A stretch of DNA of 64,000 nt, taken from Emiliania huxleyi CCMP1516 (lineage: Eukaryota). The notes below the pieces were generated by a model, which saw only the letters and a program-made list of their open reading frames with translations, had not been told where the DNA came from and searched no databases. This document shows positions 1 through 64,000 of this stretch, one piece after another. Within the stretch, counting starts at the first letter, position 1. Every line of letters starts with the position of its first letter. The DNA lies in contig NW_005201277.1 of NCBI RefSeq assembly GCF_000372725.1, positions 72,347 to 136,346 on the forward strand, given 5' to 3'. A program made the translations under genes and the position numbers.

Positions 1-223
1 AGATCCCGTTACCTCCCGGTACCTCCCTTTACCTCCCGTTTACCTCCCCTTTACCCCCCCCTTCATGACCCCCCCCCCCCCCCCGCCCCCGCCCCCGCCC
101 CCGCCCCCGCAGCGCAAGAGTGTACCCGCCAACATGCGACCGGGCCCGCCAACCCCTCCTGAGGCGGGCAGGACTCTGCTTGGCTTGTGCGACGTACTGA
201 CACCTCTGTTCCGGCGACTGGCC

Positions 224-224
<1 letters not shown>

Positions 225-302
<78 letters not shown>
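225..302. repeat. (CA)n microsatellite, preceded by C-rich and 10-11 bp tandem repeats at 1-110
   Basis: Uninterrupted ACAC run read directly. Confidence 0.97.
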
Positions 303-303
<1 letters not shown>

Positions 304-953
304 ACGCCGCCGGGGCCACTACACACGCCGGCCAGGCACGGCCACTTTCGTCCCCACTCCTCCGGACCTCCTCGCGAGAGCGGGCTGCTCGAGGCGGAGG
401 AGAGAATTGGGAGGGCGCGCCCCGCTACGAAAGCCCCGCTGGCATGGTGGAGGTGTGCGCTCGCGTGGTGTAATATTCTGTTCGAGCGATCTAGATAGAT
501 ATTGCGGAGCAGGCGCGATTACACCCAAGCATGAGCGCCCAAGAACGCGCGGCCCCCCGCGCGGGGCGCGGGCCGCGGCGCCCGCGGGGGCGGCGGCACG
601 CGGCAGAGCGGCGGACAAACCGCTATATGCGCCACTCGCTTGCTTTTTTTTCGCTCCAGTCCTGCGGATCTTCGTAGACCGGAGGGCTACGAAGCCTTCA
701 CACTCCAAGGGGCTGTATAATTATGCGCTAACCGGCGGAATCCGGAAACGGGAGAAACCGCAAGGCGTTTACGTCAACGTGAGCTACTTTACGCGTCCCC
801 CGCCCGCCGCCCCCGCTCTCCCGCGCCCTCGGCCGCCCCGCCCCGCGCGGGCCGACCGTCCCGCGCGGCGTGTCCCGGCCCAGCGGGCATAGTCCCAGGT
901 CACCTCGTGTTCCTCTGCGGACTGCGCTCTGCCTCTGGGCCGGCGCGGGCTCC

Positions 954-3900
954 CTAGGGCGTACCCATGATCGTCGACTCCTGCAGCCGAATAACGGCGT
1001 CCTGCATTGTGTTTGCTCGGGCGGCCAGCGCCTCTGGCGCGTCGACGACATCCACCGTGCCCGATGGCCAGCGCACCTATTGACCGTCCGAGCCTCCCTC
1101 TGCCGGGGCTCCACAGGATCGGCATCGGTGTCTGTGGTGTGCTGCTGGGCCTCCAAGCGGAGGGGAACACCCGAAGGGCCGAGCCCAAAGACTAGGCGGT
1201 GGTCCGCGCTGCCGCGGGGGTCGCCAGCCGAGGCCCGGTTCACCTCGCGCATCTGCTGCTTTGGCGCCGCACCCGGCTCGGGACGCCAGGTGAGGAGCGC
1301 TGTCGCGCCGATGCCGTACTCGTTGCTCGCGCTGCCCACCAGCCTGAACGCGATGTAGGAGTTTCCGTTCCCTCCAGAGTTGCGGTAGAGTCGGCACTTT
1401 GTGTTGCACGGCATTAGGTCGACAAAGCCATCATTGTCGATGTCGAACGAAGTCAGACCAAACCACCTGTTGCCCACCGGCCAGGCTGAGTCGACCATCT
1501 GACACATGGGCTCAAGGTGAAACGCTCTGATTGACGACGCCGCGGTGCAAGCGTCGTAGTTGCTGCAGCACCAGATGAGCCAGTTGTCGTCCGCTTTGCT
1601 ACGCCCCGGGTCGTTGAGGTCGCCATAGGCGCCCGGCATGTGGACCCAGCTGCCATCGGCCGTCTGCGTCAGGATGACGGCATTTGAATTGCACAGGACG
1701 AGCAGGTCGAGCGTGCCATCGAGGTCGTAGTCAGCCGCCTGGGGAGAGGTGCTTTCAGTGAGCAACGTTGGCTGGGTGCCTGTGCAAGAGCACGCGGCGC
1801 CTTCATGTCCACGGTTGAAGAGCATGTTCTGAGAAAGGGTCCGGTGCTGTCAGCAATGGAACGGAGCCCGACAGGCGAGGAGTAGAGAAGGTCGACGCCC
1901 CAGCCCTAATCCTCAAACGGGGTGCCGTGGGGTGGGCGGTATCCCGTCACTCAATAGAGGATGGGGCGGAAGCAAAGTTTGAGGGCGCCGGACCGTGAGC
2001 AACGCGTAATCAATGAGGCCGTCACCGTTGAAATCGCCAGTGCTGAGAGCCTTGAGTTCACGCCCATAGATTTGACGGTCGCTCCACTGGGATCCAAATA
2101 TGGGCCACCAATCCGGTGTGATATCCGCTAGCAATCCCCTCGCCGCGTCCCATTTGTACACTGCGAGCGTGTCCTGGCCCGAGGTCGATCGCGGGATGTC
2201 GATGAGGACAAGAAGCTCTTGCGCAAAGCCATCCTACAGGCAACATTGGCTTGCTTGTTAGGGAGCCCCTGAGCCGAGAGATAGCCCCCCCCCCCCCCCC
2301 CACCACCACCACCCCCACCACCCCCACCACCACATGCTGCCTGGTCGAAGTCGGTCATAAGAGCGCTGCTGCTGTACACCCTGAACTGGGGCACATACGC
2401 AAAATTCCTCCTCGAGGCCGCCGTCGGCCGGTTCAGCCAGAGCCGCGAGGGGATCGTGTTGTCGTCGTTGCGCTCCTTGTTGCATGAGATGATGTCGAGG
2501 AGGCCGTCACCATCCACATCAGCCACAGCCACGTTGTACCCGCGGCACCCCTGACAGAAGAGCCCAGCCTCCCTGGCTGTCCCACGGCCGCCGAGGAGCC
2601 GGCCGTCGGGGGTCCCCCAGAAGAGGCCGTTTTCTGAGTGGTACGTCGTGTCGGTCCCACGGACGGCGCCCTGCGCAACGTACAGGTCCAACAGCCCGTC
2701 GCGGTCTAGGTCGATGACTGCGCCGCCGTGCGCATCAAACCTCTCCTTCATTCCCCCGAGTGGTTCATGCTCAGCGTAGCCTACGACGTACTCAACGGCA
2801 CCCACCGCGGCCTCGAGCCATTGACCGCCGCCGCGATTGAGGGCCAGGTCCCTACGATCAGCGATGACACGCGGGTGAACATTGGGAGAGAGAGGAAGAG
2901 CCCTCTCATAGGTGCACTGCTAGCGCGCCAGTGCGTCTCACAAGACTCATACTTGACGTGGTTGGTGGCGAAGATGTCCATCCAACCGTCGCCATCCCAG
3001 TCGACCAGGTAAGGAGCGCCAAAGGTGTGGTAGTGTGAGGCGACGTGGCCCTTGGCCCGCAAACGCTCGTCGATGAGCACACGGCTCGACAGATCCCAAA
3101 ACTGCGCCCCCACCGCCGGACGCCGTGGTGGCGTCGAGTATGGTGGCGAGGGCGAGGGCGGCGGTGGCGGTGGCGGCGGCGGTGGCGGTGGCGGTGGCGG
3201 CGGCGGTGGCGGCGGCGGTGGCGGCGATGGGGATGGCAGCGGCGGAGGCGGCGAAGCGGATGGCGAGTACGGCAAGGTGTAGTATAGACTCAAGCCATAC
3301 TCCCAGCATCCCCAGGGGGCAGCATCTGGGCACGTCGACGACAGGACGGGGCCGAGGTAGCAGATGTTGCCATTGGAGGCAGCACGGGAAACGGTGCCGC
3401 CCAGGACGCACACATCTGCTGCCAATGGCGGCAGCAGCGGCGAGGGCGCGGTTCCGTGCGGGGGCATCAACGGCGGAGGCTGAGTTGTTGTTGGCGGCGG
3501 CGGCGTGGCGGCTGGGGGCGGCGACGGGGACGGCGAGGGCGGCGACGCGGATGGTTGCGGATGAGCGGGCAGTGGCGGCGGAGCGGACAGCGGCGAAGGC
3601 GAGGACGGCAAGGTATAGGACGGTGGCGATTGCGCGGGGGACGGCGCGGGTGTGGCGGGGCCTTCGCATAATGTGCATCCTGTGCAGGTGTTCCACAAGC
3701 ATTTGGTGTGCCAGAGGTTGGTATTGACGGCGCAGCCCCAATGGCAGCCCGGTGGGCTCCCATTACCTTCGCATGATGCGCATCCCATGCAGGTGCTCCA
3801 CAGGCATTTGGTGTGCCAGAGGTTGGTATTGACGGCGCAGCCCCAGTGGCAGCCCGATGGCGGTGGCGTGGGGGACCGCGCGGGTGGTGGCGGTGCCGTC

Positions 3901-4295
3901 GAGCAGCTCGAGCAGCCATCGCACTTTGCTCTCCATCTGCACTTGGAGTCCCACAGCTGCGTGTGAATGGTGCACCAGCTAAGGCACTGCGTTTCTGCGG
4001 CATGCGCTGAACGCAAATGTGGCAGAACTGGCAGGGGCTCCCAAAGTCCGGAGCCCAGCTCACCAGAGCCAGCCTCCCCAGAGCCAGCCTCACCAGAGCC
4101 AGCCTCGCCCGTGCCAGCCCGAGCTGCAGATGGGAAGGAGAGCAGCAGGAGCAAGGCCACCACGCTGAGACTCCCGCTCAGCCGGGGTCGGACCGCCGCA
4201 ACGGAGCGCGGCGCTCGCCGCCCCAGCAGCAGGCAGGCGTCGCACGCTTGGATGAGCAACATCGCTAGCGTGGCGGCGAGGTCCTGGGCAGGCAT
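954..4295 (-). CDS. Secreted CRTAC1/ASPIC-UnbV-like protein: signal, GSGE repeats, three 6-Cys repeats, Pro-rich linker, FG-GAP repeats, C-terminal ASPIC/UnbV domain (multi-exon)
   Basis: FG-GAP motifs DWDGDGWMDIF, DLDRDGLLDLY, DVDGDGLLDI, DFNGDGLID, DYDLDGTLDL and DIDNDGFVDL lie in successive minus-strand ORFs. ASPIC/UnbV signature LYRN..GN.YIAFRLVG..SNEYGIGA...LVFGLG...LE|VRWP. GC-AG intron 2852-2928 joins ETHW|DLALNRG. Stop at 954-956. Confidence 0.85.
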
Positions 4296-4637
4296 TAAGG
4301 AGTATCACACAATCAACGCGGCTCGCGTCGCCGAGGCGAATGACGGATGGATGAACGTGCGTCCCGAGCGCCCACTAGGGCACAAATAAGAAGAAATTGC
4401 CGGTCGCTGCAGTGGCAAGACGAATCTATCCCAACGGACGCAGACGACGGGGAGAGCAGCACCGTGGGCGACGACATGCCTATCAACGGAGGAGGTACAA
4501 CCATCCCACTCGACGACATCGGTGATCCTTGCCCGATTGGTTCGCTCCCCGCACACCGGCCCGGAGCGCAAGGGTACCCTAGATTGCATTTCGGCGGGGG
4601 CGCGCATTAAAACAACATTGAGGCTACACACACGATC

Positions 4638-4735
4638 GTAAGGTAAGGTAAGGTAAGGTAAACTTCTCCACACACACGAGGTGGTGGGGCAAGGGGGGGC
4701 AACCCTCGCATCTCCACGTCTAACGACAGGAGCCC
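4638..4735 (-). mobile_element. 5'-truncated non-LTR retroposon end with (ACCTT)n tail
   Basis: (GTAAG)n run at 4638-4661. Flanked by 9-bp direct repeat CACACGATC (4629-4637, 4736-4744). Confidence 0.6.
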
Positions 4736-5372
4736 CACACGATCCGGTCCTCGAGCGCCTGAGCCCTTACCTTAGAATCGCGGGTCTGATGTCAGAATGT
4801 CTGTCAGAACATGTGCCGTGAAGAAGATAGAGTGCGACTACTGACGTACGAACGTACGAACGTACCGGGAAATCAAAACGGTGTCGCAGGAGGCCAAGCT
4901 GCAGAACATGTGCAGGCCAGCGCCTATGACGCTCAAGGAGTGAGGCGCGGAGCGCCGCGCGCGGAGCGCGCCCCGAAGAAAATTTTGAGGGTTGTGGAGG
5001 GCTAGATGCGATTTCTAGTAAGAGTTTGACTCACACGCTGGAACCACTCGGCCCACCCACAGGCCCAACCTCAAGTGGCGGCGCTCCGCACCTACCCAGC
5101 GGCGCGCTCCGCGCGTGCTTTCCAGCGGCGCGCTCCGCGCGTGCTCTGCAGCAGTGCTACTGCCTAGCGCGCTCCGCGCGTATGTCCAGGTAGCACCAGC
5201 GCGCTCCGCGCGCACCATATCTCAGTGCCTATGCTTATAGCCACTAAAAGCTCGTTTCTGCAGCTTGGGCAGGAGGGCGCTCCCTGTACACGGCGCGCTG
5301 CGCGCTGTCACACACTGCTGTCACTGGTGCCAAGCGGCGAGCGATCGCAAGGCGCGGGGCGCTGCCCCTCAC

Positions 5373-7013
5373 TCATGCCCGCTCGGCCACCTCCGCCCGG
5401 ACCTTCCCGAGCTCCGCGTCGCGCGCCGCCACCGCCCCCTTCAGCTCCGCCACCTGGTCGAGCGCGTCGCCGAGCAGCCCCTTGGCCACGCCAAAGTCGC
5501 GCAGCTGCTCCACGCCGCCGCTCGCCCGCACCTCGGCGGCGTGGTCGGCCACGTAGCGGCGGCACTGCGCGAGGAGCCGCCCGTCGCCCGTCGTGTGCGC
5601 CGCCTCGAGCAGCGGCACGGCGCTCGCCGGCGCGACGCTTTCCTGCAGTGCCTGCGCGCAGAGCAGCTCGAGGCGCGGCACCTGGTACATCTGCGCCAGC
5701 TCCCGCAGGTCGAGCGCGCGCTGCGCTCTGCCGCCCTCCGCCTCGCCGAGGTCGAACTTGTCGGAGAGGAGGTAGTCGATAAGGGCGGTGAAGCTGGCGA
5801 GGTCGGTGTTGCGCACCGTGACCTCGGCGGCGTCGCGCTCCTTCATGCCGATGCCAAACATCGTCCGAAAGACCGGGGACCGGGCGCAGAGGACGGCCTT
5901 GGTGACGTACTCGATGCGCTCCAGGTCGTCGCCGACCAGGAAGGTGACTTTCCCCTCTGGCAGGGAGGCGTCGCCCCGCGTCGTTGCGAGGTCGGCTCCA
6001 AGGGTCGAAGGCGGAACGACGATCGGGGCAAAGGAGGGAGGCGGAGGAGGCGCAGCCACGCAGACCTCGCGGAGGCCACCGCTCGAACTGACCAACAGCG
6101 TGCTGCCGTCGGAGCTGATGGCGACTTCATCTGGGCCGTCGAGCTGCGCCGCGTCGCCCACGCCGTCTTCCCTACCCCTGGTGCCACTGCCCGCGACCGT
6201 CGTCACCTCTCCCGTCGCCACCTCTACCCGCCGGATCTTGTGGTTCTCATAGTCCGCCACATACAGCGCGCCGCCGTCCGGGCTGATGGCGATGCCAGCT
6301 GGGTAGCGGAACTGCGCCGCGTCGGCGACGCCATCCGCGCCGCCATCCTCGCCGCCTCCAGCGAGCGTGGTCACCGCGCGAGTCGCCACCTCCACCCGCC
6401 GGATCTTGTTGCCGCAGGAGTCCGCCACAAACAGTGCACTCCCGTCGGAGCTGAGGGCGACTCCGGAGGGGCCGTCAAACTCCGCCGCGTCGCCCACACC
6501 ATCCGCGTCGCCCACATCGCCGCCTCCAGCGAGCGTGGTCACAGCGCCCGTCGCCACCTCCAGCCGCCGGATCTTGTGGTTGCTGCAGTCCGCCACAAAC
6601 GCCGCGCTCCCGTCCGGGCTGATGGCGATGCCGGCTGGGCCGTCGAACTGCGCCGCGTCGCCCACACCATCCGCGTCGCCCATGTTGCCGCTGCCCGCGA
6701 GCGTCGTCACAGCGCCAGTCGCCACCTCCACCCGCCGGATCTCGTTGGTGTCGTCTGCCACAAACACCGCGCTCCCGTCTGGGCTGGCAGCAACGGTGTA
6801 GAAGACTTCACTTGCCGGCAAGGCTGCTACGCGGCGCACGCGCCCGGCCGCCGAGACGTGCAGCAGCGAGTCCATGGTCGCGACGTACCAGGCGCCTGCG
6901 TGCTCGCTCGCGACGCCAACGAGGCCGTCCTCGCCCTCGAGCGGCAGCGTGGAGACCTGGCCGACGACGCGCGCGCCAAAGATGGGCGCCTCGAAGCCAT
7001 CCGCGACCGGCAC
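5373..7013 (-). CDS. NHL-repeat beta-propeller + BTB/POZ domain protein (intronless, 546 aa)
   Basis: Repeats FDGPAGIAISPDGSAAFVAD..NHKIRRVEVATGAVTTLAG. BTB motifs VTFLVG...KAVLCARSPVFRTMF..GMKE, FTALIDYL, A.MYQVPRLELLC. Confidence 0.9.
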   Translation of the reverse strand: MPVADGFEAPIFGARVVGQVSTLPLEGEDGLVGVASEHAGAWYVATMDSLLHVSAAGRVRRVAALPASEVFYTVAASPDGSAVFVADDTNEIRRVEVATGAVTTLAGSGNMGDADGVGDAAQFDGPAGIAISPDGSAAFVADCSNHKIRRLEVATGAVTTLAGGGDVGDADGVGDAAEFDGPSGVALSSDGSALFVADSCGNKIRRVEVATRAVTTLAGGGEDGGADGVADAAQFRYPAGIAISPDGGALYVADYENHKIRRVEVATGEVTTVAGSGTRGREDGVGDAAQLDGPDEVAISSDGSTLLVSSSGGLREVCVAAPPPPPSFAPIVVPPSTLGADLATTRGDASLPEGKVTFLVGDDLERIEYVTKAVLCARSPVFRTMFGIGMKERDAAEVTVRNTDLASFTALIDYLLSDKFDLGEAEGGRAQRALDLRELAQMYQVPRLELLCAQALQESVAPASAVPLLEAAHTTGDGRLLAQCRRYVADHAAEVRASGGVEQLRDFGVAKGLLGDALDQVAELKGAVAARDAELGKVRAEVAERA

Positions 7014-7122
7014 GGGCGCGCTTGCGGGCGGCGGACGCCATATGTGTGTGTGTGTGGTGTGCCCTCGGCACTAACCATGAAATGCGTGTTTTTTTTACGG
7101 CCGACCGTCTCTCCAGTGCTTC

Positions 7123-7353
7123 TCTTGGCACCGTGGAGTGCTGGGGGGGGGGCGACAGGGAGGATATGGCCTTGAGTTATGTGTACGCCTACTCAGGGTG
7201 TGTGGCAGCCCGCTGGCTGTGTGTCTTGTGAGCTTGTTTGTGTCTGTGTGTCGCTCGTGCGTGTCGTCATCAATCATCTGTCCAGCGTCCACCCATACCG
7301 CGTTGGTGTCCAGTCCGAGCCTGGCTGTTCTTCACCTTTCTACCTACCTACCT
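7123..7353 (+). mobile_element. Non-LTR retroposon 3' end, (CCTA)n-tail family, copy A
   Basis: Shares its 3' sequence with copies at 12329, 55493 and 63435. TSD AGTGCTTC at 7115-7122 and 7354-7361. Confidence 0.85.
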
Positions 7354-7499
7354 AGTGCTTCACGGGTGGCTTTCGCACTTGAGCACTTGAGCACTGGATG
7401 GATAGGGTCGGTTCCGCATGGTAGGAATTCGAATTCCTACGGGACCCCTCGCCGAGACCACGCCCGAGGCAAGGTCCGCCCCAAGCCCGCGCTGACAGC

Positions 7500-7815
7500 A
7501 CCCCTGGCCATCGCAAATCATTTCCCAAACGCAGCTCGGGCGGCCTCCAGATCCGACTAACCCCCATGCGTGCACCGAGCCGTCGGACTTTACCGCGACG
7601 CACGCCATACCACCGCACATCGCGGCGATCACGCCCGAGCTGAGGTCGTCCGGGGACACGTACGTCGTCTCCGTCATCCCTCCCTTGCAATTCAGACAGG
7701 ATCCTTTCTGAGAGGACACCCCCGTTGGGTCGCCTGCGCCCCTCTTTGGATGCCGCCCCCACGCCACCGCCTTGCCGTCTTTCGTCACCGCGACGCATGC
7801 GTTCCCGCCGCACAT
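7500..7815 (-). pseudogene. RCC1/BLIP-II-like repeat gene fragment
   Basis: Two repeats, MCGGNACVAVTKDGKAVAWG and MCGGMACVAVKSDGSVHAWG, without a coherent full-length gene. Confidence 0.5.
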
Positions 7816-8042
7816 TGCTAAAAATCTCTCTCTCTCTTGCCGAGACCACGTTCGAGACCTCAGAAGGGATCACGGGGTCGCCATCAACAATATCTGCCGC
7901 TGCTCTTGCCAATCTTCGCGTACCGTCACGACGAGGTGAGCTTCTGGGAGTTTCTGTTTTTGGATTGGCAATAATTGCTCATATACGATCTGTTTCGGAA
8001 AAAGAAAATCCGCGCCAAAGATTCGGGGCGCCCTTGCCATCG

Positions 8043-9964
8043 ATGGCGGCGCGCGGCGAGACGGCTGAGACGGCTGACCACGTAGAGGCGGTCTTCAGAG
8101 GTGACGAAGTGGCGGTGCGTGTGTGGCTTGAGGGTGGAGGGCGAGCGAACGCCACCCGCGAGCGTCGGGGCGAGGAAGGCGAGGTGACTACTGGCGTAAC
8201 GCTGCTGATGGACGCCGCCATCGAAGGCCACGAGCGGGTGGTCGAGGTGCTGCTGCAGCACGGTGCGGAGATCAACCTGCAGGACAGCGATGGCTGGACT
8301 GCGCTGGTGTGGGCCGCTTCCGAAGGTCACGATCAGGTGGTCGACCTTCTGCTGCGGCACGGCGCTGAGATCAACGCGCAGGACAGCAACGGCTGGACCG
8401 CGCTGATGGGCGCCGTCTTCGCAGGTCACGGGCGGGTGGTCGAGCTGCTGCTTCAGCACGGCGCGGAGGCCAACGTGCAGAGCAGCAAAGGCAGGCACCG
8501 CACCGCGCTGATGCTCGCCGCCATCAACGGCCACGAGCGGGTGCTTGACTTGCTGCTGAGGCACGGCGCTGATGCAGAGGTGCGGGACAACGACGGCGGC
8601 ACCGCGCTGATGGCCGCCGCCGGCAAAGGCCGCCTCCCCGTCGTGCGCTGTCTACTGCAGGCGGGCGCAGACACAAAGGCACGCTCTGTGGCCGGCATGA
8701 CGGCGCTGCAATACGCCAAGGAGGGGGCCAAGCTGGCTAATGCCGACGTTGCTGGTGGTGCTCCTGCAAAGGACCACGCCGGGTGTGTGCGCGCTCTCAC
8801 GGAGCACGCAGCGGCACTGAAGGAGGCGGAGGCGGCAGAGAAGGCGGCAGAGAAGGCGCTCGAGGCCAAGGGGCGGCGCGAGCAGCGCGAGCGGGAGGAG
8901 GCGGCGGCGGCGCGAGAGCGCGAGCAGGCTGCGCGCCGGCGCGAAGCAGAACGAGAGGCGCGCGAGGCGCGCCGGGCGGCGGATGCGGCGGCGCTGGAGG
9001 AGCAGAGGCGGGCGATTGCGGCGGAGGCGGAGGCGAAGCTGGTTGCCGAGCGAGCGGCAGCAGAGGAGACGCTGCGGGCGAGGGAGGCGGAGAGGCGAGC
9101 AGCAGAGGAGGCGCAGCTTGCGGAGCAGCGGGTGGCGGCGGCGGCTCGGAAAGCGGCTCAGGTGGAGACGGCGCGGCGCGAGAAGGAGGCTACTGACAAG
9201 AGGGCGGAGGAGGAGAAGGCGAAGAGGCGCGCAAAGGCGGCGGAGGCGGCGGCGGCCAGGAAGGCGGCCAAGGAGAAGAACAATAAGGCCAAGAAGGCGC
9301 CGCCCGCCTTCAAGCTCGAGGAGGAGCGGAGGGCGCGGGCTGCGGCAGAGGTTCGCGCACAGGAGGAGAGGGCGGCGCAGCTGGCTGCTGAGCAGGAGGC
9401 TGCGAGGCGGGCGGAGCGTGAGGCGGCTGAGCTAGCGGGTGCGGCGGAGCAGGCGGCGCTGCGCGAGGCTGCGGAGCTGGCAGAGGCGTTGCGCCGGTCA
9501 GAGATAGATGCGGAGGAGGAGGCTCTGGCGCGTCGGGTGTCGCGGTGCGAGGAGGCGGTGAGCAGCGAGTCGACCGGCGGCGGGGACCTGATGCGGCGTG
9601 TCGAGCGGCTGGAGGCGAGCCTCGGCGCGGCGACCGAGGGCAGCCTCGAGGAGCGGGTCGGCGCCATCGAGCGCTTGATCGGGCCAGAGGCGGGAGAGGC
9701 GGCGGAGCAGCATCTGCCAGTCACCGAGTCGCTTGCTGCCGTCTCGCTTGCGGACGCCGGCCTCGACACGGGGCGGCCGGCTACCCCCGAGTCCACGATG
9801 GGGGGCGAGACCACGTGCATCGTGTCGGCTTCGCGAGAGTCAAGTCGCATGCTGCGGTCCCGTGCGGGCACCTGTGCGCTTGCGGGCCATGCTCTGAGCT
9901 GATGCAAGAGTGCCCGTATTGCCGCGAGCCGGTGATGATGTGGATGGTCCCGCGTCCGGTCTAG
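8043..9964 (+). CDS. Ankyrin-repeat / coiled-coil / C3HC4 RING protein, with a frameshift near 9825
   Basis: About 6 ankyrin repeats (G.TALM.AA..GHERVVELLL.HGAE.N) and an E/A/R/K coiled coil. The RING starts TCIV in one frame and continues FARVKSHAAVPCGHLCACGPCSELMQECPYCR in another. Confidence 0.85.
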
Positions 9965-10754
9965 TTTTGTCGCGCGGGGCGGGCCAGATGTGTTGCAAGA
10001 CCGGCTGCCGCGTGTTATTGAATTTATGGGGCAGGCGCGCGAATCCCACGAAAGGGCGAGAGTACCGAGAGACACAGAGACACAGAACACAGTCAGACAG
10101 CTCAGACTGGGCTCCGTGGCGACGAAGGTCGCCCGGGACTGGCTCGCCAACGAGCTCTACGAGCCGTCCCGGCGCGCGGCAAAATTGATGCGGCCTGCAG
10201 GGACCGAAAGGTCGCCGACCTGATCACGGCTGCCGGCGCCTCGGCGCCGGCCGACGCCGTGTTCGGCGGCAGGTTCGCGACGGGCGAGGCGCCCCGCCCG
10301 ACGACCTCCGCCTCCGAGGCGGACGAGGGCGACGGCGTCGGCGGCGATGGCGGGACCGGCACCCACTTTGACCTTTTCGAGCCGGACGGACCCCACCCCC
10401 ATGGAGGACCTCTGAGGTCCTCCCCAGTCTCACCCCACCCTACCTCTGCCCCCCCTCCCCCCATCCCTCTGCCTCCCATAGGGCAGGATAGCACTAGCAT
10501 ATGCGCCTAGTGCGCACTGGGCCCTCATAGATGTGACCCGCCCACTCGAGTGCGGCGCCCAGGTGCTAGTGCTTGAGAAGACACCACAAACGCGGCACGG
10601 CCCATTTTGGCTGTCTGCGGAGATTCTGTCTTAGCACACACAGTGAGTCATTCGGAGTCATTCGATGGCCAGAGTGCGATTGTGTGTGTGCGGGAGTTGG
10701 TTTGTCGGGAGGGAGGGGCAGGCTGCTCACCGAGCTGTGGGGTCGGGGAACTCG

Positions 10755-11240
10755 GGGGGCTCGGAGGGGTCGGAGGGGTCGGAGGGGTCGGAGGGGTCGG
10801 AGGGGTCGGAGGGGTCGGAGGGGTCGGAGAGCTCAGAGGATCGACCCCTCCGAGCCCTAATGGAGCCCTCTAGCCCTCCAGCCCTCCCGAGCCCTCCGAG
10901 CCCTCCGAGCCCTCTTGGGGGGCAGTCACATAAGCCGCGACTTCGTTTTCTTTATCTTTTTGCGACCCCTCCCGGAGGGCCCTTCCGACCCCTCTCGAGC
11001 CCTCCCGCCATGAAGATCCTCCCCTGTCCGACCGTCCCTCCGAGCCCACCCGGCGTCCGGGGAGGGGGTTAGCCCTGTGGAGCCCTCCCGACGCCGATCC
11101 GACGGGGACCCCTCCAGCCCTGTGGGCTGGCGAGCCCTCCGGTCGGAGGGGTGGAAGTGGGAGGGCTCGAAGACGGACCTCTCTCGCTCCGGGAGGGTGG
11201 AGGGGTGGAGGGTGGAGGGGTGGAGGGGTGGTTGAGCCCT
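10755..11240. repeat. GGAGGGGTC / AGCCCTCCG 9-mer satellite-like region with units on both strands
   Basis: About 8 tandem GGAGGGGTC units, then inverted-orientation (AGCCCTCCG)n and GGAGGGGT runs. Confidence 0.85.
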
Positions 11241-11667
11241 CTAGCTCTATCGATATAGCCCTACCCCTCCCGCCGTTTTAGGGCCTCCCCACCCGCTATG
11301 GGTGAGAGGGCTGGTCGTAGTGAGGGGAGGGGGGTGAACGAGTCACGCACCATCATGGTTGGTGGCGAGGAGCGGCGGCGGAGAGCGGCTCGGTGGTTAC
11401 GCGCGCTTGGCGCCGGCCGTGTGAGTCTCGTGTGAGTCTGGACCCCACGACTTGCCGGACGTCGCCTTAGAGCTTAGTTCACGCCGAAAAGTACGTCTAT
11501 CGCCTCCCGCTAGCTAGGGCACGATCCCAGGCGGCTGCCGGGGGCCGCGTTCCAGCTCGATTAGGGCGCTTGTCACGCGATTTTACGGAATTACGGATTG
11601 GTGGGGGGTGGCGGCACATAGGGGGAGGGGGAGACGCCGATCCGGGAATCAAGTTGGTGCCGGCAAC

Positions 11668-12146
11668 TCAGGCCGCGGCTGTGGCCTCCCACCGCTTGGT
11701 CCTCAACCCCTCGGCGTCGAACCAACGCCAGACGGCGAACTCCTGCTGCCTGCGCCACCGCCCCTCGCCTCGGCCCTCTGCGGGGGCGAGCTGCCGGCAG
11801 AGGCGGAGGAAAGCAAGCACATCCTCGGGGCGGCGCAACCTGCCGGAAGGCGCCAGGGGAGGGAGGGAAGGGGGGGGGGGGGGGGCACACCGCGGCTGGG
11901 AGGTGTCGTTGTCCACCTCGATGTGAAGATCGACGTGCCGCTGCAGCGCGGCCACGGCGCGCGGCACCTGATCGTACACCTGCGCCAGCAGCGGCGGCGG
12001 GATGCGCCTCCCCGTCTCGGCGCCTCGCCTCGCCTCTCGCTCGACCACTCTCGCCCACGACGCCGTGACGTGCACGATGCCTGTGGAAAGACATCCCAGG
12101 GGGGCGACCGCATTTCTTTTTTTTGCCCCACGACGCAGTGACGTGC

Positions 12147-12217
<71 letters not shown>

Positions 12218-12243
12218 GTGTGTGTGTGTGTGTGTGCGTGTGT

Positions 12244-12309
<66 letters not shown>

Positions 12310-14060
12310 GTGCTATGCCGAGGCGGTGTGTCTTGTGAGCCTGTTTGTGTCTGTGTGTCGCTCGAGCGTGCCGTCCTCTTCTGTCCCGCGTCCCCACCCA
12401 GACCGCGCATGTGTCCAGTCCGAGCCTGGCTGTTCTTCACCTTCCTACCTACCTACCTAGGCGGTGGGCTGGGTAGACGCGGCGCAGCCGCCGCAGCTCG
12501 CGTGACCACCAGAGCCTGTTCACAGCTGCAGGTATGTATGTATTGTTCACAGCTGTATTGTTCACAGCTCGCGTGACCACCAGAGCCTGTTCACAGCTGC
12601 AGGTATGTATGTATTGTTCACAGCTGTATTGTTCACAGCTCGCGTGACCACCGGAGCCTGACTCGCAGAGGAGGCGAGGTGAGCCGAGGTGAGCCGAGGT
12701 GAGCCGAGGTGAGCCGAGGTGAGCCGAGGTGAGCCGAGATGAGCCGAGGAGTGAGCCGAAATGTGAGCCGAGATAGACGACTCGCTCCCCTGCGACTCCT
12801 CTCTCGGCTACTCTCTCGGCTCTCTCGGCTCTCTCGGCTCTCTCTCGGCTACTCTCGGCGACTCTCGGCGACTCTCGGCGACGTTCCGCCAACCTCGGCT
12901 GATCTCGGCTACTCTTCTCGCCCACTCTCTCACTAACGCCCGCCTGTCTCGCAAGGAGGAGTCGACCCAGACATGGAACCCGCGGCGGAAGGCCTGTTCA
13001 CAGCTGCAGGTGTGAAGAGACGCCGCCCACAGGCCGACGGCATGAAGAGACCAGGCGCCGCGACGCACCTGTTCACAGCCGGAGGTGTGAAGAGACACCG
13101 CCCACAAGCCGACGGCGTGCAGCCGTTGGCGTGGGAGAAACGCCTCCTCTGTGGCCACCTCTGCGATGCAGCCCGCCTGGAAAAAGAAATTCGCGCCGCG
13201 TGCGACCACGGGCACGCAACACAAGACTGGGACGCGTCTGCGAGGCAGCCCGCCTATATGCAGGTACAAAGAAGCCGCGCGTGCCTCCGCGTAGTTCTTT
13301 CCTGCCGCGCCTCCTGCGACCCAGGCGCGCCTCGAGCTGCGTGAGCAGTCCGGCCGTCTGCGCGTTGAGCCGCTCGTAGGTGCGCCTACAGGAAGGTTCC
13401 AGGAAAGGTCCAGGACAGGTCCAGGAAGAGGTCGCAGAGGAGCGGCTTGTAGGCGCGCGTCTCTGGCAGCGCGGCGCGGATGCGGTCCACGTCGATGCGC
13501 ACGAAGGACGAGAGGGGAAGCAGGCCTGGGGGGAGGGGACAGGAGTGGGCAGAGCGGAGAGAAGAGAGAGCAAAGAGCGGAGAGAGGAGAGCGGAGAGCA
13601 GACGGTAGAGAGCAGCGTCACCGTTCTCATCGAGCAGCTCCATCACGTGTGTCTTGCCGGCGCCCATACAGCCTGCCGTGAAAATGGCCCACGGCTGCGC
13701 GGGCGCGCCGACCGCGCCACGCCTCTGCTGCTGCCACCGCGACAGCACCTGCCGCAACCCCTGCAGCACGCCGCGGCCAGCCGGCGTGGCATGCTCAGCA
13801 CCGCCAACAGCGCCGTCGCGGAGCATTCGCCGGATGATGGCGTCCTGCTGCTCCTGGCGACGCAGCGAGTAGTGAACGTGCCACGAGTAGTCGAGCCGCG
13901 CACGTGACGCGGCGAATTCATGACGCAACGGTGCGGCCGGGTTGCGATGATTCTCAGACGTCGACCGGCGCCAGTCGTACCCGTCGTGGTCGTCGATGGC
14001 GCCGTGCCTCGTGCTGGCGATGCGGGAGGCGAGGGCGAGCGTCGGGAGGAGCAGGCTCAT
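11668..14060 (-). CDS. Zeta-toxin-like P-loop NTPase/kinase family protein (multi-exon)
   Basis: Walker [56 protein letters not shown]. Introns include 12994-13143 and 12081-12456. Confidence 0.75.
12329..12458 (+). mobile_element. Non-LTR retroposon 3' end, (CCTA)n-tail family, copy B (antisense in the zeta-toxin-like gene)
   Basis: Family sequence and tail. TSD AGGCGGTG at 12321-12328 and 12459-12466. Confidence 0.85.
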
Positions 14061-14099
14061 GTATGTGCCCTGTGCATCAACAGGGTTCACCCGAGAGCT

Positions 14100-14381
14100 G
14101 GGTTCCGGCTCCTACCGGATGGGGGTCTGTTCACAGCCTTGTTATTGAGAAGAAAATACCTCCTATGGCGCTGTGCGCTGGCCTGTGAGCTGACTCGCGC
14201 CAAAACGCCTACCTACCTACCTATCCCCAGGCCGCGCAGCGAAGCGAAAAAAGATGAAAATAGCGGGTACCTACCTATTGCAGGGCCCTTTTGGGCCAAA
14301 CAAGACCAACCTACCTACCTATCTGGGAGGGAGGGGCCAGCCAGTGCCACAGACCCCCTATCCGGGTAGGAGCCGGAACCC
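14100..14381. mobile_element. MITE, 282 bp, about 31-bp TIRs GGGTTCCGGCTCCTACC...GGGGGTCTGT
   Basis: 14100-14130 is the near-perfect reverse complement of 14349-14381. Internal CCTACCTACC motifs. It lies 40 bp upstream of the ATG at 14060. Confidence 0.85.
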
Positions 14382-15033
14382 AGCGTCGCCATACTCGACA
14401 CCCGATGCGTATAACCGATGCGCATAAAAGAATTTTAGAAAGTTTCTCGCAGCTAGCCGGGGGTGCAACACGCGCCGCTGGCGGTAGGGGGCAAGGCGGG
14501 CGAGCACTCGCCGTCGGCTGCTCGGTGCGCGACACGGTGCCAGAGGCGCCTCGAGAACAGTCACAGAGTGGTCGGAAGCCCGCCGCTCCCAGTCCCCCAA
14601 AAGAAGTCAGGTGCGCTGCAACCTCGCGCCGCCGCCGCCCGCCTGGCTAGGAGGGGAAGTCGACGCCGTTGCTCGGATCCACGGTGCACTCGACCGTGTG
14701 CTGATGGAACGGTGCGGGGTCAGGAGCCGCTGCAGGTCGCGAGCATCGACGCGCCGACCGACGACAACCTCTTTGGACTTTGCAGAGCCCGTGCTAACGG
14801 AGCCGCTGCCTCTCTCTCGCTCAACGGAGGAGACGCGCCGCTGCAGGTGTCGTCCGTCGTGCCGCTGCCGCCCGGCGACAACTGCCGGTGGCCCGATGCC
14901 ACCGTAGTGTACACAGGCGACCTCACGCACGCGACGGACGGTGACTCGTCGGTTTTTTTTGGTTCGTTCTTGTGGTTGATGAGAAGTATGAAAACGGGGT
15001 CCCTACCCACGCAAAAGAGCCGGAACCCAAACG

Positions 15034-18000
15034 ATGGTGGGTGCCGGTTCCCAAAGCTGCTTTGACGCGGTCGTGCTAGCGGCTGAGCGAGGCGAGGAGG
15101 AGGCGGTGCTGGCGTGGCTCGAGGGCGGCGGGTGGGCCGACGCGACGTGCGAGAGTGGCGGCGTGAGCGGCGTCACGCTGCTGATGGGCGCCGCCCGCTA
15201 CGGCCAAGAGCGGGTGGTCGAGTTGCTGCTGCAGCGCGGCGCGGAGATCAACCTGCAGGACAGTAACGGCTGGGCCGCGCTGATGTACGCCGCCTTCAAC
15301 GGCCAGGAGCGGGTGATCGAGCTGCTGCTCCGGCGCAGGGCGAAGGTCAACCTGCAGGACAGCAACGGCGCCACCGCGCTGTTGCACGCCGCCTACAACG
15401 GCTGCGAGCAGGTGATCGAGTTGCTGATTCGGCACGGCGCGGAGGTCGACCTGCAGATCAACGGCGTCACCGCGCTGATGGGCGCCGCCTTCCTCAACCA
15501 CCCCGCCGTCGTGCAGCGCTTGCTGCGGGCGGGCGCAGACGCGGCGCGCACTGCTAACGGCAAGACGGCGCTGCAGCTGGCCAAGGAAAAGGGCCACGCC
15601 GAGTGCGTCAAGGTATTGTCGGAGGCGGCGGCGGCTGCAGACGGCCGGGCAGGGGCGGGCGGCGCTTCCTCGGGCGCGGCAGCTGCAGCGGCAGCGGTGG
15701 ACGCGCCGCTGCTCAGACAGCGAGTCGTGCTCGGCGGGCTCTCTTCCCGCCCCGAGCTGAACGGGCAGTGGGGCGTGGCGGGGAGCTTCGAGGGCGGCCG
15801 GTACGCGGTGGCGCTCGAGGGCGGCGGCGAGAGCGTGCGGGTGCGGCCGGGTAATCTGTCGCTGGCGGCGGCGGAGCCGAGCGGTGGCGTGGCAGTCTAC
15901 GACGAGGTCGTGGCAGCGGCTGGGCGAGGCGACGAGGAGGCGGTGCTGGCGTGGCTTAACAGTGGCGGACGGGCCAACGCGACGTACGAGCAAGGCGGCG
16001 TGAGCGGCCTCTCGCTGCTGATGGGTGCCGCTGCCCACGGCCACGAGCGGGTGGTCGAGTTGCTGATACGGCGCGGCGCTGAGGTCAACAAGCAGAGCAG
16101 CAATGGCGTCACCGCGCTGATGAGCGCCGCCGTCCGAGGCCAGGAGCGGGTGGTCGAGTTGCTGCTTCGGCACCGCGCGGAGATCAACCTGCGGAACAGT
16201 GGCGGCTTCACCGCGCTTATTGACGCCGCCTTCAAAGGCCACGAGCGGGTGGTCGACTTGCTGATACGGCACGGCGCTGAGATCAACCTGCAGAACGGCG
16301 AAGGCGGCACCGCGCTGATTCTCGCCGCCGACCAAGGCCACGAGCGGATGGTCGACTTGCTGATTCGGCGCGGCGCTGAGCTCAATTTGCAGAGCAGCGA
16401 CGGCGGCACCGCGCTGATGAACGCCGCTTGCTTCAACCACCCCGCCGTTGTGCGGCGCTTGCTGCGGGCGGGCGCAGACACCGCGGCGCGCACTGCGAGC
16501 GGCAAAACGGCGCTGCAGTGGGCCAAGGAGCAGGGCCACGCCGAGTGCGTCGAGGCTTTCAAGAAGCACGTCCAGGATATGCTGGCGGGACGGCCCACGG
16601 CGACAGCAGCCGGCGGCGAAGGCGCGGGCGGCGCTTCCTCCGGCGGCGCTTCCTCGGCTGGATCGAGAGTCGCGAAGACGCCATCTCCAGCGGTGGCGGC
16701 GGGGCGGGCGCCGAGCGGTGTCGTGGCAGTCCCCGATGCGGTCGTGGCAGCGGCTGAGCGAGGCGAGGAGGAGGCGGTGCTGGCGTGGCTTGACAGTGGC
16801 GGGCGGGCCGACGCGACGTACGAGAGAGGCGGCGTGAGCGGCCTCACGCTGCTGATGGGCGCCACCGTGTATGGCCACGAGCGGCTGGTCGAGCTGCTGC
16901 TGCAGCGCGGCGCTGAGGTCGACCGGCACGACAGCAACGGCGACACCGCGCTGATGAATGCCGCCAGCCAAGGCCACGAGCGGGTGGTCGAGCTGCTGCT
17001 GCGGCGCGGCGCGGAGGTCGACCTGCTGAACAGCGCCGGCTACACCGCGCTGATGGGCGCCGCCGGCGAAGGCCACGAGCGGGTGGTCGATTTGCTGTTT
17101 CGGCACGGCGCGGAGATCAACTTGCAGAACGGCGAAGGCGGCACCGCGCTGATGGCCGCCGCCGGCCCGGGCCACGAGCGGGTGGTCGACTTGCTGACAC
17201 GGCACGGCGCGGAGGTCAACCTGCAGGACAGCGACGGCGTCACCGCGCTGATGGTCGCCGCCGGCTACGGCCACGAGCGGGTGGTCGAGCTGCTGTTGCA
17301 GCACGGTGCTGATGTCAACTTGCAGAACAGCAACGGTGGCACCGCGCTGATGATCGCCGCCATATTCAACCACCTCACCGTCGTGCGGCGCTTGCTGCGG
17401 GCGGGCGCAGATGATGCGGCGCGCAGTGCGAGCGGCGAGACGGCGCTGCAGTGGGCCAAGGAGAAGGGCCACGCCGAGTGCGTGCGCACCCTCGAGGAGC
17501 ACACGTCGAGCACAGCAGAGGCTGAGGGGGAGACGGCGGTCGCAGAATCAGCCGAACAGGTCGCGGCGGCCGCACGCGAGGCGGGAGCGGCAGCGGTGGC
17601 GGCGGAGGCGCGCGATGCTGCCGAGGCTGCGCTGCGCGAGGCGGTTGAGGCGTGCGAGCGAGGCGACGCCGATCTCGAGGCGCTCAGGGCGGCGATCAAC
17701 GCAAACACCGAAGCCGCCGACGGCTCGGAGGCGCTGCGGGCGGCGCGGCGGCTGCGCGACGAGCTGGCGGAGCGAAAGGTCCGCGAGGCCAGGGCGCTGA
17801 AGCGGCAGCGGCAGAAGGAGGAGAAGGCGGCGGCGAGGCAGGCGGAGGCGGCGGCGCGGGCGGCGGAGGAGGAGGCGCGGGCGGCGGACGAGGCGCGGGC
17901 GGCTGAGGCAGCTGCGGCGGCGCGGGCGGCGCGGGCATCGGAGGAGGCGGATGAGGCGGCGCGGGCGGCGGAGGAGGCGGAGGCGGCGTCGCGGGCAAGG

Positions 18001-19305
18001 GAGGAGGCGGAGGCGAGGGCAAGGGAGGAGGCAGAGGCGAGGGCAAGGGAGGAGGCAGAGGCGAGGGCGAGGGAGGAGGCGGCAAGGGAGAGGGAGGAGG
18101 CGAGGATGAGGGCGGAGGCGGCGGAGGCAGCGGCGGAGGCGGCGGCTGTAGAGGCGGCAGTGGCGGCCGTGGCGGCGGCGGAGGCTCAAGAGGCGGCGGC
18201 AGCGGAGGCGGCGGCAGCGGCAGCGGCAGCGGCAGCTGCGGCAGCGTCGGCGGCGGCGACTGTCGCCGCCCTCGCCACCGCCGCCGCGCCGCCCGCTGCC
18301 GTCCCTCTCGACGAGCTCATCGCGGCGACCGACGGCTTTGCCGAGGCGCGCAAGGTGGGCGAGGGAGGCTTCGGGCGCGTCTACCGCGCCGACGCGCTGC
18401 CGTCTCTCCCGCGCGTCGCTTGCGGGTTCGCCGTCAAGACGGCGTTGGTCGGTGTCGGCGCCCAAGGCCTCACCGAGCTGCAGAGCGAGGTGCGCACGCT
18501 CAGCACGGCGTGCCACCCGTCCCTGCTCCCTCTTCTCGGCGCTTGCCTGGCGCCGGCGAGAGCGTGCCTCGTCTACCCCCTCTGCCGCGGCGGCAGCCTC
18601 GAGGACCGCCTCTACCGCGCTCCAGCCGCGCTGGAGCGGCTCCGCATGCTCGGCTTCGAGACGCCGCCTCCGCCGCTCTCCTCTGCCGCACGGCTCCGCG
18701 TGCTGCGCGACGCCGCAAGCGCGCTGCACTACCTGCACACGCGCTCTCCGATGATCCTGCACCGCGACGTCTCGGCGGGCAACATCCTGCTCGACGAGCG
18801 CGGCAACGGCTACCTCGCCGACGTGGGCCTCGCGCGCGCGGCAGAGGCGACGGCCGGCGGCAGCCAGCAGGTGTCGCACCTGTCGACGCAGCGCCTCTTC
18901 GGTAAGCTTGGGTACATGGACCCGATCATTTCGCAGAGCGGGCAGGCGTCAGCGCTGACCGACGGCTATGCGCTCGGCATCACGCTGCTCGTCGCCTTGA
19001 CGGGCCGCGGCGCCGTCGGCCTCCTCGACGAGTGCGACGATGCGCTTGAGGAGCCCGACACGGCGGAGGGATCGATCGCGGCGGCCGACGCGGGCTGGTC
19101 GGCGGCGCAAGCCGAGGAGTTGGCGCGGCTGGTGGTCGGGCTGGCTCTTGTGAGGAAGAAGAGGCGGATGCCGCTCGCAGAGGCGCTGCCGCGGCTGGAG
19201 GCGCTAGTCGAGGCGGCGGGGGAGGTGGAGGAGAAGGTTGGGGCCGAGGAGCGCCAGTGTGACCTCTGCTACGACGCGCCGCGCTCGGTCCGTTTCGCGT
19301 GCGGC
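15034..19305 (+). CDS. Multi-ankyrin (3 modules) / SH3-like insert / coiled-coil / RLK-Pelle(IRAK)-like kinase / RING protein, 3' end lost in the gap
   Basis: Three ankyrin arrays. Kinase motifs ELIAATDGFAEARKVGEGGFGRVY, FAVK, LVYP..GGSLEDRL, HRDVSAGNILLD, DVGLAR, GKLGYMDP. RING start CDLC...FACG. The start codon is uncertain. Confidence 0.9.
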
Positions 19306-19829
19306 NNNNNNNNNNNNNNNNNNNNNNNNNNNNNNNNNNNNNNNNNNNNNNNNNNNNNNNNNNNNNNNNNNNNNNNNNNNNNNNNNNNNNNNNNNNNNNN
19401 NNNNNNNNNNNNNNNNNNNNNNNNNNNNNNNNNNNNNNNNNNNNNNNNNNNNNNNNNNNNNNNNNNNNNNNNNNNNNNNNNNNNNNNNNNNNNNNNNNNN
19501 NNNNNNNNNNNNNNNNNNNNNNNNNNNNNNNNNNNNNNNNNNNNNNNNNNNNNNNNNNNNNNNNNNNNNNNNNNNNNNNNNNNNNNNNNNNNNNNNNNNN
19601 NNNNNNNNNNNNNNNNNNNNNNNNNNNNNNNNNNNNNNNNNNNNNNNNNNNNNNNNNNNNNNNNNNNNNNNNNNNNNNNNNNNNNNNNNNNNNNNNNNNN
19701 NNNNNNNNNNNNNNNNNNNNNNNNNNNNNNNNNNNNNNNNNNNNNNNNNNNNNNNNNNNNNNNNNNNNNNNNNNNNNNNNNNNNNNNNNNNNNNNNNNNN
19801 NNNNNNNNNNNNNNNNNNNNNNNNNNNNN
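19306..19829. other. Assembly gap (N run)
   Basis: Run of n. Confidence 1.
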
Positions 19830-20517
19830 TGCGCCACGGGTTCGAGGGCGGCGCCTCGCCCCCTCCCTCCGCCCCCCCCGCGCCGCCCGCCGCGCGCTCG
19901 CCCGCTTGCTCGCTCGCTCCTCTCGCTTGTTCTGCCGACTCGTCTGTGCCGATTCCGGGGCATCGACTTGCGGGGGGCAGAGGCGATGGGTGGCAGCGAG
20001 GGCGGCGGTGCGGGCAGGAGGCCAGCCCCGGTGTCTGCGGCGGGCGCGTGCGCTCGTGCCGGCACGTGCGCGGTACGGTGTACCATGGGGGAAGGGAGGG
20101 AGGGGGGGGGGTGGGGGAGGTCTGACTCTCATGCGGCGGTGGCGGTTTGTATCTCTGGTGGTGGTGCGTCTGTCCAGTCTCTCGCTCTCTCGCTCCTCTC
20201 TGCATGTCTATTGGCCTTCTCGCGCTGTCCTATTCACCTCGACCCCTTCTGCCTTTTACGACCAGCGCGGAGCCGGAGGACAGGACGAGTGACAGCTCGT
20301 AGCTGCTAGAGATACGGCACGCCGTAACGCACCGACGTCTGGACGATGGACCGGTGAGCGGTGTGGAGGCTGTGTGGAGCGTCTCGAGGTCGAGCGAGGT
20401 GTGGCGCGCGACTAAACTTTCTTTTAAACTACACGGTACAGGATCGAGGTGCACGCTGGACGCTGCCAGAGCAGTGTCGTCCCCCCTCTCCCCGACGGCG
20501 ATGGCGGTGTGACACTT

Positions 20518-20993
20518 GGCCTAAGCACAATATTCTCGAATATCTCCGAGAATATAGATGGTCCCGCGCACTTTCGTATTCGAGAATATTCTCGAGAATA
20601 TAGATGCCCCGGCGCGGCTTTTTCTCAAGAATCTATGAGTTTTCTTCAGCCCTTGACCTTGGTTGACCTCGAGTCTCAAGATATTCTTGAATATTCTCGC
20701 CGTTACATCGCGGCGTCTAGAACGGTCTTGACTAGAGCTTCTCGAAACAGCTCTTTTGCCCCCTCAAAAGTAGGTTTTGGGTCGATGCAGACGGAAATCT
20801 TTAAGTTTTGGACGTTCCTGAGCGGTTTGGGAGCACAAACCTCTACTTTAGAGCGATTTTTGGCGTCCGCTGACCTCTCGCGTGGTGAAAATATTCTCAA
20901 TATTCGAGAATATTCTCGAGAATATAGATGGTCTGGCGAGAATATAAGCAAAAGAATATAGATAGTACTTGGCGAGAAAAACGTGCTTAGGCT
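20518..20993. mobile_element. MITE-like TIR element, about 476 bp, with internal palindromic TATTCTCGAGAATA arrays
   Basis: The left end GGCCTAAGCAC..TTCTCG matches the reverse complement of the right end CGAGAA..GTGCTTAGGCT. AT-rich interior with repeated GAGAATATTCTCG. Confidence 0.8.
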
Positions 20994-21891
20994 AAGGTAC
21001 CGATCGAGCTACAAGAGGAGCTTGTTCAGCAGGATGACGAGGTTTGCCACGAAAAAACCCCTGGACTGGAAAGGGGGCTAACTGGGCGGCCAAATTCACA
21101 CCTCGCGGGACTACTTATGTTTTCGTAAACGTAGTCGTGGGTAACCCCCGCTACGTCGCACGAGTGCAACCGGGTAGGGGGGAGCTAAAATCTCTCTCTC
21201 TCTCAGATCTCCCCTCGATCGTGCTACGGAATACTTTTGTTGGATAGGGGTGGGATTCTCCTTCGCCCTTCGGGCTCGGGCTGTGGCGTTTACCTGACAT
21301 CCACACAAGGAATATTCACCGCACAACTGTGAACGGTGACTCGAAGATCTTTCCGCGAAAATTCTTTCGCTCTCTGCGTGAACGCTCTACGCGGAGAGAG
21401 CGAGTCGTAAGCACAAAGGCAAGCCAGCACTTTCCTCGTCCGCTCGCGCTTGCCGCGCCGCATTGCGCCCGACTATGCAGCCGCGAGCTGCACACCTAGA
21501 CTCCCGCGACGCCTATTGCTCACGGAACCCGCCGCCCCCTCACCACCCCGACCATGCGATGCGCCCTCGCTCGCGGCGCGAGCGGCTGTACCCCCCTCGG
21601 CCTCGCACCGCCTGCCTACTCCCGCTCGCAGGTACAGCCGCTGCCATGGAGGAGGCCGCGAGACGCGTCCGCTGCTGCCCATTCCACACCCTTGTCCCGC
21701 GCGAACCCGTCCGACCGCCCTCCCTCTCTTACGCGGGTACTCGCACCGCCTCGCATCTCTGCTACATCTAGAGAGTGCCAAGACTCTGTGTCCGCAGCCG
21801 CGAGGGCCACTCGAGCGCTGGCCTGCACCTACCATCGGGGACACCACCTTCAACCGCTTCTTGACTCTCTGCAGGAATTCATTCGATCAAC

Positions 21892-24784
21892 ATGCTCAAA
21901 GTCGAGCTCGTGCCGGCCGCCGGTGGCAAGCTCGTGCTCAAGCTCTCTCCTCCGCCGCCGCTTGCTGACAAGCAGGTGTGCGTTAATTTGCAGTGGCTGA
22001 GGGAGGGGGTATGCACACGCGCACCGCTGCAACGCACGCAACGCTGCGCCTTCCCTGCAAGACGACCCTCTCGCGTTCTGTGGCTGACAGGCGTCTCTGG
22101 CGGACAACACGGCCGTCGTCGTCTCTGACGGAGGTAACGCCGTCGGCATCCCCTCCGAGCCCGTCTCGCTCAAGGATGGCATCGACACCGGCACCGGCGG
22201 CACCTGCACCGCCAACACCGGCACTGGCAACGTCCCGTCCGAGGGCGAGCCCGCCGGCTCGCTCGCCGGCGTCCACTTTGCGGGCGTTTCGCTCGACGCC
22301 GTGCCCGAGGCGTTCACCGTCGACGATCCGGCCGGCGCCAAGGCCGTCGGCATCCCGCCCGAGAGCGAGCCCAGCCCGCTCAAGGACGGCATTGACGCGA
22401 GCGGTGGCAACGTCGCGGGCGAGTCTTCGCCGATGAAGTCCTTCGCGAAGGTCGGAGTCATCTCCGAGTCGGTGTCGCCTTCGCTCCTCGGAGCGAAGGT
22501 GCGCGTGCGCTCGCCAGGATCGTTATCATCCCTCTCCCGTCTCTGAAAGCCTGTGCGTACTTTCCCTCGCCCACAGGCGTGCGGCGTCAAGAACGTCAAG
22601 GACATCCCCGTGGCAAAGTCTGGCACGGAGGACGTCCTCAAGAAGGACCCGGCCGCGGAAAAGGCGCCCGACGCGGGCGCGGTCGACTCGGACAAGGCCA
22701 AGGCCATGTTCGCCACCCACCCGCCCGCCGTTTTCTGGTCCAAGTTTACGCGCCCGACCGGCCCACCGACGGCCCCCACCGGCGCCGTCAAGGGCGCCCT
22801 CAAGAAGGACATCCCTGCGGCAACGTCTGGCGCGGAGGCCTGCGTTGACGAGACCGGCGCCATCAAGAACCCGGCGCTCAAGCCGGCCACCGAGGTCGCC
22901 ACGGCCCTCAAGCCGGCGGAGGCCGGCGGCGCGCCGCTGCCGTCGATCAAGGAATTTCCGGAGGAGAAGAAGCCCGCCGCCACGGCGGCGAGCGCCTGGT
23001 GCGCGCCGGCTGCCGACCCACTCTGTGACCCCATCCCGCGTTCGACGCGTAGGGCGACGCCGACTGGAAGGAGTTTCCAGAGGAGACGGCCGCCCCGGCG
23101 GTGAGCACCTCCCAGCAGACGCACACGCGGGTATTGCGGGGACACGCGAGTCCTACAGGCGGGCACTTACATTGATCCTGTGACCTCTCGTCTGCCGCAC
23201 GGCACGCGCGCGCAGGTCATCGACGGGTGGAAGACCCCCTCCCCGCTCCGCAAGATCGAGCGCAAGGAGTCTCCGCTAGCGGAGAAGCTCGCCCCGGCGG
23301 TGAGCGCCTCGCACGCTGCGGTTGTACGCGCAGAGCCTCAACTATTGACGCACCCACCGCTTGCGCGTGCGCAGGGCATCCCCGACAGGGCCACGCGCCG
23401 CAAGAAGGGGCGCAAGGGCGCGTCCGCCCCGATCGTCCGCACCAAGAGCATCGCCCCAGTCGGCGGCAACAACAGGTTCGGGGCCCTGCTCAAAATGGAC
23501 GGCAACGAGGGCATCCTCGGTGGCACCGGCAAGGTGACCGGCGGCTCCACGCCGCCGACCGCAGACTCGGTGCGCGCCGCCTGCATTTATGCGGCCTCCT
23601 CCCTCGCTCGCCGCTCTCACACGGCCAGTCTCGCGCCCTCTTGTTCAGGGTGCGACGGTCGACGTCGAGACGACCACGAATACCACGCCCGAGGGCTCTG
23701 CCGCCGGCCGGTTCCCGTGGCCAAAGTCCTACAACTTGCTCCGCCTCTTTGGCATCCTCGCGCTGATCTGCCTCGGAGCCGCGTTTGCGCACTCCTCGTG
23801 CTCTGCCACCTCCGCGCTTCTCTCCTCGCAGCGGTACGACTCCCCGTGGCCGACATCGCCTCCCGCAACCGTCGCGAAGCCGTTCACGCCGGCATCGCCC
23901 AACGGATTCTGCGAGGTTGGCGGCAACGACACCAGCTCGTTTGCAGCCATCGTGTCGTCGGACAGCGCGCCCGCCAACCACCCGGTGCGCGCTCGCTCGC
24001 GCGTGCAGTATCCGCAAGCTCGCGACTAACAGCCCGCGCGCTGTTCAGGGCGGGCACGAGGACGGGCGCTCGTGGGAAGCACTGATGGAAGCGATCAAAG
24101 AGGCGGTGGGCGAGCCGTTGCACCTAATTGGCGAGCCGCCGGCGTCCGTCAAGGACCTTTACGAGAAGCAGCCGGTGAGCGCCCCTCTGGCTGTTTCTAT
24201 GTGCGAGCTTTGTACTCCGGTTCCGGATTGTGCCTGTTGTTGGCGTGTAGGCCGAGGCCGACTTGGAGACCGTCCCGGCCTCGCGCAACACCATGGAGCG
24301 CAAGGGCGAGCCCGAGATCGACTCTATCGGTCCCGTCTACAGCAGCAGATCGGGGATCATCGTTCGCGAAACCGTCCTGCCCGTGAACGGCACGTCGCCC
24401 GAGATGCGGTCCGCCGACGCTGGGATCACGCCCGAGAAGCTGGTTGAGACTGGCCTCGGCGCGCCCGTCTCTAGCATGCACGCCGGCGGCGAGTGGCGGG
24501 TGAACAGATTGGCGACCGCTTCTCCAGCCACAACCAAGGATCTCTTCCTCCAGCTTGGCCGGGCCATCGACCCTCTTCTCGCGGAGCCGGCATGGCCTGC
24601 AGAGGTCCGTGCCGCTCAGATCTCCGATTCGAACTCGGTCCAGTCCGATATCTCCTCCGTCTCACGTGTGTGCGCCGACCGGCAGCCACGCTGCGCCGCC
24701 CCCGTTGCGTGGCATGCGGAGCCTCACCACGCACTCACCGACGAGCTCTCCATCGACCTGCCCTCCCCGTTCCACTTTCCCTTC
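21892..24784 (+). CDS. Low-complexity multi-exon coding region, possibly the 5' part of the downstream TIR receptor gene or a separate gene
   Basis: Host-like codon usage, plausible splice sites (e.g. intron 22499-22576), an internal AVGIP.E..LKDGID repeat and one hydrophobic segment. The last exon is in frame with the 24263 ORF. Confidence 0.5.
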
Positions 24785-27700
24785 ATGAGCGGACCCTCCT
24801 CTTCCGCGCCTGTCCGCACCCAGCAGCGCTGTCAGTTTTGGGCCGCCTTGTTCGTGCTGCTCGGAGCGTGCGGCGGCGTGCTGCTCTCGGTGCGGAGGAG
24901 CAGCTCGGGGCGCCTCGTGCGGTGCCGGACGGGGGCGAGGCGTGGCGCGTGGCTGCTGATTCTCGCCGCGCTGCTCCCGCTGGCATGTGCACCATCAGTC
25001 TACACGTCTGGCTCGGGCGAGTCTGGCTCTGGGGAGATTGGCTCTGTTGACATCGATCCGTCGCCATCTCCCGAGCCGTCGCCAGCTCCATCGCCCGAGC
25101 CGTCACCGTTTCCCGAATTTCCCGAGCCGTCGCCCGAGCCTGAGCCGTCGCCGTCTCCCGAATTTCCCGAGCCGTCGCCCGAGCCTGAGCCGTCGCCGTC
25201 TCCCGAATTTCCCGAGCCGTCGCCGCCGCCGTACCCTCCGCCGCCGCCGCCGTCCCTTCCGCCGCCGTCCCCGCCGCCGCCATCAGTCCACACGTCTGGC
25301 TCGGGCGACTTCCAGGTCACTGTGGGTGGCGGTAGCTATCCGTCCGATGTGTCGTGGGACCTGACGTGCAGCGGCGCGTTGATCGGCAGTGGAGGGGCCC
25401 CCTACTTTGGCACCCTGTCCGCGCCGCCCGGCGAGTGCACGCTCGACATGTACGACTCGTACGGCGACGGCTGGACCGGCAACGAGTGGAAGGGTGCGGG
25501 CTATACGTTCACGCTCGGCTCCGGATCCTATGGCAGCGAGACGTTCATCCTCGCCCTCCTCCCTCCGCCCTCTCCGTCGCCGCCGTCGCTGCCGCCGCCG
25601 GCGCCGCCAATCGACTTCCAGGTCACTGTGGGTGGCGGCGACTGGCAGTCCGATGTGTCGTGGGACCTGACGTGCAGCGGCGCGTTGATCGGCAGTGGAG
25701 GGGCCCCCTACTCCGGCACCCTGTCCGCGCCGCTCGGCGAGTGCACGCTCGACATGTACGACTCGTACAGCGACGGCTGGACCGGCAACGAGTGGAAGGG
25801 TGCGGGCTATACGTTCACGCTCGGCTCCGGATCCTATGGCAGCGAGACGTTCATCCTCGCCGCCCTCCCTCCGTCCTCTCCGTCGCCGCCGCCTCTGTCG
25901 CCTCTGCCGCCGCTCTCCCCGGACTTTGTCGCCGCGGCGAGCGAGGCCGAGCTCCGCTCCCTGATCACGGAGGCTGCTGCTTCGCAAGCCAACGTCGCAA
26001 TCTACCTGCCGTCCAGGGCAGACTTCAAGCTGGGCAGCCAGATCAGCTGCTCCTCCGACATCAAGGTGACCGTCGCGAGCAGCGGCGAGGGCGCGACGCT
26101 CGACGGCCGGGGACAGATCGGGCTCTTTTACCTCTCGGGCGGCTGCAGCCTCACCCTGCGGGGGCTGAACCTCGTCAACGGGAGGGCGACAAACTACGGC
26201 GGCGTTGTGTACGCGAGTGGCGCAGGCGACGTCGAGATCATCGATTCGGTCGTGAGGGACTGCTCTGCTGGCTATGTGCGCCGCGTAGAGCTAGCCGCAC
26301 TCCAGCAGCGCCGCACGGTAGCGGGGCGAGAGATAGAGAGGGCCACGGCTGCCTCACCCCGCTCTCTCCTCGCAACCGCAGGCCGGCGGCGGCGTCTTCG
26401 CGCAGTACAGCGGTGTGGTCTCGATCATCGACTCAGATGTGTCGGACTGCTCTGCTTCTTATGTGCGCCGCGTAGAGCTAGCCGCACTCCAGCAGCGCCG
26501 CACGGCAGCGGGGCGAGATATAGAGAGGGCCACGGCTGCCTCACCCCCGCTCTCTCTTCGCAACCGCAGTTCGGCGGCGTCGTCAGGGTGGATAACAGCG
26601 GTGCGGTCTCGATCATCAACTCGGATGTGTCGGGCTGCTCTGCTGGCTCTGTGCGCCGCGTAGAGCTAGCCGGCCTCCAGCAGCGCCGCACGGTAGCGGG
26701 GCGAGAGATAGAGAGGGCCACGGCTGCCTCACCCCCGCTCTCTCTTCGCAACCGCAGTTCGGCGGCGTCGTCAGGGTGGATAACAGCGGTGCGGTCTCGA
26801 TCATCAACTCGGATGTGTCGGGCTGCTCTGCTGGCTCTGTGCGCCGCGTAGAGCTAGCCGGCCTCCAGCAGCGCCGCACGGTAGCGGGGCGAGAGATAGA
26901 GAGGGCCACGGCTGCCTCACCCCCGCCCTCTCCTCGCAACCGCAGGAGGGCGGCGTCGTCTACGCGGAGGACAGCGGTGCGGTCTCGATAAGCGGCTCGA
27001 ACGTGACGAGCTGCTCTGCTGGCTCTGTGCGCCGCGTAGAGCTAGCCGGCCTCCAGCAGCGCCGCACGGTAGCGAGGCGAGAGACAGAGAGGGCAACGGC
27101 TGCCTCACTCCCGCTCCCTCCTCGCAACCGCAGTACGGCGGCGTCGTCTCCGCCAATCAGAACAGCGGTGTGGTCTCGATCATCGGCTCGGCCGTGACGA
27201 GCTGCTCTGCTTCTCAGGTGCGCCGCGTAAAAAACTAGCCGCCACCCCTGCAGCGCCGCACGGCAGCGGGGCGAGAGATGTAGAGGGCCACGGCTGCCTC
27301 ACCCCGCTCTCTCCTCGCAACCGCAGTGGGGCGGCGTCGTCTTCGCGTCTAACAGCGAGTCCCTCTCCATCGCGGATGTCGACTTCACCGACAACAGAGC
27401 CAGCCTCTCAGGCTCGGTGCTGTACCTTTCAAACACGCCCTCCTCGATCAGCGCCGCCTCCTTCACCGGCAACACTGCTGGCGACGACACGACGATACAG
27501 ACCGACAAGCCGATAGACTGGGACTGCCGCTTGGGCAGCTGGATGCGGCACCAGGGCTCCTTTTTTGGCGACTTCAGCGTCCCCGAGTGCAACCTTTGCC
27601 CCGCTGGCTACTATGGGAACAGGAGCGGCCTCACCAACTCCTCCTGCGAAGGTGCGTGTAAGCGAGGCCACTTTTGTCCCAAGGGCACAGCGGAACCGCT

Positions 27701-30700
27701 CCCGTGTGCTCCGGGCTTCTACATGCCCGTGATTGGCGCAGCCAGTGCCGAGTCGTGCCTCCCTTGCTCTCCGGGGACGAGCCAGTCCACAGCCGGCACG
27801 GACCGTCCCTGCGACGAGTGTCCTCCCGGCACGTTCGCCGATCAGCTCAACGCCACCAGCTGCACCGACTGCCCCGCGGGAAGCTTCTGCCCGAATGCAG
27901 GCACCATCCAGCCCCTCGACTGTGCCGCAGGGCAGTACCAGAACCTCACCGGCCAGGCTGCGTGCATGCAGTGCCCTGCTGGCGAGTTCCAGGCGGAGCG
28001 CGGACAGACGGCATGCGACACGTGTGAAGCGGGTGGATACTGCGAAGTCACAGACGACTGTGGCGGCGGCTTCACGCCCTGCCTTGCGGGGAGCTACAAC
28101 GAGAAGACGGGCAGCAGCTCACCAGATGCCTGTCAGAAGTGCCCCCCCGGTACCTCTGGCCCGATCACCGGCGCAAACAGCAGCGAGACCTGCGCGAGCT
28201 GCCGTGCTGGGACGTTTGGCGGCGAGCCCGGGCTGAGTGAGTGCAAGGACTGCCCTGCCGGCAGTTATCAGAACGATACGGGCGCGACGTCCTGCCGCGA
28301 CTGCGAGAAGGGACGGTACTGCGCCAAGGGCGCGTCGGCGCCGCTGCCGTGCGATGCGGGTACCTACTCGGACAAGACGGACCTCACCGCCGCCTCGCAG
28401 TGCGTCGACGCCTCGCCGGGCCACTTTGCCACCACCGGCTCCACAGAGCAGACGCCGTGTCGCGAGGGTAGCTTCGCCGCCAAGGCGCGCAGCGAGGCCT
28501 GCGAGCTGTGCGGCCAGGGCTACTACCAGAGCGCGCCCGCCGCCGCTGCCTGCGTCCGCTGCGCTCCCGGCAAGTTTTGCCCGGTGGGGTCGTCGCGCGA
28601 GCTGGACGCGCAGTGCGAGGCGGGCACGTACGCCAGGCTGACCGACCGGAGCGGCGACCCCGAGTGCCTTACCTGCCCCGCCGGCTCGTCGTGCGGCGGC
28701 GGGGCGGCGCCGCCCTCCGAGTGCTCGCCGGGCTCTTTCGCCGCCACGGCCGGCCTCTCCAAGTGCGCCAGCTGTGCGGGCGGGACGTACCAGGGCGAGT
28801 CGAACGCGACGAGCTGCCTTCCGTGCGTGGAGGGCAGCTACTGCGCCGAGGGCGCGTCGGCGCCGCTGCCGTGCGAGGGCGGCAGCTACTCGCGCGCGGC
28901 CGACAACGACGAGCCGGACGACTGCACGCCGGCCGATGCTGGCTTTTTTGCGGTGACGGGCTCCACCGAGCAGACGCCGTGCTCGCCAGGCACCTTCACC
29001 GCCCTCGCCGGACAGAGCATCTGCGAGAGGTGCCCTCGCGGCACGTCCTCCGGCGCCGGCAGCTCTTCCTGCGACGAGTGCGCTGCCGACACTTACGCCG
29101 CCAACGAGGGCCAGGGCGAGTGCATCCCCTGCCCCTACCCTCTTGCCAGCGGCACTGGCAGCGTCACCTGCTCCGTCTGCAAGGCGGGATTCTACCTGAA
29201 GGCGAGCGCCGACCCGGCCGACGTCTTCAAATCCCCAACCGAGTACTGCAAGCCATGCCCATCGGACGCCGCGTGCCCGGTCGGCACGACCCTCGAGACC
29301 CTCGGCGTCCCGCTCGGCTTCTGGCGCGCCAGCTTCTCCAGCGCCGAGCTCACAGAGTGCCGCGCCTTTGGAGGGGATGGCCAGGCGGGCCAGGCGCGGT
29401 GTGTCGGCAATGTTGATCCGGGAGAGGCTAGCGGTCGGAGGGTGCAGGAGGCCGGCTTGGACTACTGCGCAGACGCCTTCGCCGGCCCCGAGTGCCAGCT
29501 CTGCCGCGAGCCGAACCACTACCTGGACGCCGACGGCGCCGCCTGCAACGAGTGCGTCGCTGTCGGCACGGCGGCGGGGCGCATGGCGGGCACCGCCCTC
29601 GGCCTCTGCGTCGCGTTTGGCCTCGTGGCGTTGGCGTACTCAACTCAGCGCGGGCAAACCGAATGGAGGAAGGAGCGCTTCATCGGACTTCCCTTGCGCA
29701 TCGCCGACCGCACCGGTGACGCGATTTACAAAATCGGCCTCATCCCCAAGTTCAAGATCTTGTTTGGCTTCTACCAGGTCTGCCTCGTCCTCTCCACCAC
29801 CTACTCGGCGCGGCTGCCGGAACGGTACACGGGCTGGACGGAGGCGCTGGCCGAAGCCGTCTTCATCGACTGGTCGGGCATCGTGCTGCCGGTGCAGTGC
29901 CTGCCGCACAAGTCCCGGCTCGTCGCCGTCGCGATCTCTCCCATCGGCGTCATCGCCCTGCTCCTCTTTGCTGGCATTGTCTTGCGGCTCTGTGCTCGCT
30001 GGCGGCGTGCTCGGCGAGGGGCTGGCCGCGAGAGCGGCTCCGAGGTCGACGGCGCGACAAGCAACGTTCTCGGTGGCGAAGCACAGCTGCAGGAGCCACC
30101 ATCGTCTTCAGCTGCGGAGCCACCGACGGCGCTGGCCGAAACTGACGATGCGGCGGTCTTTTCATGGCCTGCAGAGGTGGCGCTCGGCCTCCTCGACCTC
30201 ACGCCGGCGGGTCTCGTGCTCATCTTTCTCTTCGTGCCGTCTGTGAGCGCCACAATCTTGCGCGCGTGGTCGTGCCAGGTGCTAGCCACAAACAAACAAG
30301 CACCCCCCCCCCCCCCCAACCCCCTTAGCTTGTGTCGATGTGCGTGCGCAGGGCTACACCACCTCTGCGCCGGGCGAGACGCTCGCTCTGGTCGAGTACA
30401 TGCGGCAGGACGCGAGCGTCGAGTGCGGCACCGACGAGCACGACTCCATCACGAGACTCGCCACCGGCTTCGTCGTCATCTGGCCGGTCGGCTCGCTAGT
30501 CCTCTACTCGGCCCTTCTTCTCGCATGCTACAAGCCGCTGCAGGCCAAGTCGCCGAACGCGCTGACGAAGGCCACCGCCTTCCTTCACCGGGAGTACAAA
30601 AGGAACTGGTACTGGTGGGAGGCGGCCGATCTGGCCCGCAAGCTCTTTCTGACGGGCTTCGTGCTGCTGGTTGCCGAGGAGGAGGACTCCTTTGTTCGTC

Positions 30701-32789
30701 TCGTCGTGGCGGTGCTCGTGTGTTCGTGCTACGCCGTCGCGATCGCCCTGGTCCAGCCCTACAAGCGGTTCGGGGACAACATCCTCGCCGTGGTGCGCCC
30801 TTCGCCCATCCCACGCGCCCTTTGCGCTTGCTTGTGCTGCAGCTCTCAGCACACGCTTGGATCGCCATCGCCAGTCCATCACCCACCCCACACACGCCCT
30901 TCCCCTGCAGTCACTCTGCAGTCCACTCTGAGCCCAACGCACGCGGCTCGCACTGCAGGCCACCAGCCTCGTCCTCCTCCTCCTCTTCCTCGGTGCCAGC
31001 TGGACCACCATCTTCCTCAACATCGAGTTGCGATTCCCCGGGGACGAGCCGGGGCAGTCGGCCTCCGCCGTCCTCGGCTTCAGGTCTGAGAATGGACTGG
31101 TGAACTGGATGCTCGTCCTTACTGCGGCTGCGCTCCTGATCTTCCTCGTGGGTACCATCATCGCCATCCGCCGCCTTGCCAAGGTCCCCACGATTCGCCT
31201 CGTCTCAACCAAGCAGCCCCCCGAGCTGGCTCTGGTGGACGGCCTCACGTGGCACCTCTTCCTCTCGCACATCTGGTCAGTCCTGTGGTCAGAGGGAGAC
31301 GCGGCGTAGGAGAACCCGCCAGAACGACCCGCCACTCCCCGAATAGGTCCACCGGCCAAGACGCCGTCGCGGTCATCAAGAATGAGCTTAAGCTCTTGAT
31401 CCCCGGCATCAAGATCTTCCTCGATGTGGATGATTTGAAGGACATCGGGTCGCTGGAGGATTACGTTGACCGCACGCAGGTCATGCTCTTCTTCCTGTCG
31501 AAGGGCTACTTCCGCTCGAAGGCACTCCCCCAGCCCCTCCCTTTCCGTGCCTCGCTGTGTCGCCCACGACTACTCGTGCGCTCCTTGCCTGCAGAACTGC
31601 CTGCGCGAGATTCGGACGTCGCTCGAGAAGAGCAAGCCGCTCGTCCTCGTGCAAGAGGCGGACCCGGCCAAGGGCGGCGGGACGCTGCAGGCGCTCCCCG
31701 CCCGACCCCTGCTCGATGACCCTGCGGGGATTGCTCTCGCCACACACGGCTCTGAGGGGCGGTGTCGCCGCCGCCGCCGCACGCCAGCACTCACTCACGC
31801 ATACCGTCGCTGCACGACTGCAGGAGTTGCGAGCACAGTGCCCGGAGGTCCTCCAGCCGGAGATCTTTGACAGGGGGTGGGCGCAGACGACGTGGCACCG
31901 CATCGACGAGTATCAGCGTGTCTCGCTTAAGATCATCTCCGAGGTGCCGCCACGGACCTGCAGCTGTTCTGCCGTCGCCTCGACCTTGACCGCCGCCCCC
32001 TCGCACCTACCCACAGGCGCTCCTCCTCTGCTCGCCACACTACCTGAACCTGACCTCCCTCGCGCTCTTCATCCCGGGCGAGGTCCAGGGCCAGCCGATC
32101 TCCTTCTCCAAGTCCGTCGTGCTCTGGGCCTCGCCGTTCGATGAGGGCGCAGACGAGCTGGCCAGCGAGCTCGCCACCAATTTCTCCGGTCTCACCGTCT
32201 CCACCGCCGAGGAGGCGGGCGACGCCACGCACATGCTTCTCTATCTGAACGCCGACACCTGGTCCGACGAGCGGCTGGCCGAGCAGGTCAAGCAGGCGCG
32301 CCAGGACAGGCTGAAGATCGTCATGGCGCACGAGAACGACCTCGACCGCGGCGGCTGTGAGTTCGCCAAGTTTTTTGAGACCACGCCGCAGGAACGCTGC
32401 CGATCAGCGGTCGATCTTTTATGTCCCGCCCGCTCCATGCCCCCCTTCCCCGCCGCCGCAGGAGCTCATCAACGCCGGGCTCTACGACGCCCTCGCCATT
32501 GCCTGCTTCCCTGGCCTGCACCATGAGGTGCGCTCCCCCGGCGGCACCTTTGCCACAGCGCCCGCCTCCTGAAGCGACTGATCTTGCACCCCCGGTCTCA
32601 CAGGTGTCGCTCGTGCTGCTGGCCAAGGCTCTGGGCGCAACCCCGGTGAGCGCTCGCTCGAGCATCCGCGACTCGCTTTCGAATATCGGGCGCTTCACTA
32701 CCGTGCCTCGCGGCTCGACGACGTCCGACCCAGTCGTTACCGAGGAGGATTCGCAGCTGGAGCAGCTGCCAGAGGTGGAGCAGGTGTAG
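24785..32789 (+). CDS. Large membrane receptor: signal/TM, PEPS stalk, 2x DSYGDGW beta-domain, PMP-like beta-helix, GCC2/GCC3 (ephrin-receptor-like) Cys repeats, about 9 TM, two TIR domains
   Basis: GGVV beta-helix coils and many C.PG.F/Y..C..C repeats. TM block with FKILFGFYQV, FLHREY..YWWE..LARK and QPY. TIR1 HLFLSHIW|STGQD...IFLDVDDL...FFLSKGYFRSK|NCLREI. TIR2-like MLLYLNADTW...IVMAHE...FFETTPQ|ELI. Stop at 32787-32789. The start may lie upstream. Confidence 0.85.
26276..27326 (+). repeat. Tandem array of about 188-bp intron+exon units (6 near-identical introns, 5 cassette exons)
   Basis: Introns GTGCGCCGCGTAGAGCTAGCC...CGCAACCGCAG at 26276-26381, 26463-26569, 26651-26757, 26839-26945, 27027-27133 and 27218-27326. 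Confidence 0.95.
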
Positions 32790-33958
32790 AGGTGACGAGC
32801 AACTTTGCAGTTCGGCTCAAGCGGCAAGGGTTGGATCGCGCTAACCACTTCCAAGAGTTGCGCTGCGTTGGCATAGGGCGTTTTATGTAACATGCTGAGG
32901 CTTCCTCGTAACGACGAGCTAACATATTAGAGACGACTCTCTCTCATCCCCACTGTGAACAGTCGGGATCTGTATCTGCGCAGCTAAATGTATAGAATTT
33001 TACAACAAAATGTATAGAAAACGCTAAACGGCAGGGAGTTAATGAATAGCGCTCTACATTTTTACCACAAGCGCACAAGGCGCGCGCTGCATATCGATAT
33101 CCCTCTACAGGGCCCGCAATAATACGCAATCGCCCGCGCGCTCCCGCGCGCTCAGGGATGTCAGTACCCACGCCGAGGAGTACGGAACCGCCCCGTACGA
33201 CCTCTCCCGAGCACTTTTCTCACTATATCCTTATCGTATGAAACACTTGTTGGGTTACCACGTCTCTTCCTCTAAGGAGAGGAGAGGCTCGGCGTCCGGG
33301 TAGCCGTCGTACTCGACCGCATCCACACGAGCCGGCCGCCCGAACCCTCCTCCCGCCACGTGATGGTGGCCGACCACCCTGCTCGCCTAGGATCTCGACG
33401 TGCGTGCCTGTCTCGACGACAGCGTGCCCGGCCAGCCTCGCCGTCGCGTCCAAGCGCAGCCGCTCCGCCGCGCCTCCTGCGTCTCCGCGGGCTGCCGCAG
33501 CACATAGTGTCGGCCGTACTCCGCCACGCCCGCGAGGACGTCAGCCGCTCACCGTCTCGACGCCGCCTCGATTGGCGGAGGGGCTCGACCCGTGGTTCCG
33601 TGACCTACCGCGCCAGCGAGGGCTCCTGGTGCGCCGCCCGTCGGTCGACGCCCTCGCCCCTGCGCTACCAACGACGCCGTCGCTGTCCTCGCCGACGTGA
33701 CCGTGATCCGAGGCCGCTCATCCACGCCGAGAGCAAAATCCAGAACGACGCGCTCTTCGACGGGGGCTCGGGGTACGGGTGGGATTCCCCCTCGGGGGGC
33801 GGCGCTTTCTTCTAGGCGCCCGCCTTGACCCAACATAGAGGGCGTTGTGTAGCCTAGCTTTTGGGTAATATAACACAAATCCAGAACCCAATACGAGCCG
33901 ACCCCCCCCCTTTGACCCCCCCCTCTTGGACGCGTCCACCCTCCGTCCAATCGAGCCG

Positions 33959-34807
33959 TCCCTACTAATACATACATATTTCCCATTTCGTGCACAAAGA
34001 GCACAAAGGTGGCACCCTCGGCCAGCTGAAGCTCGCGACTCGTCCACCTTGCTCTGGACTATGCCGACCTCAAACCACCAGCGCCAGGAACGACGTGCCG
34101 CGGCTCGCCACGCATCTGTTGCGACCGACGACGTGCCCGACGCCGTCCCGCGGCCGCCAGGAAGAGGCCCGCGCAACCACTTCTGGGACCCGCGGCCGCC
34201 GGGCGTGTGGCGGCACAACGAGTCGAACGAACCGAACCAGCGCAGAGCGGCGCGTCTCACGAGCGCCCGCGGCCGCCACGCCGCCGCCGTCCGCGGCCGA
34301 CGGTGGTCGCGAATCAACGCGGCGCGGTGCACCGCTGCGCCTGTCCTTCCGCGCCGCTGGACGTCGGTTGAGAAGACCGCTTCCCTCTGGGGACCCGACT
34401 CCGCGAAGATCGCGTGCGCGTCGTGAGTGGCGGCGCGCGCGCGATCTCTGTTCCCGGGCACGCCGGTCGCAGTGACATGGGCTCCCAGGCTCAAAAGCGC
34501 TCAACAGCGAGCTGCTCCTCCTCCTGCCGCCGCTCCGCTCACCGAGACAACTCGGTGCCGCCGTTCTCGCCGCCGCCGCCGCCGCCGCCGCCTCGCGCCT
34601 TGCCTCCGTCACCGCCGCCCTCCATCTCGCAGCGGCGCGTCCCTCTGATGGCGCGGGCTCCTCGCTCGTTGGCGCCTCGCCGCCGCCCCCCCTCTCGCCG
34701 CCGCTCCGCTCGTGGCCGCCCCATCCCCTGTCAATCCCGCCGCCTCCCCTGTCAATCCCCCCCACCGCCGCCACCGCCTCGCGCGTTTAGCGGGCCTTTA
34801 AGCTTAG
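33959..34807 (+). mobile_element. Possible non-autonomous Helitron
   Basis: The 5' TCCCTACTAATA resembles Helitron starts. The 3' end has a GC-rich weak hairpin followed by CTTAG. The A|T target rule is not met. Confidence 0.3.
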
Positions 34808-34979
34808 GAATCCTAAATAGAGGACAGCCTATAAAGTGTGAGTCACACACACACACACACACACACACAGCCTATAAAGAAAAGAAACGCAATGTCGAAG
34901 GTGCCACTTATCAACCGCAAAAATAGGCCCGCGCGTGCTGCGCGGGCCCGGCGAGCGACTAGCGAGCCAACCTGTAGTG

Positions 34980-35456
34980 TTTACAAAAGAATTTTAGAAA
35001 TCTCGCAGGACATAAAGGAGGACGAAGCAGAAACTAGCGCAGACGAGAGCAGGGCAGACCCGGGGACTGGGGAGCCGGAGCAGACGGCATCGGCCGCCGA
35101 GGGAACGTTGGGAAGAGGCACGAGGAGGGCGGCGACTTCGACCGACTATGGAGGACCCGTCGCCAGACGACGCAGGGCAGAAGACGGTGAGGCGGAGCAG
35201 ACGCGCAGGGTGAGACGAGGGAGGGAGCAGGACTTTGCGGAGATCAGCAGGAGGATGTACGAAGAGATTAGGAGCAGCAGGGACCCGAGGGACCATGTGG
35301 AAGACGGCTAGTGCTAGTCCCCCATCGGGAGGACGACCCCGGCTAGTCGCCGACCACACCCACAAAGAACCCTGCACAAAGATCGCAAGGGCGGGGGCCT
35401 GTTCCTTTTTACCCATCTCACAGTAGAGAGGTGTCCGTTTTTATTTATTTATTTAG
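34980..35456 (+). mobile_element. Possible 3' fragment of a LINE with (TTTA)n tail
   Basis: A purine-rich ORF end at 35311 with non-host codon usage, a short UTR, then TTTTTTATTTATTTATTTA. Confidence 0.35.
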
Positions 35457-36242
35457 GACATAAAGGGTGTGGATGCTGGGTAACAAAATCGGAGGACGCG
35501 ACCCACCTCGCCACAGACGGTCCCGCGCCTCGCCACTATGACGGCTACACGACCGCGGCTCGTGTGCGTGTAGCCGTCATTATCCGGAGTGAATACTCCA
35601 ACGCGCTCGTCGGTGACGGTGTCCTCCAACCTGCGCCGCGCTCGGCGAACCTCGACAGCGCTTTCGGTGGCATGCAGCTCTTTGCGCCTGAAGCCTGGAG
35701 AGCAGCTCCTCTGCTGCTCACACACTCTGCACAGCTGACACAGCCTACTGTGCGGCTACCACAGCTGTGACAGCGATGGGCTCGCCCTCACTGGCCCTCA
35801 GTCACTTGTGCTGCGGCTTGTGTGAGCGACACTGCTCGGCGACTGCCGGCACACTGTGAGACCATGGGTGTGAGGTAAAACCACGCTACCAGCGCTTGGT
35901 CACATCGGCCCCGAGGTCAGATCCTTCTACTCTGTTAGTGACAAGACTTGTCTACCGGCTGGAGCAGAGCAGGAGGGCTTGGCGCACAACCCCTGTTCAA
36001 CTCACCCTCCACACCTCCCGTAGCGGGGGCACGGGACTGGCGCGGCGACTCCTGCCTGCGAGGACGGCGAGGCACTTAGCCCCGTGCACTCGACCGCCCT
36101 CAAGCTCATTTTCACAATCGTGTATAAAAGAATTTCGAAATTTAATTACAAATTTCGTGGGGGTATGTATGTATTAGCACTGCGCTGTGCGGGGGGTACT
36201 ACATGCACAAACATGGTCGCGGATCCTGTGCCCCCCGCCGCC

Positions 36243-37389
36243 TCACGCAAAATTGAACCAGCCCGTCATGATGCGCTTCTCCTGCGTCGGCGACGAGACG
36301 CCGCGGTGCATGAAGGTCCAGTCGGACGGCCAGACGAGCGTCAGGCCCTTCTTGGGCTGTATCGTCACGTTTTGGTGGAAGAACTGCGTGCCTGCGGCAG
36401 ACACGTCTCGGACGCGTCATGGACGTGTGAGTGGACGTGTCGGGCCGGCGGGCACCACTGCGTGCCCCCCTCGTCGCTCACGTCGTTCAGGTACGTCATG
36501 AACACCAGGTGCCGCGACGCACCTGTTCACAGCCGGAGGTGTGAAGAGACGCCGCCCACAGGCCGACGGCATGAAGAGACCAGGCGCCGCGACGCACCTG
36601 TTCACAGCCGGAGGTGTGAAGAGACACCGCCCACAGGCCGACGGCATGGAGAGACCAGGCGCCGCGACGCACCCGGCTCCATCCGGCCGTTCCTCTCCGT
36701 GTGGTAGATCTTATACCCGCCCCCGGGCGGGTAGTACTGGTAGTTGGTCGTGCACGAGAGGCCCCAGGGCGAGACGTGGTTGGCCGCGTACGGGTACCTC
36801 GCCGTGTACTTCATCGTGCACGCCTGGAGCGCCGTCACGTACCTCCGCCACTCGATCCGAGCGTCGTCTGGCTGGAAGGAGTACTCCAGCGACTCTTTGG
36901 AGGTCGGGTCAATGACCGCGCGCCCGTCTCTGCCCACGACGCCGGGCGCCAGCGCACCCGGGTCCTTCTCGAAGAGTGCGACGAGGCCGTCGCACACGCT
37001 CTCGTCCTCGATCAGGTAGGCGCCCATAAACATCGTGTTGACTCCCTCGCCCGAGGGAAGCGCGTGCTCCGAGATCCGGAAGCTCTCGCTCACCGTCGCG
37101 AGCGGCGGCGGTGCAGACGGCCTGGGCGCGGGCTTGGAGGCGCCGAAACCGCCGCCGCCTGAGTCAGGAGGGAGGACAGCATCAGCCTCGCTGTGTTTGG
37201 TGGGGAGGGAGGCGAGGCGAGCCCAGCGCGGCCGGCGCCTGCCTTCTTTCTACTTTTTGTGGCCTTCTTCGTCTGCGCCAACCGCGCCTCGGCTCGGCTC
37301 GAGCTCCGCGAAGCTGCAAGCGGCCGGAAGGCGGCGGTGTTGCTATGGAGGAGCGCGACCGCGATCAGGCTAGACGCCAGGGCGATCAT
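36243..37389 (-). CDS. 2-oxoglutarate/Fe(II)-dependent oxygenase (prolyl-hydroxylase-like) with N-terminal targeting peptide
   Basis: NYQYYPPGGGYKIYHTER (HxE), RHLVFMTYLNDV..EGGT.F, PKKGLTLVWPSDWTFMHRG, EKRIMTGW. Introns 37159-37238 (GC), 36523-36672 and about 36393-36463. Confidence 0.9.
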
Positions 37390-37601
37390 GGCGAGGGCGA
37401 GCTCGGGCTGGCTGCAGCGAGGCGCAGCGCGTTTCTTTTTGTGTATTTTAAGAAAAATCTGTGAACCGCGGTTGATCGCGGCGCCGACGCCGCGGCGGCG
37501 CCATCTCGCGCGGCGAGAGACGGCGCTGCATCGGCGCCAAAACAAACGGCCGCGGCAGCAAAAACATCGACGTTCGCTTCTGCTTCTCGTCGAGTCTTGA
37601 G

Positions 37602-37938
37602 AGAGAGAGAATTCTTGATACGAAACCACGACGACACACACCAGTCGACTCGCATCGGTTGCCTCCATGAACGGCGGAGCTATTCTCGCGCCCACACCAC
37701 ACCTGGCTCCAACGTGGACACGCCCATAGCTGGGGACACTACTAGGTCACGCATGGCATCACAGAAGTTTTATCTCTGGGCCCCGAAAGGCATCTCTAGC
37801 AGTGTCGTTACACATGCCCCCTCCCCTCCTGGGCGCATGCGCCTCACGTCTCGCCAGAGCATAAGCCCTTGGCGTGTGGCGAGACGAGTTTTTTCGCCAT
37901 CGCAGCGAGCAGCAAGCCGCTCTCTCTCTCTCTCTCTC
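37602..37938 (-). mobile_element. SINE-like/5'-truncated retroposon with 17-bp TSD
   Basis: TSD TCTCGTCGAGTCTTGAG at 37585-37601 and 37939-37955. About 310 bp is shared with 57252-57559. Confidence 0.85.
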
Positions 37939-38425
37939 TCTCGTCGAGTCTTGAGGACCAGTGAGCCAACGCCTCGCGTGCGCACTTTGTGATTTATGAT
38001 TGTTCATGACAGATTTTTTCAGTAAAAAAGAATTGTCAGTCCCCTTTCTCCCGGCTGGGGGGTGGGGCGCGCGCGGGGGCGGCGGGTGTGTGCGGGTGTC
38101 TGTGGGCCCGTGAGCGATGTGCGTGTGTCCGCCTTGCGTTTGTTTTCATTCGGCCCGGGGGGAGGGCCGGGTAGGAGGGGGCTAGGTTACCTCTACCTCT
38201 GAGGGCCTGCGGCCCTCTTACCTTTACCTCTGGTCAGCCGTGGGCGCCCTTTACCTCTACCTCTGAGCGACATAGCCGTGATTTACCTGTGTGCGTGATC
38301 TCGCCTCGAGGATCTCTCTCGCGCGAGAGGCGAGTGTAGATCTATTTCTCGACGTGGTCACGAAGTGATCTCGAGATGTTGAACGAGTGTTTCTGAGAGC
38401 CGCTTAGGTGAGCCTGGCAGACATT

Positions 38426-39130
38426 TCAAAAAATGGACGCCGCAGGCGCCCCGCGCTGCGTGCCCACCATGGAGCTGAGATCCGTTAGGAGCTTTGTGAG
38501 GATGTCGATGTACTTGCCCATCTCCGACGTGTAGAAGCCATAGGAGAAGGAAGGGACGTAGCCGTCGCTGTCGCTCATCGTCGATCCTCCAGTCAGAGCG
38601 GACACGGAGCCGACGTGGGCGGCCAGGGCTCGGACCAGCGGCGTACCGGCTGCGTAGGGCATGTAGGCGCCGCAACTCCCACTCGAGGCGGTCTCCAGAC
38701 GGCGGCGGTCGTCGTGCGGATGGTTGTGGCAGCACTTGAGTCCGGGGCGGTCGCTGCATGCGGCACAGATTGCAGCCTTGGCAGCCTCGGGCGCGGGCGT
38801 GTCGTAATCGGCAGGGATGAACTCGCTGCTTTCGTTCCAGAGGCCGTGCCCCTCGGTGACGTTGCGGGGCAACGCGCACGTTTCCGGGCAAACGCGAAGC
38901 ACCTGAGAGGGGCGAGTAACAACTCAGCAAGTCTATACTCTATTCCCGCCCCTTGTGCATTCAGCTGAGGGTGGGCGGACCTCTGCGACGCAACTTTCTG
39001 GGCACGGCTCCTTCCCAACACGGCAGAGTCCGAAGCCTTTCGCGTGCTCGCACGTTGGAACAAAGCCCTGGTCACAAGGCGACGGCGGTGGCAGCGGGGG
39101 TGGCGCCGGTGGCGGCATCGGGTCGTCCAT
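38426..39130 (-). CDS. Small Cys-rich protein (ShK-like CPETC motif), two exons
   Basis: MDDP...CEHAKGFGLC...CPESCVAE spliced (GT..AG, about 38903-38980) to VLRVCPETC...CAACSD..CC. Confidence 0.5.
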
Positions 39131-39284
39131 GAACGGCGCAAAGAGCGGGCGACGGCTACTGGAAGAGGCACCGCGCGTCACGTTCCTCGCATGCCGCGTG
39201 TGGCTCGCATTGACAGGCCGCACACACAGACACACACACCACATCCATCCGAGACACAGTACGGGACCCTTCCCAAGAGACATG

Positions 39285-41049
39285 CCGCTCTCTGGCAATC
39301 TCGCGATTGTCGATCAAAACCGGCGGGCTTTTCGACGCCGTTTACGCGACCGGCTTGTGCTGCGCTTTTTCTTTTTCTTCTGGTTTTCTTTTTCTTTTTT
39401 TGAGCTAGACTTCGTTGTTACTTGGAACAAGCGAAGGCACACACGACATGACGCCAAACACACGATTGCACGCACCGCACCGCACCTCGCACCCGCGCCC
39501 GCCGCCCCCCCGACCCCCGCCCCGCCTAGGTGGGAAAGAGATGAGGAGATGGGACAGCGAAGGAGGAGCACAAGCACGTATGGGAGGGCTCAGTAATGCG
39601 CCACGCTGCCCGGCGTTTCTCACTTTCCGGGACAGCCCCGCCCTTGTGAGGCAGGAAAGTGACGGCTACCCCGTACGCCCTGTTGCTTCTACCCCGACGC
39701 CGACCGCCCATCCCCCCTCCTCGTTCCCCCCCCGGCGAGCCGATGATCGTCGAGCCTCTGCCCCGCGCGCCCCCGAGCCCCCCCCCCCCCCCACCACCAC
39801 CACCACCACCACACACACACAACAACCACCGCCGCCGCGCGAGCGCCGCGCGGCGGCACACCCAGCTCAAAAGAAAAAGAAAAAAGGGAATGAGGAGACC
39901 AGCGAGGGAGACTCCCCGCCTATGCAAGCCCCAGAGAGGGGCCGCCATCGCCGAAGCTGTGCCAAAGCATAACTCCAAAACCCGCAGCGGCCCAGGGGGC
40001 CTTGGGGGCAGCCTGCCGGACCGCCGCTGCACGGGGCTAGGCACCAGAAGATGAGTGGAATTGATGAATTGGGCCGTTGTCCGTGCCTCCCCTCTATACG
40101 TCAGAGTGGGACCTACGCCGCGCCGGGAAAGGGGCGCGCCCGGTCCTCGACGGAGCCGCGCGCCCCAAACGACCCAGGCGGCGAGTAGTCGACCTCGAAC
40201 CTTCGACATGTAGTTGCCCATAGTTAGCGCCCGCCCGCCCCCCCCTCTGTCGCTTCGCAAACGAAAAAACAAAATAAAACCAAGCAAAAGAGAAAGCGAG
40301 GCCAAAAAAACGATTGCGTAAACGGCGTCACAAAGCCCGCCGGTTTTGATCGACAATCGTGAGATTGACCGCCGTCGACCAGAGAATGGCAGACGATGCG
40401 TCAGCTTGTGCGGCGCTCGCGCCGCGCAGGCTGGCCCATCGAGGGCACTCTCTGGCGCTGTCCGGGCCAAGCGCGGCGCCGCGCATGCTGCGGGCCACTC
40501 GCCGTGGCTTGCGGTGCAGCGCCACTGCAGCCTCGAAAACGTCGCGCACAGCACCAGCATGCTGCCCACCAGGCAGCAGAGTGCTGCACCGGCGTGCAGC
40601 GGATGCTGCGGCGCTGCGACGCCGCCTCCCCGCCCTGTCCACGGAGCAGGCGAGCGGCGGCACGGCCTTCCACCAGCTGCAGGAGGTGCGCACTTCCCGG
40701 TGGAAGCACAGGATGCTCCCTCCGCATACGCAGCTTTGCGCAGCGCAGCGTACGGGCCACGCCACGCAAAGCCGACCCTCAGTCTGCCCAAGAGGCTGTC
40801 TGCGGAAGGCCTGGCGGCACGTACTCGCCTCCTCCGCGGCCATACCCTCCGCCCGGGCGAGCGAGGAGCGGGGACACAACCATTTCTGGAATCGTGTGTC
40901 CCCGAAGGAAGATTTTTTTTCCGACGGAGGGGAGCGGGCGCTAACCACGGGCAACTACATGCCGGAGGTTCAACGACGAACGACTAACTACTCGCCGCCT
41001 GGGTCGTTTGGGGCGCGCGGCTCCGTCGAGGACCGGGCGCGCCCCTTTC
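39285..41049. repeat. Two interleaved inverted-repeat pairs
   Basis: About 39285-39350 is the reverse complement of about 40312-40390. About 40125-40253 is the reverse complement of about 40921-41049. Confidence 0.85.
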
Positions 41050-41226
41050 GACTCGCCGCTATGAGCCCCGCCCCTCCCCTCAGCAGAGCAGGCGTGAAAA
41101 AAATGCCGGATTTCACGCAAAAGAATTTAAACAAGAGAACTCTCTCTCACAAAAGACACTCTCTCCCTCGCTGTCTTGTGTGACTGCATACACGCCGTGT
41201 GAGTGTGAGTGTGAGTACACACACAC

Positions 41227-44200
41227 ATGCACGCCTCCCTGTTGCGAGCCGCTCTCGAGGAGACGGCGTGCAGCCTGCAGTGGCAGCCTTTTGCCTCGCT
41301 CCGCGGCGCAGAGGGTCGCTACACGGTGAACACAACGTCCGGCTTCATCCCGGACGGCTCCGAGATCGACCTAGTGCCCGAGAACCGCCACCTCTTTCGG
41401 GGCAGCACGCCGGCGCCACGGTCTGACGCGGAGGCGCTCGCACGGCGCGCGAGCGTGCTTCCTCGCGGCGAGCTGCTAGCCGGCGTGTGCACGAGCGCTG
41501 CCGCGCCCGATCCGGAGCAGGCCGACGACAGCTTTGCGTTTGGAGTGCACGGAGTAGACGGGCGTCCGTCAGGGCCCGGGCCAGACGCTTCGCTCGCCAT
41601 CGGCAGTGCGGGCGGGGAGAGCGACACCGGCGGCGGCGGCGGCGAGTGGCACACAGTCCGTGTCGGGCCGATGGAGTCGACCGGAGGGTTCGACTTTTGG
41701 TTCCTGGGGTGGGACGACTTTGCGGTGATCTCGGCATATCCCTCGTGCCATCTCGGGCGATCTCGTGCCATCTCGGGTGATCTCGGGCCATCTCGCCGTC
41801 GCGCAGGGGCTCAGTGAGCCGATCGCAGCACACGGCGCCGTCTGCGCCACGGGCGCGCTCATCACCCTGGTGCGAGATATGGGGAGATATGGGGAGATAT
41901 TGGGAGATATGGGGCGCGCTCATCACCCTGGTGCTCCCTTGATATACCCTAAGCTCCTCCGAGACCTCGCGAGCGGGCAGTTATTCACAGCGGGCAGTGT
42001 GGGATGGGCGGGGGTGGGCAGTGTGGGTTTCACACCCGGGGCAGGTAGGGGATCTAAAAGGCCAGTTGTGCGGCAGTGTGCGGGCAGTGTAGTACGGCAG
42101 GGCAGGGCAGGGCAGGGCAGGGCATACTACTTAGAGAGGCGGAGACACACTCTGACCAGCCACACTGCGGTACGGGTGGGGTGCAAGAGAGGCGGAGGGA
42201 ACTGTCACACGGGAGCGGCACACAGACACAACGAGCAGCCTTGAACTCTTCCCCCGTGCGTGGACTGTGGGCTCCAACTGGGCTGCCAGGTGGACGAGGC
42301 CGGGCGCCCGATCGGCCAGCCGCCGCTGCACATCCACCATGCCTTTCTCAACCTCGAGAGCAGCGGCAGCCGGCACCACACCACCGACACGCGCGCCTGC
42401 CTCCTGCTCGGCCGGCGCTGCCCTGGAGGGGCGGCGATGTTTGCTGGTGCGGCCGACTTCGAGCAGCTGCAGCGCGTCTTCTCGATGCGCCTCACCGTGG
42501 AGGAGCCTCTGAACGCGCGCGCCATGGTCAATGACGCCCGGCCGCGCGGGTCGGCGCCAATGCGGTGGTACGTCCAGCTGTCGCTACGCACGTCCGCCGG
42601 CCGCTGCGAGGCGCGAATATCTCCCCACATCTCCCATATCTCCCCCATATCTCCCCATATCTCGCAGCCGCTCGACGTCCTCGTCTCCTAGACACGGAAC
42701 ATCTCCCCACATCTCCCGTATCTCCCCCTTATCTCCCCATAGGACGCGCACTCCGTCGTGTCGGTCTTCCACCCCGGGCTGCTCTCCAAGTTCACCACGC
42801 TGCAGGTGCCCGCATGCCGACACGCACGTCCCACCCGCAGCACACATACTCAGGGGCGAGGGACGGCAGCACAACTCCTCGCCGCGGGGCTAGCACGGCG
42901 TGGCAAGCCGGCCGGCGGGCACCGACACCCTCCCGGACCTCCCCATATCTCCCCATATCTCCCCGGATCTTCCCATATCTCCCCATATCACCGGCGGACT
43001 TCGACCGACACCCGCCCGGATCTCCCCATATCTCCCCATATCACCAGAGGGGCTTCGACCGACACACCGCCCGGACCGGTGACACTAAATGGCAGCGGAG
43101 TTGCGCGTGTCTACTGCAGGTGCGAGATATGGTGAGATATGGGGAGATATGGCGTCTACTACAGGTGCCCGCCACCGAGGACTCCTTCTACTACTACACC
43201 TTCCGCCTCCCGTTTTCGGGCTCGCTGCTGCCCCCCGGCAGGGAGCGCGAGGCGCCGCCGATGCTGCACACGCCCCCCTCCCCCCCCGGCCTTCATTATA
43301 GCTCATTATAGTTCTTCTTCTTCTTCTTGATTTCGTAGGCGCCGCCCATGCTGCACACGCACCCCGGCCTTCATTGTAGCTCGTTCTAGTTCTTCGTCTT
43401 CTTCTTCTGAGTTCGTAGGCGCCGTCGATGCTGCACACGCACCCGGCCTTTCTTCAGCGTGTCTTCCTTCTCAACGGCTCGCCGTCCTAGAAGCGGAGTA
43501 CCTCCCCATATCTCCCCATATCTCCCCATATCTCCCCATATCTCCCCATATCTCCCCATATCTCCCCATATCTCCCCATATCTCCCCATATCTCGCGCCT
43601 AGAAGCGGAGTACGCACTCTTGTCTCCCAGCCAGCGCCCGAGAGGACACGGACTCAGCTGCACTCGGCCGTGGCCCGCGGTCTTCCCTGCATTCGCCTCC
43701 CTCGTATCCACGCGGTGCCCTTGAGTACACCGCGCACAGCCGCCCCGAGGCTGGCGTATGCGAAGCGAAGGCACCCCGTCGCAGCTCGCCCTCCCCGCGC
43801 TACCCCCGTTTTGCTCGTGGCTCGGAATCGGCGGCCGCGACTGCACGCTGCCGCCCACCGCCGCCGCGGCCACCTCCAACGCGCGACTCGCTGCGGCGGC
43901 GGAGCGGCGCTTCCAGCCGTGCCGCCAGCGGCCGCGCTCGTCTGCCATGCCGCGCGTGGGCGAGCTCGCTTGCGACGCGTGGTCCTTTGAGCGCGGGGAC
44001 GCGGTCACGCTGCTCGCTCTCTTCGGGCCAGGCAACACGAGCGGGTGGAGGGGCATGGCGGCGTGGGTGCCGCCGGGGTGTGAACGGCGTCTCTTCACAG
44101 CGGCAGCTGTGAACAGGTGGAGGGGCATGGCGGCGTGGGCGCCGCCGGGGTTGAACGGCGTCTCGTCACAGCGGCAGCCGTGAACAGGTGGAGGGGCATG

Positions 44201-44464
44201 GCGGCGTGGGCGCCGCCGTCGCTGCTCCACGAGGCCAAGGCGGCGGAGGCGGACTTTTTGCGCAAGGGGGGGCGGGACGGGTTTGAGCGGGGGGGGTTCG
44301 GCTACCTAGAAGCGGAACACGCAGTCTTGTCTCCCAACCGGCGCTCGAGAGGGCACGCACTCCGCTGTACTCGGCCGTATTCCGCTGTGTGCCCTGTATT
44401 CGCCTCCGTTGTATTCATACGGTGCTCTGAATACGCTGCACACAGTACCGTCTTCCCGCCCTGA
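41227..44464 (+). CDS. Uncharacterised multi-exon protein with His-rich motifs, boundaries uncertain
   Basis: Exons with PPLHIHH, VNDARPRGSAPMRWYVQ, MLHTHP and CDAWSFERGDAVTL, separated by introns filled with (GGGGAGATAT)n/(ATATCTCCCC)n. Confidence 0.45.
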
Positions 44465-44798
44465 GGTTGGCGTCTTCAGCACGTAGGCTCTACTACCCCA
44501 GCCACGTCACCGTCTACCTGCGCGCGCGCGCCGCCGACGGCAGATCGCACTACCCCTTCCTCTGGGCGGGGCCCGACGGAGGCTGTGGCGGGGTGTGAAC
44601 GGCGTCGCTTCACAGCGGCAGCTGTGCACAGGCGGGCCCCGACGACGGCGCCTTCGAGCCAACCTTTTGGGCGCCGTCCGACGCGCTCGCGCTCGCGCTG
44701 CTCCCGTTCGCCCCGACCGGCGCCTTCCGCCTCCTCTCCTCGCGGCGCCTCTCGCTCACGCCGGCACTCGTCGCCCTCGTCGCCCTCACCGCCGCTCT

Positions 44799-44829
<31 letters not shown>

Positions 44830-45897
44830 ACTCCGCGCGTGCGGGCGCTCGCTCGGCGGGGGAGGGGCGGCGAGGGCGAGGTGCGCTTCTCCTTCTACCG
44901 CCCCTCCTCCTGGGCGGGAGGGCTGACCCACCCGCACTGGAGGGACCGCAAGAGCCTGCAGTAAGGCCCGAGGGGCGAGGGCGGTGGGGGCCCACCGAGG
45001 TGCGAGGTCACAACACTGAGAAGTGTAAGTGGCGCGCGTTTGCGGTGGCAGAGCGCTCCCTGTAGCTGTACGTAATAGCTAACTGTTAGAACTGTGCGTG
45101 ATGCGGCGTGAGTGTTACTGGCGGCGCGACCCTTGGGGGGGCGCTTGCGGCCCTGGAAGGGCGTTTCCGGGCGTTTGGTTCAGGTGGGTTTCCCCCCAGC
45201 GCCCAGGCATGACTTTCGTCTAAGGTTCCTATTTGTTTGTTTGGCACGCCCGCGACCGGACGCCGCTCTCTGCCGCCCTCCGCGGTGTGTGTGGTGGGCG
45301 TCCTGTAGGCGTCCTGCGACACCAGCATCTCCTGGTCTTCGACGGAGCGCTCCCCTCCGCGCGCCTTATGCGGCGGGGTGAAGTCGTAGCTCTCCGGTTT
45401 GTCCGTCGCGTTGGGCTGGTTTGTACTGGTTTGGTGGGGCTCATGCCCCCCGCACTCCCCGCAGGTGTATGTGGCTCACGTCGCGGCCGATCGTCGCGTA
45501 AATCCCCGGGCCCCTTGGGGCGGCATTTTTAAGTGTGTGTATGTGGGAGCATTTCTAGCCCAGACCTCGCACAACCCCCGGGCCCAGGTGGACCGCAAGT
45601 CCGCAACCGGGTCACATCAATTATAATGTTCGTTTTTTAGTCCCTTATCAGTAACACGTGATAAGCACGATCGTATGGATACCACAAGGCACAAGCCTCG
45701 CACCGATCCCTGACCGATCCCGCAACGCAACATACCTCGTGCCTGAACTTCAAGTTGCCCAACTTCCTTTGCAGACTCTCTAATGAGCCCAGCCGAGCTG
45801 CTGGTGTCCCAATTAGGGTGGGCGGTATCCCAAAGAGGCGCAGGCTCAGGCTCGGGCACAGGCACAGCCACAGGCACAGGCCCATCAGCCAGCGTCT

Positions 45898-46809
45898 CTA
45901 CCGCAGACGCTGGAATGACCTCATGCGAGCTGCAACCGTGCGGGCTGCAAGAGTCAAGCCGGACACTACACACTGGTGATCGTCTCCCTTCGGTTCGCAT
46001 TGGCGTTGTTGGTCTTTTATGTTGCCATTGCAAGGATACTGCTGGACAAATGGTGCAAGGTCGATCGTCGAGCTGCCGTATGATGGTGCCTGATGGCCAT
46101 AGTACCACGTCCACGATTGTAATTGTATCACAGCGCGCGAATACCTTCTCAAAATTTGATATGTGGCATTGTCTCGCCCTGTACTGCTTGGACTGGGCGC
46201 TGTCAAATCCACCCACCTACCTCCCTCAAGCCATCCATCATGATGTGCAGGCATAAATATGGCAAAGTCAAAAAGGGGCTCGTCGATTTCTGTGAGTATT
46301 TGATGCAATAATTCTGTCAGATTTGGCAGAGCGAGTGAATGTTGCAGATGAGCTTGGTTGATTATGCTGAAGCTTTGTACACCACGCCGATCTCGGCACC
46401 CCAAGACTCCTCCAGAGCGAGAAGTCGACTTAGACTGCTCGAGGTGTTCACAGCTAGACTCCGACGCGCAATGCCAATTTTGCATGATCTGATTCACGAA
46501 GCTTGGACCAAAGATCAGCACAGAGGAATTGTCTGGTATGAAAAGCCTATTGAGATCAAGTGGTACCGTTGACAGGTTGGATAAGTATGACGCATAGCGG
46601 GATGGAGCGGAAGTATTGCATGCCCATGGTGCACGACATCGGTCTGCAAGCTCATACCAAGTCTGGATGCTTGACAGCGTGGGGAGGTCGAGGAGGCGGG
46701 CGGGCGGCGGCGTGCTTGGCGAGGGCGCGGCGGTGGCGGCGGTGGCGGCGGTGGCGGCGGTGGCGGCGGTGGCGAGGCGGCTCGAGCGGCGGCGCGGCGG
46801 GGCAGACAT
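45898..46809 (-). CDS. Intronless protein with weak SGNH/PC-esterase-like motifs and lower GC than host genes
   Basis: Open for about 300 codons. VLIFGPSFVNQI resembles the GDS block and DDHQC resembles the C-terminal His block. Confidence 0.5.
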   Translation of the reverse strand: MSAPPRRRSSRLATAATAATAATAATAAPSPSTPPPARLLDLPTLSSIQTWYELADRCRAPWACNTSAPSRYASYLSNLSTVPLDLNRLFIPDNSSVLIFGPSFVNQIMQNWHCASESSCEHLEQSKSTSRSGGVLGCRDRRGVQSFSIINQAHLQHSLALPNLTELLHQILTEIDEPLFDFAIFMPAHHDGWLEGGRWVDLTAPSPSSTGRDNATYQILRRYSRAVIQLQSWTWYYGHQAPSYGSSTIDLAPFVQQYPCNGNIKDQQRQCEPKGDDHQCVVSGLTLAARTVAARMRSFQRLR

Positions 46810-47559
46810 CGCGAGAAGAAGAAATGCCGCCGCGCTCAACAGGCTGCGGGCAATGCTGCGGCAAAAAGCGCCTGCGGTCTGCTAGCAGTTTTGCTTTCGC
46901 CCGCGTGTTACGACAAGTTTCGGTTTATCATAGCCGCCGAACTTTCCCTCGCTGTTTCTTTATAGGTTGTTTTGTTTAAATTCTTTATAGGTGTCTCGCA
47001 GCTGCGTATTCTTGTATCATCGTCGAGTAGTGTAGGTATTGCGTGGCGGTACGTATTCCCGTATCACTGCTCCGAGTAGATAGAGGGGGCGTCGGCTGCT
47101 AAGGGGAAACCTGGTGCGCGCGCGTGGCCAACCCTCGGAGAGAGGTTGTGCGCGTGGTTTCGGCAGCCTCGGGCACAGCAGGCGTAAGCTCGGAGAGGTT
47201 GATGCGATGCGGACGCTGCCACCGCTGTGTGCCTGGGCAGCTGCAGGCGCTGCCGCACTGATTACGGCTCTGCTGCTGTCTGTCTCGGCTGCTCGGCCAC
47301 GCCCAGCGGCAGACGTGTCCACGCTTTTTCGCGCCACAGTAGGGGCAGAGCGAACGGTCTGGATGCAGCCCGCTGCCCTCGGCCCGGTGGCGAAAGGACA
47401 TTTGGCCCAGTAGGGCGCCGGCTCCCCAGCGTAGAGGGCGTGGTGTACCGGGTAGGGCTACCACGCTTCTTTCGCGCCAGTCCCGTCGCGAGGGAGTTCT
47501 TCCACCGGTGCTAGTTCGTGCCAGTCTGCTGTGAGAGGGGCTTGTGTTTCTAGAATTCT

Positions 47560-47960
47560 TCCACCAACCTCAACCTCTGCCACAACAAGATCCGCGACGA
47601 GGGCGCCGCTGCGATCGCCGAGGAGCGGAGGAGGCAGCCCTCGGCATCGTCCGTGTCGAGCGGCAGCGCAACATGCTGACCTCGCTGGGCTTGGCTTGCT
47701 GCAGCATTGGCACGACTGGCGCTGCAGAGATCGCCGAGTACATGTCGGGCAGCGAGGCGGTGACCACCCTCGACATCGGCATGAATCTCATCTTCGCTGA
47801 GGGCGCCAAGGCGATCGGCGAGGCGCTCAAGGTCAATGAGGTGTGTATGAATCGCGCGCCTTGCGGGGGGGGCAGGTGCTAAAGTCGCTCAACCTCAGCG
47901 ACAACAGGAGTGGCCCCGAGGGCGCCAAGGCGCTCGGCGGCGCCCTCGCGGTTAACGCTT
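47560..47960 (+). pseudogene. NLRC3/RNI-like leucine-rich-repeat gene fragment
   Basis: NLCHNKIRDEGAAAIAE, LTSLGLACCSIGTTGAAEIAE, LDIGMNLIFAEGAKAIGEALKVN and LKSLNLSDNRSGPEGAKALG. Frameshifted and truncated. Confidence 0.75.
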
Positions 47961-47994
47961 GGTCAGCGGCACGGCGTCGCGTCTGGGCCACGGT

Positions 47995-48130
47995 GTGGCG
48001 GCGCACCTCAAACTCGTCCGCGACGCCGTCCCGCACGAAAAAGAGGGTCGGGTACCCCTTGACGTCGAGGCGCGTCGCCACGTCCTCGGCGACGGTCCCG
48101 TCGACCTTGATCAGCGGCACCCGCCCGCCG
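47995..48130 (-). pseudogene. Thioredoxin/PDI-domain gene fragment
   Basis: LIKVDGTVAEDVATRLDVKGYPTLFFVRDG is present but the CxxC half is missing. Confidence 0.65.
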
Positions 48131-48250
48131 CCCGAGCAAAGCCGCCGCAGCGTCGTACTCGGGAAGGAGGGCTCGGGAGTGACGCAAGCGCGCCAGCAAA
48201 CTTCGCGGCGGTTTTTCTTCTTCCTCACTTGAGAATTCTTCCTCACTTTA

Positions 48251-49554
48251 CACTCCGTGTAGGATTTTTTTCCGGACTTGCCCGCCCACTCGTTTTTCAC
48301 GGCCGCGCTATAAAAACAGTACAAGTCCGCCGAATTTAAGATTTTAGCTTGCTCTGGAGCCTGGCGTGCTCCAGATTTTGAGCGCCGCGGAGCGGCGCGA
48401 AGCGGATTTTGGGGCCTTCTCCGGGGTGTAATCCAGATTTTAAGCACCATCCTGGCCTCTATGGGGCCTCTTGCGCCTCGTTGCGCGATCGCACCGCAGC
48501 GTTGGGCTTCCGCGCGCTTTCGCGAATTCTTGGGCTACGGCAGGTGGGCTCGCTTACAGTTGTACAGTTGTACCAGCGGGTGCGATGGCCCCGAAGCGGC
48601 TGTCCGCCTCCGGCAAGTCCTCGGCGCATCGGGACACCAGCCACGCCCAGCAAGGATCCGCTACGGGCGGGCCGACGATGCGGGCGGGCTTTGTACAGTC
48701 GCTCCTCTTCGCAAAGCCATCGGCGCCGGGCGCTCGCACGCTGCTGAACACCGTGTCAAAGGAAGAGCACCAGCAAAAGGTGGACGAGGAGACGGTGGCG
48801 CTGAAGCGGCGAGCAGAGGAGGCGAAAGAAGCCGCCAAGCAGAAGCGTCGCCTCTCGGCCGAGCGTTCCGCGGTTGGCCAGCCCGGGTTGGTGGCTTCTG
48901 CCGCTCGCCACGGAGGCAGCATGCTGGACGCGCTGGCAGCGGCGGCAGCGCAGGCACGCGGAGAGGAGGACGAGGACGCGACGGAGGCGGACAGTGACTC
49001 GTCCAGCGATGCGGGCGGTGCGAGTGGCAGTGCCAGCCAGACCTACAAACATTCAGTCACTGGCCACAACGTGATCAAGCCGCCTCTGGGCTGCGTGGTC
49101 TCAAAGAGTGGCAAGAGCCGTCTGTGGACGGAGCACGAGCGGGCTCTCGTTCACGCGGAGGCCGCGCGCGTTACGCGCACCGGCGTCTCGGCAGCGGAGA
49201 AGAAGAAGAGGATCGACTTGGTCCGGGACGGTGTGATTGCCCGGAATCTCTGCACCTCCCACGCGGAGTACTTTGGCCCCGGGTTCGGACTTTTTGCGGG
49301 GTAAGGTATGGTAAGGTCGGCGCCCTGGCGCCGCGACCATACCCCCCCACCCGCACAGGACCATACCTCTGGCCAGCAGGACCATACCCCCCCACCCCCC
49401 ACCCCACCACACGAGCGCGTACAGTAACCGTCGTGTTAGGCCGTCCGGTCGTGCGGCACGTGTTCGCGCGATGCAGTCTGCGCGAGGTGACCCGCCGGCA
49501 ATCGTGCTCACCCCTCAGAGCATGTCCGCAAAGGCCGCCAGGGCCTTGCGTGCC

Positions 49555-49585
<31 letters not shown>

Positions 49586-51179
49586 CCGGTGCGAGCGCGG
49601 GCGCGGGCGCGGGCGCGGTCTCCGCCGGCGCCGCCTCCGCCATGGTCACCTCGGGCGCGGGCGCGGGCGCGGTCTCCGCCGGCGCCGCCTCCGCCATGGT
49701 CACCTCCGCTGGAACGGCCTCCGCCTCCGCCGCCTCCGCTGGCGCCACCTCCGCCTCCGCCATGGTCACCTCCGGCGTCTCCGCCGCCTCCGCCTCCACC
49801 TCCACCGCCTCCGCCGCCGTCGCCTCCGCCGCCGGCGGCGGCGGCGCGGCCACCGTGGGCGCGCGCGCGCGCGCCATCTCGAAGGGGTTGCGCGGCTGGC
49901 CCGAGTTGGGGGGGCTCTTGTAGTACATGCCCCACTCGTTGAAGACGTTGTGGTCCGTGTCCGCGTCCGAGATGACGCCCTTCGGGCAGCCGTCCTCGGG
50001 CTCGTCAATGAGCTCGCGCTTCTCGTCGAGCAACTTGAAAGGACCATCGTGGCGACAGTTTTGAGCGCCTTCAGCTTGCTGAGATCGTGGTCGTCGCCAC
50101 GGAAAGCGTCGCTTGTCGGAAGCCTCCCGTCCATCATGCGGACGGCATGCGGTGCAATCGCAGCGTCGAGCTGTGCGACGCACGACGCAAGCGTACCAGC
50201 GCAGCAGCTGCGCACAGTGGCGCGCTCGGCGTCGTCGGCAGCTGTCCAGGAGCTGAAGTTGAGGCGGCGTCGCGGCGAGAAGGCCCGCGACAGTATCGAA
50301 GCGGCCGGGGCCGCCTTGAGTCGGCATCGTGTCCGCGGCTGTGTACGGCGGCTGTGTACTGGGTTCGAACCCTGTTGTAACGTGGCCGCTCCAGCGATTG
50401 ACCATACCCCCCCACCCGTCGAGCAGGCCGCCTCCGGCGGCCAGGACCATACCCCCCCACCCTTTTGGCGCCGACCCTACCATACCTTACCCCGCAAAAA
50501 GTTGGAATCCCGGCACGCCGAACAAGCCGAAGGGAATATTGTCGCAGGATGTCGCAATGATTCTCAAACGGCAGGTGGAGAAGGGCGACACGTGGGGCGG
50601 CCACCGCGGGCCCGCAATCTCGGAGGAGATCAAGGCCGCTTGCATGTCTGCGATGGCGGCAGTGGTCAAGACAAAGGCTGCTGCTTTCAGTGCTACTGTC
50701 TGATGAGGACCTCTGTGTTTGTGAGGACCTCTCTCCCGCCGACTCCCTACGGCGTAGCGGCCCAACTATACCCTGCGCCATCCGCTGCGCCTTTGCGCTC
50801 AGACCGAGCGGGGGTACCAATCGCGACTTTCTCTCTCTTGCTCCTCCAAAACCGTCCACCCCGGCCACTGGATGCAGTCAGCTGCATAGCTCCCCCTATA
50901 TAGGAGCTGTTGAGGGTCAGAACTGTATGTCTTGTGTTGTGCGCGATGATGCCCACACTGCCCACCCCAGTGCCCACACCATACGCCACTGGTGCTGCTT
51001 CTCCCCCCCCGCTCGCCGACCGCCCGTCCCCTTTCTCCAACCTCGAGAGAGCCGCCGGACGTTGAGCCTCTGTTGCGCGCGCCCGCCCTTCGCCGCCCCG
51101 CACAACCACACACCCCACACGCACATACAGACAAATTAGGCGTGCGGTTCCTCGCCCGTTTTTTTATTTACACGGCGTC
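48251..51179 (+). mobile_element. Probable deleted DNA transposon (Tc1/pogo-like) carrying an interrupted, truncated ORF (48585-49280 + 50512-50703)
   Basis: Imperfect TIRs ACTCCGTGTA.. and ..TACACGGCGT. The MAPKR-starting ORF rejoins in frame after the nested element is removed. No DDE domain is seen, so the superfamily is a guess. Confidence 0.45.
49281..50511. mobile_element. Non-autonomous TIR DNA transposon, 1231 bp, about 44-bp TIRs, GACCATACCCCCCCACCC subterminal repeats
   Basis: GGGTTCGGACTTTTTGCGGGGTAAGGTATGGTAAGGTCGGCGCC versus right-end reverse complement GGGATTCCAACTTTTTGCGGGGTAAGGTATGGTAGGGTCGGCGCC. Confidence 0.9.
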
Positions 51180-51199
51180 GGCGTGAAGCAAAAGGCTGG

Positions 51200-53140
51200 A
51201 TGGCCTACTGTTCATCAAACCAGTTCAACTCGGCATTTGTGCTCGTGCTCTTTGGCGCCGTCCTTCTGCTCTCCAGCCTCGACGTGCAGCCCGCACGCGT
51301 CGCCGACGTGCGGTGGACGCGCAGCGATGACGGGCGCCGGCCGGCCGCTTTGGGCGTTCACGACCGGACTTCGGAGGGGCCGCGAGCGGAGGACGCGCGG
51401 CTGAGGGCCAGCCTTCCAGCTAACCGTCCCGCCGTCGGCACATGCGAGTCGCTCGAGTGCGCGGCGCGGCTTGGAGTGAGCGAGCCGTCGTGGGTGGACC
51501 TCACCTTCCAGCCGCGAATTGACTGGAGGGGCGGCGGCGTGCGAGGTGACTGTGTCGCCGGTGAGCTCGAGTACATCATGCCCAAGTACTGCTCTCCCCG
51601 CGCCAAGAGGGCGGGCGGGTGGCCTTCTGAGGCGCGGCTGCGCGAGGCGGACGTGCACGCGAACGGGCTGCCGCAGGCGGGAGAGATGGGGAGAGAAATG
51701 GGGAGAGAGATGCCATGGGGAGAGATGGGGAGAGATGGAGAGATATGGGAGAGCGAGATGGGGAGAGATGGGGAGAGATGGGGAGAGAGATGGGGAGGGG
51801 TGATGAGAGCTGGACGTGCACGCGAGACGGGCCGCGGAGTCGAGACGAGATGGCCCGAGAGATGACCCGAGATGACCCGAGATGACCCGAGATGACCCGA
51901 GATGACAGGGAGGGCACGAGCCGGGAGCAACAGCCGCGCAGCAAACGAGCACCATAAATTGTGACGCCTTCCTGCTGCGCCTCTCTCTGAGGAAAACTCC
52001 TGGCCTGCCGCAGGCGGGCCTGGGCGAGCTGGCTGCGCTGCTGGGCGGCAAGAGCGCTGCTCGTGGTGCGAGACTCGGTATGGAGCAGGTTTGACCAGAA
52101 GAAGACTGTGACAACCCTAGGCAAGACGCTGCTCGTGATGGGCGACTCGGTGATGGAGCAGTTTTACAACACGCTGCAGTGCCTCGCGGCGAAAGAGTCG
52201 CTCAAGGTGCGAGATAGGGGGAGATATGGGGAGATACGGGGAGATACGGGGAGAGGTGCAGTGCCTCGCGGCGAAAGAGTCGCTCAAGGTGCGAGATAGG
52301 GGGAGATATGGGGAGATACGGGGAGATACGGGGAGAGGTGCAGTGCCTCGCGGCGAAAGAGTCGCTCAAGGTGCGAGATAGGGGGAGATACGGGGAGATA
52401 CGGGGAGATACGGGGAGATACGGGGAGATAGGGGGAGAGGTGCAGTGCCTCGCGGCGAAAGAGTCGCTCAAGGTGCGAGATACGGGGAGATACGGGGAGA
52501 TACGGGGAGATAGGGGGAGATACGCCCCCCCTCCCTGGAAGCGATGATTGAGTGCGCCTGCTCCAAGCGACCGCCACTGTGCCACACCGGAGTCCGCTTC
52601 CCCCCCCCCCTCGCTCAAGGTGCGAGATATGGGGAGATATGGGGAGATATGGGGAGGTGTGCCACACCGGAGGCCGTCCGCTCCCCCTCCTCACTCATGG
52701 TGCCCCACTCGACCCAATTAGTTATTAATTAACTGTTAATTAAATGTTAATTAACATCGAGGCGCCCCACTCGGCCTCGCACGAGTCCTTCCTCCCCATA
52801 TCTCCCCATATCTCCCCATATCTCCCCTCAAGGTGCCCCACTCGGCCTCGCACGAGTCCTTCCTGCTCGCGACCAAGCCCCTCTGGAACAGAGGCAAGCG
52901 GAAGAAGCCGCCCAAGCTGCCCGTCGAGGTGGCCAGCGGGATGCGGATGACGTAAGCTGGTGTGAACAGCGAGCGTCTCTTCACACCTCTAGCTGTGAAC
53001 AGGTGGCCAGCGGGATGCGGATGATGTATGCGCGCGTGACGACGATGCAGCCGGACGAGGTCGAGGCGGCAATTGGCTCGGCCGACGTTGTGCTCCTCAA
53101 CTGGGGACTTCACTACCAGGTGGACACACACACACACACA

Positions 53141-53175
<35 letters not shown>

Positions 53176-54089
53176 GCACCCCGCCCACCCACGCGCGCGC
53201 GCACCGGGCCTTGCACCTTTAGTGCCGCGGGGCTCCTGTCGTCTAGACGTGGAGACGCGAGGGTCGCCTGGCCCCTGCCCCACCACCTCGTGTGCTCACC
53301 TTACCCACCAGGAGATGGACGGCTACCGCACGGACCTGCACCACTCGATGGCACGCCTCGAGGCCTTCGCGGCGGAGCCGGGCCGGGCGGCGCTCTTCCA
53401 GGAGACGGGCGCGCAGCACTTCAAATCGTCAGACCGGCGCGGCTATGCCACCGGCGAGTGGGAGCAGCGCGACAAGAGCAGCGACAAGCTCTGCTCGTGC
53501 CAGCGGACGGAGGACTTCAACGTCAACACGCGCAACCGCGTGCTGCATGAGGCGAGCGAGATGCAGCCGAGATGCAGCCGAGATGCAGCCGAGATGCAGC
53601 CGAGATGCAGCCGAGATGCAGCCGAGATGCAGCCGAGATGCAGCCGAGGTGTTAGCGCCGAGAAGCAGCGCCGAGAAGCAGCGCAACCGCACGAGTCAGA
53701 GAGATTGTGTGCAGCCCCCCCCCCCCCCCCCCGCCCAAAGGTGCTCGGCTCGGGGTCCTACCCGCACGTGAGGCTCCTCCCCTTCTACAACCTCACCCTG
53801 CCGCGCTGGCGCCCCCCCCCCCCACGCGCGGCACTGCCCTTGCTCCCCTGCGAGCTGGGTCTCCTCACACCCGCCGTGCGCTCTTAACAGGCGGTGGCAC
53901 TTTGGAAACTGCACGCACCGCCCCAACGGGTGGAACTACGACACGTGCTGCGACTGCACCCACTTCTGCTTCTCGCCGGCGATGTGGGGCGCCCACCTGC
54001 ACAGCCTGCTCGCGGTTCTGCGGCGTACGGCGGTCGCGGAGAAGCCGGCCGAGACCGTGCGCGAGAGGGTCGCGCGAGGCGCAGCTTGA
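51200..54089 (+). CDS. PC-esterase / TBL-like (SGNH) acyl-esterase/acyltransferase, type II membrane anchor (multi-exon)
   Basis: N-terminal TM, LLVMGDSVMEQFY, VLLNWGLHY, FQETGAQHF and DCTHFC (DxxH). Stop at 54087-54089. Confidence 0.88.
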
Positions 54090-54264
54090 GCGAAACACGC
54101 CGACGAGGGCTTACCCACAGGATTTAGGCATCGCTAAGAAAAAAACGGCAACGAGGGGGGCCTTAATTAAAAAGAGAAAAATCACCTTAACACTCGATCG
54201 TCTCGCCCTCCCTCGCTATCGCAGCGCACTCCCGCTCGCCGTCTGTGAGCCTAGCGCAGCGGCT

Positions 54265-55022
54265 GACTAGTTGCAAATACGGGTGGTGTCACAATGACCA
54301 CTTTTGATGTTTTTTTGTCCGTGTTGCTCCCAGCGCCCTCGCCCGCGCTCCCTGAGGCCATGGCTGGTGATACTAGTATGGGGGGCTACCTGGATACCGC
54401 GAGAGCGACCCAACTCGTCTACATCGTCCGATGATGGTGCCTCAAAGTCAGCCTCCGGAGGCTATCGTCGCGTCGAGCCGGCGGTGGCCGTGCCATGTGG
54501 TTCCACCACCCCTCGCAGGCTTTGCCTCTGACCGCCACCGTTCCCAGGCTGCCTAATGGGATGGAAAGGAAGGCTGGGCGAGCGTATAGAAGCGTGCTCA
54601 ACCTCGTCGTGGCAACCTGCACGGCAGCGCTGGCAGGCGCGATGAGCGTCGTGCCACCTGACCCGAGACGGGTCGCAGGCGTCGTACCGAGCGCGTCGAG
54701 ACCGTGTCCTGATGCGCTCTGCACGGGTGAGTCACGTCGGCGTCAAAGGAGCGACGTGTGACCTGTCAGAGCTTGATCTCCGATCTCAGCGGCGTCGAGT
54801 CGCCTTCGGCGGCGACAGCTAGGATGCATCTCCTCCGTCGTTTTTCGCGCTACGGCCCTGAGAAGCTGGCGCCGCACGCAGGCGGACCTTGTGTATGCGG
54901 CGAACGCTTAAAAAGTGGGTGCTCTACGTCACTTTTTTTGAGTAGATAGTGCCGAGCTGGCCGTGACAGCGATTTTGGTAGTTTTGGGCGGGTTTTGCAC
55001 CACAGACTTTTTGCAACTAGTC
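54265..55022. mobile_element. Non-autonomous TIR element, 758 bp, 4-bp TSD
   Basis: TIR GACTAGTTGCAAA..GTGGTG at both ends. TSD GGCT at 54261-54264 and 55023-55026. Confidence 0.85.
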
Positions 55023-55492
55023 GGCTAGCGCGAACTCGCCGTCACAGGGACTACCGGACTGAGCCTAGCGGAAAACACCATTTTGGCTCGCCAACAAGCC
55101 CTCCAATAATAAATAAATAGAGCAAGCCCTCCACACGCCCCTTATGATATCCGGTTTGAAATTTCTTTCTGGACGGCTACGGTGAGGACGACGGCTTCTG
55201 ATGCCTTTTGTTGTAAAATTCTTTCTACAGAACAAGCTGACGCGGGCCCAGTACCTCGATGAGGTGACTTGGACCACTAAGAATTGGCTGGGGCTGTAGA
55301 AGCAGGGCGTATCTCAGTCGTTCTTCACACGGCAATCGCAGAGCAGGTTGTGAATGAGCTTGCCTGTGGCGGGGGTGGGCGGGTGCACGGAGCTAAGTGC
55401 CTCGCCACTCTCGCAGGAGTCGCTTAGGCGGCTCCCGTGGTGTACCTGTGTTAGTGCCAGTGCGAGCCAGTCCCGTGCCCAGTGTACTCAGT

Positions 55493-55629
55493 AGGTAGGT
55501 AGGTAGAAAGGTGAAGAACAGCCAGGCTCGGACTGGACACCAGCGCGGTATGGGTGGACGCGAGACAGATGATGACGACACGCACGAACGACACACAGAC
55601 ACAAACAAGCTCACAAGACACACAGCCAG
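55493..55629 (-). mobile_element. Non-LTR retroposon 3' end, (CCTA)n-tail family, copy C
   Basis: Family sequence. Flanking repeat CTCAGT at 55487-55492 and 55630-55635. Confidence 0.8.
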
Positions 55630-55742
55630 CTCAGTGTTGGGCGGGGAGATCTTTTGTAAAATTCTTCTGGATGACGCACGGGACCACATTTGGAGCACTT
55701 GTTCGCGAGATCCCGACGAACCCACAGGACCCTCGTCCGCAT

Positions 55743-56530
55743 ATGGGTGCCTCGCATCCCACTCAAGACATATATCCACGCCGGTCCCTGCTCCTGCCTC
55801 CGCCTCAGCCGAACTCATATACCGCCGCGGCTCGTCTGTCCTTCAGGCGGCTGCAGCTCCAAATCCGACGAGACTTGCATCCGGACTGTCAGCGTTTACA
55901 AATCGACGCAGCAAGACGAACTGGGTGTGCGGCTCAGCAACAGCCGCAGCCGCAGCCGCAAAGGCCCTGTCGCGCTCAAACCTGACAAGTCCTTCGGAGA
56001 GCGCGCTGTTGGATACGGCCAGCTTCTCGCTGTCAACGGCGAGCCCGTGCACAGCACCGAGCACGCAGCCTCGCTCATCAAGGAGGCGCCGCCTCCACGC
56101 TCAGAATCCCACCCTCCACCCTTGCTGAAAGCGCCGCCCGCCCCTCTCCCTCATTTGACGCGACTCGTGCCGTCTGTAGGCGGAGGGCGAGGTGACCCTG
56201 ATGGTCGTGTCAGAAGGCCGAAACCGCCGCCGCAGCAGCTCGTCGGTGCGGGAGGACGAGGAGTATATGCGTCAGCTGCGCGCGGAGAGGCTCCGGCGCG
56301 GCCTCCCCGAGAACCCGTCGCCACAGCCCGACACACGGGCGCAGGATGGCGCGGAAGACTGCGGTGTGGCCTGCGGTGAGCGACGCCTCTACACCGCCCG
56401 CATCGCCACGGACTCTCGCCTCCAGCCTCTGACACGTCCTTCCCATTCGAAGCTCACGCGCTGCCCCAACGCCCGCGTGTGCCCCTCAGGACTGTGCCTG
56501 TGCCTCGTAACGGGAGAAATGGTGGTATGA
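55743..56530 (+). CDS. Small PDZ-domain protein with predicted N-myristoylation (MGGCSSK) and Cys-rich tail
   Basis: Exons 55743-55746, 55847-56085, 56180-56375 and 56490-56530. PDZ motifs VYK....LGVRL and LLAVNGEPV....AASLIKE|AEGEVTL. Confidence 0.7.
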
Positions 56531-57235
56531 AGGAGAGCTGATGAGGCGACCAAAGAGACGACGACGATCCCGATCCGCCAAAGAGAGTAAAACAGCCGAT
56601 CAAAGAGGGGGTTTGTTTGTGTTTCTCGCTGTCGGCCTGTGGTTAATCACTCTTACGATTCTCACGGGCGCGCGCCCCCCTCCCTGTCCCTCTCTGCACT
56701 CTGGCCGGGCCCGGGGCGCGGGGGCGCCCGGGCGGGGCGAAGAGGCTTCAAAAGTGTGTTTCTCGGGTCCGTTGGCCTCTTTTGTAGGGAAGAATTTTGA
56801 TACCCGTCAAGACGCCTGCTGGGGGCAGGTTCGTAACGAAGCCGTCTGCTCCCCCAGCAGGTACACACTAGACAGATACCAGGAGGAGAAAGGGGACGGT
56901 GGTGGGTTCGCGACGAGGAGAGAAGGAGGTACTGGCGACGCGCACAGACTGACGTCAGCTCTGCTTCTGAAGTGCACCTCTGACGTCTGAGGCACCTCAG
57001 AGGAAACGACGCACTTGTCGTAACTTTTCGTCAGATTCGATCTCGTCGCCAGACTTCGATTTCTTTCTCTTTGTCAGGCCATGTGCCGCTCGCTCGCCCG
57101 CCCAAGTGGCTTGGACGCGCGGTCGAGGGCACCCCACCTTTTTCTTGGGACGCGCTGGCGCTCACCAGCGATCGTCCCCCCACCCATCCACCCTTTTTTC
57201 TTTGAGGCTGTCGCTCCGAGAAAGCTCGTCTCGCA

Positions 57236-57559
57236 GTGAGTGAGTGAGTATATTCTTGATACGAAACCACGACGACACACAGCAGTCGACTCGCATCGGT
57301 TGCCTCCATGAACGGCGGAGCTATTCTCGCATCCACACCACACCTGGCTCCAACGTGGACACGCCCATAGTTGGGGACACTACTAGCTCACGCATGGCAT
57401 CAGAAGTTTTATCTCTGGGCCCCGAAAGGCATCTCTAGCAGCGGCGTTACGCGTGCGCCCTCCCCTCCTGTGGGCGCATGCGCCTCACGTCTCGACAGAG
57501 CATAAGCCCCTTGGCGTGTGACGAGACGAGTTTTTCGCCATCGCAGCGAGCAGCAAGCC
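57236..57559 (-). mobile_element. Second copy of the 37602 retroposon family, (ACTC)n tail, may extend to about 57690
   Basis: Near-identical to 37611-37918. Confidence 0.85.
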
Positions 57560-57699
57560 ACTCGCCGCAGCAGCCGGAGGCATCGCCGCAGCACTGTCTG
57601 CGCCGCAGTCACGCACCCGTCGACGAAGCTCCCCCCGCGGAAGACCGCGCGTAGCGACGCCTTGACGATCGAGATGAGCGCGCTTGAAGCTCGCCCACC

Positions 57700-59545
57700 T
57701 ACTGCCCCTGAGAGTTGGTTACTGAGTGGGATCGCCCCCCCCCCCCCCCTTGGGATCGAAGCCGCCACACCTCACACCCAACATCACAGGCGGGATCAGA
57801 GAGAGACTCCGCACCGGACACCGCCCGGGCACAGACCCCCTACCCGTCGGACACTGCCTGGACCCCTCACAGAGCGGCCCACACACAGATCACGCATCGG
57901 CAGGTTTGACACCTGGTTCAGGCGTAGACAGCACACACTTGTCACAGTTGCATTGCCCTGCCGGGGGGGACGAGTTCGCAAGGTTAATATTAAAAGCATA
58001 CAAAGTGGTGACCACTGAGTTCTCAGTGGACGACGAACGTCAACTGAACAGAAGAGCGTCCCCACGACGCCTCGGTGCCTCCCACCGGTGTGAGGCCATC
58101 CGGATCTACCCAGTGCGTCCTCCGGACGGACCCGTTCCCGCGATGGCCCACCTTCCTCCGTCACCGAGTTGAACCCCCTCCCCCCCCAGTCCTCGTACTC
58201 GACCGTGACCCCTCTCAACAACTCGACCTCGTACTCGACCTAGCTTCCCCCTCAGTCTGAACCCGATCCTCCACCTCCACCTGGTCCTCTTTCCGCATGA
58301 CGCTGATCCCTCACCCCAGCATACCGATTACGCTTCTCCTGATGTCTCCCAGCACGCATACCTCTGCCTTCCACTTTCGAACTCGCCTCTGATCTGACTC
58401 TCACTGTCCCTCGCCCTGGCGTCTCACCTCGCAAATCCACTGTCGTCCACCCCATGAACCTGTCGTTCTCCTCGTTGCCCACGCCCTTGTTCTCCATGTA
58501 GTCCATCATAAGCTCGTCGTCCTCCTCAGCAGATCCCTCTCTTCCCACCACCTCACTCCTCGACTCTGCGCCCTCGACTCTCTGCCTGCTGCTCCCCGCT
58601 GCTCCGCTACCCCCACTGCTCTCCACTTCCATCTGAAATCTGTCTCTCTGCGCATCACTGACTGCCTGATCGACTGACTGACTCAAAGACTGATTGACTG
58701 ACTGACTGCCTTGACCCCATCCTGAATCTGAATCCATGGCCTCTCTATCCAACCGCGCCTTGTTCTGCTCTTTCGTTCCTAAAAAGAAAGAAAGAAAACA
58801 CACAACCCAAGGGAGGGATGGGAGAACGGCACGCCGCCACCACACAGGGATTTTAAGGAGAGGAGGGTGTGATGCGCTAGCCGTCGCCCACCCTGGGGGG
58901 TCTGCCTCCTCGTATCTCTTTTCGCAGTCTCTCGCCGCTTCTCGCTGCAACCTTCATGCCACCTCGCGGCTGTCCCACTCTCGTCGTTCTCTCCCTTGTC
59001 ACTTCCTCCTCTGTCGCGTCGTTCTCTTCTGCCTCGTCCTGCGACGCCGCCGCCTGCCGGTCCCTTGTTCTCGCGGCTTCTTTCGCCTCTCGGCGCAACT
59101 CCGTCCTCCTTGCGGCGTATCCCCTGGCCCCTCGAGTCTATCGAGCTCCCCTCGCGCAAGGACCACATTTCTGACTCCCACTCCGATCATTTGCCTCCAA
59201 GTCATGTTGTTGCTCAGGTCCACTCTCTCTTCGAACACTCGTGCCTCTACGGATGATGCCGGCGCTGGGGTCCCCTTCGGATGCATCGTGACATCTGACA
59301 ACTGAATTTCCACTGGTTCGTCCTCCTCTGAGTCATCTTCCCCGTCCTCCTTCCGCTCGGCTCTTCGCTCGGTACGTTCGGTGTGGCTCACCCTCCATGC
59401 CGTGAACAGGCGCTTTATCCACCCTATATTCTTCTCTCGTTCCTCTGCCCGTGCCTTGGTCTTGTCGTTGTTTCGCACCCATGTCTGTATGGCAATCGAG
59501 GCTGCTTTCTTTGAGGCTTGAAAAGAATTCTTTGTTCACGAGACG
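57700..59545 (-). mobile_element. Possible degenerate retroelement-derived sequence
   Basis: Purine-rich minus-strand ORF pieces with non-host codon usage. No RT or endonuclease motif was recognised. Confidence 0.3.
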
Positions 59546-59577
59546 CCACTCCACACCGCGCGAAAGCGACCGCAACA

Positions 59578-60131
59578 ATGCCCTGCGCGCCGTCCTGCAC
59601 CCCGACGGTCCTGGCCAACCGCGCCGGAGCTTTCTCGTGCGCCGCGCGTCTTGGCTGGCTCCAGTCCACGCGCGGCGGCGGTCTCACCGAGCACGCCGCC
59701 TGCACCACGGTTGCGGGCGAGTTTCCGGTCGAGTGTGGCGACTGCGCGCCTTTGAGCCTCGTGGCGCAGCCGCATGCTGCCAGCAGAGTAGTGCCGCCCG
59801 CCGCGCCACCGCCGTCCCCTCCCTGGCACCTGCTCAAACTCCCACGCCCGAGCCCGCCGTCGCCGCCGCTGCCGCCCGGGATGCCTCCGCCGACATGGCC
59901 GCCGTCACCACTCCCTCCGTCGCCTCCAGTCGCGCCACCGCTCCCTCCGCCGCCGTCCCCCTCGCCGTCACCCCTCTCCCCGCCGCCCACCGCGAAGCCG
60001 CCGCACGCGCCGCCGCCGAACGCACCGCCGCCGCCACCCCCGTCTTCCCCGCCGTCGACGCCGCCGCAACCTCCGGCGGCGGCGCCGTCTGAGCCGCCTC
60101 CGCCGCAACCGCCGGCGGCGGCGCCGCCTGA

Positions 60132-60166
<35 letters not shown>

Positions 60167-61813
60167 TGCCGCCACCTCCGCCGTCGCCGCCGCTGCCGCC
60201 GCCGCCCCCGCCGCCCCATACGCCGCCCCCCCCGCCGCCTCATACGCCACCACCGCCGCCGCCGCCTCCAACGCCGCCGCCACCGACCCGCCCTCCGCCT
60301 GGCCTCTGGCATGACCCGATCGAGGGCAGCGACGGATGCTGCAGGACGGATGCCGTGGGCGTCAGCACGCCTCATGCGAGCACCTTTACCCGCGCGTGGG
60401 CCGCCGGCCTGGAAGAGTGCAAAGGCAGGTGCCTCACACACCTGCAAACATGCACCGCCATCGGGTACAACAGAGTGAGCCAGGCTTGCGAGGTGCACAC
60501 CTCCCCCGCAGTCGCCCACACGGCGGCGGGAACGCCGTGCACGTGTCTGCTCTTCAAGACGGCGCCTCCGCCGCCGGGTGCCCCGCCGCCGCCACCAACT
60601 TCGCCGCCATCGACGCCTCCGCCGCCGCTGCAACCACCAACTTCGCCGCCGGCCGTGAGGCTCATCCTTGACACCGACATGGGGTGTGGCGCTTGCCGCG
60701 ACGTCGACGACGTCGTTGCCTTGTGCGCCCTCCATGCGCTGGCGGACAACGGCGAGGTGGAGCTGCTCGCAGTTGTGCAGGACAGCGCGCCGCCCGCAGG
60801 AGCAGGCGTCATCTCTGTGGTGAACCACTTCTACGGCCGCGACCACATACCGATTGGCGCGTACAAGGGGTCTGGGCTGACGCTGGCGGGAGAGCCTCCG
60901 CTCACGTTTGTCGACAGTGTCCTGAAAGCCTTCCCTTCGCCGATCCGGAACGCCTCACAGGTGCCGGACGCCGTCGACGTGTACCGGCGCGTGCTCGCCG
61001 CCTCGCCGCCGCGTTCAGTCACAATCGCGTCTGTCGGTCTGCTGACGAATCTGGAGCTCTTGCTTCGCTCGGGCCCCGACGCGCATAGCCCCTTGGACGG
61101 CCCCTCTCCCTCATCAAGCAGCGGCCTAACACGTGGAGAAGTGCTCGTTACTGTCTCTGAGAGCCTCCCCTGTAGGCTACGCTTTGGTGGCCGAAAAGGT
61201 GGCTCTCCTCTCAATCATGGCGGGAGACTACCCGACGAGCGGGCCTCGCTTCGCCGAGTGCAATGCGTGCGGCTGTTTCAACGGCGCGGACGCCGTCTCC
61301 AGGGCGACCGCCGCAGCCGCGTCCTCTTTCGTCGCAGCAAACGTGCCGCCGTCCGTCCGTACCATCTACCTCGGGTGGCGCGTCGGGGACGTGGTGCGGA
61401 CTGGCGCGGTGATGGAGCTGTGCGCAGCGCCGGCCAACCCGTGCCGGCACGCCCTCCTCGTAGCGAGCAAAGTAGTTCCACGCGCCCACGCGACCAGCGA
61501 CACAGGTGACGCGGCCTTACGGTGTGGACTCTAGGCACGCCCTGATGGACTTTCGCGACCGGGCGGGCTGGGGGTGGGGCCCGGGAGGCCGCTCCAGCTA
61601 CGACCCGCTAGCCGCCCTCCTAGCGGTGCGCGGAGTCAGCCGCGAGGGCGTGGGCTTGAGCGAGTGCACGCAGTGCGACGGCGTCAACTCGATCGACCCA
61701 AAGAGCGGCAAGAATGAGTGGTTGCCGGGGCGGCGAAGCAACCAGAGCTATGTCGAGCTCACGGACCGGATGAGAGCGCAAGAAGCGATTGATGCGCTCC
61801 TCTGCCAGCCACG

Positions 61814-61848
<35 letters not shown>

Positions 61849-62815
61849 TGCCGCCGCTGCCGCCGCCGCCGCCCCATACGCCACCGCCGCCGCAGAGCGG
61901 CGGCGAGAGCGTGCTCGTGCGTCCGGGTCACCTCTCCGAGGTGGCGGCTGCTCCTCCAGTGCCGCCCGTGCCGCCTGCGCACGTCGCCAAGGGCGACACG
62001 CCGTCGGAGAGTGCGACGCCCTCGTGGGAAGGCCTCCTCGCCCGCATGGCCAGCCGCATGGCGCAGTCGGTTGGCCAGTCCCTCGCGGAGGCCCTTGAGC
62101 TCGACGCGGCAAGCGGCGTGCAGCGGCGGCTGCTGGGGAGCGTCGAGCTCTCAGCCCTGCTCGGAGCCGTCGCCGCCGGCTGCTGCGTCGCCTGCCGCCA
62201 CCGCCGGCGGCGGCGGCGAGAGAGGCGGTTCGATCAGCTCGCCGACGAGCCTGACCAGCCGGACCACCAGGAGCTGCACGGCGAGGGGAGGTCCGAGGCT
62301 TTTGGCACCGAGCGCAGGAAGAAGCAGGTGGCGCCGCAGCGGGGAGACCGCGTCACAAGCTGCTGTGAACAGCGTCTCTTCACACCTCTAGCTGTGAACA
62401 GGTGCCGCAGCGGGGAGACCGCGTCAAGCACGGCAGGCGCGGCGAGGGCACGGTGGCCGAGCTGCTGCCCGACGGCCGCTCGCGCATCGTCTTCGACGAG
62501 GAGGAGGAGCACGGCGAGCACCGCTACATCGGGCAGCTGGAGGGGGCAGCGCCGCTCGACTCGCCGCAGCGGCGGCAGGCGACGCGGTCGCACGTCGAAG
62601 AGGCGGCACGGCGAGCGAAGCTCGAGGCGAGCGCCGCGGCCGGCAGGCGCGCGCTGAAGGAGCTGCAAAAGGAGCAGGCACGGCAAAAGGAAGCGCAGCA
62701 GGAGGCGCAGACCCGCCAGCTGCTGCGGGCGCTGGCGCTCGGCCAGACGCAGCCCAGCCTTGCCCGGAGCCCCAGCCCGGTCCGATCCCGTAGCCGGTCC
62801 CTGCCCATCCCGTAG
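59578..62815 (+). CDS. Cys-rich domain / Pro-rich / PAN-apple-like / inosine-uridine nucleoside hydrolase domain / TM / charged tail protein (multi-exon)
   Basis: LILDTDMG....DVDDVVAL, IPIGAYKG, SVTIASVGLLTNL, GRSSYDP. PAN-like LEECKGRCL....CTAIGY....CEVH. Hydrophobic LSALLGAVAAGCCVAC followed by RHRRRRRR. Confidence 0.82.
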
Positions 62816-62839
62816 CCTCAGCCCTGTCCCTGCCCGGAG

Positions 62840-63030
62840 CCGCCTCGGGGAGCGAGTCGTGCTCGGCGGGCTCTCGGCCCGCCCCGATCAACGGGCGGCG
62901 GGGCGTGGCGCGGAGCTTCGAGGGAGACCGAGACCCAGGCGGCGGCCACTACGTGGTGCATCTCGAGGGCAGCGGCCAAAGCGGGGAGGGGGGGGGTGAG
63001 GTTGTGCGGGTGCGGCCGGAGAATCTGGAT
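62840..63030 (+). pseudogene. Frameshifted fragment of the SH3-like module also found at 15712-15865
   Basis: GERVVLGGLSARP..NGRRGVARSF...VVRVRPENL versus RQRVVLGGLSSRPELNGQWGVAGSF...SVRVRPGNL. Confidence 0.6.
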
Positions 63031-63434
63031 GGATTGTGAGTCCGACCCGGCCGCGCTCGCGCGGGCGCCGCCGCACTTTCGCGAGGCGTGGCTCTGAGCA
63101 CCCGTGGGGGGGTGGGGGTGGGAGGGTGGGTGGGTGGTTAATGACTTGAGTAAGGGAAGGCGATTGCGCAGCCGGCACCTCCAGCGCGGCCAACGTTGTT
63201 TCTACTAGACGAGCCTCTGTGGGGAAAAGAATAGATGTTCCGACGTCGACTCGAGTCCGAGAGGAGCGGAGAGAGGATTGGCGAGTGTGGCCCGAGCCGC
63301 GCAGGACGGAGGGGGAGAGCGAGAGGCTGCCGGCGCGCGGGGCGGGAGCGAAAACTCTGCACTCGGCACTGGACTGGCGCGCACTGGCACTAACAGGTAC
63401 ACCACGGGAGCCGCAAAGAATAAAACAAGCTGTA

Positions 63435-63751
63435 GGTAGGTAGGTAGAAAGGTGAAGAACAGCCAGGCTCGGACTGGACACCAACGCGGTATGGGTGGAC
63501 GCTGGACAGATGATGACGACACGCACGAGCGACACACAGACACAAACAGGCTCACAAGACACACAGCCAGCTGGCTGCCACACACCCTGAGTTGGCGTAC
63601 ACATAACTCAAGGCCACATCCTCCCTGTCGCCCCCCCCAGCACTCCAAGGTGCCAAGAGAAACAAACAAGGGCACAACAAACAACAGACGACAGGAAGTG
63701 ACATGTGAGGCTAGAGCAGCATGCTCCACCTCTAGCAATCTCTCCGGCCGG
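63435..63751 (-). mobile_element. Non-LTR retroposon 3' end, (CCTA)n-tail family, copy D (longest)
   Basis: Family sequence. TSD CAAGCTGTA at 63426-63434 and 63752-63760. Confidence 0.85.
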
Positions 63752-63768
63752 CAAGCTGTACATAGCTG

Positions 63769-63794
63769 TACCATACCGCAAAAAGTCCGAACCC
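63769..63794 (-). mobile_element. TIR end related to the 49281 element
   Basis: The reverse complement GGGTTCGGACTTTTTGCGGTATGGTA matches the 49281 terminus. Confidence 0.7.
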
Positions 63795-64000
63795 TGCAAG
63801 TAAAGATGGCTGGCTCTTGCTCGACGCTGCCGGCGCCGCTCTCCTGGCAGAGCCTCGCGGAGAGCGGGCGGCTCGCCCGCGCGCTTGACAGGGAGAGCTC
63901 GGCCGCGCCACACCTCCGAAAGCTCCGCCTCACCATGGAGCCCAAAGCGGAGCCGCACACGCTGCGGCTCAAAATGCCGTGCGATTGCGGGAGCTGCATC

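What the first reader, a model, noticed from the sequence alone, without database searches (positions are those of the whole stretch)
12515..62401. Introner-like family: 69-75 nt units made of an exon duplication (donor) plus a shared hairpin/acceptor cassette ending GCTGTGAACAG
Seen in at least five unrelated genes: 52929-53002 (74 nt), 62328-62401 (74 nt), 44045-44116 + 44117-44187, 36523-36672 (2x75), about 12515-12650 (2x69), 12994-13143 and a variant near 44565-44631. In most units the first 20-30 nt copy the start of the downstream exon (e.g. GTGGCCAGCGGGATGCGGATGA at 52929 and 53003) and supply the GT/GC donor. The rest is a shared cassette, usually TGTGAA...CGTCTCTTCACA (stem-loop)...GCTGTGAACAG, supplying the acceptor. 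Splicing removes one duplicate plus the cassette and restores the protein. Established: Introner elements in other algae co-opt a TSD for one splice site. Inference: an intron-generating element with unusually long duplications and no TIRs, or a repair/conversion process that spreads an acceptor cassette.
Basis: partly seen in the sequence, partly recalled or inferred. Interest (0 to 1): 0.78.

Follow-up and report, generated by a model that had tools for sequence, protein, structure and literature searches.

The report
Introns built from copied acceptor ends
In the alga Emiliania huxleyi many short introns consist of a 20-35 base copy of the next exon joined to a shared 40-base intron end, likely made when DNA break repair copies the end of an existing, often nearby intron, a route to new introns that published searches for intron families would filter out.

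Summary
The feature is real. Three window introns of this family are spliced exactly in RNA contigs and kept in DNA-type runs. A metagenome scan gave 125 more loci; 116 of 149 units carry a duplication of the downstream exon that starts at the donor. Unit length is 69 +/- 4 nt. The cassette's 3' end is fixed at the acceptor; its 5' end is ragged and joins the duplication through microhomology (20 of 27 direct junctions, null 18%). Neighbouring copies share spacer variants (10 of 29 pairs against 8%), and the 12994 intron is a 124/129 copy of the 36523 intron, exon duplicate included. Other introns have the same duplication with unrelated fillers. Relatives read through three tested positions; one relative breaks at one of them. 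Best reading: repair of a staggered break with a templated copy of an existing intron's 3' end, not a transposon with defined ends. It works like an Introner but fails the TIR, short-TSD and end-to-end tests. E. huxleyi 70-nt Introner families are already tabulated without mechanism and may overlap. No empty allele was seen; DNA versus RNA template is open.

The parts
52929..53002 (+). Family intron, 74 nt, GT..AG: 26-nt copy of the next exon (52929-52954) plus cassette
   Evidence: Sequence; removal gives an open frame; not among the 15 of 420 joints shown, so splicing not seen directly
62328..62401 (+). Family intron, 74 nt (GT) or 71 nt (GC at 62331): 25-nt duplication plus cassette
   Evidence: Sequence; both cuts keep the frame; no reads laid here
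44045..44187 (+). Two tandem units (72 + 71 nt), 31-nt duplication, spliced as one 143-nt GT..AG intron
   Evidence: RNA contigs of X10 and X13 (two studies) skip it; X3 and X4 show no such joint
44566..44631 (+). Family intron, 66 nt, GC..AG, acceptor variant GCACAG; shares the rare spacer GCGGCA with 44045 in the same gene
   Evidence: RNA contig of X10 skips it; an X3 contig spans it unspliced; spacer counts
36523..36672 (-). Two tandem 75-nt units in a 2OG-Fe(II) oxygenase gene, spliced as one 150-nt GT..AG intron; source of the 12994 copy
   Evidence: RNA contig of X10 skips it, X12, X2, X6 show no such joint; removal restores MEPGASRHLVFMTYLNDV as in homologues; Pfam PF13640
12994..13143 (-). 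150-nt GC..AG intron: 21 nt of its own plus 129 nt copied from the 36523 intron, including that gene's exon duplicate and unit order
   Evidence: 124 of 129 identical, no gaps; removal keeps the frame; no reads laid here
12516..12657 (-). Two 71-nt units (duplication plus a variant cassette without the core) added at the acceptor of an existing intron that starts at 12943
   Evidence: no reads laid here
36392..36465 (-). 74-nt GC..AG intron with a 10-nt exon duplication and an unrelated filler
   Evidence: RNA joint in X10, 10 letters fit both sides; restores EGGTQFFHQ
37159..37238 (-). 80-nt GC..AG intron with a short exon duplication and an unrelated filler
   Evidence: RNA joint in X10, 6 letters fit both sides
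52762..52832 (+). 71-nt unit: 32-nt exon duplication plus a 10-nt microsatellite filler ending in AG (same anatomy, other filler)
   Evidence: splicing not seen directly
44296..44486 (+). 191-nt GT..AG intron filled by a second dispersed repeat family, with a degenerate short duplication
   Evidence: RNA joint in X10; related copies at 43598-43757 and in 9 loci

Best explanation
These are spliceosomal introns made of a 20-35 nt copy of the downstream exon plus the last ~40 nt of another intron, likely born when a staggered DNA break in an exon is filled in and joined through a templated copy of an existing, often nearby, intron's 3' end. Shown: the anatomy, exact splicing at three sites, microhomology at the duplication/cassette junction, copying between host introns, resemblance of neighbours. 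Inferred: fill-in of both overhangs makes the duplication; the left end primes on the template by 1-4 nt of microhomology and copies through the acceptor; because every template acceptor is followed by a donor-like G-Y-G exon start, rejoining favours duplications that begin at a usable GT, GC or GA donor; selection keeps events that restore the frame and reach about 63 nt or more. Each new intron is then a template, so the family grows copy by copy without a master element. The same reaction inside or at the end of an old intron rewrites it (12994, 12516).
For: 116 of 149 units have an anchored duplication above the best of 40 random pairings; 102 of those 116 start GC, GT or GA. In 85 first units: length 68.7 +/- 4.3, duplication 28 +/- 7, insert 41 +/- 7, G at donor -1 in 86% but A at -2 in only 28%, so a bare duplication could not be spliced. 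Microhomology >=2 nt in 20 of 27 direct junctions, null 17.7%. Identical spacer in 10 of 29 same-contig pairs against 505 of 6299 other pairs, permutation p 0.0002; shared 5' extension >=4 nt in 5 of 29 against 217 of 6299, p 0.003. Direction shown once: the sequence carried into 12994 is native coding sequence of the gene 23.5 kb away; a unit of the L016 gene recurs on the opposite strand within 0.5 kb and in L086; foreign second units also in L044, L028, L052. With the cassette masked, 15 of 45 two-copy repeats have spacing 65-74 nt, with AT-rich, microsatellite or unique fillers. Relatives that carry introns of their own elsewhere read through the 36523 site (P0004, P0005 clusters) and both L030 sites (P0090, P0098 on 653-kb and 66-kb contigs); Chrysochromulina-cluster products on 19-78 kb contigs are unbroken. 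[quoted passage not shown]
Against: No empty allele was seen in 4 DNA-type runs (the joint table showed 15 of 420), so no birth was caught. Only 27 of 74 junctions are direct; the rest have 1-12 nt of filler whose source I could not trace. A narrower neighbour test was weak: 4 of 19 identical spacers (p 0.04), mean spacer distance p 0.18, whole-cassette distance p 0.85; pairs in both tests are not independent. All five introns with captured foreign units have degenerate duplications of their own, so those captures may be later conversions, not births. Duplication decay does not track cassette decay (rho 0.06). P0007 (55% identity) breaks right after the 36523 position and may have an intron there. 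L086 has no shared base after the acceptor. The fixed 3' end is partly built into my search pattern; of 50 core hits not chosen by it, 24 kept the 3' arm at the same spacing. No repair enzyme was tested.
Confidence: 0.5

Rival explanations
1. RNA-templated version: the excised intron, whose 3' OH lies exactly at the acceptor AG, is reverse transcribed at a nick (target-primed) or partly reverse-spliced into the target; the cDNA is 5'-truncated and joined by microhomology, and a second nick 20-35 nt away makes the duplication.
For: Fixed 3' end at the AG, ragged 5' end, 5' microhomology and variable long duplications are the geometry of target-primed retrotransposition (recalled). Arrays are excised whole, so a lariat would carry internal units, as the 12994 copy does; it stops exactly at the parent's acceptor. 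Post-splicing spliceosomes stay catalytic (PMC10996645, passages).
Against: Donors 23.5 kb away in another gene and on the opposite strand 0.5 kb away suit DNA proximity better than a diffusing RNA. Copies run past the likely branch point near -20 (inferred from the sequence). No poly(A) or simple tail. No partner enzyme could be sought without the genome.
Confidence: 0.2
2. Two-step history: introns arise as duplication plus any filler, and the cassette later overwrites their 3' parts by ectopic conversion. The cassette then marks rewriting, not birth.
For: Same duplication with unrelated fillers. Rewriting is visible at 12994 and 12516. 33 of 149 units lack a clear duplication. No link between duplication decay and cassette decay.
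Against: In 27 of 74 first units the exon copy runs straight into the cassette, and 29 of 74 duplications are still identical to the exon over 18 nt, leaving little time for a second event. Conversion needs homology that a unique filler lacks.
Confidence: 0.17
3. A tiny non-autonomous transposon or SINE with a master copy elsewhere inserts the cassette (classical Introner), with unusually long target-site duplications.
For: One splice site carried, one co-opted, as in Introners. A 26-nt imperfect inverted repeat ends at the acceptor, as TIRs do in Symbiodinium elements (10.1101/2020.10.14.339549, first quarter read). Several inserts extend into a second copy of a 29-nt unit (L036, L080, L097, L100), which could be a master's tail. 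A ~67-nt E. huxleyi family has a Repbase hit to Novosib-1_EmiHux.
Against: No fixed 5' end, duplication 10-35 nt and variable, 46 spacer variants in 149 units, local resemblance, capture of host exon duplicates, and the same anatomy with other fillers. No match in viral contigs or Rfam.
Confidence: 0.11
4. Assembly or repeat artefact, or old introns with chance similarity.
For: The genome is rich in tandem repeats.
Against: Seen in independent metagenome assemblies, in DNA-type runs and as exact RNA joints.
Confidence: 0.02

Closest known systems
Introner elements (Micromonas, Aureococcus, Symbiodinium, Polarella; surveys PMC9860276 and PMC12130899)
   Same: Many related introns at unrelated positions; 3' splice site carried, 5' site taken from the duplicated target; exact splicing.
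   Different: Published TSDs are 3-9 bp and fixed per family (PMC9860276, passages); here 10-35 nt and variable, making up about 40% of the intron. No fixed 5' end, no terminal repeat pair, copies taken from host introns.
E. huxleyi Introner families listed in those surveys
   Same: 2022 table: two families of mean length 70 nt (19 and 158 copies, TSD and TIR '?'). 2025 table: fam24, about 70 nt, 5 members, 'co-opt 5' carry 3'', '10bp terminal direct repeats', and fam11, about 67 nt, 6 members.
   Different: Their sequences were not in the files I could search (the motif had 0 hits; files 13 and 14 of the 2025 paper were not searched, the 2022 file was cut), so identity is untested. The main texts do not mention the species. 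The 2022 method demands similarity starting within 10 intronic bases of both ends, which most units here fail.
[quoted passage not shown]
   Same: Direct repeats flanking a gained intron; filler from elsewhere; no element needed.
   Different: There the repeats are short and fillers one-off; here the repeat is long, supplies the donor, and the filler is a recurring intron 3' end, which makes the process self-feeding.
Tandem genomic duplication of an AGGT exon segment (reviewed in PMC3443670)
   Same: An exon duplicate supplies the donor.
   Different: The acceptor comes from foreign sequence; only 28% of sites have A at -2.
Local propagation of short introns in Oikopleura; reverse-spliced fungal introner-like elements and stwintrons
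   Same: Copies resemble neighbours (Oikopleura, as cited in 10.1101/051292); internal symmetry (PMC8469720).
   Different: Those are whole-intron copies, and the fungal ones have no flanking duplication; here only the 3' part is copied and a long duplication is the rule.

Membership tests
Introner (TE-derived intron family) | Similar introns at many unrelated gene positions | tested here: met
   7 window sites, 125 metagenome loci, 113 distinct full sites
Introner (TE-derived intron family) | Similarity between copies reaches both intron ends | tested here: not met
   Column consensus falls to 31-53% beyond position -41; the 5' part copies the local exon
Introner (TE-derived intron family) | Short TSD of fixed length (3-9 bp) | tested here: not met
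   Duplication 28 +/- 7 nt
Introner (TE-derived intron family) | Terminal inverted repeats at both element ends | tested here: not met
   Inverted repeat is internal; the 5' boundary varies from about -30 to -52
Introner (TE-derived intron family) | One splice site carried, the other co-opted from the duplication; exact splicing | tested here: met
   3 of 3 family introns with a visible RNA joint are removed exactly
Introner (TE-derived intron family) | New positions, absent from relatives; presence/absence polymorphism | tested here: inconclusive
   3 positions read through in intron-bearing relatives, one relative breaks at one of them, L030 relatives may be paralogues; no empty allele in 4 runs
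Introner (TE-derived intron family) | An autonomous element with matching ends | not testable with these tools
   No genome held; viral contigs gave 0 matches
Non-LTR retroposition (target-primed) | Fixed 3' end, 5' truncation with microhomology, variable TSD (features recalled) | tested here: met
Non-LTR retroposition (target-primed) | Poly(A) or simple-repeat tail and a master RNA | tested here: not met
   Inserts end at the acceptor AG; no Rfam match
Intron gain by break repair with templated insertion | Direct repeat plus templated filler with junction microhomology and nearby templates | tested here: met
   weaker
Intron gain by break repair with templated insertion | Dependence on end-joining enzymes such as polymerase theta | not testable with these tools
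   Needs the genome and experiments
Tandem genomic duplication (AGGT) | Intron consists only of duplicated exon, AG present in the original site | tested here: not met
   About 40 nt of foreign insert; A at -2 in 28%
Reverse-spliced introner-like elements | Whole intron copied, no target duplication | tested here: not met
   116 of 149 units have a duplication

The most novel reading that the evidence does not exclude
Excised introns seed new introns directly: the free 3' end of a spliced-out lariat is joined to or copied at a nick in an exon, only its last ~40 nt are fixed in DNA, and a long target duplication supplies a new donor. Thousands of E. huxleyi introns, including the microsatellite-filled ones, would then descend from intron tails by a chain reaction that needs no transposon.
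Probability: 0.2. Interest if true: 0.92.

Novelty: new variant of a known kind. Interest (0 to 1): 0.74.

Why it matters
Most gained introns have no recognisable source. Here both halves of the intron can be traced: the 5' half to the adjacent exon, the 3' half to other introns, in one case to a named donor gene. If the window is typical (7 sites in 64 kb) the family numbers in the thousands (extrapolation, not a count), against tens to hundreds in the published tables, and the 2022 survey's rule of similarity at both ends would discard it. That points to a class of mass intron gain that genome surveys are blind to, and it makes the break-repair versus reverse-splicing question testable by sequence alone in a species with many sequenced strains.

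Tried and rejected
No whole genome was held, so no census. Viral contigs: 0 matches. Rfam: 0 matches in the window. Earlier findings of this scan: none in three look-ups. Folding: no unusual stability, so a structural role for the hairpin is unsupported. First neighbour test weak (its second half crashed and was rerun). First scan for other duplication-type introns had confounded controls, because antisense images of the cassette were counted; redone with masking, where the dinucleotide control stays weak (AG|G 11 of 21, CG|G 9 of 21) and the spacing peak is the main signal. All-against-all comparison of loci found the same site in several assemblies but no presence/absence difference, as expected from how they were chosen. 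Filler tracing found no parent except the captured units. Summed contig depth over the cassette was about 1000 times the flanks in X3 and X4, but the tool warns it is no copy number, so it is not used. L079, L102 and L115 look like chance matches in AT-richer DNA; L079 and L102 were in the pool and were dropped, all three. Paper searches found no description of this anatomy; the library lacks most subscription papers, including the E. huxleyi genome paper, whose remark on 10-11 bp repeats in introns I only recall.
Full report
Observation. All seven cited places hold the units. The core motif occurs 9 times in sense form against 0.01 expected. Corrections to strand, lengths and two special sites are in the observation check. 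The host is Emiliania huxleyi: an exon of the 36523 gene is 100% identical to a protein whose cluster holds E. huxleyi entries.

Splicing. An RNA contig of run X10 skips 150 nt at 36523-36672 with GT..AG ends; X12, X2 and X6 show no such joint (15 of 420 joints were displayed, and 52929 was not among them). On 43940-44765, where all 10 joints were shown, RNA contigs from two studies (X10, X13) skip 44045-44187 and X10 skips 44566-44631; X3 and X4 do not. X2 and X3 have no library record and are treated as DNA from their behaviour. Removal restores one reading frame in both genes and the conserved motif MEPGASRHLVFMTYLNDV. No reads were laid on 12516, 12994 or 62328.

Family. One metagenome scan returned 125 loci and estimated about 430 stored stretches. 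Of 174 motif matches, 149 had enough flank after removing identical rows; 116 of 149 have a copy of the downstream exon anchored at the intron start, scoring above the best of 40 random pairings. 108 of the 116 are 58-84 nt long, 8 are double length; length modulo 3 is even (42, 34, 40). After the acceptor, 138 of 149 exons begin GC, GT or GA. In 85 first units the duplication is 28 +/- 7 nt (a few overestimated in arrays), the insert 41 +/- 7 nt, the total 68.7 +/- 4.3 nt. The cassette is an 11-nt arm, an 18-nt middle holding an inverted copy of the arm and a variable 6-nt spacer, and the arm again. Similarity ends near -41; some inserts continue into a further copy of the 29-nt unit.

Junctions. 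Among 74 non-array first units, 27 join duplication and cassette directly; 25 of 27 share at least 1 nt and 20 of 27 at least 2 nt across the junction, against 46% and 17.7% in a null of random joints. 29 of 74 duplications are identical to the exon over the first 18 nt; mean difference is 8%, so the family spans a range of ages. Only 28% of sites have A at donor -2, so most duplications could not have been spliced before an acceptor arrived; I infer that duplication and acceptor came in one event.

Source of the cassette. The 12994 intron is 21 nt of its own followed by 129 nt matching the 36523 intron at 124 positions, with the two units in the parent's order. The carried duplicate is native coding sequence of the 36523 gene, which fixes the direction. 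A unit of the L016 gene recurs on the opposite strand within 0.5 kb and in L086; L044, L028 and L052 also hold a foreign second unit. These five recipients have decayed duplications of their own, so the captures may be later than their births. Across 113 sites, same-contig pairs share the spacer in 10 of 29 cases against 505 of 6299 (permutation p 0.0002) and a 5' extension of 4 nt or more in 5 of 29 against 217 of 6299 (p 0.003). A narrower first test gave 4 of 19 (p 0.04) and no signal in mean distances.

A general route. The two other introns of the 36523 gene also begin with a copy of the next exon (10 and 6 letters fit both sides of the RNA joints). With cassettes masked, 15 of 45 two-copy repeats in 123 kb of loci have spacing 65-74 nt out of a 40-200 range, with AT-rich, 10-nt microsatellite or unique fillers. 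The cassette is therefore one successful filler of a wider class.

Gain or rewriting. At 36523, DNA-called relatives at 69-72% identity run through the site and break eight codons later at an intron of their own; Chrysochromulina-cluster products on 19-78 kb contigs are unbroken; P0007 breaks right at the site and may share the position. At two cassette sites in L030 (HMG-CoA synthase-like), P0090 and P0098 carry in-frame introns elsewhere and run through both; they may be paralogues. That these proteins are DNA read-throughs is inferred from intron-like inserts and contig length. At 12516 the units extend an old intron's acceptor. No empty allele was found.

Mechanism. I favour end-joining repair of a staggered break with a templated copy of an existing intron end (0.5). 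Paired nicks yield tandem duplications and templated insertions (PMC11081867, passages; PMC7407515, passages), and donors in other genes or on the opposite strand nearby suit a DNA template. A lariat-templated route has the same geometry (0.2; PMC10996645, passages). Later overwriting of older duplication-type introns (0.17) certainly happens at some sites. A conventional element (0.11) fits least.

Comparison. It works like an Introner of the 'carry 3', co-opt 5'' type but fails three tested features (Membership tests). E. huxleyi is already listed with ~70-nt Introner families of 5-158 copies and unknown mechanism (PMC9860276 and PMC12130899, supplementary rows); their sequences were not visible, so overlap is possible, and unseen supplements bear on the novelty claim. 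The 2022 method requires similarity near both ends (passage). Also seen: passages of PMC3443670, PMC8469720, PMC11282704, the first quarter of 10.1101/2020.10.14.339549 and the first half of 10.1101/051292. Nine searches found no account of this anatomy.

Verdict. A real, spliced, widespread intron family with traceable parts; a new variant of known gain routes; interest 0.74.

Noticed in passing
window 44296-44486, 43598-43757; L003, L031, L041, L052, L119: A second dispersed repeat of about 180 nt fills a spliced 191-nt intron and recurs in several loci; another filler family with a short decayed duplication.
   Followed up: partly
window 52690-52832; L049, L060, L071, L093: Duplication-type units with AT-rich fillers made of TTAATTA-like words, in a genome of 65% GC.
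   Followed up: partly
window 12516-12657; L078, L074, L044, L066: Minisatellites of 13-30 nt built from halves of the cassette (TGTGAAC or CTCTTCACA words), suggesting the cassette and intronic minisatellites share an origin.
   Followed up: no
window 11900-14060, minus strand: Intron-rich P-loop gene with a below-cutoff match to Pfam Zeta_toxin; holds both atypical family sites.
   Followed up: partly
window 14127-14137 (minus) and 32952-32962: Isolated copies of the terminal arm without core or duplication; may be chance.
   Followed up: no
window 53858-53890: Degenerate cassette-like acceptor, possibly an old family member.
   Followed up: no
window 26236-27357 and 52175-52524: Tandem arrays of 188-nt and 82-102-nt units that look like exon-intron units expanded by unequal crossover; L005, L096 and L117 show such an array with another filler at one site in three assemblies.
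   Followed up: no
window 7644-9902 and 14992-19300: Long frames with 99-nt (33-residue) ankyrin-like repeats; family name recalled, not scanned.
   Followed up: no
proteins P0003 and P0031: Two database proteins of the 36523 gene read into the 74-nt GC-donor intron, which suggests retention or missed annotation of that intron.
   Followed up: no
L003, L013, L032: Four to five cassette introns within 1.5 kb of one gene.
   Followed up: partly

What the first reader, a model, noticed from the sequence alone, without database searches (positions are those of the whole stretch)
26195..27420. One-coil-per-exon cassette array in a TIR receptor ectodomain: candidate modular variable-receptor system
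Seen: six near-identical 106-109 nt GT-AG introns separate five phase 0-0 exons of 81, 81, 81, 81 and 84 nt (26382-26462, 26570-26650, 26758-26838, 26946-27026, 27134-27217). Each exon encodes one beta-helix-like coil: AGGGVFAQYSG, FGGVVRVDNSG (twice, identical), EGGVVYAEDSG and YGGVVSANQNSG, flanked by YGGVVYASGAG and WGGVVFASNSE. Differences cluster at codon 1 and codons 6-9, while the framework and the introns stay nearly constant. Any exon can be skipped, duplicated or swapped without a frameshift. Established: brown algal (Ectocarpus) LRR-ROCO and NB-ARC-TPR genes use repeat-per-exon shuffling for candidate immune receptors. Inference: this is an analogous, independently built diversification system based on a beta-helix and wired to TIR output.
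Basis: partly seen in the sequence, partly recalled or inferred. Interest (0 to 1): 0.88.

Follow-up and report, generated by a model that had tools for sequence, protein, structure and literature searches.

The report
Swappable coil exons in algal receptors
In a bloom-forming marine alga, a family of likely cell-surface receptors builds its predicted outer binding rod from small repeated exons, one per turn, and six positions in each turn change far faster than the DNA around them, which likely keeps changing what the cell recognises.

Summary
The array is real at the stated coordinates: six 106-109 nt GT-AG introns and five phase-0 exons. It sits in a gene whose model reads open for 2,382 aa: beta-helix, ephrin-like Cys stalk, about 7 membrane segments, TIR. 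The closest named relatives are Gephyrocapsa (Emiliania) huxleyi proteins. The array is not a single-locus oddity. The same intron occurs in 12 of 23 metagenome loci, always at a coil boundary, with 1-8 cassettes per complete array. A paralog folds as a right-handed beta-helix with one coil per cassette. Codons 1, 6, 8, 9, 26 and 27 show omega about 5 (2dlnL 89; recombining null at most 36) and fall, by inference, on one face. Intron 3 is an exact chimera of introns 4 and 2. A paralog only 31% identical in stalk, membrane and TIR has a 98%-identical intron. Best reading: inherited diversification by unequal crossover through the shared intron, exchange between loci and selection on the binding face. 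Exon skipping, somatic change, strain variation at this locus and the ligand are untested. It works like brown-algal ROCO exon shuffling but is not a member.

The parts
24251..26275 (+). Long open frame upstream of the array: low-complexity region, two hydrophobic segments (possible signal or anchor), Pro-rich linkers, two copies of an unnamed domain of about 85 aa, beta-helix N-cap and first coil. The true start codon is not determined.
   Evidence: 98% identical over 253 aa to metagenome protein P0141, which has one copy of the small domain
25306..25913 (+). 306-nt tandem duplication (two small domains with Pro linkers); no Pfam family
25946..26275 (+). Beta-helix N-cap and first coil; ends at the first array donor
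26276..26381 (+). Array intron 1 (106 nt); differs at 2 of 106 nt from an intron in paralog L013
26382..26462 (+). Cassette 1 (81 nt, one coil)
26463..26569 (+). Array intron 2 (107 nt)
26570..26650 (+). Cassette 2 (81 nt), identical to cassette 3
26651..26757 (+). Array intron 3: 5' part equals intron 4 at 4 of 4 informative sites, 3' part equals intron 2 at 2 of 2 (crossover between intron positions 57 and 89)
26758..26838 (+). Cassette 3 (81 nt)
26839..26945 (+). Array intron 4 (107 nt)
26946..27026 (+). Cassette 4 (81 nt); framework differs at 2 of 63 nt from an L013 cassette, variable codons at 9 of 18 nt
27027..27133 (+). Array intron 5 (107 nt)
27134..27217 (+). Cassette 5 (84 nt, one extra codon near codons 8-9)
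27218..27326 (+). Array intron 6 (109 nt), the most divergent
27327..30278 (+). Long exon: last coils of the helix, Cys-rich ephrin-receptor-like (PF07699) stalk, first membrane segments
30352..31275 (+). Two exons (30352-30792, 30959-31275) with the remaining membrane segments and the TIR start
31347..31943 (+). TIR exons (31347-31521, 31595-31690, 31824-31943); two GC donors; Glu in an NCLRE motif at model residue 2107
   Evidence: spliced joints in 4 of 4 runs laid
32017..32790 (+). Final exons (32017-32391 with an apparent GA donor, 32462-32527, 32604-stop); conserved C-terminal region
   Evidence: these last junctions are not confirmed by the RNA rows shown

Best explanation
This is one member of a G. 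huxleyi-type family of likely cell-surface receptors whose predicted beta-helix binding rod is encoded one coil per exon between copies of a shared intron, and whose specificity is likely diversified over generations by unit duplication, exchange between family members and selection on six positions per coil. Shown: the architecture; the family; different cassette numbers between loci; excess amino-acid change at codons 1, 6, 8, 9, 26 and 27; a chimeric intron between two identical exons; an ectodomain that is much closer between paralogs than their membrane/TIR part. Inferred: (1) the near-identical intron is the homology that lets units misalign, so crossover inside an intron adds, deletes or swaps whole coils in frame; (2) the six residues stack along the T3-PB1-T1 face of the helix and form the binding surface; (3) ligand binding is passed through the Cys stalk and the membrane bundle to the TIR domain; (4) the ligand is a fast-changing foreign surface, most likely of a virus or bacterium.
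For: The intron occurs in 12 of 23 loci from the motif scan, all beside a GGVV coil. Complete arrays have 1, 1, 2, 3, 5 and 8 cassette exons. Cassette lengths vary (78-165 nt), yet 31 of 32 are multiples of 3, and the exception has an internal donor after 81 nt; intron lengths take all three remainders (22/11/6). 27 of 28 aligned cassettes have distinct six-residue variable sets. With variable columns defined on metagenome cassettes only, the window's cassettes give pN 0.58 there, against framework pS 0.11 and intron p 0.06. M2a vs M1a: 2dlnL 89.5, omega 5.1; 44-202 on other trees or without the junction codons; at most 36.3 in 33 neutral simulations, 22 of them with recombination. Chimeric intron 3 and a 219-nt perfect repeat. 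In L003 and L005 the array introns are 88-91% identical to the window's, while downstream introns are unalignable or 57-75% in the aligned parts and downstream exons 74-77%. Mosaic: N-cap and helix end are 80-82% identical to P0143 but 34-42% to P0144; membrane and C-terminal parts are 86-93% to P0144 but 53-69% to P0143. AF2 pLDDT 88, VIA Z about 24 to beta-helices. A relative with a similar N-cap start, 8 predicted membrane helices and TIR is among the virus-responsive TIR genes in PMC12489294 Table S9 (first 400 nt read by eye).
Against: No ligand, localisation or TIR activity was tested. Omega comes from 27 codons under my own M1a/M2a code. Recombination inflated the test in simulation (up to 36), and whole-codon replacements and codon bias, which also inflate it, were not modelled. 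Loci were picked by exact intron ends, which biases towards intron similarity. The N-cap coding DNA is as similar as the intron (83-92%), so the whole module may be exchanged rather than the intron being special. The intron tree is mostly unresolved (2 of 36 branches starred). The 12 loci come from only two assemblies and some partial contigs may be one gene. The structure is of a paralog, and the outward orientation of side chains is inferred from alternation, not measured. None of the four named paralog ids searched appears as an annotation in the supplement rows shown.
Confidence: 0.66

Rival explanations
1. Same diversification mechanism, but the ligand is not a pathogen: self/non-self or mating recognition, or adhesion to glycans or prey.
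For: The closest folds are polysaccharide-binding beta-helices and adhesins; the coil resembles Chlam_PMP adhesin repeats. Nothing here ties this gene to infection.
Against: TIR is a defence signalling domain in most systems (established knowledge). Related multi-membrane TIR genes are induced during viral infection (PMC12489294 section 20 and Table S9).
Confidence: 0.2
2. Neutral tandem repeat: exon-plus-intron units duplicate by slippage, gene conversion homogenises them, and surface positions merely drift.
For: In-frame units are expected without any adaptive system. Recombination produces false positive selection signals. Intronless relatives build the same helix (P0001, P0142, P0138).
Against: Neutral sites should not exceed the intron or synonymous rate, but variable codons differ at 54% of nt against 6% in introns and 12% in the framework. 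In nine non-identical pairs with at most 4 of 63 framework differences, 2-6 of the 5-6 variable residues differ. The observed 2dlnL is above all 33 nulls.
Confidence: 0.1
3. The array mainly serves alternative splicing: cells skip or choose cassettes to make several helices from one gene, as reported for Ectocarpus ROCO genes.
For: Every skip is in frame and all splice sites are interchangeable. Splice variants of LRR exons are reported in brown algae (PMC11378527). One contig in run X1 joins first exon, one cassette and last exon.
Against: That contig's cassette is not one of the window's five, and indels in the last exon appear at the same depth, so it is better read as a one-cassette paralog (cf. 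L005, L007). Loci with a single cassette have little to choose from. The introns show no special folding (z -0.1 to -0.7).
Confidence: 0.12
4. The intron is a mobile introner-type element that inserted repeatedly.
For: Near-identical introns in many genes; the family also has intronless members.
Against: In 12 of 12 loci it lies at the same coil boundary of the same gene family. No target-site duplication or terminal repeat was seen. No copy lies elsewhere in the window or in viral contigs.
Confidence: 0.03
5. The identical cassettes 2 and 3 are an assembly error (one unit doubled). This would not affect the rest of the array.
For: A false overlap inside similar introns gives the same chimeric pattern; the perfect repeat is 219 nt. 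No read was seen to span the array.
Against: The other four units are all distinct, and multi-unit arrays occur in independent assemblies and annotated proteins.
Confidence: 0.1

Closest known systems
Brown algal LRR-ROCO and NB-ARC-TPR exon-shuffled receptors (PMC3341825, PMC11378527; passages read)
   Same: One repeat per exon, repeat number varies between paralogs, positive selection at a few sites on the presumed binding face, candidate immune role.
   Different: Here the repeat is a 27-aa right-handed beta-helix coil, the protein is predicted to span the membrane and ends in TIR, and the host is a unicellular haptophyte. Introns are short near-identical copies in phase 0 (PMC11378527 gives phase 2 for ROCO LRR exons). 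No opposite-strand exon copy lies in the window, and there is no ROC-COR or NB-ARC.
Fungal NLRs with concertedly evolving WD/ANK/TPR repeats (PMC4986451; passages read)
   Same: High internal repeat identity, exchange within and between family members, repeat-number variation, positive selection at a few positions per repeat.
   Different: Those are intracellular NTPase receptors. Here there is no NTPase, each unit carries an intron, and the repeat is a beta-helix coil on a predicted surface protein.
G. huxleyi TIR-domain genes induced in EhV infection (PMC12489294; abstract, passages, section 20, supplement rows)
   Same: Multi-membrane TIR_2 proteins with a similar TIR box and the conserved Glu; cogent9830_i1 begins with a similar N-cap.
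   Different: The parts read describe no beta-helix array, exon structure or selection ('exon' and 'pectin lyase' have 0 occurrences in the main text). This gene was not identified among the 12 Table S9 rows shown.
Pmp-like (PF02415) / Beta_helix (PF13229) repeat proteins, e.g. Rhombotarget A
   Same: Right-handed parallel beta-helix with a GG-hydrophobic motif per coil (Z 24.6, rmsd 2.3, 248 aligned, 22% identity to 9cdu).
   Different: Cassette coils carry an invariant Cys (VxxCxA) where the end coils have FxxN; eukaryotic, intron-split, joined to a membrane bundle and TIR.

Membership tests
Brown algal exon-shuffled LRR-ROCO / NB-ARC-TPR | One repeat per in-frame exon of near-constant length | tested here: met
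Brown algal exon-shuffled LRR-ROCO / NB-ARC-TPR | Positive selection at a few repeat positions | tested here: met
   (short alignment, own code)
Brown algal exon-shuffled LRR-ROCO / NB-ARC-TPR | LRR or TPR repeat with ROC-COR or NB-ARC domain | tested here: not met
   The repeat folds as a beta-helix; Pfam gives no such domain in window exons or paralogs
Brown algal exon-shuffled LRR-ROCO / NB-ARC-TPR | Silent or inverted repeat exons inside introns as a reservoir | tested here: inconclusive
   None in the window; one exon relic inside an L022 intron; genome not available
Brown algal exon-shuffled LRR-ROCO / NB-ARC-TPR | Alternative splicing of repeat exons | tested here: inconclusive
   Only contigs were laid; one array joint shown, probably a paralog; 156 joints not shown
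Right-handed parallel beta-helix (PF13229 / PF02415-like) | Three strands per coil, parallel stacking | tested here: met
   AF2 model of the P0143 stretch, pLDDT 88, pTM 0.87; VIA Z 21-25 for the 50 rows shown; PF13229 passes its cut-off in P0144 and P0142
TIR domain (TIR_2, PF13676) | Sequence match to the family | tested here: met
   Indirect: window exon 50% identical over 56 aa (E 4e-18) to the P0146 TIR, which scores 34 bits against a cut-off of 28; 70% identical over 130 aa to P0145. Single exons gave no direct hit
TIR domain (TIR_2, PF13676) | Catalytic Glu and NADase or signalling activity | not testable with these tools
   A Glu is present in the NCLRE motif (equivalence to the catalytic Glu recalled); activity needs an assay
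Introner elements | Copies at unrelated sites with terminal repeats or target-site duplications | tested here: not met
   12 of 12 loci at the same coil boundary; no such flanks; genome-wide search not possible
Fungal NLR concerted-repeat receptors | STAND NTPase (NACHT/NB-ARC) core | tested here: not met

The most novel reading that the evidence does not exclude
G. huxleyi keeps a genome-wide library of interchangeable beta-helix coil cassettes. The shared intron lets them move between receptor loci fast enough to change binding specificity within bloom populations or even clonal cultures, so that these TIR receptors decide which giant-virus strains a cell detects: a variable-receptor immune system in a single-celled alga.
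Probability: 0.15. Interest if true: 0.92.

Novelty: new variant of a known kind. Interest (0 to 1): 0.7.

Why it matters
How G. huxleyi recognises its bloom-terminating viruses is open. PMC12489294 reports TIR genes induced in infection, but in the parts read it names no variable recognition module. This family offers concrete candidates: a short amplifiable array and six scored positions per coil that can be tested against strain-specific resistance. It also suggests that repeat-per-exon receptor diversification arose again on a different fold, a beta-helix, in a unicellular lineage.

Tried and rejected
No whole genome is held, so a genome-wide intron count was not possible. RNA across the array itself stayed unresolved; only contigs were laid, on the whole gene, and uneven depth there is no evidence. 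Viral contigs: 0 matches to the intron motif. 11 of 23 motif loci were chance matches and were dropped. Four of 32 cassettes (111, 129, 145, 165 nt) were left out of the codon alignments, and one of the identical pair was left out of the likelihood tests. Intron secondary structure is no better than shuffles. The intron tree is mostly unresolved and was not used for order of events. Loose local alignments of short loci to the stalk were ignored as noise. The search with the long exon was swamped by Cys-rich repeat proteins. The sequence search of the PDB gave one weak useful hit. The seventh protein and one row were in the wrong frame and were discarded (redone). The wide structural search was not obtained. 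Earlier scan findings: nothing returned. Paper searches on Emiliania/huxleyi with TIR, beta-helix, tandem exon, polymorphic, seven transmembrane and introner terms listed no paper describing this array; the library lacks most subscription papers. Table S9 sequences were cut at about 400 nt, so their ectodomains could not be compared.

Full report
Observation. Introns differ at 2-12 of about 107 nt, non-identical cassettes at 13-20 of about 81 nt, and cassettes 2 and 3 are identical. The array is the strongest tandem repeat in the window (score 1586), and neither intron nor exon recurs elsewhere in it.

The gene. Fifteen exons from 24263 to 32790 translate without a stop for 2,382 aa. The order is: N-terminal region with two hydrophobic segments, two small unnamed domains, beta-helix, ten PF07699 stretches, seven hydrophobic segments, then a TIR-like region. 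Five downstream junctions appear spliced in 4 of 4 runs laid. Those reads could also come from a paralog with a nearly identical membrane/TIR part. The TIR call is indirect: 50% identity over 56 aa to a paralog TIR that passes the PF13676 cut-off, whereas the single exons tried gave no hit. The start codon and the membrane topology are not established. The nearest named relatives are E. huxleyi proteins, so the window is from G. huxleyi or a close relative.

A family, not one locus. A motif made of the two intron ends found 23 distinct metagenome loci. Twelve carry the homologous intron and 11 are chance matches. The twelve come from two assemblies. In all of them the intron sits at a coil boundary. 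Ten loci yield 27 cassettes; complete arrays hold 1 (L005, L007), 2 (L002), 3 (L021) or 8 (L022) exons, against 5 here. L003, L005 and L013 reach a TIR region. Including the window, 31 of 32 cassettes are multiples of 3 although lengths run from 78 to 165 nt; the exception has a donor after 81 nt. Intron lengths take every remainder. This argues that the cassettes are spliced and coding. Among 36 best-scoring relatives of the N-cap, 23 run into an intron-like read-through right after the first coil. Annotated paralogs EMIHUDRAFT_207811 and _215127 have three cassettes each and TIR. Other relatives encode such coils in one continuous frame (P0001, P0142, P0138), so the intron is confined to part of the family; gain or loss was not polarised.

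Fold. A 281-aa stretch of EMIHUDRAFT_207811, folded with 11 sequences, gives pLDDT 88 and pTM 0.87, with one turn per cassette and strands at codons 5-8, 13-16 and 19-21. It aligns to right-handed beta-helices at Z about 24, rmsd 2.3-2.8, and the language-model look-alikes are Chlam_PMP/Beta_helix clusters. From the short turn between the second and third strands I assign codons 5-8 to PB1. Codons 26, 27 and 1 then lie in T3, codons 6 and 8 point outward from PB1 (5 and 7 are conserved small or hydrophobic residues), and codon 9 begins T1. In one pectate lyase described in a review, the Ca2+ next to the substrate site lies between PB1 and T3 (PMC10992409, passages).

Selection. 28 cassettes were aligned on 27 codons (four long ones dropped). 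The GG, V5, V13, S18 and C23 columns are invariant in the 23 metagenome cassettes, while codons 1, 6, 8, 9, 26 and 27 take 9-11 residues each. With variable columns defined on metagenome cassettes only, the window's cassettes show pN 0.58 and pS 0.18 there, against pN 0.08 and pS 0.11 in the framework; intron p is 0.06. M2a beats M1a by 2dlnL 89.5 with omega 5.1 at exactly those six codons. The result holds without the junction codons (44.3), on a framework-only tree (202) and on a star tree (145, 65), though the star tree changes the site list. Neutral simulations gave at most 5.4 without recombination and 36.3 with it (33 runs). Whole-codon replacements and GC codon bias were not modelled and would inflate omega, so its size is uncertain. 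The contrast with introns does not depend on the model.

Duplication and exchange. Intron 3, between the identical exons, matches intron 4 at all four informative 5' sites and intron 2 at both 3' sites. This is what a one-unit duplication with crossover inside the intron gives; an assembly slip would look the same and is not excluded. L013 is only 31% identical in stalk, membrane and TIR, yet has an intron 2 nt from window intron 1 and a cassette whose framework is 2 of 63 nt from cassette 4 while 5 of 6 variable residues differ. In L003 and L005 the array introns (88-91%) and, in L005, the N-cap (91%) are far closer to the window than the downstream introns and exons are. The window protein is a mosaic, with its helix like EMIHUDRAFT_207811 and its membrane/TIR part like EMIHUDRAFT_459945, which carries a different, longer helix. 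Against over-reading: loci were ascertained by intron ends, window introns mostly cluster together, and the tree is weak.

Expression of the array. One listed joint in run X1 uses the first array donor exactly and joins it to a cassette absent from the window, then to the last exon; indels at the same depth point to a one-cassette paralog. Two UniRef proteins join the first exon to a cassette and then read into the intron (P0121, P0123); that they derive from transcripts is recalled, not shown. Skipping is therefore neither shown nor excluded.

Function. A predicted surface rod under diversifying selection, wired to TIR, is most simply a recognition receptor. PMC12489294 (abstract, passages, section 20, supplement rows) reports 15 TIR genes that change during EhV infection. 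One of them, cogent9830_i1, has 8 predicted membrane helices, a related TIR box and, by eye, a similar N-cap. That is a relative, not this gene, so the immune role remains inferred; self-recognition or adhesion is the main rival.

Comparison. It works like brown-algal ROCO/TPR exon shuffling (PMC3341825, PMC11378527; passages) and fungal NLR concerted repeats (PMC4986451; passages), but fails their defining domains. PMC11378527 notes that somatic recombinants have not been reported even in brown algae. Five paper searches listed no description of this array, within a library that lacks most subscription papers. Verdict: real, a new variant of a known kind, interest 0.7.

Noticed in passing
window 21880-24230 (+): Intron-rich coding stretch similar (35-88% over pieces) to the N-termini of gene models EMIHUDRAFT_459945, _215127 and _200377. 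It may be the 5' part of this gene or a segment duplicated along with it.
   Followed up: partly
window 25306-25913: Unnamed domain of about 85 aa in two copies; one copy in near-allelic P0141 and in P0143. It matches only unnamed Atlas clusters. Paralogs carry MAM, CUB or kringle domains at this place, a second layer of modularity.
   Followed up: partly
P0144 (EMIHUDRAFT_459945), about residues 1200-1450: A second kind of near-identical coil array, varying at equivalent positions, on an almost identical membrane/TIR module; its exon structure is unknown.
   Followed up: no
L022 oriented 2184-2348 and 2642-2786: One exon holds two coils with no intron between them; another intron contains a relic of first-exon sequence.
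   Followed up: partly
L007, L013, L021, L022 vs L002, L003, L005, L015, L018: Two different last-exon types follow the same cassette array.
   Followed up: no
window 31521/31522, 31690/31691, 32391/32392: Two GC donors (junctions seen in RNA contigs) and one apparent GA donor (unconfirmed).
   Followed up: partly
window 7644-9902 and 14992-19306 (+): Two long frames with 99-nt near-identical repeats. The first is ankyrin by Pfam; the second has the same repeat consensus and was not scanned in that frame.
   Followed up: no
window 6094-6786: 168-nt tandem repeat, 4.1 copies, probably coding; the + frame gave no Pfam hit.
   Followed up: no
window 728-1849 (-) and 59515-61509 (+): FG-GAP-like repeats; nucleoside hydrolase with a weak PAN domain.
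   Followed up: no
window 19306-19829: Scaffold gap of 524 N.
   Followed up: no
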